From an uncultured Bordetella sp. (GTDB lineage: Bacteria; Pseudomonadota; Gammaproteobacteria; Burkholderiales; SG8-41): 64,000 nucleotides of DNA. Made by a program: the position numbers and the translations under genes. Shown here piece by piece: positions 1 through 64,000 of the stretch (positions are counted from its first letter, which is position 1; each line of letters begins with the position of its first letter). The stretch covers positions 45,124-109,123 of the forward strand of contig CAZHJU010000001.1 of assembly GCA_964533495.1 (NCBI GenBank), given 5' to 3'. The notes under the pieces are model-generated. The model did no database searches. It saw only the letters and a program-made list of their open reading frames with translations, and had not been told where the DNA came from.

Positions 1-1
1 C

Positions 2-139
2 CCGGATTTCGTCAAACGTTACCAGTCCTACGACATGACGCCCCTGGCCAGCACGCCGCAGGAACTCGAAACCTACACCCGCAACGAAATCGCGAAATGG
101 GCGCGCGTCATCAAGGCCGCCGGCATCAAGGTGCAGTGA
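2..139 (+). CDS. Bug/TctC-family (tripartite tricarboxylate transporter) periplasmic substrate-binding protein, 3' fragment; 5' end lies outside the window
   Basis: Frame 2 reads PDFVKRYQSYDMTPLASTPQELETYTRNEIAKWARVIKAAGIKVQ then TGA at 137-139. It is closely parallel in amino acids and nucleotides to the C-terminus of the next gene (1070-1209). Confidence 0.8.
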   Translation, partial: PDFVKRYQSYDMTPLASTPQELETYTRNEIAKWARVIKAAGIKVQ

Positions 140-234
140 CCTTTCCCGCCTTTGTCATCGAAAAACCCGCAGCAACCGGAACCGGAGGAGTGCTCAGCAA
201 CATCGAACGAACCTGACCCAGAAGGAAGGCCCGC

Positions 235-1209
235 ATGAAAGCACCTCCCAAAGCCGCTTTTGCAATCACTGCCCTGCTCGCCGCCGGACTTGCACAGCAC
301 GCGCAGGCCCAGAGCTACCCGAACAAGCCTATCCGGATACTGATCCCCTTCGTCGCCGGCGGCTTCTCCGACATCGTCGGCCGCATCGTCGCGCAGAAAC
401 TCTCCGAAAGCCTCGGCCAGCCGGTGGTCAGCGACAACCGCCCCGGCGCAAGCGGCATCATCGGCACCGACATCGTCGTCAAGTCGGCTCCCGACGGCTA
501 CACGCTGCTGCTCAGCAGCTTCAATCATGTGGTCAACCCGAGCCTGATGAACCCGCCCTACGATCCGATCAGGGATTTTTCGGCCATCAGCCTGATCGCC
601 GACGGCCCGCCGCTGGTGATGATGGTCAGCCCCTCGTCGCCGTTCAAGACCGTCCAGCAGCTGATCAGCCTCGCGAAGGCCAGCCCCGGCAAGCTCAACT
701 ACGGCAGCACCGGCGTCGGCACCTCGGGGCACCTGATCGGGGAACTGTTCAAGCAGGAAGTCGGCATCGACATCGTGCACGTGCCCTATCGCGGCAGCAG
801 CCTGTCGATCCCGGCGGTGATCAGCGGCGAGGTCGCGATGATCTCGACCTACATGCCCACCGCGCTGCCCCATGCCAAGGCCGGCAGGCTGCGCGCCATC
901 GCCGTCACCGGCGCCAAGCGCTCCGCGGTCATGCCCGACATGCCGACAATGGCGGAAGCCGGCGTGAACGGCGTCGTGGTCAGCGGCTTCGCGGGTTTTC
1001 TCGGACCCGCGGGCATGTCGCCGGCGCTGGTCAAGCGGCTGCACGGCGAGATCGTGAAAATGAGCAAGAACCCGGATTTCGTGAAACGCTACGAGTCCTT
1101 CGACATGACGCCTCTGGCGAGCACGCCGCAGGAGTTGGTGACCTACACCCGCGATGAAATCGCGAAATGGACCAAGGTCATCAAGACGGCGGGAATTGCG
1201 ATGAAGTGA
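235..1209 (+). CDS. Bug/TctC-family TTT substrate-binding protein
   Basis: 324-aa ORF. Signal peptide MKAPPKAAFAITALLAAGLAQHAQA is followed by SYPNKPIRILIPFVAGG, the hallmark Bug N-terminus. C-terminal motif is TPQEL..Y...EIAKW..VIK. Confidence 0.9.
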   Translation: MKAPPKAAFAITALLAAGLAQHAQAQSYPNKPIRILIPFVAGGFSDIVGRIVAQKLSESLGQPVVSDNRPGASGIIGTDIVVKSAPDGYTLLLSSFNHVVNPSLMNPPYDPIRDFSAISLIADGPPLVMMVSPSSPFKTVQQLISLAKASPGKLNYGSTGVGTSGHLIGELFKQEVGIDIVHVPYRGSSLSIPAVISGEVAMISTYMPTALPHAKAGRLRAIAVTGAKRSAVMPDMPTMAEAGVNGVVVSGFAGFLGPAGMSPALVKRLHGEIVKMSKNPDFVKRYESFDMTPLASTPQELVTYTRDEIAKWTKVIKTAGIAMK

Positions 1210-1415
1210 GCCGGCATCGGCGGCAGGCCGCGCGTCTCACCGACATGGCCGCAGACGGTGCGTGAACTACGACGGGGGACATTGCTGCCGCCCGAAGGCT
1301 GAAACGCGGGGCATACGACTTGACGCCTGCGGATATCGGACATAGGCTGGCCGCCGTGACTGTCGCAGGCATTATCACTACCACTACAACCCGCAGTCCC
1401 CTGAGGAACCACGCC

Positions 1416-2429
1416 ATGCCCGTACACCCGGCCGCCGCACGCCTTTCCGCTTCCCGTGAATTCGCGCTGAAAACCGGAGCCTCCCTGCTGCTCGCCGGCA
1501 GCCTGCTGTTCGCCACCACCGCCGCACTGGCGCAAAACTGGCCGGCGAAACCGGTGCGCATGATCGTGCCCTTCGCCGCCGGCGGAGGCACCGATATCCA
1601 GGCACGGCTGTTCTCGGCCAAGCTGCAGCCGCTGCTCGGCCAGCAGGTGCTCGTCGACAACCGCACGGGAGCCGGCGGCAACATCGGCGCGGAGCTGGTG
1701 GCCAAGTCACCGCCCGACGGCTACACGGTGCTGTTCCAGTCGACGTCGCTCGCCGTGAATGCGAGCCTGTACCGCAAGCTCAACTACAGCGCGCTGCGCG
1801 ATCTCTCGCCGGTAATGCTGGTGTCCTCGACGCCGCTGATCCTGGTAGTGCACCCCTCGGTGCCGGCGAAGAACGTGAAGGAGCTCATCGCGCTGGCCAA
1901 GGCGAGACCCGATGTGTTCAACTTCGGATCGAACAGCACCGGAACAACCAGCCACCTCGCTTCGGAGCTGCTGAAGACGATGACCGGCACCAAAATGACG
2001 CACGTGCCGTACAAAGGCGCGGGTCAGGCGGTGATCGCGCTCGCCAGCGGCGAGATCGACATGCTGATCACGACCATTGCCGCAGCGCTGCCGCACATGG
2101 AATCCGGACGCATGCGCGCGCTGGCGGTGACCACGCTCAAACGCACGCCTTCGTTGCCGAACCTGCCCACCGTGGACGAAACGCTGAAGGGTTTCGAGAG
2201 CGACAACTGGTACGGCCTGTTCTTCCCGGCGAAAACGCCGGAAGCCATCGTGTCGCGCTTCCACGCGGAGATGAGCAAGGTGCTCACCGATCCCGAGGTG
2301 AAGAAACTGATGGAGAACCAGGGCGCGACGCCGCTGGCGACCTCGCCCGCGGAAATGGCAGCCTATCTCAAGCGCGAGATCGAGAAATACGCCAAGGTGA
2401 TCCAGGCTTCGGGGGCCCGCGCCGACTGA
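1416..2429 (+). CDS. Bug/TctC-family TTT substrate-binding protein
   Basis: ORF 1320-2429. Start moved to ATG 1416 (MPVHPAAARLSAS...signal peptide...AQNWPAKPVRMIVPFAAGGGTD). Same family architecture as 235-1209. Confidence 0.85.
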   Translation: MPVHPAAARLSASREFALKTGASLLLAGSLLFATTAALAQNWPAKPVRMIVPFAAGGGTDIQARLFSAKLQPLLGQQVLVDNRTGAGGNIGAELVAKSPPDGYTVLFQSTSLAVNASLYRKLNYSALRDLSPVMLVSSTPLILVVHPSVPAKNVKELIALAKARPDVFNFGSNSTGTTSHLASELLKTMTGTKMTHVPYKGAGQAVIALASGEIDMLITTIAAALPHMESGRMRALAVTTLKRTPSLPNLPTVDETLKGFESDNWYGLFFPAKTPEAIVSRFHAEMSKVLTDPEVKKLMENQGATPLATSPAEMAAYLKREIEKYAKVIQASGARAD

Positions 2430-2523
2430 GTGCAATGCCGCTGCCGATGGCGGAAGGTTGAGGGGCGGCGAGCCCGCCACTGCGCGGCCCCTCCGCTTCG
2501 TTTCAAATGTGCTCTTGCCCTCC

Positions 2524-2546
2524 TTCCCCCGCAAGAATGCGGGGAA
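2524..2546. terminator. GC-rich stem-loop in a convergent intergenic gap (possible bidirectional terminator or REP-like hairpin)
   Basis: ttcccccgc-aagaat-gcggggaa inverted repeat. It lies between the Bug gene end (2429) and the dehydrogenase end (2580). No clean U-tract. Confidence 0.25.
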
Positions 2547-2579
2547 AAGGGTAAGTGCAAAAATCGCCCTGCGCGTTTC

Positions 2580-3533
2580 TCAGTAACCGAGTTCGCGGTC
2601 GACACCGGTCGCGAAGGGCCTGCCCTCGAGGTCGCAACGCGCGTTTTCCGCGAAGATCGCGGCCACCGCCGCGGCACGGCCGGCGTAGCCGCCGCCGATG
2701 TGCGGCAGCACGAGGATGTTTTCGGTGTTCCAGAAAGGATGCGAAGCCGGCAGCGGCTCTTCGCGGAAGACGTCGAGCACCGCGCCGGCGATGGTCTTCG
2801 CCTTCACCGCGGCGATCAGATCAGTGTCGACGATCTGGCTGCCGCGGGCGAAGTTGACCAGCCAGGCGGTCGGCTTCATCATCCGCAGGCGCCCGGCGTT
2901 GATGAAATCGTCGGTCTCGGCGGTGGCCGGCATCAGCATCACGACGAAATCCGATTGGCGCAGCACGGCCTCCGCCTCGTCGCTGCCGTACACCTCTTCC
3001 ACGCCCTCGACCGGTTCCGGCGCGCGCTTCGTGCCGATCACGCGCATCTCCAGCGCGGCAGCCTTCCGTGCCAATTCCTGCCCGATCGCGCCAAGGCCGA
3101 GGATGCCGAGCGTCTGCCCCGCGAGCAGCGACGACTGGCGCTTGTGCCAGCGGCTTTGCTTCTGGTCGAGCGCGATCGCCATGTACGGCTTGGTCAGGTG
3201 GAACAGCGCACCGAGAATGTTTTCCGACATCGAATGGCGGTGCGAGCCGCGCGCGTTGCACAACACCACATCTCCGCGCAGGCCGGGCGCCGCCAGCCAG
3301 GATTCGACGCCCGCGGTCACGGTCTGCACCCAGCGCAGCTTCGGCAGACGGCCAAGCAGCCCGCCGTGCTTGCGCCCGACGAGGACTTCAACGCGCAGCA
3401 GCAGGTCCGCGGGCGGCGCGTCACTGCTTTTCACATGATGCAATTCGAGACGGTCGGTAAGGCCGGCTTCGGCAAGGGCTTTTTCATATTCGGGGAAGTC
3501 ATCGAGCCACAGCAGACAGACGGGTTTGTTCAT
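2580..3533 (-). CDS. D-isomer-specific 2-hydroxyacid dehydrogenase family, NAD-binding
   Basis: ORF 2580-3665. Start moved to ATG 3533 (MNKPVCLLWLDDF...). Rossmann motif GILGLGAIGQELARKAA. C-terminal LVNFARG...DV...EP...PHIGG is typical of the family. Confidence 0.85.
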   Translation of the reverse strand: MNKPVCLLWLDDFPEYEKALAEAGLTDRLELHHVKSSDAPPADLLLRVEVLVGRKHGGLLGRLPKLRWVQTVTAGVESWLAAPGLRGDVVLCNARGSHRHSMSENILGALFHLTKPYMAIALDQKQSRWHKRQSSLLAGQTLGILGLGAIGQELARKAAALEMRVIGTKRAPEPVEGVEEVYGSDEAEAVLRQSDFVVMLMPATAETDDFINAGRLRMMKPTAWLVNFARGSQIVDTDLIAAVKAKTIAGAVLDVFREEPLPASHPFWNTENILVLPHIGGGYAGRAAAVAAIFAENARCDLEGRPFATGVDRELGY

Positions 3534-3679
3534 TGCGGAATATCCATGGGTTGGAAAGTGTGCCGATTCTCTCCCGCTTTGCTTTCCGTGAACAGCACCC
3601 CGGCCCCGGCGCGGGTTCCGTCCCTCCGCGGCCAGCCGCGATCTGCGAGAATCGCGCACCATCACCAGCCCCCATCACG

Positions 3680-4498
3680 ATGCCCGGACCCCTGTTGATC
3701 GCCGAGAACCACGACGCGCTGCGCGCCGCCGCGCGCGACGGCGCAGGCACGCTCGAGTGTTCGCTCGATCTCGGCCGTTCGCGGGCCACGGTCGCCGTGC
3801 ACGCCGCCGGCTGGTCCTGGCAGGGCATCGACTATCCCTTCATCGAAGACTGCCGCGAACGCACGATCTACCACTGGACCGGCGCGGCCTGGGAACCGGC
3901 GCAGCGTTTTTCGGGATCGCTGATCAAGCTGGTGCCCACCGAATGGGGCGCGCCGACCTTCGAGATCGACGGCATCAAGATGCTGCCGACGGCACGGGTC
4001 TCGCCTTATGACGACGCCGAACGCAAGGTGGGCCTGATCGCGCCGCGCGGCAAAACAATCCTCGACTGCTGCGGCGGGCTCGGATATTTCGCGGCCTGCT
4101 GCCTCGCCGGCGGCGCGCGGCAGGTACGATCCTTCGAGAAGAATCCCGACGTGCTCTGGCTGCGCGGCCTCAATCCCTGGTCGCCGCGGGACGATCCGCG
4201 GCTCATGCTGACGCAGGGCGATATCGCGAAAGAGATCGAGTCGCTGCCCGCCGCCTCATTCGAAGCCGTGCTGCACGACCCGCCGCGTTTCGGCATCGCC
4301 GGCGAGCTGTATTCGCAGGTCTTCTACGACCAGCTGGCACAAGTGTTGAAGCGCCGCGGCCGGCTGTTCCATTACACCGGCACGCCGAACAAACTCAGCT
4401 CCGGACGCGATGTGCCGGCGGAGGTGGCGAAACGGCTGCAACGCGCGGGCTTTGACGTGAAGGCGGACGGCGACGGACTGCTGGCGGTGCGGCGCTGA
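3680..4498 (+). CDS. class I SAM-dependent methyltransferase (DPPRF motif)
   Basis: ORF 3533-4498. Start moved to ATG 3680 (MPGPLLIAENHD...). SAM-binding motif ILDCCGGLGYFAACC and motif IV VLHDPPRF are present. Substrate cannot be assigned. Confidence 0.7.
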   Translation: MPGPLLIAENHDALRAAARDGAGTLECSLDLGRSRATVAVHAAGWSWQGIDYPFIEDCRERTIYHWTGAAWEPAQRFSGSLIKLVPTEWGAPTFEIDGIKMLPTARVSPYDDAERKVGLIAPRGKTILDCCGGLGYFAACCLAGGARQVRSFEKNPDVLWLRGLNPWSPRDDPRLMLTQGDIAKEIESLPAASFEAVLHDPPRFGIAGELYSQVFYDQLAQVLKRRGRLFHYTGTPNKLSSGRDVPAEVAKRLQRAGFDVKADGDGLLAVRR

Positions 4499-4511
4499 TC
4501 GCAGCCGCGGC

Positions 4512-5344
4512 TCAGGCCTCGACGGATACCCGGTTGCGCCCGCCCGGGCGCGGCACCGGGCAGGATGATGGCGAATTCCTCGCCGCCGAGACGGCCCGGC
4601 GTGTCCACGCGGGCGGTTTCCTGCTCGAGCTGCGCGATGAAGTGGCTGGCGGCTGGGCAGGCCGGTCAGCATGTCGGTGGCGGCCATCTCGCGCAGTTCG
4701 GCCTCGAGGCGCTTCTGCCCGGTGATGTCGCGGAAGACGACGACCACCTTCGACATCCGGCCGTCGGCGTCGCGGATCGCTCGGCCGTCGGACTCCATGA
4801 AACGGATGCTGCCGTCCTTCAGCACGAAGCGGAACTCGGCGCACTCGCCGATGCCGGTCTCGACGGTCCTGCGGAAGATGACCCGGATGCGCTCGCGGTC
4901 CCCGGGGTGGATCTCGGCGAAGGAGTTGCTGCCTTCGCAGATGTCGCGCTCGCGGAACAGCGCGCGGCTTTCATGGAGCCTGTTCTCGGTGTCACGCTGG
5001 CGGCGGCGCAGTCCAGCATCGCGCAGCTCGCGCTCGATCCCCGGGCCGAGCCGGATCAGGCCGACGGCAAGATTGAGGTCGGCCTGCGCGGAAACGATGA
5101 TGAAGGGCACGCCGGTGCACAGTTTCTTCGCGATAGCCAGTGCCGCGGCGGCGGGACAGCCGGCAATGGGCGCGCAGCAAAGGATGACATTGCAATCCGC
5201 GCCGGCCAGCGCGGCGCGCATCGTCTCGGGCGTACCCACAGCGGTGGCCGCAACGACAAGACCCTGGCTGCGCAAAGCCTGCAGCAGGCCCCCGGTGTCG
5301 GCCGGCGACGTTTCGACGATCAGCAAACGCAGCTCTGGTTTCAT
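4512..5344 (-). pseudogene. decayed REC(atypical)-PAS-GGDEF signalling gene
   Basis: Start ATG 5344 (MKPELRLLIVETS...). The receiver-like domain has Cys where the acceptor Asp is expected (NVILCCAP). A PAS region follows (FRFVLKDGSIRFMESDGRAIRD). GGDEF-domain motifs are spread over three frames: TDMLTGLPSR; then HFIAQLEQETARVDTPGRLGGEEFAIILPG; then PGGRNRVSVEA* ending at 4512. Together they occupy only about 160 nt. Confidence 0.6.
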
Positions 5345-5496
5345 GGCCCTCCCCAAAGGCCCGACCATGTGCGAGCGCGCCACCCCAGTCTGAATTGCGG
5401 GAAAAGGCCGTCGGCGAAAAACCTTGAAGATTTTTATATGTTTCCCGCGATCTTCGTCAGCTCGGCCGCGGGAAACCGCCCGACCGGACCGGAAGC

Positions 5497-6234
5497 TCAG
5501 CCGCCGCGCCGCGCATTTTTCGAAGGCCAGGGCCAGCGTCCCCCCAATGAGACCGTCACCGAACGACAGGCATTGACCAACAGCAGGGACAGCTGCCGGA
5601 TGTTTGCCGCAGTAAAGCGCTCCCTGGGACCTGACAGCGAAACCGCGCCGTAAAACTCGTTTTCGGGGCCGAATACCGGTGCAGCCACGGCGGCGCAGGC
5701 AGGGTCACGCTCGCCGAAGGAAACGCTGACGACACCGGCATCCTGCCAGGAATCCGCCGTATCCCGCTTTTCGAATGCGCGGATAACAGTGCCTGCCGCA
5801 CCGCGGTCGATGGGCAGCAGATCACCGGCGTGCACGCTGTCGAGCGTCGAGTGCCGGGAGTCCACACGAAACAGGCAAAGCCGCTGCCGGCGGTCATGCC
5901 GCACATGAAACGAAGGACTTTCCGCACCCTGTGCAACCAGCTGCTCCAGCACCGGCAGCACCTGCCCCCTCAGGTGATAGGTGGCCTCGAAGGAGCGACC
6001 CAGACGGCACGCAAGCGGCCCCAGCGCATATTTGCCGTCGGCGCGTGAAACGACCAGGGCAAAGCGTTCCAGCGAGACGATGAGCCGCAGCAGCGTGCTT
6101 TTGTAGAAGCCCGTCTGTCGCGAAAGCTCGGCCAGCGACAGAGGTCCGCCGGCCGCCTCGATTGCGGTAACTATGGTCAGGGCGCGCTCGACTGCCGCCA
6201 CACCCTGTGCATTCGAAGATGTTCTGGTTGCCAA
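5497..6234 (-). CDS. IclR-family transcriptional regulator
   Basis: 245 aa. N-terminal winged HTH is VERALTIVTAIEAAGGPLSLAELSRQTGFYKSTLLRLIVSLE. An IclR-type effector domain follows. Confidence 0.85.
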   Translation of the reverse strand: MATRTSSNAQGVAAVERALTIVTAIEAAGGPLSLAELSRQTGFYKSTLLRLIVSLERFALVVSRADGKYALGPLACRLGRSFEATYHLRGQVLPVLEQLVAQGAESPSFHVRHDRRQRLCLFRVDSRHSTLDSVHAGDLLPIDRGAAGTVIRAFEKRDTADSWQDAGVVSVSFGERDPACAAVAAPVFGPENEFYGAVSLSGPRERFTAANIRQLSLLLVNACRSVTVSLGGRWPWPSKNARRGG

Positions 6235-6271
6235 ATCGTTTCCATGTCCGCGGCTTCCCGGTGCCGCTCAG

Positions 6272-7138
6272 TCACCTGATGACCCTGCTGATCACCGGAT
6301 GATACTGGCCGCCGAAACCCGCGGCGATGGCCCGTTCAAACGTCCGGTCGACCAAGCTGGCCGAATCCGCGTCAAGCCCGGCCGCAGCCGCAAGCTCGAG
6401 CGCATAACGGAGATCCTTGCGCGCGTATTCCACGGAAAAGGCGCGCTCCGGGAATATACCGGGAATCATCGATTTCAGACCATGGTTGCGCAATGCAAAA
6501 CTGTCCCCGGATCCCTTGGCCATCGTCTCGAACAGCAGCCCGCCGTCCAAGCCGACCGAACGGCCGATGGCCAGCGCTTCGGACAGGGCCATGACGGTCT
6601 GGAACAGCACCATGTTGTTCAGTATCTTGACGGCCTGCCCCGCGCCCGCGGCCCCGCAATGGGTGACATCGGTGGCAAAACACCGGAATAGGGGCAGCAC
6701 CCGGTTGAAAACCGCCTGATCCCCTCCGACCATGATCGACAATGTGCCGGCAATGGCCGCCTCGCGGGTGCGCGCCACTGGAGCATCAAGATATGCCGCA
6801 CCGCGTTGCGCGAAACCGGCTTCCAGCTTCCGCGTCAACGGCACCGGCGAGGTGCTGAGATCGACGTAAACCCGCCCCTCGCGCGCCTCAGCCAGCGCTT
6901 CAACAGCGACCGCCTCCAGCGCTTCGGCGGAAGGCAGTGACACGAACACGATATCGGCCTTTGCAATGACCGACGCGACACCGGGGGCGGCTTCCACGCC
7001 ATCGGCGACCAGCCTCATCAAGGGCGTCTGATTGAGATCGAAGGCGATGACCGGCCGGCCGCTTTTCAAGGCCAGATTCCGGCACATCGGTTCGCCCATG
7101 ACGCCCAGCCCAATGAATCCGATCGTTTCACTGCTCAC
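6272..7138 (-). CDS. NAD(P)-dependent oxidoreductase, 3-hydroxyisobutyrate / 2-hydroxy-3-oxopropionate reductase family
   Basis: 288 aa. N-terminal dinucleotide fold is IGFIGLGVMGEPMCRNLA. The C-terminal 6-PGDH-like helical domain pattern is present. Confidence 0.8.
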   Translation of the reverse strand: MSSETIGFIGLGVMGEPMCRNLALKSGRPVIAFDLNQTPLMRLVADGVEAAPGVASVIAKADIVFVSLPSAEALEAVAVEALAEAREGRVYVDLSTSPVPLTRKLEAGFAQRGAAYLDAPVARTREAAIAGTLSIMVGGDQAVFNRVLPLFRCFATDVTHCGAAGAGQAVKILNNMVLFQTVMALSEALAIGRSVGLDGGLLFETMAKGSGDSFALRNHGLKSMIPGIFPERAFSVEYARKDLRYALELAAAAGLDADSASLVDRTFERAIAAGFGGQYHPVISRVIR

Positions 7139-7188
7139 GAGATCTTTCCCCCCGGATGTTCCTGCGTGGTTTGTGGTGTTGCGATTCC

Positions 7189-8166
7189 TTACCGGTGCAC
7201 CATCGGTGCGCCGGCCACCGCCGTCCTGAAGCTGATCAGCCGGTCGTCAAGCAGCGAACCCAGGTACGCCGTTCTGAGATCGGCGCCGCCGAAGGCGATG
7301 CTGGCGATGTTTTTCAGCTCCCTGCTTTTCATGGTGTAGAAGTGCTCGCGACCCATCCGTCCTTCGGCGAGCGCGGTTTCCACGGTGTCGATGTGCGAGG
7401 CATCGCTGTCTTCAAGCAGGAGGCTGGTTTTCCCCGATGGCGTCACGCGGTACAGGCGGTTGCTGACGATGCTGGTCACCCAGAGGCAGCATTCCGCATC
7501 CAGCGCGAACCCGTCCGGGAACGCACCGCGGCCGAATTCGGCGACAACGGCACGCCCCAACAACAGACCGCCCGGTGAAACCCCGAAGCGCGCGACCCGC
7601 CGGCCGAAGGTCTCACTGACGTACAGCGTGTTTCCCTCCGCGTTGATGCGAAGTTCGTTGGCAAAGGCCAGTCCGTCAGCGACGATACGTGCGCCCTTTT
7701 CGTCAACCAGAGCGACAAATCCGTCGGCGACGCTGCTGCGATAGGACAAAAACCGCGGCAGCAGCTTCGTGCTGACAGTGATCCAGATCCGCCCGGCCGC
7801 ATCGCGCAGCACGAAATTCGCGGCTGACAGCGCGACGCCATCGACTTCGAGCAGAAACGGCGTCAGGCTGCCGTCACGGGCAAGCCGCCAGACGCCACCG
7901 CCCTCGCCGATATTGGCAATCAGGAAATCGCCGTTTTCAAGCAGACAGAATCCGTTGGGTACGAATTCGTGTCCAAGCACTTGCGCATGCGCGCCAATGA
8001 CGCTTTGCGAACCGTCCGGCGATATCCGGGTGATGCCCGCGCCGCGGCACGATGCAAAAAGTTCGCCGCTGCCGCAGGCAATGACGCATTCGGGCCGGGC
8101 GAATCCTCTGCCCAGAGTACGGAATGAACCCGGCTCGATCGGCCACGCGGCGTCAAGCTGGATCAT
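7189..8166 (-). CDS. SMP-30/gluconolactonase/LRE-family protein (putative lactonase)
   Basis: 325 aa. Repeated beta-propeller-type segments (GEGGGVWRL..DGS, NELRINAEGNTLYVSET, PDGFALDAECCLWV). ATGA overlap with the upstream ALDH stop. Confidence 0.7.
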   Translation of the reverse strand: MIQLDAAWPIEPGSFRTLGRGFARPECVIACGSGELFASCRGAGITRISPDGSQSVIGAHAQVLGHEFVPNGFCLLENGDFLIANIGEGGGVWRLARDGSLTPFLLEVDGVALSAANFVLRDAAGRIWITVSTKLLPRFLSYRSSVADGFVALVDEKGARIVADGLAFANELRINAEGNTLYVSETFGRRVARFGVSPGGLLLGRAVVAEFGRGAFPDGFALDAECCLWVTSIVSNRLYRVTPSGKTSLLLEDSDASHIDTVETALAEGRMGREHFYTMKSRELKNIASIAFGGADLRTAYLGSLLDDRLISFRTAVAGAPMVHR

Positions 8167-9650
8167 GCCGCGGCCCCCTGCCGGTCTAGCCCCCAGAACA
8201 CGCTTTTGACCTGCTGGTAGAGGCGCATGCCTTCGATGCCTTTTTCACGGCCGATGCCGCTGGATTTGTAGCCCCCGAACGGCGCTGCGATCGACAACTG
8301 CTTGTATGTGTTGATCCACACCGTGCCGGCATCGATTCTGCGGGCCACGCGCCAGGCCTTCTGATAGCTGGAGGTCCAGATGCCGGCCGCCAGCCCGTAC
8401 GCGGTGGCATTGGCCTGGGCCACCAAATCCTCTTCGTCGTCGAAGGGCAGGACGCAGAGCACCGGACCGAATATCTCCTCCTGACAGATCGCGTCGTCAT
8501 TGGTGACGCCGGTTATCACGGTGGGCAGATAAAAAGCGCCGTCGCGGAAACGCCCGTCTGACGGGCGGCTGCCGCCCGTCGCTATGTCAGCGCCTGCCGC
8601 ACGCGCCCTTTCGACGTGGGACTCGACACGCTCGCGGTGCGCGAACGAGGCCATGCTGCCCATTTCCGCGCCGGCCCGATCCGGCAGATCGACACGCAGG
8701 GACTGCGCATGCCGCGTGATCATGTCGAGCACGCGCGCATGGATGGAACGCTCGACGAACAGCCTCGATCCGGCAATGCACGACTGGCCGCTGCCTTCGA
8801 AGATGCCGGCAGCAACCCCCCGCACCGCGGCATCGATGTCGGCGTCGGCGAACACGATGTGCGGTGATTTGCCGCCGAGTTCGAGCGCCGCCGGAATCAG
8901 ACGCATTGCTGCGGCCCCGGCGATCCGGCGGCCGCTTTCGGTGCCTCCGGTGAAAGACACCATGCCGACTCCCGGATGACTGACCAGAGCGGCGCCGACG
9001 GCGGCACCGTCACCCGGCAGCACGTTCAGCAGACCGGGGGGCAATCCCGCTTCCAGCGCGATGCGTCCGAGCGCAAGCGCCGTCGACGGCGTCACTTCGG
9101 AAGGCTTGAGAATGACGGCATTCCCGGCCGCCAGCGCCGGCGCGACTTTCTGAGCCTCCATCGTCAGCGGAGAGTTCCATGGCGTGATGGCGGCAACCAC
9201 GCCATAGGGCTCGTGCACGCTCATCGAAAGATAATTTCCGCGCGGCGGATTCAGGACATCACCGGCGGATTCGCAGACGGCGGCGTAGTAACGGAAGGTG
9301 GTGGCGGCCGATTTCGCCTGTGCCCGGCATTCCTGCAGAACCTTGCCGTTCTCGCGCATCTGCAGCTGCGCGAGCTCTTCGGATGCGCTGTCGATCCCGC
9401 CCGCAATCGACGACAGCAAGCGCCCGCGTTCGTGGGGCAGCATGTTCCGCCACCCCGCCTGCCCGGCGGCGCGCCGCGCCGCCCTGACCGCATCGTCGGC
9501 ATCGCTTGCAGAGGCGGCACAGACCGCATAGTTGATGCGGCCGTTCGCAGGATCAACCGGCAGCAAGGGTTCGCCGCCGTTGTCTATCCAGCGGCCGTCA
9601 ATCAGGAACGGCCTTCTCTCCGCGGCACCTGCGGCGGTGGATGAATCCAT
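8163..9650 (-). CDS. NAD(P)+-dependent aldehyde dehydrogenase
   Basis: 495 aa. ALDH motifs are FTGGTESGRRI, LELGGKSPHIVF and the catalytic-Cys segment EGSGQSCIAGSR. Confidence 0.9.
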   Translation of the reverse strand: MDSSTAAGAAERRPFLIDGRWIDNGGEPLLPVDPANGRINYAVCAASASDADDAVRAARRAAGQAGWRNMLPHERGRLLSSIAGGIDSASEELAQLQMRENGKVLQECRAQAKSAATTFRYYAAVCESAGDVLNPPRGNYLSMSVHEPYGVVAAITPWNSPLTMEAQKVAPALAAGNAVILKPSEVTPSTALALGRIALEAGLPPGLLNVLPGDGAAVGAALVSHPGVGMVSFTGGTESGRRIAGAAAMRLIPAALELGGKSPHIVFADADIDAAVRGVAAGIFEGSGQSCIAGSRLFVERSIHARVLDMITRHAQSLRVDLPDRAGAEMGSMASFAHRERVESHVERARAAGADIATGGSRPSDGRFRDGAFYLPTVITGVTNDDAICQEEIFGPVLCVLPFDDEEDLVAQANATAYGLAAGIWTSSYQKAWRVARRIDAGTVWINTYKQLSIAAPFGGYKSSGIGREKGIEGMRLYQQVKSVFWGLDRQGAAA

Positions 9651-9653
9651 GGA

Positions 9654-11999
9654 CTACTCCTTGCGCGATGCCGGAACCTGCGCGCAGGCCAGCGCCTGCG
9701 CCTCCGGTTCCGGACGATTGATTGAACTGCCCGGCGCCTGGGCACCCGGCTCGACGCGCACCCATTCGATTTGTCCGGTGTAACGAAACCCCCCCTGTGC
9801 CGCGTACCGCCCGGAAGCCGGCTGACGCCTGTCGATGCCGACATCAAGACCTTCCGAAGGCAATCGTCCGATGGTCGGCGACATCGGGGTTTCGGGAACC
9901 ATCTCGATGCCGTTCAGCAGCAGTCGCCCCGAGCCTTTGCGCGCCCCCAGCGCGCGGAATTCAAATATCGCCTCCTGAGGGCCGGGCTGCAGCCGCAACG
10001 CCCCGAACTCCTGGGGCTCCGGCCAGCGCTGGTAGATGAAATGCAGGCCGCCGTCCATCACATACAGAAGGACTCCCCCGAAGATTCCGCCCAGCGAATA
10101 GATGACCCCGCAGTCATCGTCCCTATAATGGAAACGCGCGATCATTCTGAAACAGCGGTCGGCGAAAAGCTGGGACACGCTGACGCGCTCCGCGGTCTGC
10201 GCCCCCGGATAGAACACGCGCGGCATGTTTATGAGCGGCAGCCGGTACGGCGGGACCGACATCGACTTGTCGTAGCCGCGGTTGTCTATCGGATAAACAC
10301 TGTTCTCGAAAGCCTCGGCATCAAACGATTTCGCTAGATCGCGCACCCGGTCCGGAAAGACCCGTGCCAGGTTCTCGATCTCAGTGGGATCCTCTCCGAG
10401 ATTGAACAGCATCCAGTTGTCGAGATCAACGGCCTTGTCGGGCGCCTGCAACGACACGATCTTCCAGCCATCCCGGATGTAGCCTCGGTTGCCGTCCAGC
10501 TCATAATGCTGCGCGGTCCGCCGCTCCGGGGCCGCGGGGTCGCCCAGCATCGCCGCGAAACTGCTTCCGTCGAGGGGCGGAGTCCTGCGGCCGCCGGATT
10601 CTTCCGGGCGGTAAGCACCGGTGATCTCCATGATCGTGGGCAGCACATCGGTGACATGCACCCATTGCCGGCGAATCGCGCCGGGATCGGCAATCTTTTC
10701 CGGATAGCGAACGATCAGCGGCACCCGGATTCCGCCGTTGACGGGGGTGCGCTTAAAGTTACGGAAAGGCGTGTTGGATACCTGCGCCCAGCCCAGCGGA
10801 TAGGCGATGTAGGTATCGGGGCCCCCGAATCCGCCGCCTTCGACCAGCGCACGAATCTTGGCATCGCTGTCGGCACCACCCAGCCGCCGCTGCCAGCCGT
10901 TGACCGCACCTTCATCTCCGCCCATCGCACTGGCGCCGTTATCGGAAGCAAGGACGATCAGCGTGTTGTCGAGCTGGCCCGCCTGTTCAAGGAAGGCCGT
11001 CAACCGCCCGATGTTGCCATCCAGATTATCGACCAATGCCGCGTAGACCTCCATGTAGCGTGCATACAGCTCCCTTTTGTCCGCGGGCAGGCCGGACCAG
11101 GACTGCACGCCCGGATTCGGCGGCGGCAGGCGTATCTCCGGCGGCATCAACCCGAGCTCGATCTGCCTGCGCAGGCGCTGCTCACGACAGGCATCCCAGC
11201 CCGCGTCGTAGCGTCCTCGGTATTTCCGCAGTTCTTCCGGGCGCGCCTGCAGCGGCATGTGCGGCGCGTTGTACGCGAGATAAAGGAAAAAAGGCTTGGC
11301 CGGATTGCTGCCGAGATGTTCCTTGGTCCATCGGATTGCGCGATCGGTCCAGTCGTCTGTCGCGAAATAGCCCGGAGGATAAGTGTCCATGTCGAGCGTC
11401 TGCGTACCTTCGTAGAGGCAGTCCGGATAAAAATAACTGGTTTCCGAGGCAATGAATCCGTAGAACTTGTCAAAACCCCGCCGGGTCGGCCACGAGGATT
11501 TGTCGCCCGCCGCGCTGGCATCGTGCTCCTTGGTGTTGTGCCACTTGCCGATGCACATCGTGGAGTACCCGTTGCTCCGGAGCAATTCCGCCATCGTCGG
11601 CGCATCCGGCGAGATCTCGCCGCCATACCCGGGATAACCCGGATCGCCGTGTGTCAGCCAGCCGCAGCCGACCGAATGCGGGTTCTTGCCGGTCAGCAGG
11701 GCCGCCCGCGCCGGTGTGCACATCGGGACTGTCGTGTAGTTGCCGAAGCGCAGTCCCTCCCGCGCAAGCCTGTCGATATGGGGCGTTTCGATTTCCGAAC
11801 CAAAAGAACCCAAATCGCTATACCCCATGTCATCCAGAAAGATGACCACGATATTGGGCGCAGCCGCCGGAGCAACGTGCTGCGGCGGCCACCAGGGCGT
11901 GGAATCGGCCAGGGTTTTGCCGATGCGGCCCCGGAACCCGTTCACCGTTTTCCCGAATTCCCCCCCGCCCGCACCAGAGCGTTTCTTCGAATCTGCCAT
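9654..11999 (-). CDS. arylsulfatase-family (Cys-type, formylglycine-dependent) sulfatase, long form, no signal peptide
   Basis: ORF 9654-12086. Start moved to ATG 11999 (MADSKKRSG...). Contains NIVVIFLDDMGYSDLG and the sulfatase signature C-T-P-A-R (MCTPARAALLTGKN). About 250 extra C-terminal residues. No N-terminal export signal. Confidence 0.85.
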   Translation of the reverse strand: MADSKKRSGAGGGEFGKTVNGFRGRIGKTLADSTPWWPPQHVAPAAAPNIVVIFLDDMGYSDLGSFGSEIETPHIDRLAREGLRFGNYTTVPMCTPARAALLTGKNPHSVGCGWLTHGDPGYPGYGGEISPDAPTMAELLRSNGYSTMCIGKWHNTKEHDASAAGDKSSWPTRRGFDKFYGFIASETSYFYPDCLYEGTQTLDMDTYPPGYFATDDWTDRAIRWTKEHLGSNPAKPFFLYLAYNAPHMPLQARPEELRKYRGRYDAGWDACREQRLRRQIELGLMPPEIRLPPPNPGVQSWSGLPADKRELYARYMEVYAALVDNLDGNIGRLTAFLEQAGQLDNTLIVLASDNGASAMGGDEGAVNGWQRRLGGADSDAKIRALVEGGGFGGPDTYIAYPLGWAQVSNTPFRNFKRTPVNGGIRVPLIVRYPEKIADPGAIRRQWVHVTDVLPTIMEITGAYRPEESGGRRTPPLDGSSFAAMLGDPAAPERRTAQHYELDGNRGYIRDGWKIVSLQAPDKAVDLDNWMLFNLGEDPTEIENLARVFPDRVRDLAKSFDAEAFENSVYPIDNRGYDKSMSVPPYRLPLINMPRVFYPGAQTAERVSVSQLFADRCFRMIARFHYRDDDCGVIYSLGGIFGGVLLYVMDGGLHFIYQRWPEPQEFGALRLQPGPQEAIFEFRALGARKGSGRLLLNGIEMVPETPMSPTIGRLPSEGLDVGIDRRQPASGRYAAQGGFRYTGQIEWVRVEPGAQAPGSSINRPEPEAQALACAQVPASRKE

Positions 12000-12147
12000 T
12001 TGATTTCTGCTCCTCGCGCAGGAAGAACACATCCTGAAAACCCCCGACCCACACGGCGGCACGCCAGCTTTCCGGCATGCCGCCAACGATCGTCATTATT
12101 GACAATCATACAAGCGGCAATCACACTCTTCAACTTTATAGAATAAC

Positions 12148-12166
12148 TGTTCTGTTAGGCAGAACA
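12148..12166. promoter_or_regulatory. 7-5-7 inverted repeat in a divergent promoter region (candidate operator)
   Basis: tgttctg-ttagg-cagaaca. It sits in the 198-bp gap between the sulfatase start (11999, minus) and the Bug gene start (12198, plus), in a locally AT-richer stretch. Confidence 0.35.
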
Positions 12167-12197
12167 ATGGAAACCCCAACCGAGAGGAGAAAATCCA

Positions 12198-13205
12198 ATG
12201 GGAAGATCAAATGACACAAGCCGCCGTCCATCATCGAAAACGGCGGCGGCCGCAATGGCCATGCTGCTGGCTGGCGCCGCGGCATCCAGCACGCCGGCGG
12301 CCGGCCAGGAATACCCGGCGAAGCCGATACGCCTGATCGTCCCCTTTGCGCCCGGCGGCGGGACCGACCGGGTGGGCAGGACAATGGCCGCCAAGATGTC
12401 GCAACCCCTCAAACAGCAGATGATCGTCGACAATCGCCCCGGCGCGGCCACGGTCATAGGCTCCGAAATCGTGGCAAGAGCCGCTCCGGACGGATATACG
12501 CTTCTGCTGTGCGCGCTCCCGCATGCGACCAATCCGAGTCTGCTGAAAAAACTGCCCTATGACACCCTGCGCGACTTCGCACCGATCACGCTGACGGCGA
12601 AGATTCCTTCCGTGCTTCTGGTCAACGCGAAAGTGCCGACAAAATCCATAAAAGAACTGGTTGCGCTCTCGAAATCGACCGCCGCAGGGCTGAACTACGG
12701 AACGCCTGGCAACGGCACGGCCCCCCATCTCGCAATGGAGCTTTTCAAGATCGCCAGCGGAATGAATGCGGCGCATATCCCTTACAAGGGCGCAGGTCCG
12801 CAGGTCACTGCCTTGGTATCCGGCCAGATTGATCTCGCGTTCGCCACGATATCAACCGCGCGCACTCATGTAGGAACCGGCAGGCTTCGTGCGCTGGCAA
12901 TCGCCACCCTGCAGAAATCCACCGCCCTCCCCGATGTGCCGACCCTGTCGGAAAGCGGCTACCCCGGATTCGAGGCTTACGCCTGGTTCGGGCTGCTGGC
13001 ACCCGCAGGAACGCCGCGGCGCATCATCCAGACCCTTAACCGGGAGGCGAATGCCGCGCTCAACCTGCCCGATGTCCGGGCTTCCTTTGAGGCCGACGGC
13101 ATCGATGCCGCACCGGGCAGCATCGATGCGCTGGACAAGCACATCAGAAGCGAGATCGATAAATGGACGAAAGTCATCCGTCAGGCAAACATAACCCCTG
13201 AATGA
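12198..13205 (+). CDS. Bug/TctC-family TTT substrate-binding protein
   Basis: 335 aa. RBS gagaggag lies upstream. Signal peptide, then QEYPAKPIRLIVPFAPGGGTD. Confidence 0.9.
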   Translation: MGRSNDTSRRPSSKTAAAAMAMLLAGAAASSTPAAGQEYPAKPIRLIVPFAPGGGTDRVGRTMAAKMSQPLKQQMIVDNRPGAATVIGSEIVARAAPDGYTLLLCALPHATNPSLLKKLPYDTLRDFAPITLTAKIPSVLLVNAKVPTKSIKELVALSKSTAAGLNYGTPGNGTAPHLAMELFKIASGMNAAHIPYKGAGPQVTALVSGQIDLAFATISTARTHVGTGRLRALAIATLQKSTALPDVPTLSESGYPGFEAYAWFGLLAPAGTPRRIIQTLNREANAALNLPDVRASFEADGIDAAPGSIDALDKHIRSEIDKWTKVIRQANITPE

Positions 13206-13227
13206 CCACGTCACTCGCGGAACTCCG

Positions 13228-14076
13228 ATGAACGTCAAAAATCCCGGTGCCATTGAAACCGTTAACGGCACCGGGGTCTGCATTTCGCGGCAACCAGGAA
13301 GACCCCTGATCCTGCTGGTGCGCATGGCAAGCCGGGAGATGGGCGTATGGGATTCGGCATGGGATTTCCTGTGCGGATATTTCACCGTGGCGCAATTCGA
13401 CCTGGAAATGCCCTCGGCCGCCGCCCTCGAAGATCCGCGGGCGGTTTTCGCCAAACTATCGGAAGACTGCGTGCACATCGCCGACGGCCTGGGCTTCCGG
13501 ACATTTCACATGATCGGATGGACCGGCGGCGCACATGTGGCCCTGCGCTGCGCGGCGGACAATCCGGGCCTGCTCCGTTCCTGCACGCTGCTCAGCCCCT
13601 TTTGTCCCCTGCCAGACATGCGCCCCCTCGAAAAAGGGCTCAAATTCATGCAGACCCTGATGGAACACGGCGGCCGTGAGCTGTATTCCTACTACTGGTT
13701 TATGTCCGGATTCAGCCCGGAATTCCTGCACTCGGAATTCGGCAAGGTCAAAGCCATGGTCGATGCCCGGATGTCAGGTGACCGGTTCATCAAGACCGAC
13801 ACCCGGCGCGCCCTGCAATGGATACACGCGTTGCGGGGCTTCTGGGTCGATGACCGCGAACTCGAGAAACTCGAGCTTCCGGTTCTTGTGGTCGGCCCCG
13901 GACTCGATGCCGGCTTCGTCGGTCCAACCTCCCGGATGGCGGCGCTGCTGCACACAAAGATTCCAGGCTCAAAACTGAAGCTCGCCGAAAACCGTGGCAG
14001 CCTGTTCCTGCTCGAAGCACCAGAGATTTTCCCGGAATTGACCCGGGATTTTTTTGCACGGGTTGCCCGGCAGTAA
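13228..14076 (+). CDS. alpha/beta-hydrolase-fold protein with atypical nucleophile elbow (G-W-T-G-G)
   Basis: 282 aa. Fold pattern is ...FHMIGWTGGAHVALRCAADNPGLL... Thr sits where the catalytic Ser of G-x-S-x-G is expected. Confidence 0.6.
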   Translation: MNVKNPGAIETVNGTGVCISRQPGRPLILLVRMASREMGVWDSAWDFLCGYFTVAQFDLEMPSAAALEDPRAVFAKLSEDCVHIADGLGFRTFHMIGWTGGAHVALRCAADNPGLLRSCTLLSPFCPLPDMRPLEKGLKFMQTLMEHGGRELYSYYWFMSGFSPEFLHSEFGKVKAMVDARMSGDRFIKTDTRRALQWIHALRGFWVDDRELEKLELPVLVVGPGLDAGFVGPTSRMAALLHTKIPGSKLKLAENRGSLFLLEAPEIFPELTRDFFARVARQ

Positions 14077-14107
14077 TTCACTGTCCGCGGCAAACGCCCT
14101 GCTCAAG

Positions 14108-14611
14108 TCAAGTCGCCGCCAATTCCGGCATGAAGGGAAGGTCGGTCACGCCGGGATCGATGCCCAGTTGCGACAGCAGCGTCGTCAACTGGCCGCGGTG
14201 GTGGGTCTGGTGGTTGAAGAGATGCGTGACCGCCACCCAGGCCGGCATCGAGCGCGACTTGCGGTCGACGTTGCTGACATAGGTGAAAGGCGCGGCGAGC
14301 CATCCGTCGGTGAGCGTCGCGGTCCAGTCGAGGATGCGCGCATCCATCGCCTCGCGCGCGGCGCGCAGTTCACCGAAACCGGCGTGCAGCTCGGCAATGA
14401 TGGTCTTCGGCGTTGCGGTTCCCTGAAAACGCCCCATCCACACGATATCGCCGAACAGCAGGTGATTCAGCGTGCCGTGGATGGATTTGAAGAAGGCGCC
14501 GCGATCCTTTTTGCGTTCGGCGTCGGGGATGTCCGCGCACAGGGCGTAGAGCCTTTCGTTCATCCAGCGGTTGTAGCGGGCCATCAGGGCACAGTGCGCG
14601 GGCGATACCAT
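14108..14611 (-). CDS. DinB-family (damage-inducible, four-helix bundle) protein
   Basis: ORF 14108-15238. Start moved to ATG 14611 (MVSPAHCALMARYNRWMNERL...). Contains the DinB-type His motifs HGTLNHLL and HLFNHQTHHRGQ. Confidence 0.75.
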   Translation of the reverse strand: MVSPAHCALMARYNRWMNERLYALCADIPDAERKKDRGAFFKSIHGTLNHLLFGDIVWMGRFQGTATPKTIIAELHAGFGELRAAREAMDARILDWTATLTDGWLAAPFTYVSNVDRKSRSMPAWVAVTHLFNHQTHHRGQLTTLLSQLGIDPGVTDLPFMPELAAT

Positions 14612-14622
14612 GGCGGAATTCC

Positions 14623-15180
14623 TCAGGCCAGCTTGCCGAGCGCGGCGACGATGATGTACGTGCCCAGCATCAGCAGCGCGACGAAGAACACCGTGCGGAA
14701 ACGCTGCTCGGAAAGCCGCGCGCGCAGGCGCTGGCCGAGCACCATGCCGGCCAGCGCCGGCAGCACCGCGCCCGCCGACAGCAGGCCGGCCCAGCTTTCG
14801 TGGCGCAGCGGAATGGCGAGACGCACGCCGCCGAGACTCAGCAGCGCGTAACTCGCCAGCAACACCCCCAGCAGCGCCGTCAGCAGCGCGAGGTCGACGC
14901 GGGTCAGCGCGGCGGCGCCGACCCACGCGGTCGCGGTGGCCATCAGCAGGAAGGGCCAGATGCGCAGCGCGACTTCGCGGGTGTGCGCGCCGGCCAGCGC
15001 CTGCCACAGGTTGGTGGCAAAGGACGGCACCAGCAGCAGCGCCATCGCGCTCGGCAGGTCGAAGGCGACGGTGAGCAGCGCGAGGCTGACGGTGGGCAGG
15101 CCGAGGCCGATGACGCCCTTGACCATGCCGGCAAGCAGGAAGGTGCCGGTGACGGCCAGGATCACGCTGGTGTCGGGCAT
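14623..15180 (-). CDS. TSUP (TauE/SafE-like) family integral membrane protein
   Basis: 185 aa and hydrophobic throughout. N-terminal LLAGMVKGVIGLGLPTVSLALL resembles the TSUP G-x-G-G motif region. Shorter than typical family members. Confidence 0.5.
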   Translation of the reverse strand: MPDTSVILAVTGTFLLAGMVKGVIGLGLPTVSLALLTVAFDLPSAMALLLVPSFATNLWQALAGAHTREVALRIWPFLLMATATAWVGAAALTRVDLALLTALLGVLLASYALLSLGGVRLAIPLRHESWAGLLSAGAVLPALAGMVLGQRLRARLSEQRFRTVFFVALLMLGTYIIVAALGKLA

Positions 15181-15201
15181 GCGGCGCTCTTCTGCACGGA
15201 T

Positions 15202-16182
15202 TCAGTAGCGGCGGCCGTCCTTGTGCATGAACGCCCACTGTCCCGCGGCGTCGAGCACGGCCTGCAGGTCGTCGTCGGGATAAACCACGCGGTCCCCGGC
15301 GCCGCGGTCTCCGATCTCAAGATACACCACCTCCCCGTCGCCGCGGTTGACGAGCTGGTGCGCGTCGCCGCTGCCGGCGCGGAAACCGGCGCACATGCCC
15401 GGCGCGAGCGGTGTCTCGCCGGCAGCGGTGACGAGCACCGGGCGGCCTTCGAGGACGTAGATGAATTCGTCCTGCGCGCTGTGCGCATGGCGCAGCGCTG
15501 ATACCGCGCCCGGCGCGAGGCGCGTCAGGTTGACGCCGAAGTTCCTCAGTCCGAACAGGTCGCCCAGCGGACGTTTCAGCCGGCCGGCCACCCGCGCCGC
15601 GAAGGGCTCGGGATAGTTCGTCTGCTTCGCTTTCGGCGGCGCTTCGGCGGCCACGATCGCGGTGGGGGACTGGGCTTTGTTCATCGGCGGCTCTGGAACG
15701 GGCCGGGCGGCGGGCCCGGATCGCCCATGGTAGCCGCGCGCCGCGCCGGGCGCGACCATCCCGCGCGGCGCGATGAACCGCTGCCACGCCTGCCGCAGCC
15801 GGCGCGCGGCACCGGTGACCATCGCCGCGAACCAGCGTGCCATCTCCTGCCGGGCCTCGCGGTGCAGCCGTTCCGTGAATCCGGCATCGACGCGGACCAC
15901 GTTGCGCGTCCAGTCCGCGGCGGGAACCGGATCGACACGATGGACGGCGATGCGCGTGCCGTCCCTGATGGCGCTGGCGACGACCAGGCCCGTGCCGGCG
16001 GAACAGTAACGCGCACCGGCCGGAACCATGTGGTCCAGCGGGTCGCCTTCCTGGGTGACCCAGATCAGGCCATCGAGACAGCGAATGACCGTGCCGCGCC
16101 CGGCCGCAACGCGGCGGATGTCACCGGTGGCGAGATCGTGCAATTGCCGTCCGTGCTTGTCGCGGTCTGTTCCGGTGCCCAT
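15202..16182 (-). CDS. DUF2917-like N-terminal domain fused in frame to a cupin domain
   Basis: Single 326-aa ORF with no internal stop. The N-terminus (GTVIRCLDGLIWVTQEGDPLDHMVPAG) resembles DUF2917. The C-terminal ~160 aa (from MNKAQSP...; HAHSAQDEFIYVLEGRP...GFRAGSGDAHQLVN) is a cupin. Divergent from a LysR gene. Confidence 0.6.
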   Translation of the reverse strand: MGTGTDRDKHGRQLHDLATGDIRRVAAGRGTVIRCLDGLIWVTQEGDPLDHMVPAGARYCSAGTGLVVASAIRDGTRIAVHRVDPVPAADWTRNVVRVDAGFTERLHREARQEMARWFAAMVTGAARRLRQAWQRFIAPRGMVAPGAARGYHGRSGPAARPVPEPPMNKAQSPTAIVAAEAPPKAKQTNYPEPFAARVAGRLKRPLGDLFGLRNFGVNLTRLAPGAVSALRHAHSAQDEFIYVLEGRPVLVTAAGETPLAPGMCAGFRAGSGDAHQLVNRGDGEVVYLEIGDRGAGDRVVYPDDDLQAVLDAAGQWAFMHKDGRRY

Positions 16183-16314
16183 AATGAATGCGTCTTCTGC
16201 ATCATTGATCCCGGCGCGACGGCGCCGGCAATGGCGGAACTATGTGACTGGAAATGGCGGCGCGACAAACGGTCATTTCGCAAACCATGAATGCATGAAT
16301 TGCATGCATAAACG

Positions 16315-17286
16315 ATGAACAGCACGCGCGATCTGCCCGCCCTTGATCTGCTGAAGGCCTTCGAGGCCGCGGCCCGCCACCTGTCGTTCACGCGCGCAGG
16401 CGCGGAACTGTGTCTCAGCCAGTCGGCGGTGAGCCGGCAGATCCGGCAGCTTGAAACCCAACTCGGGCTGCCGCTGTTCGTCCGCCGCACGCGCGCGCTG
16501 CTGCTGACCGAGGCGGGCCGGCGCTATTTCCGCGACGTCAGTCAGGCGCTGCACCAGTTGCGCGAGGCCGGCGCGAACCTGCGGGCCGCGCGCGGCGACC
16601 GGGTGGTGACGGTGACGACGGCAATGACCTTCGCCTCGCTGTGGCTGGTGCCGCAGCTCGCGGATTTTCAGCAGCGGCATCCGGACATCGCGGTGCACGT
16701 CGCCGCCGACAACAGCGTGCTCGACCTCGAGCGCGAGCGCATGGACGTGGCGATCCGGTACTCGACGCACCGCCTCGCCGGCCCCGACGCGCTGCGACTG
16801 CTCGGCGAACGCGTGCTGCCGGTGTGCAGCCCGAAGCTGCCCGGCCTGAAGAAACTGCGCGCGCCAGCGGACCTGAAGGGTTTCGTGCTGCTCGAGTTCG
16901 AAGACCCGCAGCAGCTGACGCCCTGGCTGACCTGGGCGGCATGGCTGGAGGCGATGCGTGCGCCGTCGCCCGCGGCGAAGGGCATGCTGCGTTTCAGCCA
17001 CTACGACATGATGCTGCGCACCGCGCTCAACGGCCAGGGCATCGGACTGGGTCGCCTGCCGCTGATCTCGGCGCTGCTCGACGACGGCCTGCTGGTCGCG
17101 CCGCTGGCCGACCGCCGCCACAGCATCCCGACCCCGGACCGCGCCTACTGGCTTATCAGCCCGCCCGCCGCGCGCGAACGTCCGGAGGTGCAGACCTTCA
17201 TGCAGTGGATCCGGGCGCGCATGGCGGCGCTGGAGGGGGGCGGCAGGAAATGCCATGTCGGAGTAAGCACTGACGATCAAATATAA
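16315..17286 (+). CDS. LysR-family transcriptional regulator (GcvA-like)
   Basis: 323 aa. HTH is LDLLKAFEAAARHLSFTRAGAELCLSQSAVSRQIRQLE. Divergent from the DUF2917-cupin gene. Confidence 0.9.
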   Translation: MNSTRDLPALDLLKAFEAAARHLSFTRAGAELCLSQSAVSRQIRQLETQLGLPLFVRRTRALLLTEAGRRYFRDVSQALHQLREAGANLRAARGDRVVTVTTAMTFASLWLVPQLADFQQRHPDIAVHVAADNSVLDLERERMDVAIRYSTHRLAGPDALRLLGERVLPVCSPKLPGLKKLRAPADLKGFVLLEFEDPQQLTPWLTWAAWLEAMRAPSPAAKGMLRFSHYDMMLRTALNGQGIGLGRLPLISALLDDGLLVAPLADRRHSIPTPDRAYWLISPPAARERPEVQTFMQWIRARMAALEGGGRKCHVGVSTDDQI

Positions 17287-17319
17287 ATATTTGTTTTTAT
17301 TAGTATTTTTTATAAATTA
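17279..17319 (+). repeat. AT-rich dispersed repeat, copy A
   Basis: aaatataaatatTTGTTTTTATTagtattttttataaatta. It overlaps the LysR stop codon (TAA 17284-17286). Shares its core with copies at 18451, 38835, 56157, 29803(rc) and 46328(rc). Confidence 0.75.
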
Positions 17320-18356
17320 CCGGCATGCTCTGGCAGCACAGCGGAAATCCGGCACCGTGACGGCAACGATGCCCACGGCACGACCATTCGGCGGTGGCGC
17401 AGCGGCACCCGATCCCGACCGTGCGCGTCCGGCAACCCCGGCCGTTGCGCCCTCACACAGACAGGCGCCGGATCGGCAAAATCACCGATCGACATGCGGA
17501 TCAGCTTGGTCACCTCGCGGCACGCCAGCGAAAGCGGGTGACGCTTCGAGGTGGACAGTGTGACCGTGCGGGTGATGCCCGGACTGACGATCCTTGCCCC
17601 CTGCAATCGTCCCTCCTGCATTTCCCGGGCAATCGCCTGCCGCCACAATATGGCGTAGACGCCCCCCTCGGCCGCGAGGTTCTTCTGCGTGGCCAGCGCA
17701 TCGCACTGGATCAGCACGCGCAGGGAAACGCCGCGCTAACGCGCGAGCTGGTCGAGAACGATGCGCATCGCGTTGGGCGTGCCCGGCAGGACCAGAGGCA
17801 ATTCATGCAGCTGCGCGAACTCGACGCTGCCCTTGCGCAGCAGCGGATCGCCGGCGGAGCCAATCAGGTAGCTGTCGATCGTCACCAGCGGATGGTCCTC
17901 CGGACGCGCATCGCTGCCGTAGCGAAAAAGAATCGCGATGTCGATCTGGCCGGATTCAAGCCATTTGTTCAGTTGCCCCCCGGAACCGTCAAAAATGCGC
18001 AGCTGGATCCCCGGGAACAGTTTCCGCGCGCGGCCAAACAGCTGCGTCACCAAGGGATGCGCGATCGACGGCATGACGCCGACGCGCACCAGTCCGTTCG
18101 GCACGCCGACATCCCCCCGGGCCGAACGCGTGAGTTCATCGGCACTCTCCAGCAATTCCTTGACGCGGGGCAGCAACCGCTTGCCACCTTCGGTCAGGAC
18201 GACACCGCGCCCCGTGCGGTGAAAAAGCGGGCCCCGGCATTCCCGCTCCAGGCTGGCAATCTGCCTGCTGATGACGGATTGCGAAGTCTTGCGCAGACCT
18301 GCGGCGCGGAACACGAGAAAGCGGTGGACTGTAATGAAACCCGGTATAACCCACAA
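17310..18356 (-). pseudogene. LysR-family regulator interrupted by an in-frame TAG
   Basis: ORFs 17736-18356 and 17310-17717 are in the same frame. They are separated by TAG at 17733-17735 (...VLDQLAR*RGVSLRVLIQCDALATQKN...). HTH is QSVISRQIASLE. The only available start is TTG. The true C-terminal extent is uncertain. Confidence 0.65.
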
Positions 18357-18450
18357 GACTATTGAGGAGTTATACAGACATAACTTTCAAGACTGCTGGG
18401 GCCGCTGCCACGAACGGCCGGGGTGACTGACGGAAGCGCGGAAGGGGATC

Positions 18451-18489
18451 TTCATAACTATTTGTTTTCATTGATATTTTTTGATTTTT
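18451..18489 (+). repeat. AT-rich dispersed repeat, copy B
   Basis: ttcataactatTTGTTTTcATTgatattttttgattttt. Same orientation as copy A. It encodes, on the other strand, the last residues ...KSKNINENK* and the stop of the hydrolase gene. Confidence 0.75.
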
Positions 18490-19279
18490 CGCGGATGAAC
18501 ACCAGCGTCTCCCGCGCGCAGTCCTCCGCATCGCTGGCGGCGACGTGGTACGACTTGCCCGGCAGCACCAGCAGCTGCGAATCGGGAATCTGCTGCTGCC
18601 ACTCGCGGGTGCGTTCGACGGTGCCGAGGCCGCTTTCCTCGGTGGTGATGACCAGCGTCGGGCATTTGATTTTCGGCAGCTCGGCGCTGATATCGGCGTA
18701 GTTGATACTGCGGTTGAAGCCGATCAGCGAGGACACCGGCGCGCGGCCCATGAATTTCGTCCACCACTCGACGCCCTTGGCAGGGAAATGCTCGCCCAGG
18801 CGCCCGTCCATCGTGCGCCGCGCCCAGTGCTTGGCGCCCTTCGTTTCGTACTCCTCGATCAGCGCGGGAATCTGCTCCGCGCCGGGACGCCTGGCCTGCG
18901 GCGTGCCGACGACGGTCAGCGACAGCAGGCGCTCCGGACGGCGCGCGGCAAACACGCGGGCGACGGTGCCGCCGATCTTCGCAGCAACGAGGTGAAAACG
19001 CTCGACGCCGAGCTCGTCCATCAGCCGGCAGTAGTCGTCGATCAGCCTGTCGAAGGTCCACTCGTACTCGCGCGGCATCGGTGTCGACCGGCCGTAGCCG
19101 CGCATGTCGGGGCGCACCACGCGAAAATGCCGCGCCAGCACCGGCACCCAGGCATACCAGGACAGGCTGCTCTCGGCGTTGCCGTGGAGCATCAGCACGG
19201 CGTCTGGCGCGGTCCAGGGATCGGTAAAGTCGTCGACGCGGTAAAAGATCTCACAGTCCGCGAGTTTCAACACGGGCAT
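18458..19279 (-). CDS. alpha/beta-hydrolase-fold protein with degenerate nucleophile elbow (A-A-K-I-G-G)
   Basis: ORF 18458-19909. Start moved to ATG 19279 (MPVLKLADCEIFYRVDD...LMLHGNAESS...). The elbow reads HLVAAKIGGTVA, with Lys where Ser is expected. Confidence 0.65.
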   Translation of the reverse strand: MPVLKLADCEIFYRVDDFTDPWTAPDAVLMLHGNAESSLSWYAWVPVLARHFRVVRPDMRGYGRSTPMPREYEWTFDRLIDDYCRLMDELGVERFHLVAAKIGGTVARVFAARRPERLLSLTVVGTPQARRPGAEQIPALIEEYETKGAKHWARRTMDGRLGEHFPAKGVEWWTKFMGRAPVSSLIGFNRSINYADISAELPKIKCPTLVITTEESGLGTVERTREWQQQIPDSQLLVLPGKSYHVAASDAEDCARETLVFIREKSKNINENK

Positions 19280-19293
19280 GGTCCGGGTCTCCT

Positions 19294-20703
19294 TCAGTCG
19301 CGGCCAGCCAGCAGCCGCATCAGGCGGTCGGGATTGCGGGCTTCGGAGAAATTGCGCACCTCCCCGAGCAGCGCGTCGACCCGGGCCGGATCGAAGCGGC
19401 GGCGCATTTCGGCGCGGAAGCGCGCGACGTGGTCGTCCATAGTAAAGGGGCGCGACGCGCTGCCCTTCGGCGCCTCGACGAATTTCTCGACGGTCCCGCC
19501 GGATTTCAGCGTGAACGCGACCTTGGCCCCGACCGACTGCTCGGTGCTGACGCGCTCGGCGTCGGCATCCAGCGCACAGTCGATGGCCTTCGAGATCGCC
19601 ATCGTTTCCGGATCGGCCAGCGCGGCCTCGAAGTCGTCGATGTTGATGGTGAAGCCCGGCGCGGCATCCCGTCCCATGCGCAGGACCATCGCCATGCAGA
19701 AGGGCAGGCTCATCTGCCCGGCCTGCACGTCCTTCGGCTCGCCGACGGTGAGCCGGCCCTGGATGATTTTCGGGATGCCGACGCGGACAGATTGGATGTC
19801 GACCGCGTTGAGGCCGTGTTCGCGGCACAGTTCGGCCGTGGCCTCGATCGCGGAGAGCACGCGGGCGCTGGTGGCATGCGGCTTGATCGCGGTCTCGAGC
19901 AGGCGCCACTGTTCGCCGAGGCCGGCAAGGCCCTTGTCGAAATCATGGCCGTCGGCGTAGGCGCGGGCGAACCCGTCCTTGCCCTCGAGGATGTCGACCG
20001 GCCCGGAAAACCCGGCGTCGGCGAGCAGCGCGGCGTGCATGCCCTCGCCCGCCGCATGGGCGGCGTGGATGCGCTTGACGGTGGAGCCGGAATGGTAGAA
20101 CTGGGTCAGCCCGCCGCTGAACGAGGCCGCGAGGCCGAGGGTTTCGGCGATGCGCGTGGTGCGGTCGCTGCCCATGAACATCAGGCAGGCGGCCGCGGTC
20201 GCCGCGCCGAAACCGCCGCAGGTCGCCGTGCTCTGGAAGCCGCGCCGGAAATGCGAGGGCTGGATCGCCAGCCCGATGCGGATCATGTTTTCGTAGCCGG
20301 CGGCGATCGCGGCGAGGATGCGGCCTCCGGAAGCGCCGCGCGCCTCGCCGAGCGCCAGAGCCGCCGAAATGACGATGCAGCCCGGGTGCAGCATCGAACC
20401 CACGTGCACGTCGTCGGCGTCGATGCTGCCCGCATAGGTGGCGTTGACGAAGGTGGCGCGCTCGGGATCGCTGCGATCCTGGCTGAACAGCAGCGTCGAC
20501 CGGCCGTTGCCGCCCAGTTCGCCCGCGAGCTTCGTCGCCCATGAGCTCCAGGGCATGCGCTGGCCGAGCGAGGCGACGCGCAGGTAGTCGAGCAGGAATA
20601 CCGTCAGCGCTTCGCGGACTCCGGGCGGCAGGCCGTCATATTTGAGTCCGGCGGCAAAACCGGCGAATCTGCGGGTTGCGGCCGGTGCAGGATTCTCCGC
20701 CAT
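19294..20703 (-). CDS. MmgE/PrpD-family protein (2-methylcitrate-dehydratase-like)
   Basis: ORF 19294-20961. Start moved to ATG 20703 (MAENPAPAATRRFAGFAAGLKYDGLPPGVRE...). Family-typical N-terminus and length (470 aa). The start lies 1 nt after the Bug stop. Confidence 0.8.
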   Translation of the reverse strand: MAENPAPAATRRFAGFAAGLKYDGLPPGVREALTVFLLDYLRVASLGQRMPWSSWATKLAGELGGNGRSTLLFSQDRSDPERATFVNATYAGSIDADDVHVGSMLHPGCIVISAALALGEARGASGGRILAAIAAGYENMIRIGLAIQPSHFRRGFQSTATCGGFGAATAAACLMFMGSDRTTRIAETLGLAASFSGGLTQFYHSGSTVKRIHAAHAAGEGMHAALLADAGFSGPVDILEGKDGFARAYADGHDFDKGLAGLGEQWRLLETAIKPHATSARVLSAIEATAELCREHGLNAVDIQSVRVGIPKIIQGRLTVGEPKDVQAGQMSLPFCMAMVLRMGRDAAPGFTINIDDFEAALADPETMAISKAIDCALDADAERVSTEQSVGAKVAFTLKSGGTVEKFVEAPKGSASRPFTMDDHVARFRAEMRRRFDPARVDALLGEVRNFSEARNPDRLMRLLAGRD

Positions 20704-20704
20704 C

Positions 20705-21670
20705 TCAATTGCCCTTGATTTTTCCGGCGGTGATGACCTTGCCCCATTTCTCGTAATCCGCCTTGTGGTACGCCGCCAGCGCGGCAGGCGTCCCGCCGGA
20801 AGGTTCGGCACCGTCGAGAGCCAGCGCTTTCCGGATGTCGTCGGTGGCCAGCACCTTGTTGCCGGCGGCATTGACCCGCTCGACCGCCGCGGCGGGCAGG
20901 CCGGCCGGGCCATAAAGCCCCCACCATTGGCTGGATTCGAAATCCCTGATCGTTTCGGCAACCGTGGGCAGTTCCGGCGCGATCGCGATGCGCTTCGCGC
21001 TGGTCACCGCCAGCGCTTTCAGCCGTCCGGCGCGCACCTGCGCCGAAACGCTGGGATAGGCGGCGAACAGCACCGAGACGTTGCCGGCGACGGTGTCGAT
21101 GGTCGCCGGCGCGGCGCCCTTGTACGGCACGTGCAGCATGCTCACGCCGGCGCGCTGGGAAAACAGCTCGCCGGTGAGATGGCTCAGCGTGCCGGCGCCG
21201 TTGGAAGCGTAGGCGAGCGCGCCGGGTTTCGATTTCGCCAGCGCGATGAAGGCCTTGACCGAATTCACCGGCACCGAGGGATGCACGGTCATCACGTTCG
21301 GCGCGTCGCCGATCTTGACGACCGGCGTGAAGCTGGTGAGCACATCATAGGGCGCCTTCGCGCCGAGATGCGGGTTGATCGACAACACGCTCGACGAAGC
21401 GAACAGCAGCGTGTAACCGTCGGCAGGCGCGCGCGAAGCGACTTCGCCGCCGATCATGCCGCCGGCCCCGCCGCGGTTGTCGACGATGATCTGCTGGCCG
21501 AGCAGCGGCGACAGGCGCGTAGTGAAATGGCGCGCGACGATGTCGGCGGCGCCGCCGGCGGGAAACGGCACGATGACGCGCACGGGCTTTTCGGGATAAC
21601 CCTGGGCAATCGCGGCGAGCGGGAAAATGGCGGCGAGCAGCGCCATTACGGGAATGCGCGGGGATTTCAT
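20705..21670 (-). CDS. Bug/TctC-family TTT substrate-binding protein
   Basis: ORF 20705-21802. Start moved to ATG 21670 (MKSPRIPVMALLAAIFPLAAIAQGYPEKPVRVIVPFPAGG). Confidence 0.9.
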   Translation of the reverse strand: MKSPRIPVMALLAAIFPLAAIAQGYPEKPVRVIVPFPAGGAADIVARHFTTRLSPLLGQQIIVDNRGGAGGMIGGEVASRAPADGYTLLFASSSVLSINPHLGAKAPYDVLTSFTPVVKIGDAPNVMTVHPSVPVNSVKAFIALAKSKPGALAYASNGAGTLSHLTGELFSQRAGVSMLHVPYKGAAPATIDTVAGNVSVLFAAYPSVSAQVRAGRLKALAVTSAKRIAIAPELPTVAETIRDFESSQWWGLYGPAGLPAAAVERVNAAGNKVLATDDIRKALALDGAEPSGGTPAALAAYHKADYEKWGKVITAGKIKGN

Positions 21671-21909
21671 GGCAGGACCTTTCGATACGGATGCTGGATG
21701 TCGCGGCAGCCCGTGGCAGCGCGAACGGGGAATGATTCCGGTGTTTCGTTCCGCTCCGACGCCGGGCGGATGCGCCATTGTAAACCGCAATGTCCACGAC
21801 ATTCACCGGCAAAGACCAGCATATGAGCGCCGCGGGAACCGGCGCTCAAGGACATTCACCTTCCTGAAATACCGATGATCGGAATGCCGGCGTCCATCGT
21901 GACGGCCTC

Positions 21910-24831
21910 CTAGACGGTCTTGCCCAGATACTGATCGATGTCGACTTCGTCGATCTGCTCCGGCCGTATGAAGCGCCGCGCGTACTCGAGGTAAACGCCG
22001 GAGCGGAGAAATAATTCGAATAGATCGGGGTCAATATGCCGATCCTTGTTCATGAAGGACATGATCTTCAGTGCCTCCGACAGCGTTTTTCCCTGCTTGT
22101 ACGGGCGATCGCCGGCGGTCAGCGCCTCGAAGATGTCGGCGATCGCCATCATCCGCGCCACGGGACTCATCTGCTCGCGCGTCAACCCCTTCGGATAGCC
22201 GGTGCCGTCCATCTTTTCATGATGACCGCCGGCGATCTCGGGAACACTGCGCAGATGCTTGGGGAAAGGCAGCTGGCTCAACATGACCAGCGTCTGCACG
22301 ATGTGCTCGTTGATCTTGTAGCGCTCCTCCTCCGACAGCGTGCCGCGGACCACCGACAGATTGTGGAACTCGCCCTTGTTATAGAGAAATTCCGGCACCG
22401 CCATGTGGAAACCCCACCGGTTGTCTTCGGACATGCGGTCCTGGGGACGACGCTCGAACAGGTGCTCGGGCTTGTCGGCGAGCAGCGTCTCGACGGCCGG
22501 CAGCGCCGGCGCCGGCACGCGTTCCCTGCGCACCTTCTCCTCGCGGGAGATGCCGATGCGATCATCCAGGGTGCGCATCCAGGTCCGCCGCCCGATGGCC
22601 TTCAGCCGCTCGATTTTTCCCGGGGCCATGAATTCGCCGCCCTCGTTGCAGGCCGCGACAAATGCGAAGTCGTCGTCGAGCTGCCCCAGCTCGGCCGCCA
22701 GCCGCGCGGCGGCAGCGGGCTCCGGCTCGCCGGCGGCCACCGCCTTCAGGCAGGCAATCTCGGCATCGCGTTTGAGTACCTCGAAGCGGGTGCGCACCTC
22801 GTGAATGCGGTCATACAGGGTTTCGAGCTTGGTTGCCTTGTCGACGATGTACTCCGGTGTGGTGACCTTGCCGCAGTCGTGCAGCCAGGCCGCGACATGC
22901 ACGGCCTCCCAGTCCTCCTCGTCGAGCCGGAAATCGGCAAACGGCCCCTCCTTCTGGATGCAGGCCGCTGCGGCCAGCATCTTGGTCAGTTCCGGCACCC
23001 GCGCGCAGTGCCCGCCGGTGTACGGACTTTTGGCATCGATCGCGCCGGCAATCAACCGGATGAAGGCCTCGAACAGTGCTTTCTGCGACTGGATCAGTTC
23101 ACGGGTTTCGAGCACGCCCGCGTAAAAGCCGGACATGGCCTGGACGAATGACAACTGGGCATTTTCGATGACGGTACGCCGCCGCAGCAGCAACAGGGCC
23201 ACCAGCTCGCGCTGGCGATTGAGCAGCGGCACGGCCACGCCCTGCAGGGCGTCCAGCGCGGCGAAGGGATCCGCGCCGCTCATCCCGGCAAGATCCGCGT
23301 CCTCCAGCGGGGCGGCATGCGCGCTTCCGGATCGCAGCGCCGCATCGACCAGAGGGCCGGCGGCGCCGGGAACCAGTGGCGACAGACCGGCATCAGTAGC
23401 CGCGCCACGGACGTCACGCACCGCCACCGGCAGCAGGCGGCCGTCATCGCTGAGGTAGAGTACGGCAACGTCGGCTTCGGCCGCTGCCATGATTTCGGTG
23501 AGCAGCATGGTCAGCATGCGGTCAATGTCTTTCTCCCCCGCGAGCACCAGACTGATGTCGAGAAAACGCCGGATCGCCTGCTTCATGCCTTCCATCGTCA
23601 CCGCAAGCTTGTCGACTTCATCGATGGCCGAATGCACGGTCACTGGTTTCGAGAAATCGAAGTGGCGTATCGCCTCGGCTTCTGCGGCGAGCATGCGCAG
23701 GGGTCGCGCCACGACGCGCGCCGACAGCCAGGTCAGCGGCATCGCAAAACCGAGGATCAGCACGATGACCAGCAGCGCCGTGTTGCGCAGCCTGTTCGCG
23801 GCGGCAAGCATCTCCTGCTCGGGGATGGCGCTGACCAGGTACAACGGCTCGGTGTTCTCCATCAGCATCGGCTCGATCGAAACCCGCCAGTCTGCGCCCC
23901 CGGCCTGCAGCCGCAGGCGCAGAGGGCCGGTCGATTTCATGTCCGCGATATGCCCGGAGAGCAGGGGCAGCACCGGCAGTCCGGAATCGGCCATGCCGGT
24001 CAGCGCGGGCCGGGCATCGGAATCCGCAGAAACCGTGACCAGCCGCCTGACATCCTCGTGCGCAATCAGCTTTCCCTGCGCATTCACCAGGGCAATCTGG
24101 GTGCCGGGCGTCACCTTCTGCCGTGCAAGGCTTTCGCCCAGCGTGTCGAGCTCGATGTCGGCTCCGACGACGCCGAAGCCCAGATTGGAGCGGATGGCCA
24201 GCGTCATGCCGACCTTGCGGTTGGAGAAAAACAGGTACGGCGGCGTGAGAATCGCGGACGTGGCCGCGAAGGCATCCGTAAACCATTTGCGGGCGCGCGG
24301 ATCGTAGTCCGCCGGATAATCCGGCTTGTCTTCCTGTCGCAGCACTTCCAGGGCATTGCCAAGGTACAGGTAGGTGCCGCGCCCGCCGATGCCGCCCCCG
24401 CGCTCGATGCTCTGGACCATGTAGCGGGTGTTCAGCGGCGCCTTGAACAGCTCGCGGTCGGCGACGCTGCGCAAACGGCGCACAAAGAAAAAATCCCCGC
24501 TGCCGTAGCCGAAATAGAGCGAAGACAGTGCCGGCGCCTTGTCGAGCACGCCGCGAATCATGTCCAGCTGTTCCATGCGGGTGCGGAGGGAGTCCGCCAT
24601 GGTAAGCCGGTCGTGGCTCAGCATGCCGACGACCAGCTCCGCGGGTTCGATCAGATGCCGGAATTCATCGAAGATTTCGCGGCTGGCGCGCAGCGTCAGA
24701 TCGTCCGCGGAAGTCTCAAGGATATCCCGCGACATCTTGTAACTGACCGCAGCCAGCGTTCCACCGACGATCAGCAGCACTGCCAGGAACAGCGTGGAAA
24801 TATGAATATGCAACGGATAGTGGCGTTTCAT
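21910..24831 (-). CDS. membrane sensor with HD-GYP domain (periplasmic Cache-like region, HAMP, GAF, HD-GYP); putative c-di-GMP phosphodiesterase
   Basis: ORF 21910-24900. Start moved to ATG 24831 (MKRHYPLHIHISTLFLAVLLIVGG...). Two TM segments flank a ~300-aa extracytoplasmic region. Intact HD (AAWLHDCGKVTTPEY) and HHEKMDGTGYPKGL motifs. Confidence 0.85.
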   Translation of the reverse strand: MKRHYPLHIHISTLFLAVLLIVGGTLAAVSYKMSRDILETSADDLTLRASREIFDEFRHLIEPAELVVGMLSHDRLTMADSLRTRMEQLDMIRGVLDKAPALSSLYFGYGSGDFFFVRRLRSVADRELFKAPLNTRYMVQSIERGGGIGGRGTYLYLGNALEVLRQEDKPDYPADYDPRARKWFTDAFAATSAILTPPYLFFSNRKVGMTLAIRSNLGFGVVGADIELDTLGESLARQKVTPGTQIALVNAQGKLIAHEDVRRLVTVSADSDARPALTGMADSGLPVLPLLSGHIADMKSTGPLRLRLQAGGADWRVSIEPMLMENTEPLYLVSAIPEQEMLAAANRLRNTALLVIVLILGFAMPLTWLSARVVARPLRMLAAEAEAIRHFDFSKPVTVHSAIDEVDKLAVTMEGMKQAIRRFLDISLVLAGEKDIDRMLTMLLTEIMAAAEADVAVLYLSDDGRLLPVAVRDVRGAATDAGLSPLVPGAAGPLVDAALRSGSAHAAPLEDADLAGMSGADPFAALDALQGVAVPLLNRQRELVALLLLRRRTVIENAQLSFVQAMSGFYAGVLETRELIQSQKALFEAFIRLIAGAIDAKSPYTGGHCARVPELTKMLAAAACIQKEGPFADFRLDEEDWEAVHVAAWLHDCGKVTTPEYIVDKATKLETLYDRIHEVRTRFEVLKRDAEIACLKAVAAGEPEPAAAARLAAELGQLDDDFAFVAACNEGGEFMAPGKIERLKAIGRRTWMRTLDDRIGISREEKVRRERVPAPALPAVETLLADKPEHLFERRPQDRMSEDNRWGFHMAVPEFLYNKGEFHNLSVVRGTLSEEERYKINEHIVQTLVMLSQLPFPKHLRSVPEIAGGHHEKMDGTGYPKGLTREQMSPVARMMAIADIFEALTAGDRPYKQGKTLSEALKIMSFMNKDRHIDPDLFELFLRSGVYLEYARRFIRPEQIDEVDIDQYLGKTV

Positions 24832-25053
24832 GGCTGCGCTCCCTTCACATCGTGACGATGTTACGCCCTGCAGTGCCTCGCGCCTGCGATTCATCCACAA
24901 TCTGGCTTCACGCCCGAAACGCGCGGCCGGCCCTCCTCTTCGGCAGCAGGACCCTCGCCGCCGCCTGTCGCCGCAAATCTTACACTCTCACCCGGTAGAA
25001 TCCCGGGTTCCGGCGGCAATTGTGCCGCCTCCCGCACTTTCCCCCCGGACACC

Positions 25054-30776
<5,723 letters not shown>

Positions 30777-30780
<4 letters not shown>

Positions 30781-31148
30781 AGCCGGCGCTGTTGCTGCGG
30801 CACCTGCCGGCGCTGGCGCTGCTGATCTTCGGCGCCGCGGCCCCTGCGCAAGGCGTCGATCGGGACCAGGCGCTGATCGGGGCCGCGGCAAAAGGGGATG
30901 CCGTCGCAGTACGCGACCTGCTGCAAAAGAGCGCCTCGCTGACGGCGCGTGACGGCGACGGGCGCACCGCGCTGGTAGCGGCGGCCTACGGCAACCACGC
31001 CGGAACCGCGCGCCTGCTCGTGGCGCACGGCGCGGATGTCGGCAAGGCCGATCGCGACGGGATCACGCCCCTCGCCCATGCGCGCCAGCGGGGATACCGC
31101 GACATCGTCCGCATTCTCGAAACAGGCGCACGCGCGGCAAACCCCTGA
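30777..31148 (+). CDS. secreted ankyrin-repeat protein
   Basis: 123 aa. Signal peptide is MKPALLLRHLPALALLIFGAAAPAQG. ANK repeats include DGRTALVAAAYGNHAGTARLLVAHGADV and DGITPLAHARQRGYRDIVRIL. The ATG overlaps the UvrA-like stop (ATGA). Confidence 0.8.
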
Positions 31149-31253
31149 TCGCGGCGGCGGTGTCCGGCACGGCTGTCGTCGCAAGGACGGCCGCGGCGCT
31201 CCGGCACGGGGTGCGGTCTATAATCGGCCGTCCCGCAACAGCGATCTAATGCC

Positions 31254-31688
31254 ATGCTCCCGACTTTCAAACACGCCCTTGTCGCCGCATTGGCGGCCAC
31301 GCTGGCGGCCTCCTGCGCCATCGTCGACAAACCGATCCCCCTGCCCGATGGCCGCTGGGAAATGACCACGTCCAGCTTCGTCGACGGCGGCCGCATGCCG
31401 GGCCTGCCACGGGCCACGCTGCAGATCGGCAACGGGCGAATTTCCGTATTCAGCGGCTGCAACACCGGCAACAGCAGCGTTGACTCGGTCGACGGCCGGA
31501 TGGTCGCTTCGCCGCTGGCGGCGACCCGCCGCGCCTGTCCGGAGCCCCTGGGCGCTTTCGAGGGGCGCTATTTCAAGCTGCTCGGCAGCAAGCCCTATTT
31601 CCGCGTCGAAGGCAATCAACTGATCCTTTCGGCCGGCGACGACAGCGCCCGTTTCCGCCGCGCCCCGGCTTCGACGGAGAACCGGTAA
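31254..31688 (+). CDS. META-domain (HslJ-like) lipoprotein
   Basis: 144 aa. Lipobox is LAASC. META-like segments are ISVFSGCNTGNSSV and ATRRACPEPL..FEGRYFKLL. Confidence 0.65.
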   Translation: MLPTFKHALVAALAATLAASCAIVDKPIPLPDGRWEMTTSSFVDGGRMPGLPRATLQIGNGRISVFSGCNTGNSSVDSVDGRMVASPLAATRRACPEPLGAFEGRYFKLLGSKPYFRVEGNQLILSAGDDSARFRRAPASTENR

Positions 31689-31706
31689 CCGCCGCCGGAG
31701 CCATCG

Positions 31707-32570
31707 ATGATCCGCAACACGCTCAAAGCCCACGTCAAGGACGTCGACGGACTGACGGTGCGCCGCCTGCTGCCGTCCGCCGCGCGGAAGATGGTCGGCC
31801 CCTTCATTTTTTTCGATCACATGGGGCCGGCGCAGTTCCGGCCCGGCGAAGGGATAGACGTCCGGCCCCATCCGCACATCGGGCTCGCGACGGTCACCTA
31901 CCTCTTCGACGGCGCGATCATGCACCGCGACAGCCTGGGTTGCGAGCAGCGCATCGCGCCGGGCGACGTCAACTGGATGACCGCCGGCCACGGCATCGTG
32001 CATTCGGAACGCAGCCCCGACCGGGAACGCGGCACGGCGCGCGGCCTGCACGGCATCCAGACCTGGATCGCCCTGCCGCGTGCCCATGAGCGCACCGAAC
32101 CGGCATTCGTCCATCACCCGAAAGCGACCTTGCCGGTGTTGCAGTGGCCGGACGTGGAACTGCGGCTGATTGCCGGCAGCGGGTGGGGAAAGCAGTCTCC
32201 GGTAAAAACCTTCTCGCCGATGTTCTACGGCGCGGTGACCGCGCGCGCCGCCGCGCAGTTCGAGATTCCGGCAGAACATGAGGAGCGCGCTGTCTACGTC
32301 GTCGACGGCGAGGTCACCGCCGGCGGCAGCCCGGTGGCGCAGCACACGGTCGCGGTCTTCGAACCGGGCGCCCCGGTCGCCATCGCATGCAGTAGCCCGG
32401 CGCGGCTGATGGTGTTCGGCGGCGCGCCGATGGATGGCGACCGTTTCATCCACTGGAATTTTGTCGCCAGCAGCCGCGACCTGATCGAGGAGGCGCGCAC
32501 GCGCTGGCGCGAGCAGCGCTTTCCCCGCGTCCCCGGCGAGACCGGGTTCATCCCCCTGCCCGAACGGTAA
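31707..32570 (+). CDS. pirin-family protein
   Basis: 287 aa. Cupin metal motif is RPHPHIGLATVTYLF...H. Bicupin length and HGIQTWIALP are typical of pirins. Confidence 0.85.
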   Translation: MIRNTLKAHVKDVDGLTVRRLLPSAARKMVGPFIFFDHMGPAQFRPGEGIDVRPHPHIGLATVTYLFDGAIMHRDSLGCEQRIAPGDVNWMTAGHGIVHSERSPDRERGTARGLHGIQTWIALPRAHERTEPAFVHHPKATLPVLQWPDVELRLIAGSGWGKQSPVKTFSPMFYGAVTARAAAQFEIPAEHEERAVYVVDGEVTAGGSPVAQHTVAVFEPGAPVAIACSSPARLMVFGGAPMDGDRFIHWNFVASSRDLIEEARTRWREQRFPRVPGETGFIPLPER

Positions 32571-32603
32571 AATCGCAGCTTATCCACGCCTGCCGGAGTT
32601 CCC

Positions 32604-33236
32604 TTGAGCATAGCCGCGCTGCGCCGCGAATACATGGGCGAAAGCCTCGACGAGGCCGATGTCGCCGCCGACCCCTTCACCCAGTTCCAGCGCTGGTTCG
32701 ACGAGGCGCTGCGGGCCGAGCTGCCGCTGCCCAACGCGATGACGCTGGCCACGGCGACCGCGGAAGGCGCGCCGTCGGCGCGCATCGTGCTGCTGAAAGG
32801 CTTCGATCGCGAAGGTTTCGTTTTTTACACCAGCTACCGCAGCCGCAAGGGTCTCGAACTCGCCGCAAACCCGCGCGCGGCGCTGCTTTTCCACTGGGCC
32901 GAACTGGATCGCGAGGTGCGCATCGAAGGCGACATCGAACGGGTCACCGCCGCCGAATCCGATGAATACTTCGACAGCCGGCCGCGCGGCAGCCGCCACG
33001 CCGCGATCGCTTCGCCGCAAAGCGAGCCGGTCTCCGGCCGCGCGGCGCTCGAGCAGGCATTCGCGGCCGCCGCCGCGGCCCACGGCGATGCGGCGAAACG
33101 CCCCGCGCACTGGGGCGGTTACCGGCTGCGGGCAATGGCCGTGGAGTTCTGGCAGGGCCGGCCCAACCGGCTGCACGACCGGCTGCTCTACACGCGTGAC
33201 GGAGAGCGCTGGACCCTCGGCCGGCTGGCGCCCTGA
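32604..33236 (+). CDS. pdxH: pyridoxamine 5'-phosphate oxidase
   Basis: 210 aa with a TTG start. Contains [24 protein letters not shown] and C-terminal [22 protein letters not shown]. Confidence 0.9.
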
Positions 33237-33306
33237 CGGCGGCGCGCGGCTCGGTCGCGCCCGACGGTATACTGGCCGCCCATTTCCGTCGCCCCGCCCG
33301 CCCATC

Positions 33307-34212
33307 TTGCCCGCACTGCCCTCCTCCCGCGCCTACGAATCCCTGCTGGCGTGGTATTTCGTATCGGTATGGGGGTCGGGTTTCCTCGCCACCAAGCTCG
33401 GGCTGCAGCATGCGGCGCCCTTCACCTTCCTGTCGCTGCGTTTCGCCTTCGGCCTTCTCTGCCTGATACCGCTGCTGCTGATCGTGCGTCCGCGCTGGCC
33501 GTCCAGCCGCAGCGAGGCGGGGCACCTGATCGTCGCCGGCCTGCTGATGCATGCCGTGCATCTCGGCGGCAGCCATTACACGCAGTACCTCGGCATGTCG
33601 GCCGGCATCACCGCGGTGCTGCTGTCGGTGCAGCCGCTGCTGACGGCGGTGATCGCCGGGCGCTGGATGGGTGAACGCATCGGCGCAAGGCAATGGGCGG
33701 GCATCGCGATCGGCCTCGCCGGCGTGACGCTGATCGTCTGGCACAAGATCGACGTGCGCGAGGCCACCGCCGGCGCGCTGCTCGCCGTCACCATATCGCT
33801 GGCGGGCGTGACCGCCGGCACGCTCTACCAGCGCCGCTGGTGCCCGACGGCCGACCTGCGCGCCGCGGCGCTGCTGCAATTCGCCGGCACGCTGGTGGTG
33901 CTGGCGCCGCTGGCCTGGCTGGTCGAAGGCGCGACCGTGCGCTGGTCCTGGGCGCTGGCCGGCGCCATCGTGTTCCTGGTGATCGGCGCATCCTTCCTGG
34001 CCGTCAACGCGCTGCACACGCTGATGCGGCGCGGACAGGCCACCCGCGTCACCAGCCTGATCTACCTGACGCCGATCTTCGCGGTGGCGCTGGAACTGGT
34101 CTTTTTCGGCGTCGTGCCGTCGGGCATTTCGCTGGCGGGCATCGCGGTGACCTGCTGCGGCGTGGCCATGGTGTCCTGGCAGAGAAAGCAGTCCCGGGAG
34201 ACCGCGGCGTGA
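33307..34212 (+). CDS. EamA/DMT-family transporter
   Basis: ORF 32962-34212. Its N-terminal part overlaps pdxH and is non-membrane-like. Start provisionally placed at in-frame TTG 33307. About 10 predicted TM segments, and ~300 aa is typical of DMT. Confidence 0.65.
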   Translation: MPALPSSRAYESLLAWYFVSVWGSGFLATKLGLQHAAPFTFLSLRFAFGLLCLIPLLLIVRPRWPSSRSEAGHLIVAGLLMHAVHLGGSHYTQYLGMSAGITAVLLSVQPLLTAVIAGRWMGERIGARQWAGIAIGLAGVTLIVWHKIDVREATAGALLAVTISLAGVTAGTLYQRRWCPTADLRAAALLQFAGTLVVLAPLAWLVEGATVRWSWALAGAIVFLVIGASFLAVNALHTLMRRGQATRVTSLIYLTPIFAVALELVFFGVVPSGISLAGIAVTCCGVAMVSWQRKQSRETAA

Positions 34213-35345
34213 CGGGCACGGGCATCCGCTTCATCGTGCTGCTGACGATCCTGCTGCACCTCGCGTTTGCCGGCATCCGCGTCACGCTGTCGCTGTTCGC
34301 GCTGCACCTGCAGGCGTCCGCGCTCACGGTGGGCATCCTGATTTCCCTGCTCGCCGCGGTCCCGCTGCTGTTCGCGGTGGGCTGGGGGCGCACCATCGAC
34401 CGCATCGGCGTGCGCATGCCGCTGTTCATCGGCGCGGGGACCGTGCTTGGGGCCCTGCTGCTGGTTGCGGCGCTGCCCCGCCTCGAAACCCTGTTCGTCG
34501 CCAGCGCGCTGGCCGGCAGCGGTTTCATGCTGGTGCACATCTGCGTCAACCAGGCAGCCGGCCTGCTCGGCGCACCGGAAGACCGTTCGCGCAATTTCAG
34601 CCTGCTGGCGCTGGCATTTTCCACTTCGGGCTTTCTCGGCCCGACGATGTCCGGATTCGCGATCGACCTCGTCGGCCACCGCATGACCTTCCTGCTGCTG
34701 GGCGTCAGCGTGGTTGCCGGCATCGTCCTGCTGCTGGCGCGCCCGGTCCGCCTGCCGGCGCATCCGGCGCCGGCACAGGGCGCCGGTCGCAGGCGGGTCG
34801 CCGATCTCTTTCGCATCCCCGATCTGCGCCGCGCCTTCATCGCCAGCGCGGTGCTGTCGATGGCCTGGGACCTGTTCACCTTCGTCACGCCGATCCACGG
34901 CACGCGCCTGGGGCTGTCGGCATCGACCATCGGACTGATACTGGGCGCCTTTGGCGCGGCGATCTTCGCGGTGCGCCTGCTGTTGCCGCTGATCGTGCAC
35001 CGCCTGAGCGAGTGGCCGCTGCTGATCGGCGGCATGTTCGCCACCGGCGCCGCGATGGCCGTGTTCCCGCTGATCGGCAGCGCACCGCTGCTGATGGCGG
35101 TGGCCTTCGTGATCGGGCTGGCGATCGGGGGCACCCAGCCGATGATCATGTCGGTGCTCTACAACACCGCACCGCCCGGACGCGGCGGCGAGGTGGTCGG
35201 CGTGCGCACCTTCCTGCTCAACCTGACCCAGGCGGGCATGCCGCTGCTGTTCGGCGCCGTCGGCGCGACCCTCGGCATGACGCCGGTGTTCTGGGCAATG
35301 GCGGCGGCCCTGCTTGTCGGAGGAGGCGTGGTCAGCAGGCGCTAA
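34209..35345 (+). CDS. MFS transporter
   Basis: ORF 33693-35345. Start placed at GTG 34209, overlapping the EamA stop (GTGA). 378 aa, 12-TM-like hydrophobic pattern, motif GWGRTIDRIGVRMP. Confidence 0.7.
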   Translation: MTGTGIRFIVLLTILLHLAFAGIRVTLSLFALHLQASALTVGILISLLAAVPLLFAVGWGRTIDRIGVRMPLFIGAGTVLGALLLVAALPRLETLFVASALAGSGFMLVHICVNQAAGLLGAPEDRSRNFSLLALAFSTSGFLGPTMSGFAIDLVGHRMTFLLLGVSVVAGIVLLLARPVRLPAHPAPAQGAGRRRVADLFRIPDLRRAFIASAVLSMAWDLFTFVTPIHGTRLGLSASTIGLILGAFGAAIFAVRLLLPLIVHRLSEWPLLIGGMFATGAAMAVFPLIGSAPLLMAVAFVIGLAIGGTQPMIMSVLYNTAPPGRGGEVVGVRTFLLNLTQAGMPLLFGAVGATLGMTPVFWAMAAALLVGGGVVSRR

Positions 35346-35363
35346 AGAAAACAGGAAACGCCG

Positions 35364-35396
35364 CAAAAAAACGGGGCGCCGGAGCGCCCCGTTTTC
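35364..35396. terminator. bidirectional rho-independent terminator
   Basis: aaaaaaa-cggggcgc-cgga-gcgccccg-tttt. It lies between the convergent MFS (+) and SWIB (-) genes. Confidence 0.8.
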
Positions 35397-35411
35397 CGTG
35401 ATCCGAAGGGC

Positions 35412-35726
35412 TTATTTCAGGTGCTTGTTGACCAGCTTGGTCATCTCGAACATCGACACCTGCTTCTTGCCGCCGAAAACGTCTTTCAGCTTCTCGTCGG
35501 CGTTGATGTTGCGGCGGTTCTTGCTGTCCTGCAGGCCGTGCTTTTTGATGTAGGCCCAGATTTTCTTGGTGACTTCGGTGCGCGGCATCGCGCTGTTGCC
35601 GATCACCGCACCGAGCGCTGCGCTCGGTTGCATGGCCTTCATGAATGCGGCATTGGGTTTGCGTTTCGCTGCGGCTTTTTTCTTTTTAGCAGCGGGTTTC
35701 TTGGTAGCCTTTTTCTTTGCAGCCAT
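35412..35726 (-). CDS. SWIB/MDM2-domain protein with Lys-rich N-terminal tail
   Basis: ORF 35412-36059. Start moved to ATG 35726 (MAAKKKATKKPAAKKKKAAAKRKPN...). SWIB core is PRTEVTKKIWAYIKKHGLQD...MFEMTKLV. Confidence 0.8.
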   Translation of the reverse strand: MAAKKKATKKPAAKKKKAAAKRKPNAAFMKAMQPSAALGAVIGNSAMPRTEVTKKIWAYIKKHGLQDSKNRRNINADEKLKDVFGGKKQVSMFEMTKLVNKHLK

Positions 35727-36129
35727 CGAGTGTTCTCCCGTAATGTCCGGATAGGATCGGTTGGTCAGGTTGGTCAGGTTTGCCGTGATAGCGCACGGTG
35801 ACGAGAGGATGCCGAGGGAAAACGCCTTTGTCAATCGTTTCCCAGAGGGAAAACAGGGGGCGCGGCATGCGTGTTTCCGGTCGCTTTCGGACATGCCGGC
35901 TGACCCCGGATCAAGCGGTGTTTGTGTCCGCAGCCGACTCGCCGCACAATAGGCTTCCCTCGCCCGCCGCCTCCGGGGAAAGCTGCCTGCGGCGCAAGAG
36001 CAGAAACAAATCAATGACCTAACCGGGGAATTTGAATTGTGTATCTGCAACATGTGCAATCAACCGAAGGGCGGCATGCTGTCGCCGCACGGTGACGACG
36101 TGACCGGAACCGGCCGCTGATCCGCCGCC

Positions 36130-37146
36130 ATGGCAAGACAGCTCTCCCTGTTCGCCGCCAACGCGCGCGCTGCCGTCAGGCAACCGGCCGTGGCGATCGC
36201 CGCGGCCGAAGTGCCGCCGGAAATGCGCGACCTCGCGCGGCAACTGCCGAAAGGGCTGCGGCTGGGTACCTCGTCCTGGCACTTTCCCGGATGGCGGGGC
36301 ACCGTCTGGGCGAACGCGCTGCCGCCCGGCGACCTCGCGCGTTACGGCCTGCAGGCCTATGCGCGGCATCCCCTGTTCGGCACCGTCGGCATCGACCGGA
36401 CATTCCAGACGCCGCTGACGGCGCGCCAATATGCGCTCTATGCCGCGCAGGTGCCCGGCGATTTCCGCTTCGTCGTCAGGGCGCCCGGCATGCTGACCGG
36501 CCCGTGGCAGCACGCGGAGGACGGCGGCCGCGGCGGTCCGAACAGACATTTCCTCGACGCCGCCTATGCTGCCGCCCGGTTTGTCGAACCCGTACTCGAA
36601 GGGCTGGGCACCGCTGCCGGCCCGCTGCTGTTCCAGTTCCCGCCGCTGGGACGGACGCTGACGCGGTCCCCGGAACGTTTCATCGCCCGGCTGCACGATT
36701 TCCTGGAGCGCCTGCCGCGGGGACCGCTGTATGCCGTGGAGATGCGTGACGGCCGCATGATCACGCGGCGGTTTTTCGCGTCGCTGAAGGATGCCGGGGC
36801 GCGTTATTGCATCGGCGTGCATGCGCGGATGCCGGCCGTGGCCGCGCAGGCCGCGGCCATGTCCGGCTTCGGGCCGGGGCCGCTGGTGGTGCGCTGGAGC
36901 CTGCGATCCGGTTACAGCGACGAGGACGCGACGGCACGGTTTACGCCTTTCGACCGGCTGGTCGACGAGGACGCCGCGACACGGGAGTCCATTGCGCGGT
37001 TGTGCTCCGCGACGCTGGCGGCAGGCCAGGAATGCACGGTCATTGCCGGCAACAAGGCCGAAGGTTCGGGGCCGCTGACGCTGATCAAACTCGGCCAGGC
37101 CATCGTCGCCGCCGTCCGCGAGCGCAGGCTCGCCGCAGAAACGTGA
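36130..37146 (+). CDS. DUF72-family protein
   Basis: 338 aa. LGTSSWHFPGWRGTVW and FRFVVRAP match the DUF72 pattern (GTSGW..W.G.FYP ... F.F.vK). Confidence 0.7.
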   Translation: MARQLSLFAANARAAVRQPAVAIAAAEVPPEMRDLARQLPKGLRLGTSSWHFPGWRGTVWANALPPGDLARYGLQAYARHPLFGTVGIDRTFQTPLTARQYALYAAQVPGDFRFVVRAPGMLTGPWQHAEDGGRGGPNRHFLDAAYAAARFVEPVLEGLGTAAGPLLFQFPPLGRTLTRSPERFIARLHDFLERLPRGPLYAVEMRDGRMITRRFFASLKDAGARYCIGVHARMPAVAAQAAAMSGFGPGPLVVRWSLRSGYSDEDATARFTPFDRLVDEDAATRESIARLCSATLAAGQECTVIAGNKAEGSGPLTLIKLGQAIVAAVRERRLAAET

Positions 37147-37180
37147 CTTGACACACGTTTCTTGCGGGACCTGCCGGTGA

Positions 37181-37756
37181 TCATGACTTCAGGCGCGCGG
37201 CGAACTGCTTGCGGAACTTGGCGACCTTGGGTGACACCACGTACTGGCAGTACGACTGCCGGGGATTGCGCTCGAAATATTCCTGGTGGTACGGCTCGGC
37301 CATGTAGAACGGCGGCGCTGCCGCGATTTCGGTGACGATGGGCCGGTCAAAAACGCGCGCGGCGGCAAGCTGTGCAACCGTCGCCTCCGCCGCGGCTTTC
37401 TGCGCCGGCGAGTGATGAAAGATCACCGAGCGGTACTGGGTGCCGATGTCGTTGCCCTGGGCATTCAGCGTGGTCGGGTCGTGAATCGCGAAAAACACCT
37501 CGAGGAGATCGGCATAGGCGATCACCGCCGGGTCGAAAGTCACCCGGACGACTTCCGCGTGTCCGGTATCGCCGCCGCAGATGTCCTCATAGGTCGGATC
37601 CGGCAGCGATCCCCCGCTGTAACCCGATTCGACGGACAGCACGCCGGAGAGGCCATCAAACACCGCCTCCAGGCACCAGAAACAGCCGCCGCCCAGAGTC
37701 GCCGTTTCACGCGCGCCATTGCCTGCATTTTCCGGTGCCATGGATTTCTCCATCAA
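37181..37756 (-). CDS. msrA: peptide-methionine (S)-S-oxide reductase
   Basis: 191 aa. Catalytic GGGCFWC motif, plus GHAEVVRVTFDP. Confidence 0.9.
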   Translation of the reverse strand: MMEKSMAPENAGNGARETATLGGGCFWCLEAVFDGLSGVLSVESGYSGGSLPDPTYEDICGGDTGHAEVVRVTFDPAVIAYADLLEVFFAIHDPTTLNAQGNDIGTQYRSVIFHHSPAQKAAAEATVAQLAAARVFDRPIVTEIAAAPPFYMAEPYHQEYFERNPRQSYCQYVVSPKVAKFRKQFAARLKS

Positions 37757-37813
37757 TGGGGAGCCGCAGGCCCGGTCGCGGGAAACGCCGGCTCCTGACA
37801 GCGTCGGCCCCCT

Positions 37814-38809
37814 TCAGGTCTTGCGGTAATAACCCGTCACGCGCTCGACCTCATTGCGCGAGCCGAGCACCACGCCCACGCGCTGGTGCAGTTTCGACGG
37901 CTTGAGATCGAGTATGCGCTCGCGGCCGTTGGTCGCGGCGCCGCCGGCCTGCTCGACGATCATCGACATCGGATTGGCCTCATACATCAGGCGCAGCCGG
38001 CCTTCCTTGTGTTTTGCATCCTGCGGATACATGAAAATCCCGCCCCGCGACAGGATGCGATAGACATCGGCGACCATCGAGGCCACCCAGCGCATGTTGT
38101 AATCCTTGCCCAGCGGGCCGTTCTTCCCGGCCAGGCATTCATCGATGTAGCGTTTGACCGGCGGCTCCCAATTGCGCATGTTCGACATGTTAATCGCGAA
38201 TTCCGCGGTATCCGCCGGAATCTCGATTTTCGGCTGGGTCAGGACCCAGCTGCCCATCTCCTTGTCCAGGGTGAATCCGGCAACGCCGTTGCCGACGGTC
38301 AGCACGAGGATCGTCGACGGCCCGTAGACCGCGAAGCCGGCAGCGACCTGGCGCGAGCCGGGCTGCAGGAAGGCCTGCTCGTCGGGCGTGACGCCCTCGG
38401 GACAGCGCAGCACCGAGAAAATCGTGCCGATCGACACGTTGACGTCGATGTTCGAGGATCCGTCGAGAGGATCTATCAGCAGCAGGAATTCGCCGCGGGG
38501 ATAGCGGTTGGGAATCTGGTGCGGATGCTCCATTTCCTCGGAAGCCATCGCGGCCAGGTGGCCGCCCCACTCGTTGGCCTCGAGCAGCACCTCGTTGGAG
38601 ATGACATCGAGTTTCTTCTGCGCCTCGCCCTGCACGTTGTCGCTGCCGGCATTGCCAAGTATGCCCGTCAGCGCGCCTTTGCTCACCGCGTTGCTGATCG
38701 ACTTGCAGGCCCGGGCGACCACTTCGACCAGCAGCCGCAGTTCCGCTGAAACCACGCCTTTCTCGCGCTGCTGCTCGACGAGGTATTGGGTGAGTGTAAT
38801 GCGCCGCAT
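37814..38809 (-). CDS. fbp: class 1 fructose-1,6-bisphosphatase
   Basis: 331 aa. Contains [31 protein letters not shown] and GGIFMYP. Confidence 0.9.
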
Positions 38810-38834
38810 ATTTTCTCCACTAACGGATGAAATG

Positions 38835-38870
38835 ACTATAAGTATTTGTTTTTATTAATTATTTTATGAT
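38835..38870 (+). repeat. AT-rich dispersed repeat, copy C
   Basis: actataagtatTTGTTTTTATTaattattttatgat. It lies in the 49-bp gap between the fbp start (38809) and the tyrS stop (38859-38861). Its right end overlaps the last tyrS codons (..VIIK*). Confidence 0.75.
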
Positions 38871-40058
38871 GACGCGTGCAAACTTGCGCTTGCCCACCTG
38901 CAGCACCGCGCTCGCGCCGCGCCCGAGTTTCAGCGACTTGTCGCCGATTTTCTCACCGTCCATCTTGACTCCTCCCTGCGCCAGCATGCGCAGGGCATCC
39001 GAGGTGCTCGGCGTCAGCCCCGCCTGTTTCAGCACCGCGGCAATCGGCAATCCGTCAGCGTCGGCATTCAGCGTGACTTCCGGCATATCGGCCGGCATTT
39101 CGTCGCGGCGGAAACGCGCCTCGAAATCGGCCAGCGCGGCCCCGGCTGCAGCGGGACCATGGAAACGGGCGACGATTTCCCGCGCAAACGCGACCTTGAT
39201 GTCGCGCGGATTGCGCCCGGCCTTCACTTCGTCGCGCCACCCGCGGATCGTTTCCAGCGCCTCGAATGACAGCAGCTCGATGTATTTCCACATCAGCTCG
39301 TCGGAAACCGACATCAGCTTGCCGAAAATCTCGTTCGGCGGCTCCTGGATGCCGACATAGTTGCCCAGCGACTTCGACATCTTGTTGACGCCGTCGAGTC
39401 CCTCGAGCAGCGGCATGGTCAGGATGCACTGCGGCGGCTGCCCGTGGTGCTTCTGCAGCTCGCGCCCCATCAGCAGGTTGAATTTCTGGTCGGTGCCGCC
39501 AAGTTCGACGTCGGCCTTGAGCGCGACCGAGTCATAACCCTGGACCAGCGGGTAAAGGAATTCGTGGATGGCGATCGGCTGCCTGCCCTGGTAACGCTTG
39601 GAGAAATCATCGCGTTCCAGCATGCGCGCGACGGTGTGCGAGGCCGCCAGCCGGATCATGTCGACCGCGGTCATGCGGTCCATCCACGTCGAGTTGAACA
39701 CCACCTCGGTGCGTTCGCGGTCGAGGATGCGGAAGACCTGCTCGGTGTAGGTCTGTGCATTGCTCGCGACTTCCTCACGAGTCAGCGGCGGACGTGTGGC
39801 ATTCTTGCCGGTCGGGTCGCCGATCATCCCGGTAAAATCGCCGATCAGGAACAACACATGATGGCCGAGCTCCTGGAACTGGCGCAGCTTGTTGATGAGC
39901 ACCGTATGACCGAGATGCAGGTCGGGCGCGGTCGGATCGAACCCGGCCTTGATCCGCAAGGGGCGCCCCGCGGCCAGTTTTTCGCGCAGTTCGGTTTCGC
40001 GCAGCAATTCGTCGCAGCCGCGGCGGATGATTTCGATCTGGCGGTCAATACTGGTCAT
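38859..40058 (-). CDS. tyrS: tyrosine--tRNA ligase
   Basis: 399 aa. Class I motifs HLGH and KMSKS(LGN). S4-like C-terminal domain. Confidence 0.9.
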
Positions 40059-40154
40059 TTTTCCGGTTTCGTGATGCGATAAAGCGGTTTTCGGGGCCGC
40101 GGTACTCTGCTAAGCTTCCGGCTGAAAATTGCTTGTAAATCATAAGGGAAGCGC

Positions 40155-41477
40155 ATGTTTTCTGCGCGATTTGCGATTCTAGCGCAAAAGCTTTCGAACC
40201 GGCTTCGCGGCAACACGCCGCGCCGCATCGTGCTCGCACTGGTGCTGCCGTTTGTCGGCGTGATGGCGGCGTTCGGCATCGCGCCGGATACCGTGACCGA
40301 CACCGTCGATCGCAAAACGGTGGTTGAAGAACTGAAGCTGCCGCCACTGGCCGTGACGGATGCCGCCCCGGAACAGACATACTGGCGCGAAGTGCGGATC
40401 GAACGCGGCGACACCATCGCCTCGGTGCTGCAGCGGCTGGACGTTGACCAGGCGAGCGCAGCCCTGCTGCTCCAGCATACCCGCAACGCGCGCGCGCTGT
40501 ACCGCCTCATCCCCGGACGCACGGTTCGCGCGCATGTATCGGAAACGGGCCAGTTGCTCGCGCTGCGCTATCTGAACGGCACCCAGCTGATGAAGGTCGA
40601 TCTGGACCGCGATGTCCTTCGCGTCTGGGAAGGCCCGGCGGACGTCGAGACCCGCGTGCACATGCGCTCGGGAGAGATCGTGTCCTCGCTGTTTGCCGCC
40701 ACGGACGCCGCGGGCATGTCGGATTCCATCGCGACCCAGATCGCCGACGTGTTTTCCACCGACATCGATTTTCACCGCGACCTGCGTCGCGGCGACCGGT
40801 TCGCGGCGGTTTACGAGGTGCATTACCACCAGGGCGAACCGATCAGGGCCGGACGGCTGCTGTCCGCCGAATTCGTCAACCAGGGAAAAACCTTCCATGC
40901 GGTCTGGTTCGACAGCGGCGATGGCCAGGGGGGCGGGTATTACACGCTCGACGGCCAGAACATCCGCAAGGCCTTCCTGCGCTCGCCGCTGGAGTTCTCG
41001 CGCATCAGCTCGGGGTTTTCCAGCGGGCGGTTCCATCCGGTGCTGAAGACCTGGCGCGCGCATCGCGGCGTCGACTACGCCGCACCCACCGGCACCCGGG
41101 TCAGGAGCACCGGCGGCGGCATCGTCGAATTCGTCGGCAGGCAGGGCGGATACGGCAATCTCGTGGTCATCCGGCACCAGTCCCGGTTCACGACCTGGTA
41201 CGCGCACCTGTCGCGCTTTGCCCCCGGCCTGCACAAGGGCAAGCGGATTTCCCAGGGGGAACTCGTCGGCTTCGTCGGCAGCACCGGAATGGCCACCGGC
41301 CCCCATCTGCACTACGAGTTCCGCATCAACAACGTCCATCACGACCCCATGCGGGTTGCCATGCCGCCCGCCCCGCCGCTGGCGCCGCAGCATCGCGCCG
41401 CATTCGAGAAAGTGGCGCGACCGATGTCCGGACGCCTGGCGCTGCTGCGCCAAATCCGCACCACGTCCGCGAACTGA
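40155..41477 (+). CDS. M23-family metallopeptidase (murein endopeptidase-like)
   Basis: 440 aa. N-terminal TM anchor. M23 motifs are HRGVDYAAPTGTRV and GSTGMATGPHLHYEF. Confidence 0.85.
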   Translation: MFSARFAILAQKLSNRLRGNTPRRIVLALVLPFVGVMAAFGIAPDTVTDTVDRKTVVEELKLPPLAVTDAAPEQTYWREVRIERGDTIASVLQRLDVDQASAALLLQHTRNARALYRLIPGRTVRAHVSETGQLLALRYLNGTQLMKVDLDRDVLRVWEGPADVETRVHMRSGEIVSSLFAATDAAGMSDSIATQIADVFSTDIDFHRDLRRGDRFAAVYEVHYHQGEPIRAGRLLSAEFVNQGKTFHAVWFDSGDGQGGGYYTLDGQNIRKAFLRSPLEFSRISSGFSSGRFHPVLKTWRAHRGVDYAAPTGTRVRSTGGGIVEFVGRQGGYGNLVVIRHQSRFTTWYAHLSRFAPGLHKGKRISQGELVGFVGSTGMATGPHLHYEFRINNVHHDPMRVAMPPAPPLAPQHRAAFEKVARPMSGRLALLRQIRTTSAN

Positions 41478-41489
41478 TCCCTGGCCGCG

Positions 41490-42578
41490 ATGCCGGGTCT
41501 GTTCATCGGGTTGATGTCCGGCACCAGCATGGACGGCATCGATGCCGTGCTGGCCGATCTCGCGGCTGTACCGCTGCTGCGCCACCACATCCACCAGCCG
41601 TCCCCGCCGCGGCTGCGTGAGACCCTGCTTTCGCTGAACGAGCCCGGCACTGACGAGCTGCACAGGGCGGCGATGGCAGCCAATGCCCTGTCGCTGGGTT
41701 ACGCGGCGGCCGTGCGCACCCTGCTGGCGCAGTCCGGCACGGATGCCGGAAACATAGCGGCCATCGGCTGCCACGGCCAGACCGTGCGCCACAATCCCCG
41801 GGAAGGTTACACAACCCAGCTCGTCAACGGCGCGCTGCTCGCGGAACTGTCGGGCATCCGGGTCATCTGCGATTTTCGCAGCCGGGACATCGCCGCCGGC
41901 GGCGAGGGCGCGCCGCTGGTTCCGGCTTTCCATCGGGCGGTTTTCGCGCGCCCGGACCAGTCCCGCGCCATCGTCAACATCGGCGGCATCGCCAACATCA
42001 CGCATCTTCCACCCGGCAGGCCGGTCACCGGTTTCGACTGCGGTCCGGGCAATGTGTTGATGGACGGCTGGATTGCGACCCACAGGAATCTCCCCTACGA
42101 CGCCGGCGGCGCCTGGGCGGCGCAGGGCAACCCACTGCCGGAACTGCTGCAACGCTTGCTCGGCAACGGGTTCTTCGACCGGCCGCCGCCCAAAAGCACG
42201 GGGCGGGAATTGTTCAATCTGCAGGCCCTGCGGCAACTGCTGACCGGCGACGAGCGGCCGGTCGACGTGCAGGCAACGCTGTGTGAGCTGACGGCAATCG
42301 CCATCGCGCGCGCGCTCGACAGTCACTGCGCGGATGCCGATGAGGTTTACCTGTGCGGCGGCGGCGCCCGCAACACCCGCCTGTTCCGCCGGCTGGCGGC
42401 GATGCTCGCGGGCCGCAGGCTGGGATTGACCGACGAACTCGGCATCCCCGCGGAGTCGGTGGAGGCCGCCGCATTCGCCTGGCTGGCGCAACGGACACTC
42501 GCCGCCGAGCCCGGGAATCTGCCGGAGGTTACCGGGGCCGGGGGAGCACGGGTGCTGGGCGCCATTTACCCGGCGTGA
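41490..42578 (+). CDS. anmK: anhydro-N-acetylmuramic acid kinase
   Basis: 362 aa. N-terminal GLMSGTSMDGIDAVL and NIGGIANIT motifs. Confidence 0.9.
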   Translation: MPGLFIGLMSGTSMDGIDAVLADLAAVPLLRHHIHQPSPPRLRETLLSLNEPGTDELHRAAMAANALSLGYAAAVRTLLAQSGTDAGNIAAIGCHGQTVRHNPREGYTTQLVNGALLAELSGIRVICDFRSRDIAAGGEGAPLVPAFHRAVFARPDQSRAIVNIGGIANITHLPPGRPVTGFDCGPGNVLMDGWIATHRNLPYDAGGAWAAQGNPLPELLQRLLGNGFFDRPPPKSTGRELFNLQALRQLLTGDERPVDVQATLCELTAIAIARALDSHCADADEVYLCGGGARNTRLFRRLAAMLAGRRLGLTDELGIPAESVEAAAFAWLAQRTLAAEPGNLPEVTGAGGARVLGAIYPA

Positions 42579-42591
42579 GTGCCGCTGAAAC

Positions 42592-42624
42592 AAAAACGGG
42601 AGGCAAAGCCTCCCGTTCTTGTTT
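42592..42624. terminator. bidirectional rho-independent terminator
   Basis: aaaaa-cgggaggc-aaa-gcctcccg-ttcttgttt. It lies between the convergent anmK (+) and erpA (-) genes. Confidence 0.8.
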
Positions 42625-42639
42625 GCGCCCGGAAACCGT

Positions 42640-42993
42640 TCAGGAGGAAAAAGACGAGCCGCAGCCGCAGGTGGAACTGGCGTTGGGATTCTTGATCACG
42701 AACTGCGCGCCCTCGACGTTCTCCTGATAGTCGATTTCCGCGCCGGTCAGGTATTGCAGGCTCATCGGATCGATCAGCAGCGTGACGCCGCCTTTCTGCA
42801 GCGAGGTGTCGTCCTCGTTGACGGCCTCGTCGAAGGTGAAGCCATACTGGAAGCCGGAACAGCCGCCGCCGGTGACGAACACCCTCAGCTTGAGATCGGG
42901 ATTGCCTTCCTCCTCGATCAGCTGCCTGACCTTGGTCGCGGCATTCTCGGTAAATACCAGCGGATCCGGCAAAACTTCGGTAACTGCATTCAT
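42640..42993 (-). CDS. erpA: iron-sulfur cluster insertion protein ErpA (A-type carrier)
   Basis: ORF 42640-43266. Start moved to ATG 42993 ([22 protein letters not shown]...). Contains GGGCSGFQY and C-terminal STCGCGSSF. Confidence 0.9.
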
Positions 42994-43054
42994 GACACGC
43001 TCCTGAATCGGTTCGGCCCTGCGGCCATCCGGGCCATTATAGCCCTCGCCGGCT

Positions 43055-43462
43055 TCACTCGGCCGACGCCGGCTTGAACTTGACGACCTTGTCGGCCTTG
43101 ATGTCGTCCTGATAGACCAGCCGGCCCTGGACCACGGCCCCCAGCTGCATTTCCAGCGTCCGGTAATAAACATCCCCTGTGACATTCGCCTTGCCCTGCA
43201 GTTCGACGTAATCGGCGGCGTGCACCGGCCCCACCACTGTGCCGTTGATGACCACATGGGAAACACGGATTTCGCCCTCGATGCGCGCGGCCTCCGACAG
43301 CACCAGCGTGCCCGGTTTCCCTTCGGCGGAAATCACATTGCCATGCACATGCCCGTCGACACGCAGGCCACCGTCGAACGTCAGGTCGCCTTCGATCACC
43401 GTGCCGGCGCCGATCAGGCAGTCGATGCGGTTCTGGGGTTTGCTGGGTTTGTTGCCGAACAT
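43055..43462 (-). CDS. bactofilin-family polymer-forming protein
   Basis: 135 aa. Beta-helix repeat pattern is [27 protein letters not shown]...[16 protein letters not shown]. Confidence 0.8.
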
Positions 43463-43474
43463 GATGGTCTCCTG

Positions 43475-44221
43475 CTAGGAAAGAGTGACATTATGCGTCA
43501 GGCGCGGCGCGGCGGAATTGCCCTCGAATACGCGGACCTGCAGCCCCTTGACCGCCGCATCCGGGGAAATCCGGAACATGCCCTCGACACGCTGGAACAG
43601 CTTGAAGCTGACCTGGTATTCCTTCGCCGGCTGGGCGGAGTCCGGCGGCATCACGAGCACGACTTTACGGTCATCCTGCTGCAGATTCAATACAAACTGC
43701 AGGCGCCCGTTGAATTCCTTGGCACGCTCGCCGGTCTGCACCAGCAGCAACTGGTAGCGGTACTCGCCGGGTACCGGCTCCGGTATCAGGCGGAACCGGT
43801 TGACGCTGATGGCGCTTTCCTTGCCGGTCGCCGTCAGGGACTGGAAAAAAGCGAGATCCTCCTTGAGCCGGGCATTTTCCTGGGCCAGGTTCTTCACCTG
43901 CCGCTCGAGATCGACAAAGGTTGCGCGCTCGATCTGCAGCTGCCGTTCCGCCGTCGCGGCTCTCGCATTCAGCTCCGCCAGTTCGCCCTGCTGTTTGAGC
44001 ACCGTTTCGTTGAGCTGCGTCCGCAGCCGCACCGCCTCGCCCTGGCGGAAACCCGCGTATTCCAGTCCGAAATCGTACGTGACCCAGGCTACGCCGGCCA
44101 CCAATGCCCCGCCGGCGACAATCCCGGACCAGCGCCAGTACCAGGGCATGTGCGGCCGTACCGCCAGCTTCGGCGCATCGATGCCGAATCGCCGCGCGAA
44201 CGCCTTGAGGGAGCGCTTCAT
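43475..44221 (-). CDS. membrane-anchored coiled-coil protein of unknown function
   Basis: 248 aa. One TM segment (WSGIVAGGALVAGVAWVTY). Long heptad-like region follows (LKQQGELAELNARAATAERQLQIERATFVDLERQVKNLAQENARLKEDL). It sits directly upstream of the bactofilin gene. Confidence 0.6.
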   Translation of the reverse strand: MKRSLKAFARRFGIDAPKLAVRPHMPWYWRWSGIVAGGALVAGVAWVTYDFGLEYAGFRQGEAVRLRTQLNETVLKQQGELAELNARAATAERQLQIERATFVDLERQVKNLAQENARLKEDLAFFQSLTATGKESAISVNRFRLIPEPVPGEYRYQLLLVQTGERAKEFNGRLQFVLNLQQDDRKVVLVMPPDSAQPAKEYQVSFKLFQRVEGMFRISPDAAVKGLQVRVFEGNSAAPRLTHNVTLS

Positions 44222-44225
44222 GCAA

Positions 44226-45266
44226 TCAGGGCAGCAGCGCGACCTGCGTCAGCCCGGTTTCTTCCGGCAAACCGAACAGGATATTCATGTTCTGCACCGC
44301 CTGTCCCGCAGCCCCCTTGACCAGGTTGTCGATCACCGACAGCACGACCACGGTGTCGCCGCCCTGCGGCTGGTGCACGGCGATGCGGCAGATGTTTGCC
44401 CCGCGCACCGAGCGGGTTTCGGGATGATTGCCGGCGGGCATGACGTCGACAAAGGCCTCCCCGGCATAACGTTTCTCGTACAGCGCCTGCAGATCGACGG
44501 TTTTGGTCAGCCTGGCGTACAGGGTGGCGTGAATGCCGCGGATCATCGGCGTCAGGTGCGGCACGAACACCAGTCCGACCGGATGTCCGGCGGCCCGCGC
44601 AAGGCCCTGCGCGATTTCCGGCTGGTGGCGATGACCGCCCACGCCATAGGCCTTGAAATTGTCGGCGGCTTCCGCGTGCAGGACATGCGTCTCGGCCTTG
44701 CGTCCGGCGCCGGACACGCCGGATTTGGCATCGGCGATCAGGTGCCCGTCATCCACGCAGCCGGCTTCGATCAGCGGCAGGAACCCCAGCTGGACCGAGG
44801 TCGGATAACACCCCGGATTGGCGATCACGCGCGCCTTTTTGATCTCCGCACGGTTGACTTCGGGCAAGGCGTACACCGCCTCGGCCACCAGTTCCGGGCA
44901 GGCGTGCTTCATCTTGTAATACTGCTCCCACACGGCGATGTCGCGAATGCGGAAATCGGCGGCAAGGTCGATCACCCTCACGCCTGCATCGACCAGCGCG
45001 CGCGCTTCCTGCATGGCCACGCCGTTGGGCGTCGCAAAAAACACCACATCGCATTTCTCCAGCCCGGCCGCCGCAGGTTCGCTGAAACGCAGGCTGACCC
45101 TGCGGCGCAGGTTGGGAAACATGTCCGCCACCGGCGTGCCGGCTTCCTTGCGCGAGGTAATCGCCCGCAGCTCGCAATGCGGGTGCTGCGCCAGCAGCCG
45201 CAGCAGCTCGACACCGGTGTATCCGGTGCCTCCGACGATCCCGACCTTGATGATTTTTTCCGTCAT
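44226..45266 (-). CDS. argC: N-acetyl-gamma-glutamyl-phosphate reductase
   Basis: ORF 44226-45452. Start moved to ATG 45266 ([25 protein letters not shown]). The active-site segment PGCYPTS is present. Confidence 0.9.
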
Positions 45267-45326
45267 GTCCTGATCATTTCCTTCCCTGATCTGCCATCCG
45301 TCATCCGGGCACCTGGGCCAGAGACG

Positions 45327-45353
45327 ACAAAGCCGCCCTCGGGCGGCTTTGTA
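45327..45353 (-). terminator. rho-independent terminator after rplM-rpsI
   Basis: aaagccgccc-tc-gggcggcttt stem-loop. It lies 25-50 nt downstream of the rpsI stop, and the minus-strand RNA continues ...uuugucgu. Confidence 0.6.
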
Positions 45354-45378
45354 CGAACTTCCGTTGCGCGAATAACCG

Positions 45379-45771
45379 TTAACGCTTGGAAAACTGCTTG
45401 CGCCGCCGCGCCTTGCGCAAACCGACTTTCTTGCGCTCCACCTCGCGGGCATCCCGGGTGACCAGTCCGGCCTTGCGCAGCACGGGCTTCAGCGCCGCAT
45501 CATATTCGATCAGCGCGCGGGTGATGCCGTGACGGACCGCGCCCGCCTGGCCGGATTCGCCGCCACCGGTCACATTGACGCTGATGTCGAAGGTGTCCAG
45601 CCTCTCGATCAGCGCGAGCGGCTGGCGCACGACCATGCGGCCGGTTTCGCGAGAGAAGAATTCGTCCACCGGCTTGCCGTTGACGACGATGCTGCCCTTG
45701 CCGGGCTGCAGGTATACGCGGGCCACCGCACTTTTGCGGCGGCCGGTGCCGTAGTTCTTTTGAACTGCCAT
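45379..45771 (-). CDS. rpsI: 30S ribosomal protein S9
   Basis: 130 aa. GTGRRK..AVARV and C-terminal [16 protein letters not shown]. Confidence 0.95.
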
Positions 45772-45777
45772 GGTCTT

Positions 45778-46212
45778 TTAATCCTGGATTTCGAGGGTCT
45801 TGGGCTGTTGGGCGGCATGCGGATGATCGGTACCCGCGTACGCCTTCATTTTCTTCAACATCGCGTAGCCGAGGGGGCCCTTCGGCAGCATGCCCTTCAC
45901 CGCCTTTTCGAGCACACGCGCCGGAAACTTGGCATGCATCTTCTCGAAGCTGGTGGTGTAGAGGCCGCCCGGATAACCGGTGTGGCGGTTATAGAGCTTG
46001 TCCTTGGCCTTGTTGCCGGTGACGCGCAGCTTGTCGACATTGACCACCACGATGTAATCGCCGGTGTCGATGTGACGGGTGAATTCGGGCTTGTGCTTGC
46101 CGCGCAGGCGGTGGGCGATCTCGGCTGCCAGCCGGCCCAGCACCTTGCCGGAAGCATCGACGACATACCAGTCGCGGTTGACTTCGCCGGGTTTTGCGGA
46201 ATAGGTCTTCAT
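45778..46212 (-). CDS. rplM: 50S ribosomal protein L13
   Basis: 144 aa. [21 protein letters not shown]. Confidence 0.95.
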
Positions 46213-46253
46213 GCTTGATCCTGCACGTTCTCGGTGATTCAGGGAAACCGCGA

Positions 46254-46283
46254 ATTCTATGGGAAATCAAGCGGATGTGTCAA
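46254..46283 (-). promoter_or_regulatory. near-consensus sigma70-type promoter for rplM-rpsI
   Basis: The minus strand reads TTGACA (46283-46278), an 18-nt spacer, then TAGAAT (46259-46254). It lies about 40 nt upstream of the rplM ATG. Confidence 0.55.
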
Positions 46284-46327
46284 ACTGCCGTACTGCAGCA
46301 AAAACACTGCACCATCAGCCGCGCCCG

Positions 46328-46363
46328 AAAATAAGTTATTTAAAAACAATATCTTATCAATGA
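46328..46363 (-). repeat. AT-rich dispersed repeat, copy F (more divergent)
   Basis: The reverse complement reads cattgataagataTTGTTTTTAaataacttatttt. It abuts or overlaps the ATG (46360) of the DUF218 gene, in the divergent region shared with rplM. Confidence 0.55.
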
Positions 46364-47124
46364 CGCTGACCTGGCAAGCCACCAATATCCTGTCTTCCCT
46401 GCTGATTCCGCCGGGTCTGTTGCTGCTGTTCTTTGCAGCTGGCCTGGCGCTGATCCGGCGCCGGCCGCGTGCCGGCCGCGCGCTGCTGGTCGCCGGCGCC
46501 GGCAGCCTTTATCTGCTGTCCATGCCGCTGACCGGCACCACCCTGCTCCAATATTGGGAATCCCCGGCGGCAAGCCCCGCCGACTTGCTTCCGGCTGCCG
46601 CAATCGTGGTCCTCGGGGGCGGCCAGTACCGGCAGGCTCCGGAATACGGCGGCGACACCGTGAGCGCGATGGGGCTGGTGCGCCTGCGTTACGCGGCCGC
46701 CCTGCACCGGCGCAGCGGCCTGCCGGTACTGGTCAGCGGTGGCAACCCGGACGGCGCGGCAACCAGCGAAGCCCGGGCCATGCAAAAGACGCTGGAGTGC
46801 GAATTTGCCGTGCCCGTGCGCTGGAGCGAGAACCGGTCAGCCAACACGCTGGACAACGCCCGCAACAGCCGCGACATCCTTGCCGCGGAAAACATCCGGC
46901 GCATCGTCCTGGTGACCCATGCCTGGCACATGCCCCGTGCGCGCCTGGCTTTCGAACAATCCGGTTTCGAGGTCATTGCCGCGCCGACGGCTCACGCCAC
47001 CCGCGGCCGCGTGACCGTGCTCGATTTCCTGCCCGATGCCGGCGCCCTGCTCGACAGCGCGCTGTTTTTCCACGAAGCCATCGGCACAGTCTGGTATCGT
47101 TTGCGCCTCTTTTTCCAGGGCTGA
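46360..47124 (+). CDS. YdcF/ElyC (DUF218) family protein
   Basis: ORF 46234-47124. Start moved to ATG 46360 (MTLTWQATNILSSLLIPPGLLLLFFAAGL...). Contains IVVLGGG, SGGNP...SEA..M and LVTHAWHMPRA. Confidence 0.75.
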   Translation: MTLTWQATNILSSLLIPPGLLLLFFAAGLALIRRRPRAGRALLVAGAGSLYLLSMPLTGTTLLQYWESPAASPADLLPAAAIVVLGGGQYRQAPEYGGDTVSAMGLVRLRYAAALHRRSGLPVLVSGGNPDGAATSEARAMQKTLECEFAVPVRWSENRSANTLDNARNSRDILAAENIRRIVLVTHAWHMPRARLAFEQSGFEVIAAPTAHATRGRVTVLDFLPDAGALLDSALFFHEAIGTVWYRLRLFFQG

Positions 47125-47139
47125 CCGCGGGGAGCACCC

Positions 47140-47562
47140 ATGAAAGCGCGCATCAAGTGGATCGAAAACGTCAGTTTTGTCGCGGAGTCCGGCAGCGGGC
47201 ACGCGCTGGTCATCGACGGCGCGCCTGAGGGCGGTGGTCGCGACCTGGGCCCTCGCCCCATGGAAGTGGTGCTGATGGGCACCGGCGGCTGCACCGCCTA
47301 TGACGTGATGCACATCCTGCGCAAGTCGCGGGCGCCGGTCACCGATTGCGTGCTGGAAATCGACGCCGAGCGCGCGGACGAAGACCCCAAGGTGTTCACC
47401 AAAATCCATTTCCACTTCGTCGTCACCGGCAGGGGCCTGAAACCGGCGCAGGTCGAGCGCGCGGTGCACCTGTCGGCGGAAAAGTACTGCTCGGCCTCGA
47501 TCATGCTCGGCAAGACCGCCGCCATCACCCACGACTTCGAGATCCGCGAAACCGAAGCCTGA
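47140..47562 (+). CDS. OsmC-family peroxiredoxin-like protein
   Basis: 140 aa. GTGGCTAYDV and SAEKYCSAS, the two conserved Cys regions. Confidence 0.8.
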   Translation: MKARIKWIENVSFVAESGSGHALVIDGAPEGGGRDLGPRPMEVVLMGTGGCTAYDVMHILRKSRAPVTDCVLEIDAERADEDPKVFTKIHFHFVVTGRGLKPAQVERAVHLSAEKYCSASIMLGKTAAITHDFEIRETEA

Positions 47563-47577
47563 TCCGCGCGGCAGCGG

Positions 47578-48201
47578 CTACAGCAGGAACGCGCCGCCGG
47601 TCATCACTTTCGAGGAAACCTGCATCGCGGCCTTGACCGGCGCGGGCAGTTCGGCGCCGCCGTGGCGCAACGCGGTTGTCGCATGGCGGGCCTCGTCGTC
47701 CCGCATCTGCTCGACGATGGCGCGGCTTTTGCGATCTTCCGCCGGCAGCCGCGCCAGATGTCCCTCGAGATGTTTCACCACCTGGCGCTCGGTCTCGGCG
47801 AGAAACCCGAGATTCCAGCGGTCCCCCAGCGCGCCGGCGGCGGCGCCGATGGCGAAGGATCCCGCGTAAAATAGCGGATTGAGCAGGCTCTTGCGGCCGC
47901 CCAGTTCGGCGATGCGCTGCTCGGTCCAGGCGAGGTGCTCGGTTTCCTCCTGCGCGGCCTCTTCCAGCGCGGCGCGCGCGCCCGAGTCGCGTGCGGTCAT
48001 CGCCTGCCCCTGGTACAGCGCCTGGGCGCAGACTTCGCCGGTATGGTTGACCCGCATCAGCGCGGCAGCCAGCGCGCGCTGCGCCGGACTCATGTCGGCG
48101 TCCCGGACATCTTTCCCGGGAACGGGACGGATGCTGCGCGCGGGCGCAAAGAGGGTGCGCAAGCCCCGGTCAAAACCGATGATCAGATCGTCCAGTCCCA
48201 T
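47578..48201 (-). CDS. coq7: demethoxyubiquinone hydroxylase (Coq7 family)
   Basis: 207 aa. Di-iron motifs are [26 protein letters not shown] and DDEARHA. Confidence 0.85.
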
Positions 48202-48206
48202 GATCT

Positions 48207-49004
48207 TCAGGCAACCCTCCCGAAGAGGCGTTCGAGTTCGACACCCGGATCAGCCGCGCGCATGAACGCCTCGCCAACCAGGAATCCGTAAACATGGCGA
48301 TCCAGCATCCTGCGCACATCCCCCGGCTTCAGGATGCCGCTTTCGGTGATCACCAGCCGGTTGTCCGGAACGCGCTGCAGCAGTTCCAGCGTCGTGTCCA
48401 GCGTCGTCTCGAAAGTGCGTAGGTTGCGGTTGTTGATGCCCAGCAGCGGCGTGCGCAGTCTGAGCGCGGCATCCAGTTCGGCGCCGTCGTGCACTTCGAC
48501 CAGCACCGCCATGCCGAGCCGATGCGCGACCTCCTCGAGCTCCGCCATCCGTGAAAACTCGAGCGCGGCAACGATCAGCAGGATGCAGTCCGCGCCGGCG
48601 GCGCGCGCTTCGTACACTTGGTACGGGTCCATCATGAAATCCTTGCGCAGCACCGGCAAATGGCAGGCGGCGCGCGCGGCTTTCAGATTGTCGAGACTGC
48701 CCTGGAAAAACTGCCTGTCCGTCAGCACCGACAGGCAGGCGGCGCCGTGACGCTCGTAGGTCGCGGCAATGGCCGCGGGATCGAATGACTCGCGCAGCAC
48801 CCCTTTGCTGGGGCTGGCCTTCTTGACCTCGGCGATCACGGCAGGCTGGCCTGCGGCCATCCTCGACCGCAACGCTCCCGCGAAATCGCGGGCAGGGGGC
48901 GCCGCCCGCGCCGCCGCCTGCACGCCCGCCAGCGGCAGCTGCGCCTGCGCTTCGGCCACTTCCTGCGCCTTGACCGCGAGTATGCGCTGCAGGATGTCAG
49001 CCAT
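48207..49004 (-). CDS. trpC: indole-3-glycerol phosphate synthase
   Basis: ORF 48207-49148. Start moved to ATG 49004 ([16 protein letters not shown]...). Contains [21 protein letters not shown] and GINNRNL. Confidence 0.9.
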
Positions 49005-50022
49005 GATTCTTCGTGAAGGCGACGAACTGGTCGAGTTTCCTGCGCGCGGCGCCGCTTTCCAGAACGGCCAGGGCGTTTCCGACGCCCGCCGCGAGGGTCG
49101 GCGCCAATCCCGCGACGTAGATGCTCGCCCCGGCATTGAGCGCGACAATGTCGCGCGCCGCGCCCGGCCTGTTTTCCAGCGCGCCGAGCAGCATGTCCCG
49201 CGACTGCTCGACGCCTTCGACGCGAATCGCCGCGTTGCTGTGGGTCTTCAGTCCGACATCCGCGGGGGCCACCATGTATTCGCGCACCTGGCCGTCCTTC
49301 AGTTCGCCCACCGCCGTGGGACCACTGATCGACAGTTCATCCAGCCCTTCGAGGCCGTGCACGATCATCACCCGGCGGCTGCCCAGCCGCTGCAGCACCC
49401 GTGCCTGGATGCCGACCAGATCGGGATGGAACACGCCCATCACCTGCTGCTTCGCCCCGGCCGGGTTGGTCAGCGGCCCGAGGATGTTGAATATGGTTTT
49501 CACGCCGAGCTCGCGGCGCACCGGCGCGGCATGCTTCATCGCGCTGTGATGGTTGGGCGCGAACATGAAGCCGATCCCGGTCTCGGCGATGGAGCGGGCC
49601 ACCGCCTCCGGCTTCAGGTTGATGTCGGCCCCGAGCAGTTCCAGCACGTCGGCGCTGCCCGACTTGCTGGAAACCGACCGCCCGCCGTGTTTGGCGATTT
49701 TTGCGCCGGCCGCCGCCGCGACGAACATCGCCGCGGTGGACACGTTGAAGGTGTGGGCGGAATCGCCGCCGGTGCCGCAGGTGTCGATCAGTTCGGGCAC
49801 GTCCGGCACCGGCACCGTGGTGGCAAACTCGCGCATCACGGTCGCGGCGGCGGCGATTTCGCCGATGGTTTCCTTTTTCACGCGCAGCCCGGCGATGATC
49901 GCGGCGATCAGCACCGGCGACACTTCGCCGCTCATGATCTGCCGCATCAGCGACAGCATCTCGTCGTGGAATATCTCGCGATGCTCGATGATACGCGCCA
50001 GCGCCTCCTGCGGTTTCATCAC
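48997..50022 (-). CDS. trpD: anthranilate phosphoribosyltransferase
   Basis: 341 aa. Contains [17 protein letters not shown] and [18 protein letters not shown]. 8-nt overlap with trpC. Confidence 0.9.
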
Positions 50023-50588
50023 CGTTTCTCCTCAAGGAAATTTCTCAGCATCTGGTGGCCGTGCTCGGTCAGTATCGATTCCGGGTGGAACTGCACGCCC
50101 TCGACTGCCAGCGTCCTGTGGCGCACGCCCATGATTTCGCCGTCATCGGTCCAGGCGGTGATTTCAAGGCAGTCCGGGACAGTCTCACGCTCGATCACCA
50201 GCGAGTGGTAACGCGTCGCCGAAAACGGCTGCGGCAGTCCGCGGAACACGCCGGCACCTTCGTGCCGGATCGGCGAAGTCTTGCCGTGCATCAGTTGCTT
50301 CGCATGGACGATTTTCCCGCCGAATGCCTGCCCGATGCTCTGGTGGCCAAGACAAACGCCAAGGATCGGGATTTTCCCGGAAAACGCCTTGATCGCCGGC
50401 ACTGATACCCCTGCTTCGTTCGGCGTGCACGGCCCCGGGGAAACAACGATGCGCGCGGGCTTCATCCGCGCGATGTCGTCGAGCGTGATCTCGTCGTTGC
50501 GGTGCACGGCAACCTCTTCGCCCAGTTCTCCGAAGTACTGCACCAGGTTGTAGGTAAAAGAGTCGTAGTTGTCGATCATCAGCAGCAT
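50019..50588 (-). CDS. trpG: anthranilate synthase component II (glutamine amidotransferase)
   Basis: 189 aa. Contains [25 protein letters not shown] and GVQFHPES. Confidence 0.9.
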
Positions 50589-50598
50589 GGCGATCCCC

Positions 50599-52074
50599 TC
50601 AGTCCAGGCGCGTGTCGAGACCGGCTTCGGCGATCTCTGCCGCGCGCAGCAGGGCCCGCGCCTTGTTCTGCGTTTCCTGCCATTCGGCCTCGGGCTCGGA
50701 ATCCGCGACCACGCCGCCGCCGGCCTGCACGTGCAGCCGGCCGTCCTTGATCACCGCGGTGCGCAGCGCAATCGCGACATCCATGTTGCCGTGGAAACCG
50801 AGATAGCCGACCGCTCCGGCGTAAATGCTGCGCTTGACCGGCTCGAGCTCGTCGATGATCTCCATCGCCCGCACCTTGGGCGCGCCGGACACCGTGCCCG
50901 CCGGAAAAGTCGCGCGCAGCACGTCGATCGCGCCCAGCCCCGGCTTCAGTTTCGCCTCGACGCTGGACACGATGTGCATCACGTGCGAATAACGCTCGAT
51001 CACCATCTGCTCGGTGACCCTGACGCTGCCGGTCTGCGCGACGCGCCCCGCATCGTTGCGGCCGAGATCGACCAGCATGATGTGCTCGGCGCGCTCCTTC
51101 GCGTCCGCCAGCAGTTCGGCAGCCAGCGCCGCGTCCTCTTCCGGTGTCGCGCCGCGGCGGCGCGTCCCGGCGATCGGCCTCACGGTGACGACGTCGCCTT
51201 CGAGCCGCGCCAGGATTTCGGGCGATGCGCCGACCACGTGGAAATCGCCGAAATTGAAGCAGAACATGTACGGCGAGGGATTCAGCGCCCGCAAGGCGCG
51301 GTACAGCGACAGCGGCGAGGCATGGAAGGGCTTGCTCATGCGCTGCGAAGGCACCACTTGCATGATGTCGCCCTCGAAAATGTATTCCTTCGCGCGCTCC
51401 ACCGCCTTGTGATACGCCGCCTGGCCGAAGCCGGATACCGCGGGTTCGGACCGGACCTGCGGGCTTTCCAGCAGCGTTACCGGCGCCCGCAGCTTTTCGA
51501 GCAGCGCCGCCAGGCGCGCCCGGGCCGCGGCCCAGGCGCCGGGTTTGCCGGGTTCGGCATACACCACCAGCGACAGCTTCCCGGAAAGGTTGTCGACAAT
51601 GGCGATTTCCTCCGACACCAGCAGCAGGATGTCCGGAGTGCCCAGCTCGTCGCGCTTGTCGCTGTGCGCCAGCCGTTTTTCGATGTAGCGCACGGTGTCG
51701 TAGCCGAAGTAGCCCACCAGCCCGCCGCAGAACCGCGGCAACCGTGGATCGGTTGCCACCTTGAAACGCTGCAGGTATTTCTCGACGAATGCCAGCGGAT
51801 CGTCGGCCTGTTCACGCAGCGTTTCGCGGCCATCGCGGATTTCGGTGCAGCAGTGGTCACGCACTTCGATGCGGGTGCCGGCGGCCAGTCCGATGAAGGA
51901 ATAGCGCCCGAAGCGTTCGCCGCCGACCACCGACTCCAGCAGGTAGCTGTACGGCTGGTTGGCAAGCTTCAGGTAGATCGACAGCGGCGTGTCAAGGTCG
52001 GCGAAGGTTTCGAGCACCACCGGCACGCGGTTGTAGCCCGCGGCGGCGAGTCGATTGAATTCCGATTCAGTCAT
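50599..52074 (-). CDS. trpE: anthranilate synthase component I
   Basis: ORF 50599-52128. Start moved to ATG 52074 ([19 protein letters not shown]...). Contains [30 protein letters not shown] and GGGVVADS. Confidence 0.9.
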
Positions 52075-52206
52075 GTCTTGCTCCACAAAAAACGACGGGT
52101 ACGAAACGAAACAACAGCAGTCCGGCAATACGCGATCAGCAACGCCAATCGCGACGCCAGCACCGGCCAGCGGCGGCCGTTTCGGACCTTGTGGAGGTGA
52201 ACACGA

Positions 52207-52893
52207 TTAATCTTTTTTAATCAAAGGGATACAGTCAACAAGCGAGCCTACTATAGCATCAACGTCCAAGCTCTGCACAGGCTGCCCTTCGTTGTAGCCA
52301 TAGGGCACGCAGAACACCGGGCAGCCCGCCGCACGCGCCGCGCGCGCGTCGTTCCCGGAATCGCCGATCATCAGCATCCGGTCCGGTGGCACGCCGAATT
52401 GCGCGCTGGCATGCAGCAGTTGCGCCGGGTCCGGCTTCTTGTGCGGCAGCGTGTCCCCGGAAATGGTCTGTGCAAAAAAATGCGCCAGCCCCATGCGCTC
52501 CAGCAGCGGCCCGGTGAAGGCGCCGGACTTGTTGGTCACGCAGGCCAGCGGGAATCCACCGGCCCGGAACTGCTCCAGCCCCTCGCGCACGCCGGGGTAG
52601 ATCGTCGTATGCCGGCCGTTGACTTCGGCATAAAAGCGCTCGAACACCGGCAGCGCCGCCGCCAGCGCCGCCGCATCGGCGCAACCTTCGATATCGCGCG
52701 CCAGTGCGCGTTCGACCAGCCGCGGAATGCCCTTGCCAACGAAGGTGCACACGGTCTCCAGCGGTAACTGCGCATGCCCCAGATGCCCGAGCATCAGGTT
52801 GGTCGCCGCGGCAAGATCGGCAATGGTGTCGAGCAGCGTGCCGTCGAGGTCGATCATCACGGCGCGCACGGGAATCGGAAACGTTTTTTTCAT
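52207..52893 (-). CDS. gph: phosphoglycolate phosphatase (HAD family)
   Basis: ORF 52207-53442. Start moved to ATG 52893 (MKKTFPIPVRAVMIDLDGTLLDT...). HAD motifs are DLDGT, TNK and GDSGND. The last codons (PLIKKD*) are unusually AT-rich. Confidence 0.85.
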   Translation of the reverse strand: MKKTFPIPVRAVMIDLDGTLLDTIADLAAATNLMLGHLGHAQLPLETVCTFVGKGIPRLVERALARDIEGCADAAALAAALPVFERFYAEVNGRHTTIYPGVREGLEQFRAGGFPLACVTNKSGAFTGPLLERMGLAHFFAQTISGDTLPHKKPDPAQLLHASAQFGVPPDRMLMIGDSGNDARAARAAGCPVFCVPYGYNEGQPVQSLDVDAIVGSLVDCIPLIKKD

Positions 52894-52931
52894 GATTCGG
52901 TTGCAGGGAGCGGCGCCGCGGCGCCGGGTGT

Positions 52932-53594
52932 TCAGGATCCGGAAAGCGCAGCGCGCATTGCCGCGATGGTGGCCTTGTAGTCCTTCTGTCCGAAGATCGC
53001 CGAACCGGCGACGAAGGTGTCGGCCCCGGCTTGCGCGATTTCCGCGATGTTGCCGGCCTTGACCCCACCGTCCACTTCCAGCCAGATGTCGCGCCCGCTG
53101 CCGGCGATGCGCTCGCGGACCGCGGCGAGTTTCTGCAGCGCCGACGGGATGAAGGCCTGCCCGCCGAAGCCGGGATTGACCGACATGATCAGCACCAGGT
53201 CGAGCTTGTCGAGGACATGATCGAGGTAATGCAGCGGCGTCGCCGGATTGAACACCAGGCCGGCCTTGCAGCCGTGCTCCCTGATCAGCCCGATGGTGCG
53301 GTCGATGTGCTCGGACGCTTCGGGATGGAATGAAATGATGTCGGCGCCGGCCTTCGCGAAATCCGGCACGATGCGATCCACCGGCTTCACCATCAGGTGC
53401 ACGTCGATGGGCACCTTGACCAGCGGCCGGATCGCCTCGCACACCAGCGGTCCGATCGTCAGGTTGGGCACATAGTGATTGTCCATGACGTCGAAATGGA
53501 TCAGGTCGGCACCGGCGGCGACCACCGACTGCACCTCCTCGCCGAGGCGGGCGAAATCCGCGGACAGGATGCTGGGCGCGATGCGGAAGGTCAT
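52932..53594 (-). CDS. rpe: ribulose-phosphate 3-epimerase
   Basis: ORF 52932-54071. Start moved to ATG 53594 ([20 protein letters not shown]...). Contains [14 protein letters not shown] and [10 protein letters not shown]. Confidence 0.9.
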
Positions 53595-53693
53595 GGCTCG
53601 ATCCGGGAAATGGGTCGGGCCGATTCTACCCGTTCCGGACGGCACGGACATGCGGAACTTCCTCGGCCGTGCCGCGAGTGCGAGAATAGGCGC

Positions 53694-54074
53694 ATGGCCG
53701 AAAACAGATACCACTTCACCGTCGTGCCGCGGGCAAGCTACATTCCGGAACAATCGGATGCGGAAGCCGGACGCTACGCCTTTTCCTACACCGTCACCAT
53801 CACCAATACCGGCGCGGTGCCCGCGCAGCTGCTCAGCCGGCACTGGATCATCACCGACGCCAACAACCTGGTGCAGGAAGTCAAGGGCCAGGGTGTGGTC
53901 GGCGCCCAGCCGAAACTGAAGCCGGGCGAGAGTTTCGAGTATTCCAGCGGCTCGCTGCTGGCAACGCCGGTCGGGACCATGCGCGGCAGCTACCAGATGC
54001 TGGCCGAGGACGGCACGCGCTTCGACGCGGCGATTCCCGAGTTCACGCTGTCGATGCCGCGGGTGCTGCATTAA
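53694..54074 (+). CDS. apaG: ApaG-domain protein
   Basis: ORF 53397-54074. Start moved to ATG 53694 ([22 protein letters not shown]...[13 protein letters not shown]...[13 protein letters not shown]). Confidence 0.85.
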
Positions 54075-54095
54075 GGCCTTCCGGCATCCGCGGGC

Positions 54096-54851
54096 ATGAG
54101 CCTACGCGCCAGTTACACGCTGATCGCGCCGCTGTACGACTGGCTGATCGGCCCGGCACTGGGCCCGGTCCGCAGGCGCAGCCTGGCGCGCCTGCCCGGC
54201 GATGGGCGGGCGCACATCCTGATCGACGGCGCAGGCACCGGCCTCGACCTGCCGTCACTGCCGGCGGCGCACCGCTACACCGCCCTCGACCTGACGCGCG
54301 CGATGCTGCGCAAGGGATTGCCGCGCGGCAGCCATCTGGACATCCGCTGGGTCCAGGGCGACAGCCAGCGGCTGCCCTTTGCCGACGGCGTTTTCGACCA
54401 TGTACTGCTGCACCTGATACTCGCCATCGTGCCCGACACCCGCGCCGCCCTGGAAGAAGCCGCGCGCGTGGTCAGGACGGGAGGCCGTCTGTTCGTGCTC
54501 GACAAATTCCTGCGTCCCGGCGAAACGGCATGGCTGCGGCGGATGGTCAACCCGCTGGCCCGGCACATCGCCACCCGCACCAACGTGGTGTTCGAGGAAG
54601 CGCTTGCCGGAATCCGGCAGTTGCGCGTGATCAGCGACGAACCCGCGCTCGCCGGAGGATGGTTCCGGATGATCACGCTGGAAAAAACCGGCATTCAGGG
54701 TTTCCCGGACTCGTCCGGATCGTCATCATCGTCGCGGCGCGGCCAGGTCAGCCAGACGATACCGCCCAGCAACGCAGCCGCGACCACGGCTTCGATCAGG
54801 TACCACAACAATCCGGTCATGATTCAGGCTTTCCAAGTTTCCGATGCATAG
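54096..54851 (+). CDS. class I SAM-dependent methyltransferase (UbiE/COQ5-like fold)
   Basis: 251 aa. Contains [12 protein letters not shown] and [20 protein letters not shown]. The last ~45 aa ([12 protein letters not shown]...) are low-complexity, and the true end may differ. 8-nt overlap with the mltA start. Confidence 0.7.
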
Positions 54852-56115
54852 CTTCGACTTTAACAAATTACCGTTGCGCATCATCGCCGCCGCCGTCGCC
54901 GTGGCAATCGCCGCGACGGCCTGCCGGTCAACGCCGGAAAAGGCGCCGCCCGCCGCCGCGGAACCGGCCGCCGTGCCGGCTCCGGCACCCGTGCCGCTGC
55001 CCGTACCACCGCCGGCAACCGAAGCCGCGCCGCCGTCAGCCCGGCCGACCCCCGCGCTCACCGGCAACCACCTGCGCCGCGGCCAGTGGACGGAACTGCC
55101 CGGCTGGCAGGACGACGATCCGGCAGCCGCGTGGAACGCATTCCTCGTCAGTTGCGGCACGCTGAAAACACAGGCGGCATGGCGCGCGGTCTGCACCGAG
55201 GCGCTCGCCGCGCCGCGGCCGGACCGCAAAGCGGCGCGGCAGTTCTTCGAGGCGAACTTCACGCCGTACCAACTGCTGCAGGCCGACGGGCGCGGCGAAG
55301 GCCTCGCCACGGGATATTACGAACCGCTGCTGCGCGGCAGCCGCAAACCGACGGCACGTTACCGTTATCCGCTGTACGGCGTCCCCGACGACCTAGTCAC
55401 GCTGGACCTGCCGGATTTCGGCATCGACGCCCGCGAACCGCGGCTGCGCGGACGGCTCGACGGCAAACGCGTGCTGCCCTATTACGAACGCGCGCAGATC
55501 GAGGCCGGACTGGCCGCGGTCAAAGGCCGGGAAATCGCCTGGGTCGACGATCCGGTGGAATTGTTCTTCCTGCAGATCCAGGGCTCGGGGCGCATCGATC
55601 TCGATGGCGGCGGCGTGCTGCGCGTCGGCTTCGCCGACCACAACGGCCACCCCTACCGCTCCATCGGCCGCCTGCTGATCGACCGCGGCGAGCTGGCGGC
55701 GGAACGCGCCTCGATGCAGGGCATCAAGGCCTGGGCAAGACAGAACCCGGACAAGCTGCGTGAAGTGCTCGATCACAACCCGCGCTACATCTTTTTCCGC
55801 GAACTGCCGGAAGGACTCGGCGGTCCGCTCGGCGCCCAGGGCGTGCCGCTGACGGCGCGCCGTTCGATCGCCGCGGACCCGCGTTATGTGCCGCTGGGCG
55901 CCCCCGTGTTTCTCGCCACCACCTGGCCGCTCAGCAACCGGCCGCTGCAGCAGCTGATGCTGGCCCAGGACACGGGCTCCGCAATCCGTGGCCCGGTGCG
56001 CGCCGATTTTTTCTGGGGCTACGGCGATGAAGCCGGACGCGAGGCCGGACGCATGAAACAGGCCTTGCGGATGTGGCTGCTGCTGCCCCACGGTTATCCG
56101 GTGAACGGACCGTGA
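54844..56115 (+). CDS. mltA: membrane-bound lytic murein transglycosylase A
   Basis: 423 aa. Lipobox is IAATAC. MltA-type segments are TGYYEP.L.GS...YPLY and QGSGRI. 3D-domain tail is AQDTGSAIRGPVRADFFWG. Confidence 0.85.
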   Translation: MHSFDFNKLPLRIIAAAVAVAIAATACRSTPEKAPPAAAEPAAVPAPAPVPLPVPPPATEAAPPSARPTPALTGNHLRRGQWTELPGWQDDDPAAAWNAFLVSCGTLKTQAAWRAVCTEALAAPRPDRKAARQFFEANFTPYQLLQADGRGEGLATGYYEPLLRGSRKPTARYRYPLYGVPDDLVTLDLPDFGIDAREPRLRGRLDGKRVLPYYERAQIEAGLAAVKGREIAWVDDPVELFFLQIQGSGRIDLDGGGVLRVGFADHNGHPYRSIGRLLIDRGELAAERASMQGIKAWARQNPDKLREVLDHNPRYIFFRELPEGLGGPLGAQGVPLTARRSIAADPRYVPLGAPVFLATTWPLSNRPLQQLMLAQDTGSAIRGPVRADFFWGYGDEAGREAGRMKQALRMWLLLPHGYPVNGP

Positions 56116-56156
56116 TGGCCTGCGCCGCCCGGATGTGAGCGCACGCCAACTCTCGT

Positions 56157-56199
56157 GACTTATTATAAGTACTTGTTTTTATTGATATTTTTATAAATT
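56157..56199 (+). repeat. AT-rich dispersed repeat, copy D
   Basis: acttattataagtacTTGTTTTTATTGATatttttataaatt. It lies in the convergent gap between the mltA stop (56115) and the cyclase stop (56288). Confidence 0.75.
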
Positions 56200-56287
56200 G
56201 CTCGCTTCCGCCCCGTAATGAAAGGGACGGGCGATGCACACCGGCTTATTCGCGAGCCCGCTGTCCGGTTTCTGCGGCAGGACGCAT

Positions 56288-58645
56288 TCAGTGCGGCTGC
56301 AGCGCCCACACCCCGTCCCAGTCCTCCGGCGGCGGATTGTCGCGATAGATCGCACAGCGCTCGAGATAAAGCTGCGAAGGACGGTCTCCGGGACAGGCGG
56401 CCAGCGCATCCCGGAACAGGGCCTCGGCCCGCCGCCACGAACGATTGCGGTAATGGCCGACGGCCTCGGCAAAAGTGAACAGGACCTCGTCCATCCGCGG
56501 GAAGCTCCGCTCCGTGTGGTGTTCCAGCACTTCGCTGATGGACACCGGCGCCTGCCGCCCGCGCACCCGGATCAGGTCGAGTTCGCGCAAACGCAGCGGC
56601 CTCCCCAGCCGCGCCACGGTGGTTTCGCAGACCAGCACATCCGTGCCGTAATACTTGTTGGCATTCTGCAGCCGCTCCGCCAGGTTGACCCGGTCTCCGA
56701 TCACCGTGTATTCCAGCCGCTTCGGCGAGCCGATGCTCCCGGCGACGACGCTGCCGGTGCTGATGCCGATGCCGATGGTGATGGGCTCGTGCCCTGCCGG
56801 AGTCCGGCGGCCGTTCAGCTCGCGCAGGGCCATCATCATCCGGCTGCCGACGGTGACTGCATTCTCCGCGTCGTTGTGTGACGTGCGCACCGAACCGAAG
56901 ACGGCCATGATCATGTCGCCGATGTACTTGTCGAGTATGCCGTTGTGGGCAAACACGATGTCGACCATGTCCGTGAAATAATCGTTGAGCATCGCCACCG
57001 TCTCGCGCGGCCCCAGCCGCTCGGACAGCGCGGTGAAGCCGCGGATGTCGGAAAACAGCACGCTCACCTCGCGGTTGGTGCCGCCGAGGACGGCATCGCC
57101 GCCCTCCAGCAGTTCGTCCATCACCGCCTTGCTCATGTAGCGCGACATCGTGTTGCGCAGCCTCTTCTCGCGGGTGATGTCCTCCATGATCAGCATCGAA
57201 CCGAGCGGATCGTCGTGCACGTCCTGCAACGGCACCGCCGTCATGTTCACCGACACCGCGCGCCGGCCGCCGAGCACGAGGTCCGAATCGACGGTGCTGT
57301 CGATCCTTCCGGTGCGCAGCACCTTCTCCAGGCTGTGGGTCACCCAGCTGTTGGGCCCCTCGAACACCTCGCCCACCTTGCGGCTGACGATCTCCCCTTC
57401 GGTGCGCTGCAGGATGCGCAGGGCCGACTGGTTGACCTTGCTGACGGCATTGCCCGCGTCCAGGGTCAGCACGCCGTTGCTCATGCTGCGCAGGATGCTC
57501 TCGTTGTAATTGCGCGAGTTGCTGACGTCCTCGAACAGCTGGGCATTCTCGATCGACACCGCGGCCTGGGCGCACAGCGCCGCCAGCCGGCGCTGGTCGG
57601 CGGCGGTGAAGGGTCCTTCCTTCTTGTTCAGTATCTCCATCACGCCGACCTTGTTGCCACCCTTCGTGGTGATCGGCATGCAGAGGATGTTGCGCGTGCG
57701 GTAGCCGGTGCCCTTGTCGACATCCGGATTGAACCGGGGATCGCTGTAGGCATCGTCGATGCTGATGCGCACGCCCCGGGTGAAACACTCGCCGGCGATG
57801 CCCGCGCCGGCCGGAAAGCGGATCTCGCGCGCAGTCTCCCCCTCCGCGACCCGCGACCACAGCTCGTTGCCGGACGGATCGTGGAGAAACAGGGAACCGC
57901 GGTCGGCGCCGAGCAGCTGCGTCGCCGCGGCAAGTATCTTCTCGAGCAGCGGATCGAGCAGGATTTCCGAGGTGATCGAGCTGACCACGTCGAGCAGCAG
58001 CGCCTCCTCGCGCTGCGCCCGCTCCACCCGCTCGAACATGCGCGCGTTTTCGAAAGCAGCAGCCGCCTGCGAAGACAGTCCTTCCAGCATCTGCTGGTCT
58101 TCCGCGTCGAAGCCCCCCTCCCGCTTGTTCAGCGCCTGGGTGACGCCGATCACCACCTGCTTCTTGTTGCGGATGGGCACACAGAGGATGTTGCGCGTGC
58201 GGTAGCCGGTCTCGTCGTCGACCTTCCGGTTGAACCGCGGATCGGCATAGGCGTCCGGGATGATCTCCCCCCTGCCGCTGGTGAACACCGAACCGGCGAT
58301 GCCGCGATCCGCTGGAAAGCGCACCTCGCCCATCGCATTGCCCTGCATGACCCGGGAAAACAGCTCCTTCGTCTCCGCATCGTACAGAAACAGCGAGCTG
58401 CGCTCCGCGTTGAGAGTCTCGGTCACCACTTCCATCAGCCGCGGGAACAGCACGTCCAGCGACAGCGTGTCCGACACCCGGTTGGCGACATCGACCAGCG
58501 CGGTGGTCCGGCGCACCAGCTCCGTGATGCGGATCAGCAGCTGTGTTTTTTCCGCATCCGAAAGGCCGCCGAGCAGGCGCTCGATGTCGGATTGATGCAG
58601 GCGGCGCTCGAGAATGCCGCGGATGATCTCGAAATCGATTTTCAT
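56288..58645 (-). CDS. GAF-GAF-PAS class III adenylate/guanylate cyclase
   Basis: 785 aa. Two GAF-like regions (LFLYDAETKELFSRV...; LFLHDPSGNELWSRV...) and a PAS-like region. Cyclase catalytic domain is VSVLFSDIRGFTALSE...DKYIGDMIMAVFG...SIGS..RLEYTVIGD.VN.A.RL. Confidence 0.85.
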   Translation of the reverse strand: MKIDFEIIRGILERRLHQSDIERLLGGLSDAEKTQLLIRITELVRRTTALVDVANRVSDTLSLDVLFPRLMEVVTETLNAERSSLFLYDAETKELFSRVMQGNAMGEVRFPADRGIAGSVFTSGRGEIIPDAYADPRFNRKVDDETGYRTRNILCVPIRNKKQVVIGVTQALNKREGGFDAEDQQMLEGLSSQAAAAFENARMFERVERAQREEALLLDVVSSITSEILLDPLLEKILAAATQLLGADRGSLFLHDPSGNELWSRVAEGETAREIRFPAGAGIAGECFTRGVRISIDDAYSDPRFNPDVDKGTGYRTRNILCMPITTKGGNKVGVMEILNKKEGPFTAADQRRLAALCAQAAVSIENAQLFEDVSNSRNYNESILRSMSNGVLTLDAGNAVSKVNQSALRILQRTEGEIVSRKVGEVFEGPNSWVTHSLEKVLRTGRIDSTVDSDLVLGGRRAVSVNMTAVPLQDVHDDPLGSMLIMEDITREKRLRNTMSRYMSKAVMDELLEGGDAVLGGTNREVSVLFSDIRGFTALSERLGPRETVAMLNDYFTDMVDIVFAHNGILDKYIGDMIMAVFGSVRTSHNDAENAVTVGSRMMMALRELNGRRTPAGHEPITIGIGISTGSVVAGSIGSPKRLEYTVIGDRVNLAERLQNANKYYGTDVLVCETTVARLGRPLRLRELDLIRVRGRQAPVSISEVLEHHTERSFPRMDEVLFTFAEAVGHYRNRSWRRAEALFRDALAACPGDRPSQLYLERCAIYRDNPPPEDWDGVWALQPH

Positions 58646-58666
58646 GTCCGCGGCATCATGGCCGGA

Positions 58667-60466
58667 TCAGAGATCGGAAAGCCGCAGTTTCGCGAGCCCC
58701 GCGCCGCTTTTCTCGAAGACCATGATGTCCTCGGCAGTCAGCGGCGGACTGACATGGGGCCCCTGGACCCGCTCGCAGCCCAGGGCCAGCAGCGCAACGA
58801 CGGTTTCGCCGTCGGCCACCCCCTCGGCCGTGACCCGCAGGCCGAGGTCGCGGGCAAGCCGGACCAGGGAGCGGATGATTTTTCCGTGCAGTTGCGAACG
58901 CTGCATGTCATGCACGAATTCCGCGCTGAGCTGCATCTCGTCGAAGGGCAGCTGGGCAAGGTTGCCCAGCGAGGAGGCGCCGGTGGCGAAACCCGCGATG
59001 CCCAGCCGCAGCCCGAGGCGCTTGAGGCGGGCAAAGGCGTCCTTCACCTGCGCCAGGTCGCCGGCGATGGCGGACTCGTGCACGCCGATGACCACGCGCC
59101 CCGGCGGCACGCCCCAGGTGCGCAGCGCGCGATCGACGAATTCCGGAAAATCGGGCTGCAGCAGACCGCTCGCCGACACCTTCAATCCCAGCTTGCACTG
59201 CAGCCCCGCCTTGGCGAATTCGGCGCTCTGGCGCAACGCATTGTTGAACACCCACCAGGTCACTTCGCGCACCAGGCCCGCGCTTTCCGCGGTGCCGAGC
59301 GCCTCGGCCTCGGACACTTCGCCAAGCTCGGCATCGGTCCAGCGCAGGCTGCATTCGAGCCCGCCGATGCGTCCCGACTGGGCATCGAGCTGCGGCTCGA
59401 AGGCAAGGCCGAGCGTGTTCTCTTCCAGCGCGCGGCGCAGCCGCGTCTCGTAACGCAGCTGGCGCTCCTCGCTCTCGCCATGCGCCGGATCGTAGACCGC
59501 GGTGCGTTCGGCGGAGCCCCGGGCGACCCGTGCCGCCAGCTTGGCGTTGCGCACCAGCGTCTGCGGATCGCCGCCGTGGTCCGGATAAACGACGATGCCG
59601 ATCGCCACGTCGGTATCGAAAATGCGGTCGCCGATCGGAATCGGCGTCTCCAGCGCACCCATCACCTTGTTGGCGGCGAGAATGGCCACACCCTCGCCGG
59701 CAATCCCCGGCAACAGGCAGGCGAACTGGTCGCGGCTGACGCGGCCCAGCTGATCCTGCCTGCGCAGCACACCCTCGCGCATGCGGCGGGTCACGCGCAG
59801 CATGAAGGCCTCGCCTTTCTGCAGGCCGAGCTGGCGGTCGATCTGCTCGACCTTCCCGACCTGCAGCAGCAGCAGGCCGAGCTGCCTGCCGTCCTGGCGA
59901 TGGCTTTCGATCGTGTTCCGGAAGATTTCCATGAATGCCGCGTATTCGGGTGTCGGCAACGTGCGCACGACCCCGCCCTCTTCCTGGCTGCGCGCCGCAA
60001 GCGACGCCAGCAGTGCCAGCTGCAGGAAATTGAAACGCTGCAGCGCCAGCAGGGTTTCCGTGCATTGCGCGGCATCGTCGCCGTACAGCCGCAGCACGCC
60101 GCGGGTCATCGCGTCCTGGAAACGCAGGCAATCCCGGCGCATGCGCTCGAGAGGCTCGCCTTCCGCATCGAGCGCCCATTCGCCGAGCGCGGCGTGCATC
60201 GTCGCCGCATCCGCGTTGCCGGACACCGCCTGCGTCTCGAACGCGGCCGCCAGCGTGCCGGCGACCGGCACGAACAGGTCCGGCGCCCGCTCCCGAACCT
60301 CCCGGAAGGCCGCGGCCACCCGGCCCAGCACATCCGGGCCGGCATTGAATTCCTCCGCCAGGCGCGCCGTCAGCGCGCCAAGGCTGATCGCCGCCTCCGG
60401 TGCGCCGTCCGCGGCCGGCGCAGAGGAAGATTCAGAGGAAGAATTCGGAGGGATCGATGGGGACAC
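58667..60466 (-). CDS. GGDEF-EAL tandem-domain protein with both active sites degenerate
   Basis: 599 aa. The GG[DE]EF position reads SRDQF (GRVSRDQFACLLPG). In the EAL domain, ECSLRW replaces EALxR, IAGFATG replaces DDFGTG, and FDEMQLS replaces the K-x-D segment. 35-nt overlap with the upstream gene end. Confidence 0.8.
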   Translation of the reverse strand: MSPSIPPNSSSESSSAPAADGAPEAAISLGALTARLAEEFNAGPDVLGRVAAAFREVRERAPDLFVPVAGTLAAAFETQAVSGNADAATMHAALGEWALDAEGEPLERMRRDCLRFQDAMTRGVLRLYGDDAAQCTETLLALQRFNFLQLALLASLAARSQEEGGVVRTLPTPEYAAFMEIFRNTIESHRQDGRQLGLLLLQVGKVEQIDRQLGLQKGEAFMLRVTRRMREGVLRRQDQLGRVSRDQFACLLPGIAGEGVAILAANKVMGALETPIPIGDRIFDTDVAIGIVVYPDHGGDPQTLVRNAKLAARVARGSAERTAVYDPAHGESEERQLRYETRLRRALEENTLGLAFEPQLDAQSGRIGGLECSLRWTDAELGEVSEAEALGTAESAGLVREVTWWVFNNALRQSAEFAKAGLQCKLGLKVSASGLLQPDFPEFVDRALRTWGVPPGRVVIGVHESAIAGDLAQVKDAFARLKRLGLRLGIAGFATGASSLGNLAQLPFDEMQLSAEFVHDMQRSQLHGKIIRSLVRLARDLGLRVTAEGVADGETVVALLALGCERVQGPHVSPPLTAEDIMVFEKSGAGLAKLRLSDL

Positions 60467-61688
60467 TGTCCTGCTCCAGGGTGCGTTTGATCCGGTACGG
60501 GACGCTGGGCGCGGCTTTGGGTTCCTGCGCGAGGTCGAGTATCAGTTGCGGACGTTTGGCCGCGCCCTGCGCGTCGAGCACCACCATCACCTTCGGCAAC
60601 AGGCGCCTGACCAGATTCTGCGCGATGACGATGCCGATTTCTCCGGAGTTCAGCTCGACCAGGGCGCCGACGGGAAAAATGCCGATGCACTGCACGAACT
60701 GCTCGACCAGCGGCCCATCGAACTGCACGTTGCGGGTGTTATAGAGGTGATTGAGCGCGTTCGACGGCGAATAGACCTCCGCGTAGGGGCGCGGATGCGT
60801 CATCGCGTCGAAACAGTCGACCAGGCCCGCAATCGAGCCGAACAGGCCGATCTGGTCGCCTTTCAGGCCCTTGGGATAACCGCTGCCGTCGTAACGCTCA
60901 TGGTGGAGCGCGGCCAGCTCCGGCAGCCCCGGCGGCAGGCCCGGAGTCTCCTTGAGGATCGCCACCGAATGCGCGATGTGGCTGCGGCAGACCATCAGTT
61001 CGGGCTTGGACAGGGGACCCTTTTTCTCGACGACTTCCTCCGGCACCGCCGTCATGCCGACGTCCTGCAGCAATCCCAGCATCCCGAGCAGGTCGAGCTG
61101 TTCGCGCGGCAGCTGCAGGAACCGGCCGAAGGTCAGCATGTAGATCGACACGCCAAAGGCGCGGTCCAGGGTATGCCCGCCCTTCTCCTTGAGCTTGGCG
61201 AGCAGCATCATCGCATCCGGATTGCGCACCACGCTGTCCGTCATGCTGGTGACGGCTTCCTGCACGCGCGGCGCGTCGAGCGCCCTGCCGGCCTCCACCT
61301 GGCCCATGATGTCCCGGAGCACGACCTCGGTCTGGCGCTGCGCGGTGCGTGCAACCGGCAATTCCTCGTCGACCGTGGATTTTTCGCGGTAGACGACCTT
61401 GTGCTTGATCGTCGTCAGCACGCTGGGGCCGAGCGGCTCCGCCACGCGCGGCCTCGCCGAGGACGGCTCGCCGGCGCGGCTGGTCAGCAGCGCGCTGCGG
61501 TCGGGCAGATCGGGCCCCTTGTCGAGGTCGATGATGACCTTCTTGCAGTATTTTTTGAGGGCTTCCAGCTGCTTGTCGTTATTCAGCACGAAGCCCTGGT
61601 ACATGAACGGCGTTTCCGTCCACGGGCGGTCCAGCTCGGAGACGAACACTCCGAATTCGAGTTGTTCTACAGGGACTTCTTTTTTCAT
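60432..61688 (-). CDS. DUF3391-type N-terminal domain plus HD-GYP domain with HD replaced by QD
   Basis: 418 aa. N-terminus is LEFGVFVSELDRPWTETPFMYQGF. The HD-GYP core reads LGLLQDVGMTAVP where HD(I/C)GK is expected. HHERYDGSGYPKGL is intact. Confidence 0.8.
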   Translation of the reverse strand: MKKEVPVEQLEFGVFVSELDRPWTETPFMYQGFVLNNDKQLEALKKYCKKVIIDLDKGPDLPDRSALLTSRAGEPSSARPRVAEPLGPSVLTTIKHKVVYREKSTVDEELPVARTAQRQTEVVLRDIMGQVEAGRALDAPRVQEAVTSMTDSVVRNPDAMMLLAKLKEKGGHTLDRAFGVSIYMLTFGRFLQLPREQLDLLGMLGLLQDVGMTAVPEEVVEKKGPLSKPELMVCRSHIAHSVAILKETPGLPPGLPELAALHHERYDGSGYPKGLKGDQIGLFGSIAGLVDCFDAMTHPRPYAEVYSPSNALNHLYNTRNVQFDGPLVEQFVQCIGIFPVGALVELNSGEIGIVIAQNLVRRLLPKVMVVLDAQGAAKRPQLILDLAQEPKAAPSVPYRIKRTLEQDSVPIDPSEFFL

Positions 61689-61784
61689 GTTCTTGGAATC
61701 AGTCCGCGACCGCCAGACCCCCCTGGCACGCCCTGGTGAATTCTCCGTCCGGCCGACAGCAGGCGCAAGAGCGCCGTTGCCGGC

Positions 61785-62552
61785 TCAAAATTCGAATACG
61801 TGATTGTTCTGCAGCAGCCGCGGCGGAATCTTCACCGGCAGTTCCTCGATCTCCTGCATCGTCAGCTCGATCTCGCTGGGTTTGAGATGGGTGATGTAAA
61901 CCTCCACCTGCCGCTGCAGCTTGGCCAGTTCCTCGCCGAGCATCGACGGGCAGAGGTGCCGCGCCAGTTCCGCCAGCCTGCGATCCTTGTCCGAAAACGC
62001 CGTTTCGATGATCAGGTACTTCAGGTTCTCCGTGCGGTTGACGATTTCCCACAACCCGTCGTTGGGCCCGGTATCGCCGCTGAAAGCGAGGCTGCCCTTG
62101 CCGCTGTCGAGCAGGTAACCGACCGCGGGCACGGTATGGATCGCCGGCAGGGCCGTGATCTTCCGCCCGCCGAGGTCGATGACGCTGCCCACCTCGATTT
62201 CCCGGTACTGCATGAAGGGGGCCTCCGGCGTCGGAATCACGGTGAAGTCGGGCCAGATATCCCAGTTGAACAGGTTTTTCTTGAGAATCTCGATCGTCGG
62301 TGCGGTGGCATAGACCGTCACCGGCTTCGGCCGCAGGGCGCCCACCGAGTCCAGGAAAAACGCGATGGAATCGACGTGATCGAGATGCGAATGGGTGACG
62401 AAGATATGGTCGATCAGCGAAAGCTCCGGCAGGGACAATTCACCGACACCGGTGCCGGCATCGATCAGGATGTCCTGGTCGACCAGGAAAGACGTCGTGC
62501 GGTGCTGTTGCCCGCCGATGCTGCCGGAACAGCCGAGTATGCGCAGGCGCAT
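61785..62552 (-). CDS. class II 3',5'-cyclic-nucleotide phosphodiesterase (metallo-beta-lactamase fold)
   Basis: 255 aa. THSHLDHVDSIAFFLDS matches the class II PDE signature H-x-H-L-D-H-[LIVM]-x-[GS]. N-terminus LRILGCSGSIGG...LIDAGTG. Confidence 0.75.
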   Translation of the reverse strand: MRLRILGCSGSIGGQQHRTTSFLVDQDILIDAGTGVGELSLPELSLIDHIFVTHSHLDHVDSIAFFLDSVGALRPKPVTVYATAPTIEILKKNLFNWDIWPDFTVIPTPEAPFMQYREIEVGSVIDLGGRKITALPAIHTVPAVGYLLDSGKGSLAFSGDTGPNDGLWEIVNRTENLKYLIIETAFSDKDRRLAELARHLCPSMLGEELAKLQRQVEVYITHLKPSEIELTMQEIEELPVKIPPRLLQNNHVFEF

Positions 62553-62722
62553 GCCGGGCCGCCTATCGCCGTACGGCCGCTTCCGGAGACGATCCGGGGC
62601 ATGCGGATGGGCTGCAAAGGGCGTGTGCGGACTTCATGCTGTTCTTTCGGTCGAGACGGGGGGAAAGAAAGAACGGTCGATTTTACTCCAAAGCACCCCG
62701 TGCGCCGGTGCCGGGGGAACGC

Positions 62723-63277
62723 CTAGCGTTCCGGCCACTCCACCAGCAAGCGGCTTTTCACGGGACGGCCGTCCTTCCGGCCCGGGGCAAACCGGATCAC
62801 CAGCAGCCGTTCCCGGATATCCGCCACCGGATAACCGGGGTCCGCCGCAACGACGTCCACCACGCGGCCCTGCTGGTCGATGCCGACCCAGACGCGCACA
62901 TGGGCCACGGGCAAAGCCTGCCGCGAGTCCGGCAATTCCAGAAGCTCGGGGTACTGGTCCAGTTCACGCGCCGGGTAAAAGCGGGAGTCGGTTCCGGCCG
63001 CGCCGGCATCGGGCGCCGGTGAAAGCTCCGCGCCGCGCGCGACACGGGAACGCGGCCGCTTCGCCGGATCCGGAACGACAGCCCTCTCCGCATCCGCCAC
63101 AAACGCCGCTCCCTGCGGCATCGCGGGCGGGCTTTCCAGGCGGGCCTGCAGCAGCGGTCCCGGCATGGCGGAACCACGGACACCCCCGCTCCAATTGCCG
63201 GCCAGCAGAATATGCGCCAGCAGGGACAGGCCCAGGGCGACCTGGAACCTGCGGTCCGGAACGTTGCCAGGGATCAT
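62723..63277 (-). CDS. TonB C-terminal-domain-like protein (uncertain)
   Basis: 184 aa. One N-terminal hydrophobic segment and a Pro/Ala-rich linker. C-terminal V.V.IDQQGRVVDVV......ADIRE.L..IRF.PG.KDGRPV resembles the TonB_C fold pattern. Confidence 0.4.
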   Translation of the reverse strand: MIPGNVPDRRFQVALGLSLLAHILLAGNWSGGVRGSAMPGPLLQARLESPPAMPQGAAFVADAERAVVPDPAKRPRSRVARGAELSPAPDAGAAGTDSRFYPARELDQYPELLELPDSRQALPVAHVRVWVGIDQQGRVVDVVAADPGYPVADIRERLLVIRFAPGRKDGRPVKSRLLVEWPER

Positions 63278-63301
63278 CTCCGACGCTCCCCGGCCGGCCG
63301 T

Positions 63302-64000
63302 CTACCGCGGGGCGGTAAAAGCCTGTTCCAGCTTGTCGGCCGGCAGGTAGCCGCCGACCTGCTGGCCGTTGGCAAGAAATACCGCCGGCGTGCCGCGCAC
63401 GCCGAAACGCTGGGCAAGCCGCTGATTGTCTTCGAGGGGCGTCGCGCAGGTCTTCACGGCATTGGCGGGCAGCGACGCCTTGTTCATCAGGTCATCCCAG
63501 GCTTTGGCGCGGTCCTTCGCGCACCACACCGCCTTCGATTTTTCGGCGGAGTCGGGCGACAGGATGGGCAGCAGGAAGGTGTACACGGTGATGTCGGTCA
63601 TCTTGTTGAGTTCCTTCTGCAGTTCCTTGCAGTAGCCGCAGTTCGGATCCTCGAAGGTATAGACCACCCGCTTGCCGCTGCCTTTCACCCGCTTGATGGC
63701 GTTGCCCTGGGCATTGACCAGCGCGCCGGAGGCGATCTGGTCGCGGCGCTCGCCGGTCAGATTGCGTTCCTGCCGGGCACGCAGGTCGAACAGGTTTCCG
63801 CTCATCAGGTACGTCAGTTTTTCATCGGTATAGACCACCTGCCCGTCGAACACGACTTCGTAGAGGCCGGGAAAAGGCATCCGGGTGACGCTTTCGATTT
63901 TCATCGACGGAAAGCGCGCTTCGAAAGCCTTGCGCACATTGCCTTCGCTGGCCTGCGCCGGAGTTGCCGTCATCAGTCCCGCAAAGACAACGGAGGCGAG
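63302..64000 (-). CDS. dsbC: thiol:disulfide interchange protein DsbC/DsbG family; 5' end outside the window
   Basis: CGYC active site (DPNCGYCKELQKEL). The frame stays open to the window edge and reads a signal-peptide end (...LASVVFAGLMTATPAQA). Confidence 0.8.
   Translation of the reverse strand, partial: LASVVFAGLMTATPAQASEGNVRKAFEARFPSMKIESVTRMPFPGLYEVVFDGQVVYTDEKLTYLMSGNLFDLRARQERNLTGERRDQIASGALVNAQGNAIKRVKGSGKRVVYTFEDPNCGYCKELQKELNKMTDITVYTFLLPILSPDSAEKSKAVWCAKDRAKAWDDLMNKASLPANAVKTCATPLEDNQRLAQRFGVRGTPAVFLANGQQVGGYLPADKLEQAFTAPR

Follow-up and report, generated by a model that had tools for sequence, protein, structure and literature searches.

Six copies of an AT-rich repeat in a GC-rich window

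The analyzed window of 64,000 nucleotides from an uncultured Bordetella sp. has a GC content of 60 to 72% throughout and contains six AT-rich patches (copies A to F), which a sequence-only reading had described as one dispersed repeat family. All six were present at the positions that had been reported, and their gene contexts had been given correctly. The identities of the neighboring genes are based on Pfam. Copy A (17277..17312, minus strand; on that strand taaaaaatactaataa AAACAA ATAT TTA tatttga) occupies the entire spacer between a LysR gene (16315-17286, plus strand) and a convergent LysR pseudogene fragment (17310-17717, minus strand). The stop codon TAA of the former is the copy's own TAA, and the stop codon of the latter lies within the copy's tail. 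An alpha/beta hydrolase open reading frame (ORF) (18458.., minus strand) reads through copy B (18448..18483, minus strand; caaaaaatatcaatga AAACAA ATAG TTA tgaagat), which encodes its last ~10 residues (EKSKNINENK*) and is located ~90 nt upstream of the LysR pseudogene (17736-18356, minus strand). Copy C (38832..38867, minus strand; ataaaataattaataa AAACAA ATAC TTA tagtcat) begins at the stop codon of TyrRS (38859-38861), and 22 nt separate its other end from the ATG (38809) of the FBPase gene; orthologous copies were found downstream of TyrRS at loci L318 and L322. Copy D (56159..56194, minus strand; ataaaaatatcaataa AAACAA GTAC TTA taataag) is situated between the convergent MltA (ending at 56115, plus strand) and GAF-PAS-cyclase (ending at 56288, minus strand) genes. 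A canonical orthologous copy exists in L317, and no copy was detected within 82 nt of MltA in L322.

The remaining two copies are more divergent. Copy E (29806..29841, plus strand; gaaaaatcatcaataa AAACAA CATG TTG tgagact) lies in-frame in a 1908-aa double-UvrA (UvrA-like) ORF (25054-30780, plus strand), within the variable linker that follows its fourth Walker A motif. Its AT-rich run consists of eight consecutive A-ending codons (REKSSIKTT) in a gene with a GC3 of 0.87; the A-tract, CAA and TTR are retained, and the same segment with its A-ending codon run is present in the orthologues L324 and L325. Copy F (46328..46363, plus strand; aaaataagttatttaa AAACAA TATC TTA tcaatga), which has a drifting type-2 tail, separates the divergently oriented genes rplM and DUF218. 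The ATG of the latter (46361) overlaps its 3′ edge, and on the other strand the copy is located ~45 nt upstream of a promoter-like TTGACA..TAGAAT of rplM. Orthologous copies of F were identified in L317, L321, L322 and, in canonical form, Limnobacter olei (L027).

Scans of the window confirmed a single family. The 11-mer TTGTTTTTATT, allowing at most one mismatch, occurred five times (0.08 expected), corresponding to A, B, C, D and E, and the 30-nt stretches with at least 77% A+T formed exactly five patches, namely, A, B, C, F and D. Copies A to D constitute one direct-repeat family (D12) and score E values of ~1e-11 with a profile that is circular for them, since it was made from these four copies; the same profile gave weak E values of 0.03 for copy E and 11 for copy F. 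Copy E retains the determinant positions, and copy F is assigned to the family as a type-2-tail member with a canonical counterpart at the orthologous position in Limnobacter olei. The exact 14-mer that D and E had been reported to share is TTGTTTTTATTGAT. Two further stretches proposed as partial copies were rejected as family members: 52206-52225 encodes the conserved C terminus of a HAD hydrolase, and 5424-5443 lacks the core.

A conserved unit shared by many uncultured Burkholderiales

An exact-pattern scan covering one genome per species yielded at least 114 stretches. Most of those listed belong to more than 30 species-level Burkholderiales/Betaproteobacteria metagenome-assembled genomes (MAGs) and to Limnobacter olei, so that the core is conserved well beyond the window; the rest are chance matches in AT-rich genomes. 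Counted outside the blocks that had been picked by the search, the element occurs about once per 6 to 25 kb, with a single copy at each locus and a copy number in the hundreds. No copy was present in 347 kb of TyrRS-related loci.

The element is a discrete AT-rich block of ~35 to 40 bp with the 16-nt core TAA[G/C]TATTTGTTTTTA. The 11-mer that the sequence-only reading had taken as the core is conserved but is only part of this unit. A logo of 85 copies drops to background at positions -14 and +29, revealing sharp edges, and the TAA, although outside the search pattern, is invariant in 82 to 85 of the 85 copies. The informative strand is the one opposite to that originally read. It displays, in order, an A-tract (AAAA, -14 to -11 relative to W), ~9 nt that are usually TATCAATAA, WA(A/T)CAR, N4, TTR and a few A/T pairs. 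Variability was assessed in 49 to 50 copies, excluding those that had brought in their own locus. In all 49 copies, W0 is A or T, the expected base occupies A1, C3, A4, T10 and T11, and a purine occupies position 12. Of the 67 mismatches, 32 fall on the N4 positions and 2 on seven specified positions (permutation P = 0.003). Position 2 carries A in 38 copies; in the other 11 it carries T, the one common change there, which restores the perfect consensus. A is found at -14 to -11 in 75 to 94% of the copies, and the N4 is fairly conserved (A, T, A, C/G in 73 to 92%).

The same pattern was visible in six orthologous series, several members of which had entered via the motif scan: WAWCAA and TTR were kept in 21 of 23 members, and N4 and the flanks changed. 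At the TyrRS locus, N4 reads ATAC, TAAC and TAAG, followed by TTA, TTA and TTG, respectively. The in-frame copy E likewise keeps CAA and TTR and varies in N4. The conservation of CAA and TTR in orthologous copies with drifting neighbors indicates selection on binding and not mere youth of the copies.

Match to the IHF consensus

The consensus of the DNA-bending protein integration host factor (IHF), WATCARnnnnTTR, describes one half of the site; in some sites, the other half carries an A-tract (4 to 6 A). The H′ site spans 35 bp, and TTR is common to all known IHF sites (bioRxiv 10.1101/382655). The core determinants of a site are CA and TT, and its affinity depends on AT-rich surroundings (PMC11724364). 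The opposite strand of the element fits this consensus, with the A-tract in the register of lambda H′, over a single IHF footprint. In the window, WAWCARNNNNTTR occurs seven times compared to 1.34 expected, and six of the seven are exactly copies A to F. Among composition-matched shuffles of the 40-mer, 3.2% contained WAWCARNNNNTTR, and the share that also had an A4 tract in the matching register was 0.37%. The string of the lambda H′ site was confirmed, and its register follows the alignment reported by Rice et al. 1996.

Compared with lambda H′-type sites, the element matches eight of the nine specified positions in 78% of copies and all nine in 22%. Its C, A, TT and R are invariant, its looser positions fall where the consensus has N, and the A-tract register (-14 to -9), the AT-rich surroundings and the extent of ~35 bp agree as well. 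Judging from these sequence features, each patch is probably a stand-alone high-affinity H′-type site for IHF or a very similar DNABII heterodimer. Of the roles put forward by the sequence-only reading, a site for a nucleoid-associated protein is thus favored and narrowed to H′-type IHF by consensus, A-tract register, length and per-position variability; overall, its interpretation was partly supported.

Several features do not sit easily with IHF. Position 2 is A instead of the consensus T in 78% of copies, and both N4 and the TCAATAA spacer show more conservation than recognition by IHF would demand and are far more uniform than in known IHF sites. This suggests that the copies descend from one another, that a further constraint acts on them or that another protein is involved. 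Since IHF sites are as a rule degenerate, hundreds of copies of a nearly invariant 16-mer would be unusual; known sites do not form such a repeated, near-identical module as these putative ones do. Apart from CAA and TTR, the drift of copy F and its orthologues is nearly neutral. A tblastn search with approximate queries detected neither ihfA nor ihfB in the window or in any of the fetched loci, which cover a small fraction of any genome. Alternatively, the element could be the site of another, lineage-specific DNA-binding protein, for example a different nucleoid protein or a domesticated transposase of the kind that RAYT represents for REPs, with a coincidental likeness to the IHF consensus. 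In favor of this, the 16-nt core, the spacer and the fairly conserved N4 go beyond the needs of IHF, position 2 deviates from its consensus in 78% of copies, and the family is confined to one clade and missing from the 347 kb of TyrRS-related loci, although IHF is far more widespread. Against it, the element agrees with IHF in consensus, A-tract register, length (35 bp) and the location of its variable positions, with the shuffle frequency (0.4%) and the permutation test as two separate lines of evidence, and no candidate gene recurs beside the copies. We therefore regard a different protein as unlikely.

Gain, loss and spread of the copies

The copies look inserted as units, yet without the hallmarks of a transposon. 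Orthologous loci lacking the element, a comparison that the earlier reading had suggested, were found: the ABC ATPase/permease junction is filled in five species and empty in two outgroup clades, with the whole spacer replaced, and copy D is absent near MltA in L322, as described above. Variant subfamilies are shared between unrelated loci; three MAGs, for example, have the double variant TTTGATTTAATTGA at three loci that are not orthologous. No gain or loss of copies was observed among species of 80 to 90% nucleotide identity over ~60 kb of synteny. At the PrpD/Htd2 junction, T at position 2 is inherited, which argues against homogenization by gene conversion.

These data bear on the possibility that the element is a nonautonomous mobile element or a solo transposon end without host function that persists in harmless niches at gene boundaries. 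Many insertion sequence and transposon ends carry an IHF site. The sharp edges, the filled and empty sites, the in-frame copy, the spread of the double variant and the built-in outward-facing stop codons that serve neighboring genes count in favor of such an element. On the other hand, neither terminal inverted repeats, target duplications or hairpins nor a nearby transposase were detected at the copies, presence is stable among the related species, and it is specifically CAA and TTR that orthologous copies conserve. A recombination or insertion target or a mobile remnant, as previously proposed, may account for the origin of the copies but does not explain the selective conservation of CA and TT; as a full explanation, we consider a mobile element without host function unlikely.

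Spread within one clade and absence outside it, independence of orientation and local gene context, and a core with a weakly conserved AT-rich tail are also reminiscent of DNA uptake signals such as DUS of Neisseriaceae and USS of Pasteurellaceae. The competence machinery would then take up DNA with the core and its AT-rich flank preferentially, and uptake-biased recombination would maintain the copies. However, the density is 10 to 20 times below that of known uptake sequences, and hardly any copies lie outside intergenic DNA. Point mutation in GC-rich DNA cannot produce an AT block of 35 bp, and an uptake receptor would have no reason to track the IHF consensus in its conserved and variable positions. 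The literature searched contained no paper linking Burkholderiales of this kind to uptake sequences, and we judge this explanation to be quite improbable.

Gene context and possible role

The flanking genes were oriented -- in 23 cases, ++ in 20, convergently in 17 (25%) and divergently in 8. Copies adjoin stop and start codons, and they are found between convergent genes as well as in the interior of likely operons. They show no GC-skew bias; the element is independent of the direction of transcription and replication. It is AT rich, its left arm resembles TATAAT on the minus strand, its plus strand is T rich, and copies are often located at the ends of genes or shortly before their starts. 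These features could indicate a promoter, a terminator (intrinsic or factor dependent) or a regulon operator. However, all four gene configurations and operon interiors are occupied, a scan revealed neither a -35/-10 pair nor a terminator, hairpins flanking the copies are not in excess, the -10-like arm is no better kept when facing a gene start, and the neighboring genes have no common function. A transcription signal is thus highly improbable, in agreement with the earlier view that no single transcriptional role fits the mixed contexts and that the copies are not classical terminators, REPs or MITEs.

Repeated IHF sites are known from the RIB/RIP elements of E. coli (the BIME-1 linker), which lie at the 3′ ends of transcription units, and Correia elements carry an IHF site (PMC3333891, PMC3184786). 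Like RIB/RIP, in which two REPs surround the linker, the putative sites described here are dispersed in intergenic DNA, mostly at gene 3′ ends and rarely between divergent genes. In contrast to RIB/RIP, they lack flanking REP palindromes or a hairpin, form AT islands in a GC-rich genome, overlap stop and start codons, lie inside operons and are common to many species and genera instead of being species specific. The unsettled cellular role of RIB/RIP weighs against the IHF interpretation. Correia elements, MITEs of Neisseria, are likewise betaproteobacterial repeats with an IHF-type site at gene boundaries. They are ~100 to 150 bp long, with terminal inverted repeats and a TA duplication, whereas the element measures 35 to 40 bp and has neither. 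With REP/REPIN sequences it shares a copy number in the hundreds, a size of 20 to 40 bp and a distribution over tandem and convergent spacers with few copies in divergent ones, but REPs are GC-rich imperfect palindromes mobilized by RAYT transposases; the element is unstructured and AT rich, and no RAYT-like gene was seen near the copies.

The best reading is that the copies are probable high-affinity IHF sites that stand alone at gene boundaries and are akin in kind to RIB/RIP. Following the E. coli IHF-H′ model, IHF would wrap the whole ~35-bp length, kink the DNA at two points ~9 bp apart and bend it by ~160 degrees, gripping the A-tract on one side and TTR on the other. The sites would be filled most of the time, because they are almost the only strongly AT-rich sequences in a chromosome with a GC content of ~65%. 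They could fix sharp bends in the few noncoding nucleotides between genes and, by analogy with RIB/RIP at the 3′ ends of transcription units, may act as architectural or topological boundary points.

Like the element, mycobacterial MIRUs are short, lie between cistrons and overlap with their ends the stop and start codons of adjacent operon genes; MIRUs are tandem, GC rich and variable in number, and the element is single copy per locus. Its core starts with TAA and ends with TTA and therefore supplies a stop codon to genes from either side. Its unstructured A/U-rich RNA is a leader without a Shine-Dalgarno sequence for abutting start codons, and the element is thus tolerated inside operons.

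An AT-rich element recurs in the window

The GC content of the window is 60-72% and uniform along its length, and exactly five 30-nt stretches in it contain at least 77% A+T. These stretches coincide with copies A, B, C, F and D of an AT-rich element of about 35 bp, which has six copies (A to F) in the window. The 11-mer TTGTTTTTATT, singled out in the sequence-only reading, occurred five times in the window with at most one mismatch (0.08 expected). Copies A to D form a single direct-repeat family (E ~1e-11, a circular score, as the profile was made from those same four copies), and the profile gave weak scores to copies E and F. Two further stretches that had been listed as possible partial copies (5424-5443 and 52206-52225) proved not to be members of the family.

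Gene calls based on GC3, combined with Pfam, confirmed the contexts that had been stated for the six copies. Copy A is the whole spacer between a LysR gene and a probable LysR pseudogene, copy B codes for the final ~10 residues of a hydrolase, and copy C, which sets in at the stop codon of TyrRS, ends 22 nt short of the FBPase ATG. Copy D separates the convergent genes for MltA and a GAF-PAS-cyclase, and copy F the divergent genes rplM and DUF218. Copy E lies inside a 1908-amino-acid UvrA-like open reading frame (ORF) as an in-frame AT-rich run with eight A-ending codons in a gene with a GC3 of 0.87, and this run is common to the orthologues. The probable pseudogene (17310-18356, minus strand) is a LysR-type regulator divided into two ORFs, one with the HTH and the start of the substrate domain (17736-18356) and one with the remainder (17310-17717); copies A and B are direct repeats 1171 bp apart on either side of it. 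An Rfam search of the whole 64-kb window returned no tRNA, rRNA or other match, and a known RNA family was rejected.

The element family extends to other Burkholderiales

The sequence-only reading had suggested a scan for the repeat in the complete genome and in relatives. A search of the bacteria, with each species represented by one genome, gave at least 114 stretches with an exact match to the pattern TAYTTGTTTTYATTRRTWWTTT. Among the matches listed, most came from more than 30 Burkholderiales/Betaproteobacteria metagenome-assembled genomes (MAGs) and from Limnobacter olei, on contigs rich in GC; the remaining ones were chance matches in AT-rich genomes. When the copies through which loci had been selected were left out, the density was about 1 per 20 to 25 kb; it reached 1 per 6 to 8 kb in some MAGs, which implies hundreds of copies per genome. 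A DNA uptake sequence (DUS/USS) would occur about once per kb, coding DNA included, and is unlikely in view of the density of the element (about 1 per 6 to 25 kb) and its nearly wholly intergenic placement.

A logo of 85 copies showed a discrete block, with background composition up to position -14 and from +29. The TAA that adjoins the search pattern, and lies outside it, was invariant in 82 to 85 of the 85 copies, and allowing mismatches yielded a 16-nt core, TAA[G/C]TATTTGTTTTTA. The AT-rich tail occurs in two types (copy F has type 2), and the left arm is AT-rich and loosely conserved.

No member of the family was found in the 347 kb that surround TyrRS genes in the nearest metagenomic relatives (63-76% amino acid identity). 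PLSDB plasmids gave chance matches in AT-rich replicons only, and matches in viral contigs were mostly due to chance in AT-rich phages. A family of viral contigs from IMG/VR with 43-49% GC (L204, L207, L234, L242, L270, L279 and L304) carries TAAGTATTTGTTTTTATTGATGTTAATCAATATCCATAATATACA, which has 21 nt in common with the element followed by a promoter-like TTGATG..N17..CATAAT; this may be a chance match or a related IHF-type site. Adjacency to tRNA genes, hinted at by one viral match, was not supported. A literature search by sequence and topic found no description of the element.

The element resembles an H'-type IHF site

Read on the opposite strand, the consensus of the element is AAAA(A) TATCAATAA AA(A/T)CAA ATA(C/G) TTA. 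The consensus of integration host factor (IHF), a DNA-bending protein, is WATCARnnnnTTR and describes one half of a site of about 35 bp; in some sites, lambda H' among them, the other half has an A-tract of 4 to 6 A, and TTR is present in every known IHF site (bioRxiv 10.1101/382655). The core determinants are CA and TT, and AT-rich surroundings raise the affinity (PMC11724364). In the window, WAWCARNNNNTTR had seven matches against 1.34 expected, and six of the seven were exactly copies A to F.

We next numbered positions from the W of the consensus (W = 0) and counted the copies other than those through which the motif scan had selected their locus. All 49 of these had A or T at position 0, the expected A1, C3, A4, T10 and T11, and a purine at position 12, and a purine at position 5 was found in 43. 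At position 2, 38 copies had A and 11 had the T of the consensus, so that the element matches at 8 or 9 of the 9 specified positions. An A occupied each of positions -14 to -11 in 37 to 46 of the 49 copies (75-94%), which places these positions in register with the A6 tract of the lambda H' 35-mer. Shuffles of the 40-mer combined the consensus with an in-register A4 tract in just 0.37% of cases. The block extends from about -16 to +19 relative to W, with background composition beyond, and its length of about 35 bp fits one wrapped footprint.

The variation among copies follows the same division. Mismatches fell in the four unspecified positions (N4) in 32 of 67 cases and in the seven specified positions in 2 (permutation p = 0.003), even as N4 retained a preferred sequence (ATAC). 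Six orthologous series were compared, some of whose members (several) had been brought in by the motif scan; 21 of the 23 members retained WAWCAA and TTR, with N4 and the flanks varying; copy E follows this pattern (AAACAA CATG TTG). The confinement of changes to N4 or to an A/G switch at the R of TTR explains the half-diverged look of some orthologous copies. By these comparisons of copies, the element shows the signature of position-specific purifying selection.

With moderate confidence, we therefore regard the elements as stand-alone, H'-type putative IHF sites. Among the points against this assignment, position 2 is A rather than T in most copies, N4 and the spacer are more uniform than IHF requires, and the spread of the copies is not accounted for. 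IHF is general in Proteobacteria; a tblastn search with E. coli IhfA and IhfB (approximate queries) found no match in the window or in the compared loci, which make up a small part of each genome. A separate sequence on the minus strand of the window (63415-63427), AATCAGCGGCTTG, fits the strict IHF consensus WATCARNNNNTTR; it has GC-rich surroundings and no A-tract and is not a member of the family, and one such match is expected by chance.

Copies lie at gene boundaries of all configurations

Nearly all copies were intergenic, copy E being the sole exception seen. Among 110 copies, with flanking genes taken in element orientation, the configuration was tandem "--" for 23, tandem "++" for 20, convergent for 17 and divergent for 8. 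Within 60 nt of the element, 87 gene ends and 54 starts faced it, and copies also occurred upstream of genes and within likely operons (two M16 peptidase genes, ABC ATPase-permease, leuB-asd and PrpD-Htd2). Where a gene end faces the element, its stop codon lies within the element in about 70% of cases. The TAA of the core is itself the stop codon for 13 of 45 to 47 gene ends, genes arriving from the other side stop at the TTA of the core or in the tail, and start codons can adjoin either edge. The sequences themselves show the element in use as a stop-codon donor and as a translation leader lacking a Shine-Dalgarno sequence.

Several established classes of element were weighed against these data. 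An intrinsic terminator consists of a GC-rich hairpin and a U-tract; hairpins were absent both from the copies and from the adjacent DNA, the 45 nt on each side showed no excess of them, and a scan at copy D found no terminator. A sigma-70 promoter was sought on either strand, and no consistent -35/-10 pair with a spacing of 16 to 18 nt emerged, nor did a scan at copy D detect one. All gene configurations occur, on the relevant side roughly one copy in two has a gene end facing it, and the left arm, which resembles a TATAAT -10 box, was no better conserved when it faced a gene start. The neighboring genes are ordinary metabolic genes with no common function, which speaks against the operator of a regulon. 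A REP/REPIN would be an imperfect palindrome with a stem-loop and an associated RAYT transposase; the element does not fold on itself (folding z-score of -1.2), and no gene of this kind recurred beside the copies. For a MITE, the ends are not inverted repeats when read directly, no boundary pair showed a consistent target duplication, and there was no transposase nearby. Taken together, the mixed contexts, the lack of hairpin, fold, duplication and transposase, and the context-independent left arm led us to reject terminator, promoter, operator, REP and MITE. A replication-oriented motif of the Chi, KOPS or Ter type was likewise rejected, since orientation showed no bias with respect to GC skew (31 versus 41).

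The only recurrent gene beside the copies belonged to the abundant TctC/Bug family, whose members made up 13% of neighbors and 11% of all genes, and a link to this expanded family was rejected. Four paralogues of these periplasmic binding proteins occur in the 64 kb (235-1209, 1320-2429, 12198-13205 and 20705-21802). In the MAG loci that bear the element (many of the compared loci L004 to L113), about 11% of genes likewise belong to this family, with no specific tie to the element.

Copies arose as inserted units

Close syntenic relatives were reached via homologues of ribosomal protein L13. Nucleotide identity to the window was 87-89% for the loci L317, L318, L319 and L321 and 79% for L322. 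In L318 and L322, an orthologue of copy C comes after the stop codon of TyrRS. Orthologues of copy F are found in all five loci and, as a canonical copy upstream of rplM, in Limnobacter olei, and copy D has an orthologue in L317 and none within 82 nt of MltA in L322. Across about 60 kb of synteny, no gain or loss of copies was seen between species at 80-90% identity. The length of TyrRS is the same with and without the element; a search for an empty site at this locus led to metagenomic relatives that lack the whole family and have lost synteny.

At an ABC ATPase|permease junction, five species (L061, L069, L326, L327/8 and L329) have the element as their entire spacer; in two outgroup clades, its place is taken by a spacer that is short and GC-rich, with stop and start positions unchanged. 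The double variant TTTGATTTAATTGA was found at three unrelated loci in three MAGs. The filled and empty junctions, the in-frame copy E and the recurrence of TTTGATTTAATTGA show an origin of the copies by insertion as units, followed by great stability.

A cassette boundary or recombination site was also considered and was not supported. Copies A and B form direct repeats around the LysR pseudogene, but orientations were mixed in other multicopy loci, and a two-gene deletion beside copy C has its junction outside the element. Here the window (~38810-38830) lacks the Pyr_redox_2 and PMSR genes that lie between TyrRS and FBPase in L322 (GCA_006365115.1, 17444-19270); the junction lies 10 to 15 nt past the left arm of copy C, and the alignment of L318 to the window is likewise lost just past TyrRS.

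A putative bare IHF-type module

In E. coli, repeated IHF sites (RIB/RIP elements; Boccard & Prentki 1993; Oppenheim 1993, both as cited by PMC3333891 and PMC3184786) are found at the 3' ends of transcription units. The element described here resembles an IHF site and also, within RIB/RIP and Correia elements, the portion that holds such a site. In RIB/RIP (BIME-1), the IHF site lies in the linker between two inverted REP palindromes, which the element lacks, and the terminal inverted repeats and target duplication of Correia elements are missing as well. Because it is IHF-like and lacks these structural features, we classed it, with moderate confidence, as a putative IHF-type module that is bare, varies very little and is scattered over gene boundaries in one clade of GC-rich Burkholderiales. 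To our knowledge, repeated IHF sites are known only within larger elements, namely, E. coli BIME-1 linkers and Correia MITEs; here, the IHF-type site would be the entire element, sharply set off against GC-rich DNA and common to dozens of species.

By analogy with known sites, IHF would bind at the element and introduce a sharp bend of about 160 degrees, and by analogy with RIB/RIP, the element could serve as an architectural or topological boundary between genes. A wider reading, which we put forward tentatively and consider rather doubtful as a whole, is that a mechanism which leaves no inverted repeats, target duplication or transposase has spread a bare 35-bp module, made up of a single optimized IHF footprint, to hundreds of gene boundaries across a clade of mostly uncultured Burkholderiales with GC-rich DNA, and that selection on the IHF-contact positions keeps these copies as genome-wide fixed DNA bends that also act as stop-codon donors and as Shine-Dalgarno-less leaders inside operons. 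The element, which is also present in the cultured Limnobacter, bears on how a small sequence without hallmarks spreads and on whether fixed IHF bends between genes could organize the chromosome or insulate transcription units. Since the element supplies stop codons, C-terminal tails and start contexts lacking a Shine-Dalgarno sequence, gene ends and starts near it will be mis-set by gene callers.

Other features near the copies

The ORF that contains copy E (25054-30780, plus strand) is built of two halves that resemble UvrA. Its four Walker A motifs (GVSGSGKS) lie at residues 40, 666, 1024 and 1559, and its homologues found by search carry the name excinuclease ABC subunit A. Within it lies an in-frame, GC-rich, near-perfect inverted repeat (30365-30448) with 37-nt arms that are 86% complementary. 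Its translation is present as the same insertion in one protein homologue (P0177) and absent in the other aligned homologues, and the repeat has the look of a REP-like palindrome that was inserted in a linker of the coding sequence; together with copy E, this gene thus hosts two different in-frame repeat insertions. Upstream of rplM, the minus strand has a good sigma-70-like promoter, TTGACA-N18-TAGAAT (46255-46290), and a similar TAGAAT box is also found in Limnobacter olei (L027). Only two short Logan contigs (SRR16798008 and SRR16797981) are on record with exactly the L13 protein found in this organism, which indicates that the source organism is rarely sampled.

Follow-up and report, generated by a model that had tools for sequence, protein, structure and literature searches.

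A decayed LysR-family gene between two copies of a probably lineage-specific AT-rich motif in uncultured Burkholderiales

Two AT-rich repeats in the same orientation, A and B, flank a 1.1-kb segment with a single LysR-family gene in the 64-kb stretch of DNA analysed here (the window), raising the question of whether this segment is, or once was, a mobile unit. A sequence-only reading had taken it for a cassette bounded by repeats, either recombination-prone or a small insertion with decaying cargo. We instead favor, at a probability of roughly 70%, ordinary decay of the LysR gene between two copies of a lineage-specific motif. On this account, A and B would be independent members of a family of AT-rich motifs found mostly at gene ends, with A tied to the point where the dead LysR gene and its neighbor LysR1 converge, and B tied to the hydrolase operon on the other side, at its 3´ end. 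Copy A has a 30-nt core at 17281-17310 (+ strand) in an AT-rich stretch at ~17279-17319, and copy B has a 30-nt core at 18452-18481 (+ strand) in an AT-rich stretch at ~18451-18489, both located by repeat search, pattern and matrix. LysR1 (16315-17286, + strand; ORF list and Pfam) is an intact LysR-family gene, convergent with the dead gene and with orthologues in the relatives L009, L019-L022 and L027. The alpha/beta-hydrolase gene (18458-19279, - strand) is the last of a TctC-PrpD-hydrolase operon, as seen from the ORF list, Pfam and comparison with relatives.

The gene between the repeats (17468-18309, - strand) is a pseudogene of a LysR-type regulator with disabling lesions, documented by Pfam and by alignment to intact homologues. 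Pfam recognized HTH_1 positions 18-59 of 60 and LysR_substrate positions 4-122 in its 5´ piece and LysR_substrate positions 127-205 in its 3´ piece, the first 17 HTH_1 profile positions being absent. The pseudogene aligns to codons 20-299 of intact 302-aa homologues with 89% amino acid identity; the first 19 codons, which hold the start of the HTH, are gone, and Q210, a glutamine in the intact homologues, has become a TAG stop, read on the coding - strand at 17733-17735 (CTA on the + strand). A strain variant (L003, 99.4% identical) has an additional 7-bp deletion at 17549-17555 that shifts the frame. These results agree with the earlier description of a dead LysR gene with an in-frame TAG as the only gene between the repeats. 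That description also gave the gene only a TTG start; the listed ORF does begin with TTG, but with 19 codons lost at the front, this codon is no genuine start. The 5´ truncation was absent from the sequence-only reading, as were four further copies of the repeat in the window.

Just upstream of codon 20, blastn comparison with L027 places a putative deletion junction at 18310-18326 (- strand), between the LysR coding sequence and the downstream leader of a conserved non-coding element of ~70 nt (18327-18398, - strand) that is common to relatives. The element carries an inverted repeat, GTATAAC-N17/20-GTTATAC, and, judging from its sequence, looks like an operator/promoter relic; Rfam gave no match to it. 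In L027, the element lies directly after the hydrolase gene and upstream of a short-chain dehydrogenase gene, and in L021, L023 and L028 it follows a PrpD paralogue. We infer that a deletion fused this relic, downstream of the hydrolase gene, to LysR codon 20; the same deletion would have taken the LysR start and everything in between, and the remnant later gained the nonsense codon and, in one strain, the frameshift, these two lesions being directly visible. The blastn match to L027 extends to 18292 through a stretch of similarity, GCCGCAG(G)TCTGCG, that may represent microhomology at the junction. The intact LysR gene in relatives adjoins an aconitase gene, and the ancestral order that we propose (hydrolase .. 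aconitase, LysR, motif, LysR1) is assembled across relatives and present on no single contig. Lineages with the intact LysR gene are represented solely by 2-5 kb contigs, and a metagenome scan for further intact-LysR loci returned distant relatives only (≤58% identity). We also considered an inversion that would have placed LysR codons 1-19 and aconitase elsewhere in the window and rejected it, as the window contains neither an aconitase homologue nor a LysR N-terminus.

The identity of A and B had been put at ~80% over ~36 bp, which is slightly generous but fair: the repeat search paired 17283-17311 with 18454-18482 at 25 of 29 positions (86%), the same ungapped register gives 27/36 (75%) over 36 nt, and alignment of A and B over the full spans originally assigned to them gives 29/42 with gaps. 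The longest exact run shared by the two is 10 nt. With six points placed at random in 64 kb, the probability that some pair is no more than 1.17 kb apart is 0.44. The repeat search and ORF list revealed neither inverted repeats at the ends of the A-to-B segment nor a recombinase ORF, and BLAST of the segment against plasmids returned weak LysR-like matches only. Scanning 17100-18700, we found no sigma-70 promoter-like site, and the sole site resembling an intrinsic terminator lies away from the repeats. Rfam gave nothing in the window at gathering thresholds and nothing in 17200-18600 at E ≤ 1, and a tRNA scan gave nothing at the repeats.

The two repeats belong to a set of six motif copies in the window (A, B, c3, c4, c5 and c6). 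The motif is ~30-34 nt long with the consensus tTATAAsTATTTGTTTTTATTGATaTTTTT; a 24-nt pattern, TATTTGTTTTYATTRRTATTTTTT, occurs four times with ≤3 mismatches, compared with 0.00 expected in shuffles, and the motif accounts for six of the window's seven strongly AT-rich islands. For a census, we used a log-odds matrix scored against G+C-rich and AT-rich backgrounds, an nhmmer profile being too insensitive for a 30-nt AT-rich motif (copy A itself reached only E = 0.9). The matrix detected 28-30 copies in ~0.45 Mb from close Burkholderiales MAG relatives, a small sample that includes orthologous, non-independent copies; when built from the window copies alone, it gave 30 copies in 0.445 Mb of these relatives and 0 in 0.854 Mb from other taxa. 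Density in the close relatives is about one copy per 15 kb of sampled sequence. A search of the literature by motif sequence retrieved nothing relevant, and the family is apparently undescribed and restricted to a clade of uncultured freshwater and soil Burkholderiales. The proposed cassette bounded by repeats does not hold up against this distribution, in which A and B are two of six copies in the window and the 28-30 more in relatives are at unrelated sites.

Among the other copies in the window, c3 (38836-38865, + strand) contains the tyrS stop codon and separates the 3´ end of that gene from fbp, which starts at a distance of 26 nt. Copy c4 (56163-56192, + strand) lies between convergent MltA (+ strand) and GAF-PAS-cyclase (- strand) genes, and c6 (46330-46359, - strand), the most divergent, overlaps or closely precedes the 5´ end of a DUF218 gene, whose ORF opens at 46234 and whose Pfam domain begins at residue 123. 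Copy c5 (29808-29837, - strand) is in frame within a 1908-aa UvrA-like ORF (25054-30780, + strand), where it supplies rare AT-rich codons and occupies the same position in five relatives (six genomes in all); retention of these codons suggests constraint on the motif at the DNA level. With motif-to-gene distances taken from a codon-usage-trained gene caller, eight copies separate convergent genes and one orthologous set falls inside a gene. In 12 tandem-gene cases, the head end of the motif precedes the following start codon, mostly by 26-140 nt and at most by ~300 nt. A 901-aa ORF at 27070-29775 was discarded as a gene, being an opposite-strand shadow of the UvrA-like gene.

In relatives, each of the two repeats recurs at its own boundary, with or without the dead LysR gene. 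L008 has an intact LysR gene, then the motif (1952-1981, same relative orientation) and then LysR1, with homology extending out of the LysR gene, across copy A and on into LysR1; the spacer between stop codon and motif core is 28 nt there, much shorter than the corresponding G+C-rich spacer of ~150 nt in the window (17311-17467, from the end of LysR homology to copy A, delimited by sequence and alignment). The copy A orthologue adjoins the intact orthologue of the same LysR gene in L007 as well as L008, and adjoins LysR1 in L019 (12694) and L021 (17254), where the other neighbor is a different gene. The copy B orthologue is at the hydrolase 3´ end in L009/L022, L020, L024 and L031, with other genes downstream in the last three. 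The hydrolase end in L017 and L018 has a degenerate motif of nearly the same length, pointing to substitution in place rather than insertion, and a degenerate version is also present in L026.

A small mobile insertion of MITE-like, cassette-like or recombinase-borne type, with an AT-rich target duplicated on entry and LysR as decaying cargo, would explain the flanking same-orientation repeats and the existence of an empty site with one copy, but we give it next to no chance and regard it as close to refuted. The repeat is a genome-wide family and not a local duplication, A and B differ at 4/29 core positions with each resembling its own orthologues, the L008 homology crosses copy A, and LysR is truncated within its coding sequence; the segment has neither terminal inverted repeats nor a recombinase, and the plasmid search found no similar sequence. 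What survives of the suggested insertion with decaying cargo is the decay, since LysR is dead; the insertion is contradicted by the genome-wide repeats and by the homology that continues past A. Integron cassettes, pdif modules and insertions with target-site duplications are similar in having short same-orientation repeats around one gene, and here too there is a relative with one repeat and no gene. In contrast to those systems, the repeats here are genome-wide and each is orthologously tied to its own neighbor, the gene is cut within its coding sequence, and neither a recombinase gene nor a site architecture is present.

The sequence-only reading had proposed looking for relatives that lack the A-to-B segment and keep a single repeat, and these exist: L009-L016 and L022 have exactly one motif copy between hydrolase and LysR1, which holds both stop codons. 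The single-copy state in L009/L022 could itself be a deletion between direct copies, in which case the repeats would be mechanistically relevant there. If A and B likewise formed a recombination-prone unit, the direct copies would drive deletion of the segment and L009/L022 would show the excision product; a weak hint of a hybrid is that the copy in L009/L022 is somewhat A-like (AAATA.., ATTAT..) yet abuts the hydrolase gene like B. We consider such a unit improbable. The 10 nt of exact identity between A and B is far below the requirement of RecA-dependent recombination, the segment is retained in the metagenome contigs L001 (100% identical) and L003, and L009/L022 are not the nearest relatives (LysR1 has only 67% protein identity). 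Moreover, the junction holds cargo in L019, L020 and L027 but at most a single motif, so motif pairs are no regular boundary of cargo. Ordinary decay between two independent motif copies remains our preferred account, and annotators should not take the repeat pair for a mobile cassette. The junction is hypervariable, as unrelated cargo occupies this place in other relatives. That motif copies are preferred breakpoints for swapping catabolic modules (SDR, MLE, TctC, PrpD, aconitase, LysR), with the hydrolase-LysR1 junction one of many, seems to us quite improbable; if it were true, the in-frame c5 in the UvrA-like gene would show a DNA signal selected in its own right.

The ends of both neighboring genes lie in the repeats, as had been pointed out: the LysR1 stop codon (TAA, 17284-17286) is within copy A, and copy B supplies the hydrolase tail ..EKSKNINENK and its stop codon. 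The pseudo-LysR reading frame is closed by a stop at 17310-17312, also in copy A. It had been suggested that one event remodelled both 3´ ends. However, the hydrolase tail after the conserved ..ETLxFIR (here ..ETLVFIR) differs in every relative and continues into AT-rich sequence in those that have the motif, and the LysR1 C-terminal tail is also variable; because the tails vary in all relatives, no single event remodelled them. The motif has stops in two of three frames per strand, and, since stop codons are rare in 66% G+C DNA, ORFs from either side extend to it. For annotation, ORF ends inside the motif reflect base composition and not gene remodelling.

Read on the opposite strand, the motif consists of an A-tract, 8 nt, WA(A/T)CAA, N4 and TTR. 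In layout and size, this corresponds to the canonical IHF site, with an A-tract of 4-6 A in the 5´ half, WATCAA, N4 and TTR over ~34 bp (PMC1874591). The motif is a candidate binding site for an IHF-type nucleoid protein that bends DNA, a tentative assignment to which we give somewhat less than even odds. C26, A27 and T34 never vary across 34 aligned copies, and R35 is always a purine, with 25 A and 9 G; in TTR, the first T is kept in 33/34, and the second T and the purine in 34/34. We matched WATCAANNNNTTR with ≤1 mismatch, in a single register, in 31 of the 34 copies. The WATCAA hexamer is perfect in 6/34 and has one mismatch, mostly T to A, in 25 more, and the N4 positions have low information overall (0.3-0.9 bits). 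Positions 9-12 of the A-tract are A in 27-31 of the 34 copies and position 13 is A in 19, with the tract beginning 14 nt before the hexamer. Like the lambda H´-type IHF site, the motif is asymmetric and ~34 bp long, with (nearly) invariant CAA and TT, a purine-only R and a low-information N4, and the A-tract of lambda H´ likewise begins 14 nt before the hexamer. The motif departs from canonical IHF sites at the third hexamer position, which is A in 28/34 copies and T in IHF sites, and in the 8 nt between A-tract and hexamer (ATCAATAA), whose conservation is atypical for IHF.

H-NS family proteins prefer AT-rich islands in G+C-rich genomes, and the motif might instead be an H-NS-like silencer nucleation site, some other direct-repeat regulator site or a promoter, possibilities that we judge less likely than not. 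TATTTG and TATTGA in the motif are one helical turn apart, copies A and c4 share with the high-affinity H-NS motif TCGATAAATT (PMC6907758) 8/10 positions in their tails (TTTATAAATT), and the head end, TTATAa, is -10-like on the opposite strand and precedes the next start in the 12 tandem-gene cases. Against these readings, the strongest conservation is central and follows the asymmetric WA(A/T)CAA-N4-TTR pattern, including its purine-only position. A promoter in particular would make little sense at the eight copies between convergent genes or in the intragenic set, and the sigma-70 and terminator scans were empty at A and B. Tus/Ter, XerCD/dif and PhoB-type direct repeats, which we also considered, were poor fits or had the wrong copy number.

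The RIP/RIB-type BIMEs of E. coli (PMC3479197, PMC2817692) are likewise a dispersed family of short extragenic elements with an IHF-type consensus, often located at gene 3´ ends and between convergent genes. Unlike BIMEs, the motif is a solitary, AT-rich element of a G+C-rich Burkholderiales lineage, without flanking REP palindromes: the flanks of the 34 aligned copies contain no information, so G+C-rich REP palindromes are absent. A further difference is that the degenerate copies of nearly the same length suggest change in place and not transposition. We regard the motif family, which has the layout of an IHF site and is conserved at orthologous gene boundaries and once within coding sequence, as the more useful result from this locus. 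If IHF bound it, the motif would be equivalent, as an element standing on its own, to the BIMEs that recruit IHF in E. coli and would provide a handle on chromosome architecture in organisms seen only in metagenomes. DNA uptake sequences (USS/DUS) are also lineage-specific short motifs, and the tolerance of an in-frame copy in a coding region is another likeness, but the motif is longer and more degenerate, and USS/DUS occur at roughly ten times its density of about one copy per 10-15 kb.

Against a window G+C content of 65.8%, both AT-rich stretches are conspicuous in the composition profile. A repeat search paired 17283-17311 with 18454-18482 as direct repeats (25 of 29 positions identical), and in the same register 27 of 36 nt agree between copy A (core 17281-17310) and copy B (core 18452-18481), with a longest exact run of 10 nt. 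The ORF list likewise bears out the gene arrangement described in the sequence-only reading: the TAA stop of LysR1 (16315-17286, +) lies within copy A, the C-terminus of the hydrolase (18458-19279, -; ..EKSKNINENK-stop) falls within copy B, and the LysR-type frame between them, on the - strand, is interrupted by TAG at 17733-17735. Among six points placed at random in 64 kb, two would lie ≤1.17 kb apart with a probability of 0.44, and the nearness of copies A and B thus calls for no special explanation.

The figure of six comes from a scan of the window for AT islands, defined as 30-nt stretches with ≤25% G+C. Six of the seven islands detected align as copies of one motif (17281+, 18452+, 29808-, 38836+, 46330- and 56163+), with the consensus tTATAAsTATTTGTTTTTATTGATaTTTTT and flanks without conservation; the sole strongly AT-rich island that is no motif copy is at 52206-52235 (ATTAATCTTTTTTAATCAAAGGGATACAGT). 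A 24-nt degenerate pattern derived from the A/B pair, for which shuffles gave 0.00 expected matches, was found four times in the window with ≤3 mismatches (17288, 18459, 38843 and 56170). A log-odds matrix detected another 28 distinct copies in 0.445 Mb of close relatives, all uncultured Burkholderiales MAGs of 61-66% G+C, and 0 in 0.80 Mb of other taxa retrieved by the same query. Since a matrix derived solely from the six copies in the window gave 30 copies versus 0, this result is not circular.

Gene contexts were assigned using a codon-usage-trained gene caller and Pfam. Twelve copies lie between tandem genes with the T-rich side toward the 3´ end of the upstream gene, eight between convergent genes, five between divergent genes, four between tandem genes in the opposite orientation and six within a gene (one orthologous site), counts that include orthologous, non-independent copies. 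Many overlap a stop codon: those of LysR1, the hydrolase and tyrS (38859) in the window, and those of both junction genes simultaneously in the related locus L009. Such overlap had been taken to suggest that the 3´ ends of both neighbours were remodelled; because the DNA is G+C-rich and two of three frames on either strand of the motif contain stops, ORFs run on until they reach it. For tyrS, encoding tyrosyl-tRNA synthetase, the motif copy supplies the last codons and the stop (38859-38865), and the fbp start codon is 26 nt past the opposite end of that copy.

We compared the junction between LysR1 and the hydrolase, which belongs to a TctC-PrpD-hydrolase operon, across relatives. The segment had been proposed to be a cassette bounded by direct repeats, and the single-repeat state without it does occur: L009-L016 and L022 have only one motif copy, containing both stop codons. 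The junction of L019, which has the closest LysR1 (89%), holds a 1.9-kb lipoprotein-like gene and one motif adjoining LysR1; that of L020 holds an enolase-superfamily gene and a TctC gene, with a motif at the hydrolase end only; that of L021 spans 6.5 kb, with one motif adjoining LysR1 and another ~0.85 kb downstream of the hydrolase; and that of L027 spans 5.3 kb without a motif. In L035 and L037, an aconitase gene is 3.7 kb downstream of the hydrolase, and the gene corresponding to the pseudo-LysR has no copy. The cargo varies in almost every related species (L009, L019-L022, L027 and L035 compared with window 17287-18457), from nothing through a lipoprotein gene or enolase-superfamily and TctC genes to 5-6 kb of SDR/TctC/MLE/LysR genes. 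Given that both content and motif presence differ among relatives, the junction is hypervariable. In the same genomes, divergence is far greater in LysR1 (67-89% aa) than in the hydrolase (87-91% aa). As a separate observation, DUF2917 and Cupin_2 are joined in a single 313-aa ORF in the window (15202-16143, -) and are two genes of 149 and 160 aa in L009, a difference due to gene fusion or to loss of a stop codon.

Each motif copy goes with a flanking gene rather than with the cargo. In relatives, copy B is found together with the hydrolase: a motif is present at the hydrolase 3´ end in the window, L009/L022, L020, L024 and L031, is shifted by ~35 nt in L025, and is absent when a dehydrogenase gene directly follows. 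For copy A, the accompanying genes in relatives are the intact LysR and LysR1. The 2.3-kb contig L008 carries aconitase, the intact LysR and, between it and LysR1, one motif in the relative orientation of copy A, the hydrolase not being on the contig; in contig L007, the intact LysR is followed by a motif. The hydrolase is a member of a 90%-identity cluster of 102 proteins, whose tails after ..ETLxFIR are all different (EKSKNINENK, ESSKRNQR, ASKNI, KL, AI and others). Degenerate motifs of nearly the same length are present at the hydrolase 3´ end in L017, L018 and L026. In L017 (10780-10830) and L018 (3440-3490), whose hydrolases are most similar to that of the window (92-93% aa), copy B (18452-18489) corresponds to a G+C-richer degenerate version (..TCAAAAAGAAACCAGCGATAACAAGG..). 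The same place and nearly the same length argue that the motif is gained or lost by substitution, not insertion.

The LysR gene between the repeats is dead, as the sequence-only reading held, and it is truncated in addition to its nonsense codon. A protein search with the joined translation returned three intact 302-aa homologues (86-89% identity) and a 192-aa fragment identical to the 5´ piece; in tblastn, the intact homologues have Q (..LARQRG..) at the position of the stop. Only their residues 20-299 are matched by the window, and the Pfam HTH_1 match begins at profile position 18 of 60, indicating that the start and the first helix of the DNA-binding domain are gone. Metagenome contigs L001 and L002 do not differ from the window, and L003 (SRR16798009) is 99.4% identical over 2.3 kb, with a 7-bp deletion in the pseudo-LysR, equivalent to window 17549-17555, and six remaining differences that are point substitutions. 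Decay is still in progress.

Nucleotide homology with the intact genes spans 18309 to 17468; between its end and copy A are ~150 nt of G+C-rich sequence (17311-17467) without a match elsewhere. The pseudo-LysR frame continues to a TAA in copy A, and its own stop codon appears to have been lost; in L008, the LysR stop is just 28 nt from the motif core. On the other side is a conserved non-coding element of ~70 nt (18327-18398, -) with the inverted repeat GTATAAC-N17/20-GTTATAC and no Rfam match. In L027 (10863-10954), it is directly 3´ of the hydrolase, and a short-chain dehydrogenase gene closely follows it; in L021 (14010-14063), L023 (14037-14105) and L028 (10351-10398), it follows a PrpD paralogue. 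This element is probably an operator/promoter relic serving some regulator. The most likely ancestral order would have been hydrolase, motif, operator, cargo genes, aconitase, LysR, motif and LysR1, with a deletion removing the operator's downstream leader through LysR codon 19, and point mutation and small deletions following. The blastn match to L027 extends to 18292 through a GCCGCAG(G)TCTGCG stretch resembling LysR codons 21-25, a possible microhomology at which the deletion occurred. Neither the aconitase gene nor the LysR N-terminus is present anywhere in the window. The L009 state may be ancestral, or a larger deletion may have produced it. Overall, this is an ordinary locus, at which gene turnover has left a pseudogene.

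The motif itself may have a function at the DNA level. A full copy (29808-29837) lies in frame in a 1908-aa UvrA-like (double ABC ATPase) gene (ORF 25054-30780, +), in a variable linker after the Walker A motif, and recurs in L020 (942), L021 (1370), L024 (958), L025 (278) and L027 (1216). The six genomes encode proteins with 76-90% identity, and all keep rare AT-rich codons (ATA, AAA and ACA) at the motif; in a paralogue of 50% identity, this position is occupied by ordinary G+C-rich codons. The retention of these codons suggests selection on the DNA sequence itself.

Read on the opposite strand, 34 aligned copies follow AAAAAt-ATCAATAA-A(A/T)CAA-N4-TT(R)-TA, with C26, A27 and T34 invariant, a purine at position 35 in every copy (A in 25, G in 9) and low information overall across N4; 31 of the 34 match WATCAANNNNTTR with ≤1 mismatch in one register. 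In the ~34 bp of a canonical IHF site, a tract of 4-6 A lies in the 5´ half, WATCAA close to the centre and TTR 4 bp to its 3´ side (PMC1874591). The motif has the same layout, making it a putative IHF site. The A tract and the hexamer are spaced as in lambda H'. Against this assignment, however, the T of WATCAA is replaced by A in most copies and the spacer is conserved. The motif may instead be an H-NS-type silencer site, another regulator's site or, in some contexts, a promoter; at copies A and B, a scan called no sigma-70 promoter and no intrinsic terminator. Table 2 of PMC6907758 lists WATCAANNNNTTR under H-NS and TCGATAAATT under IHF; these rows are apparently swapped, and the assignment was therefore made without that table. 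A sequence search of the literature found no description of the family and Rfam has none. Its closest counterparts are the IHF-recruiting intergenic repeats of enterobacteria, RIP/BIME (PMC3479197, PMC2817692), from which it differs in having no REP palindromes and in appearing to change in place.
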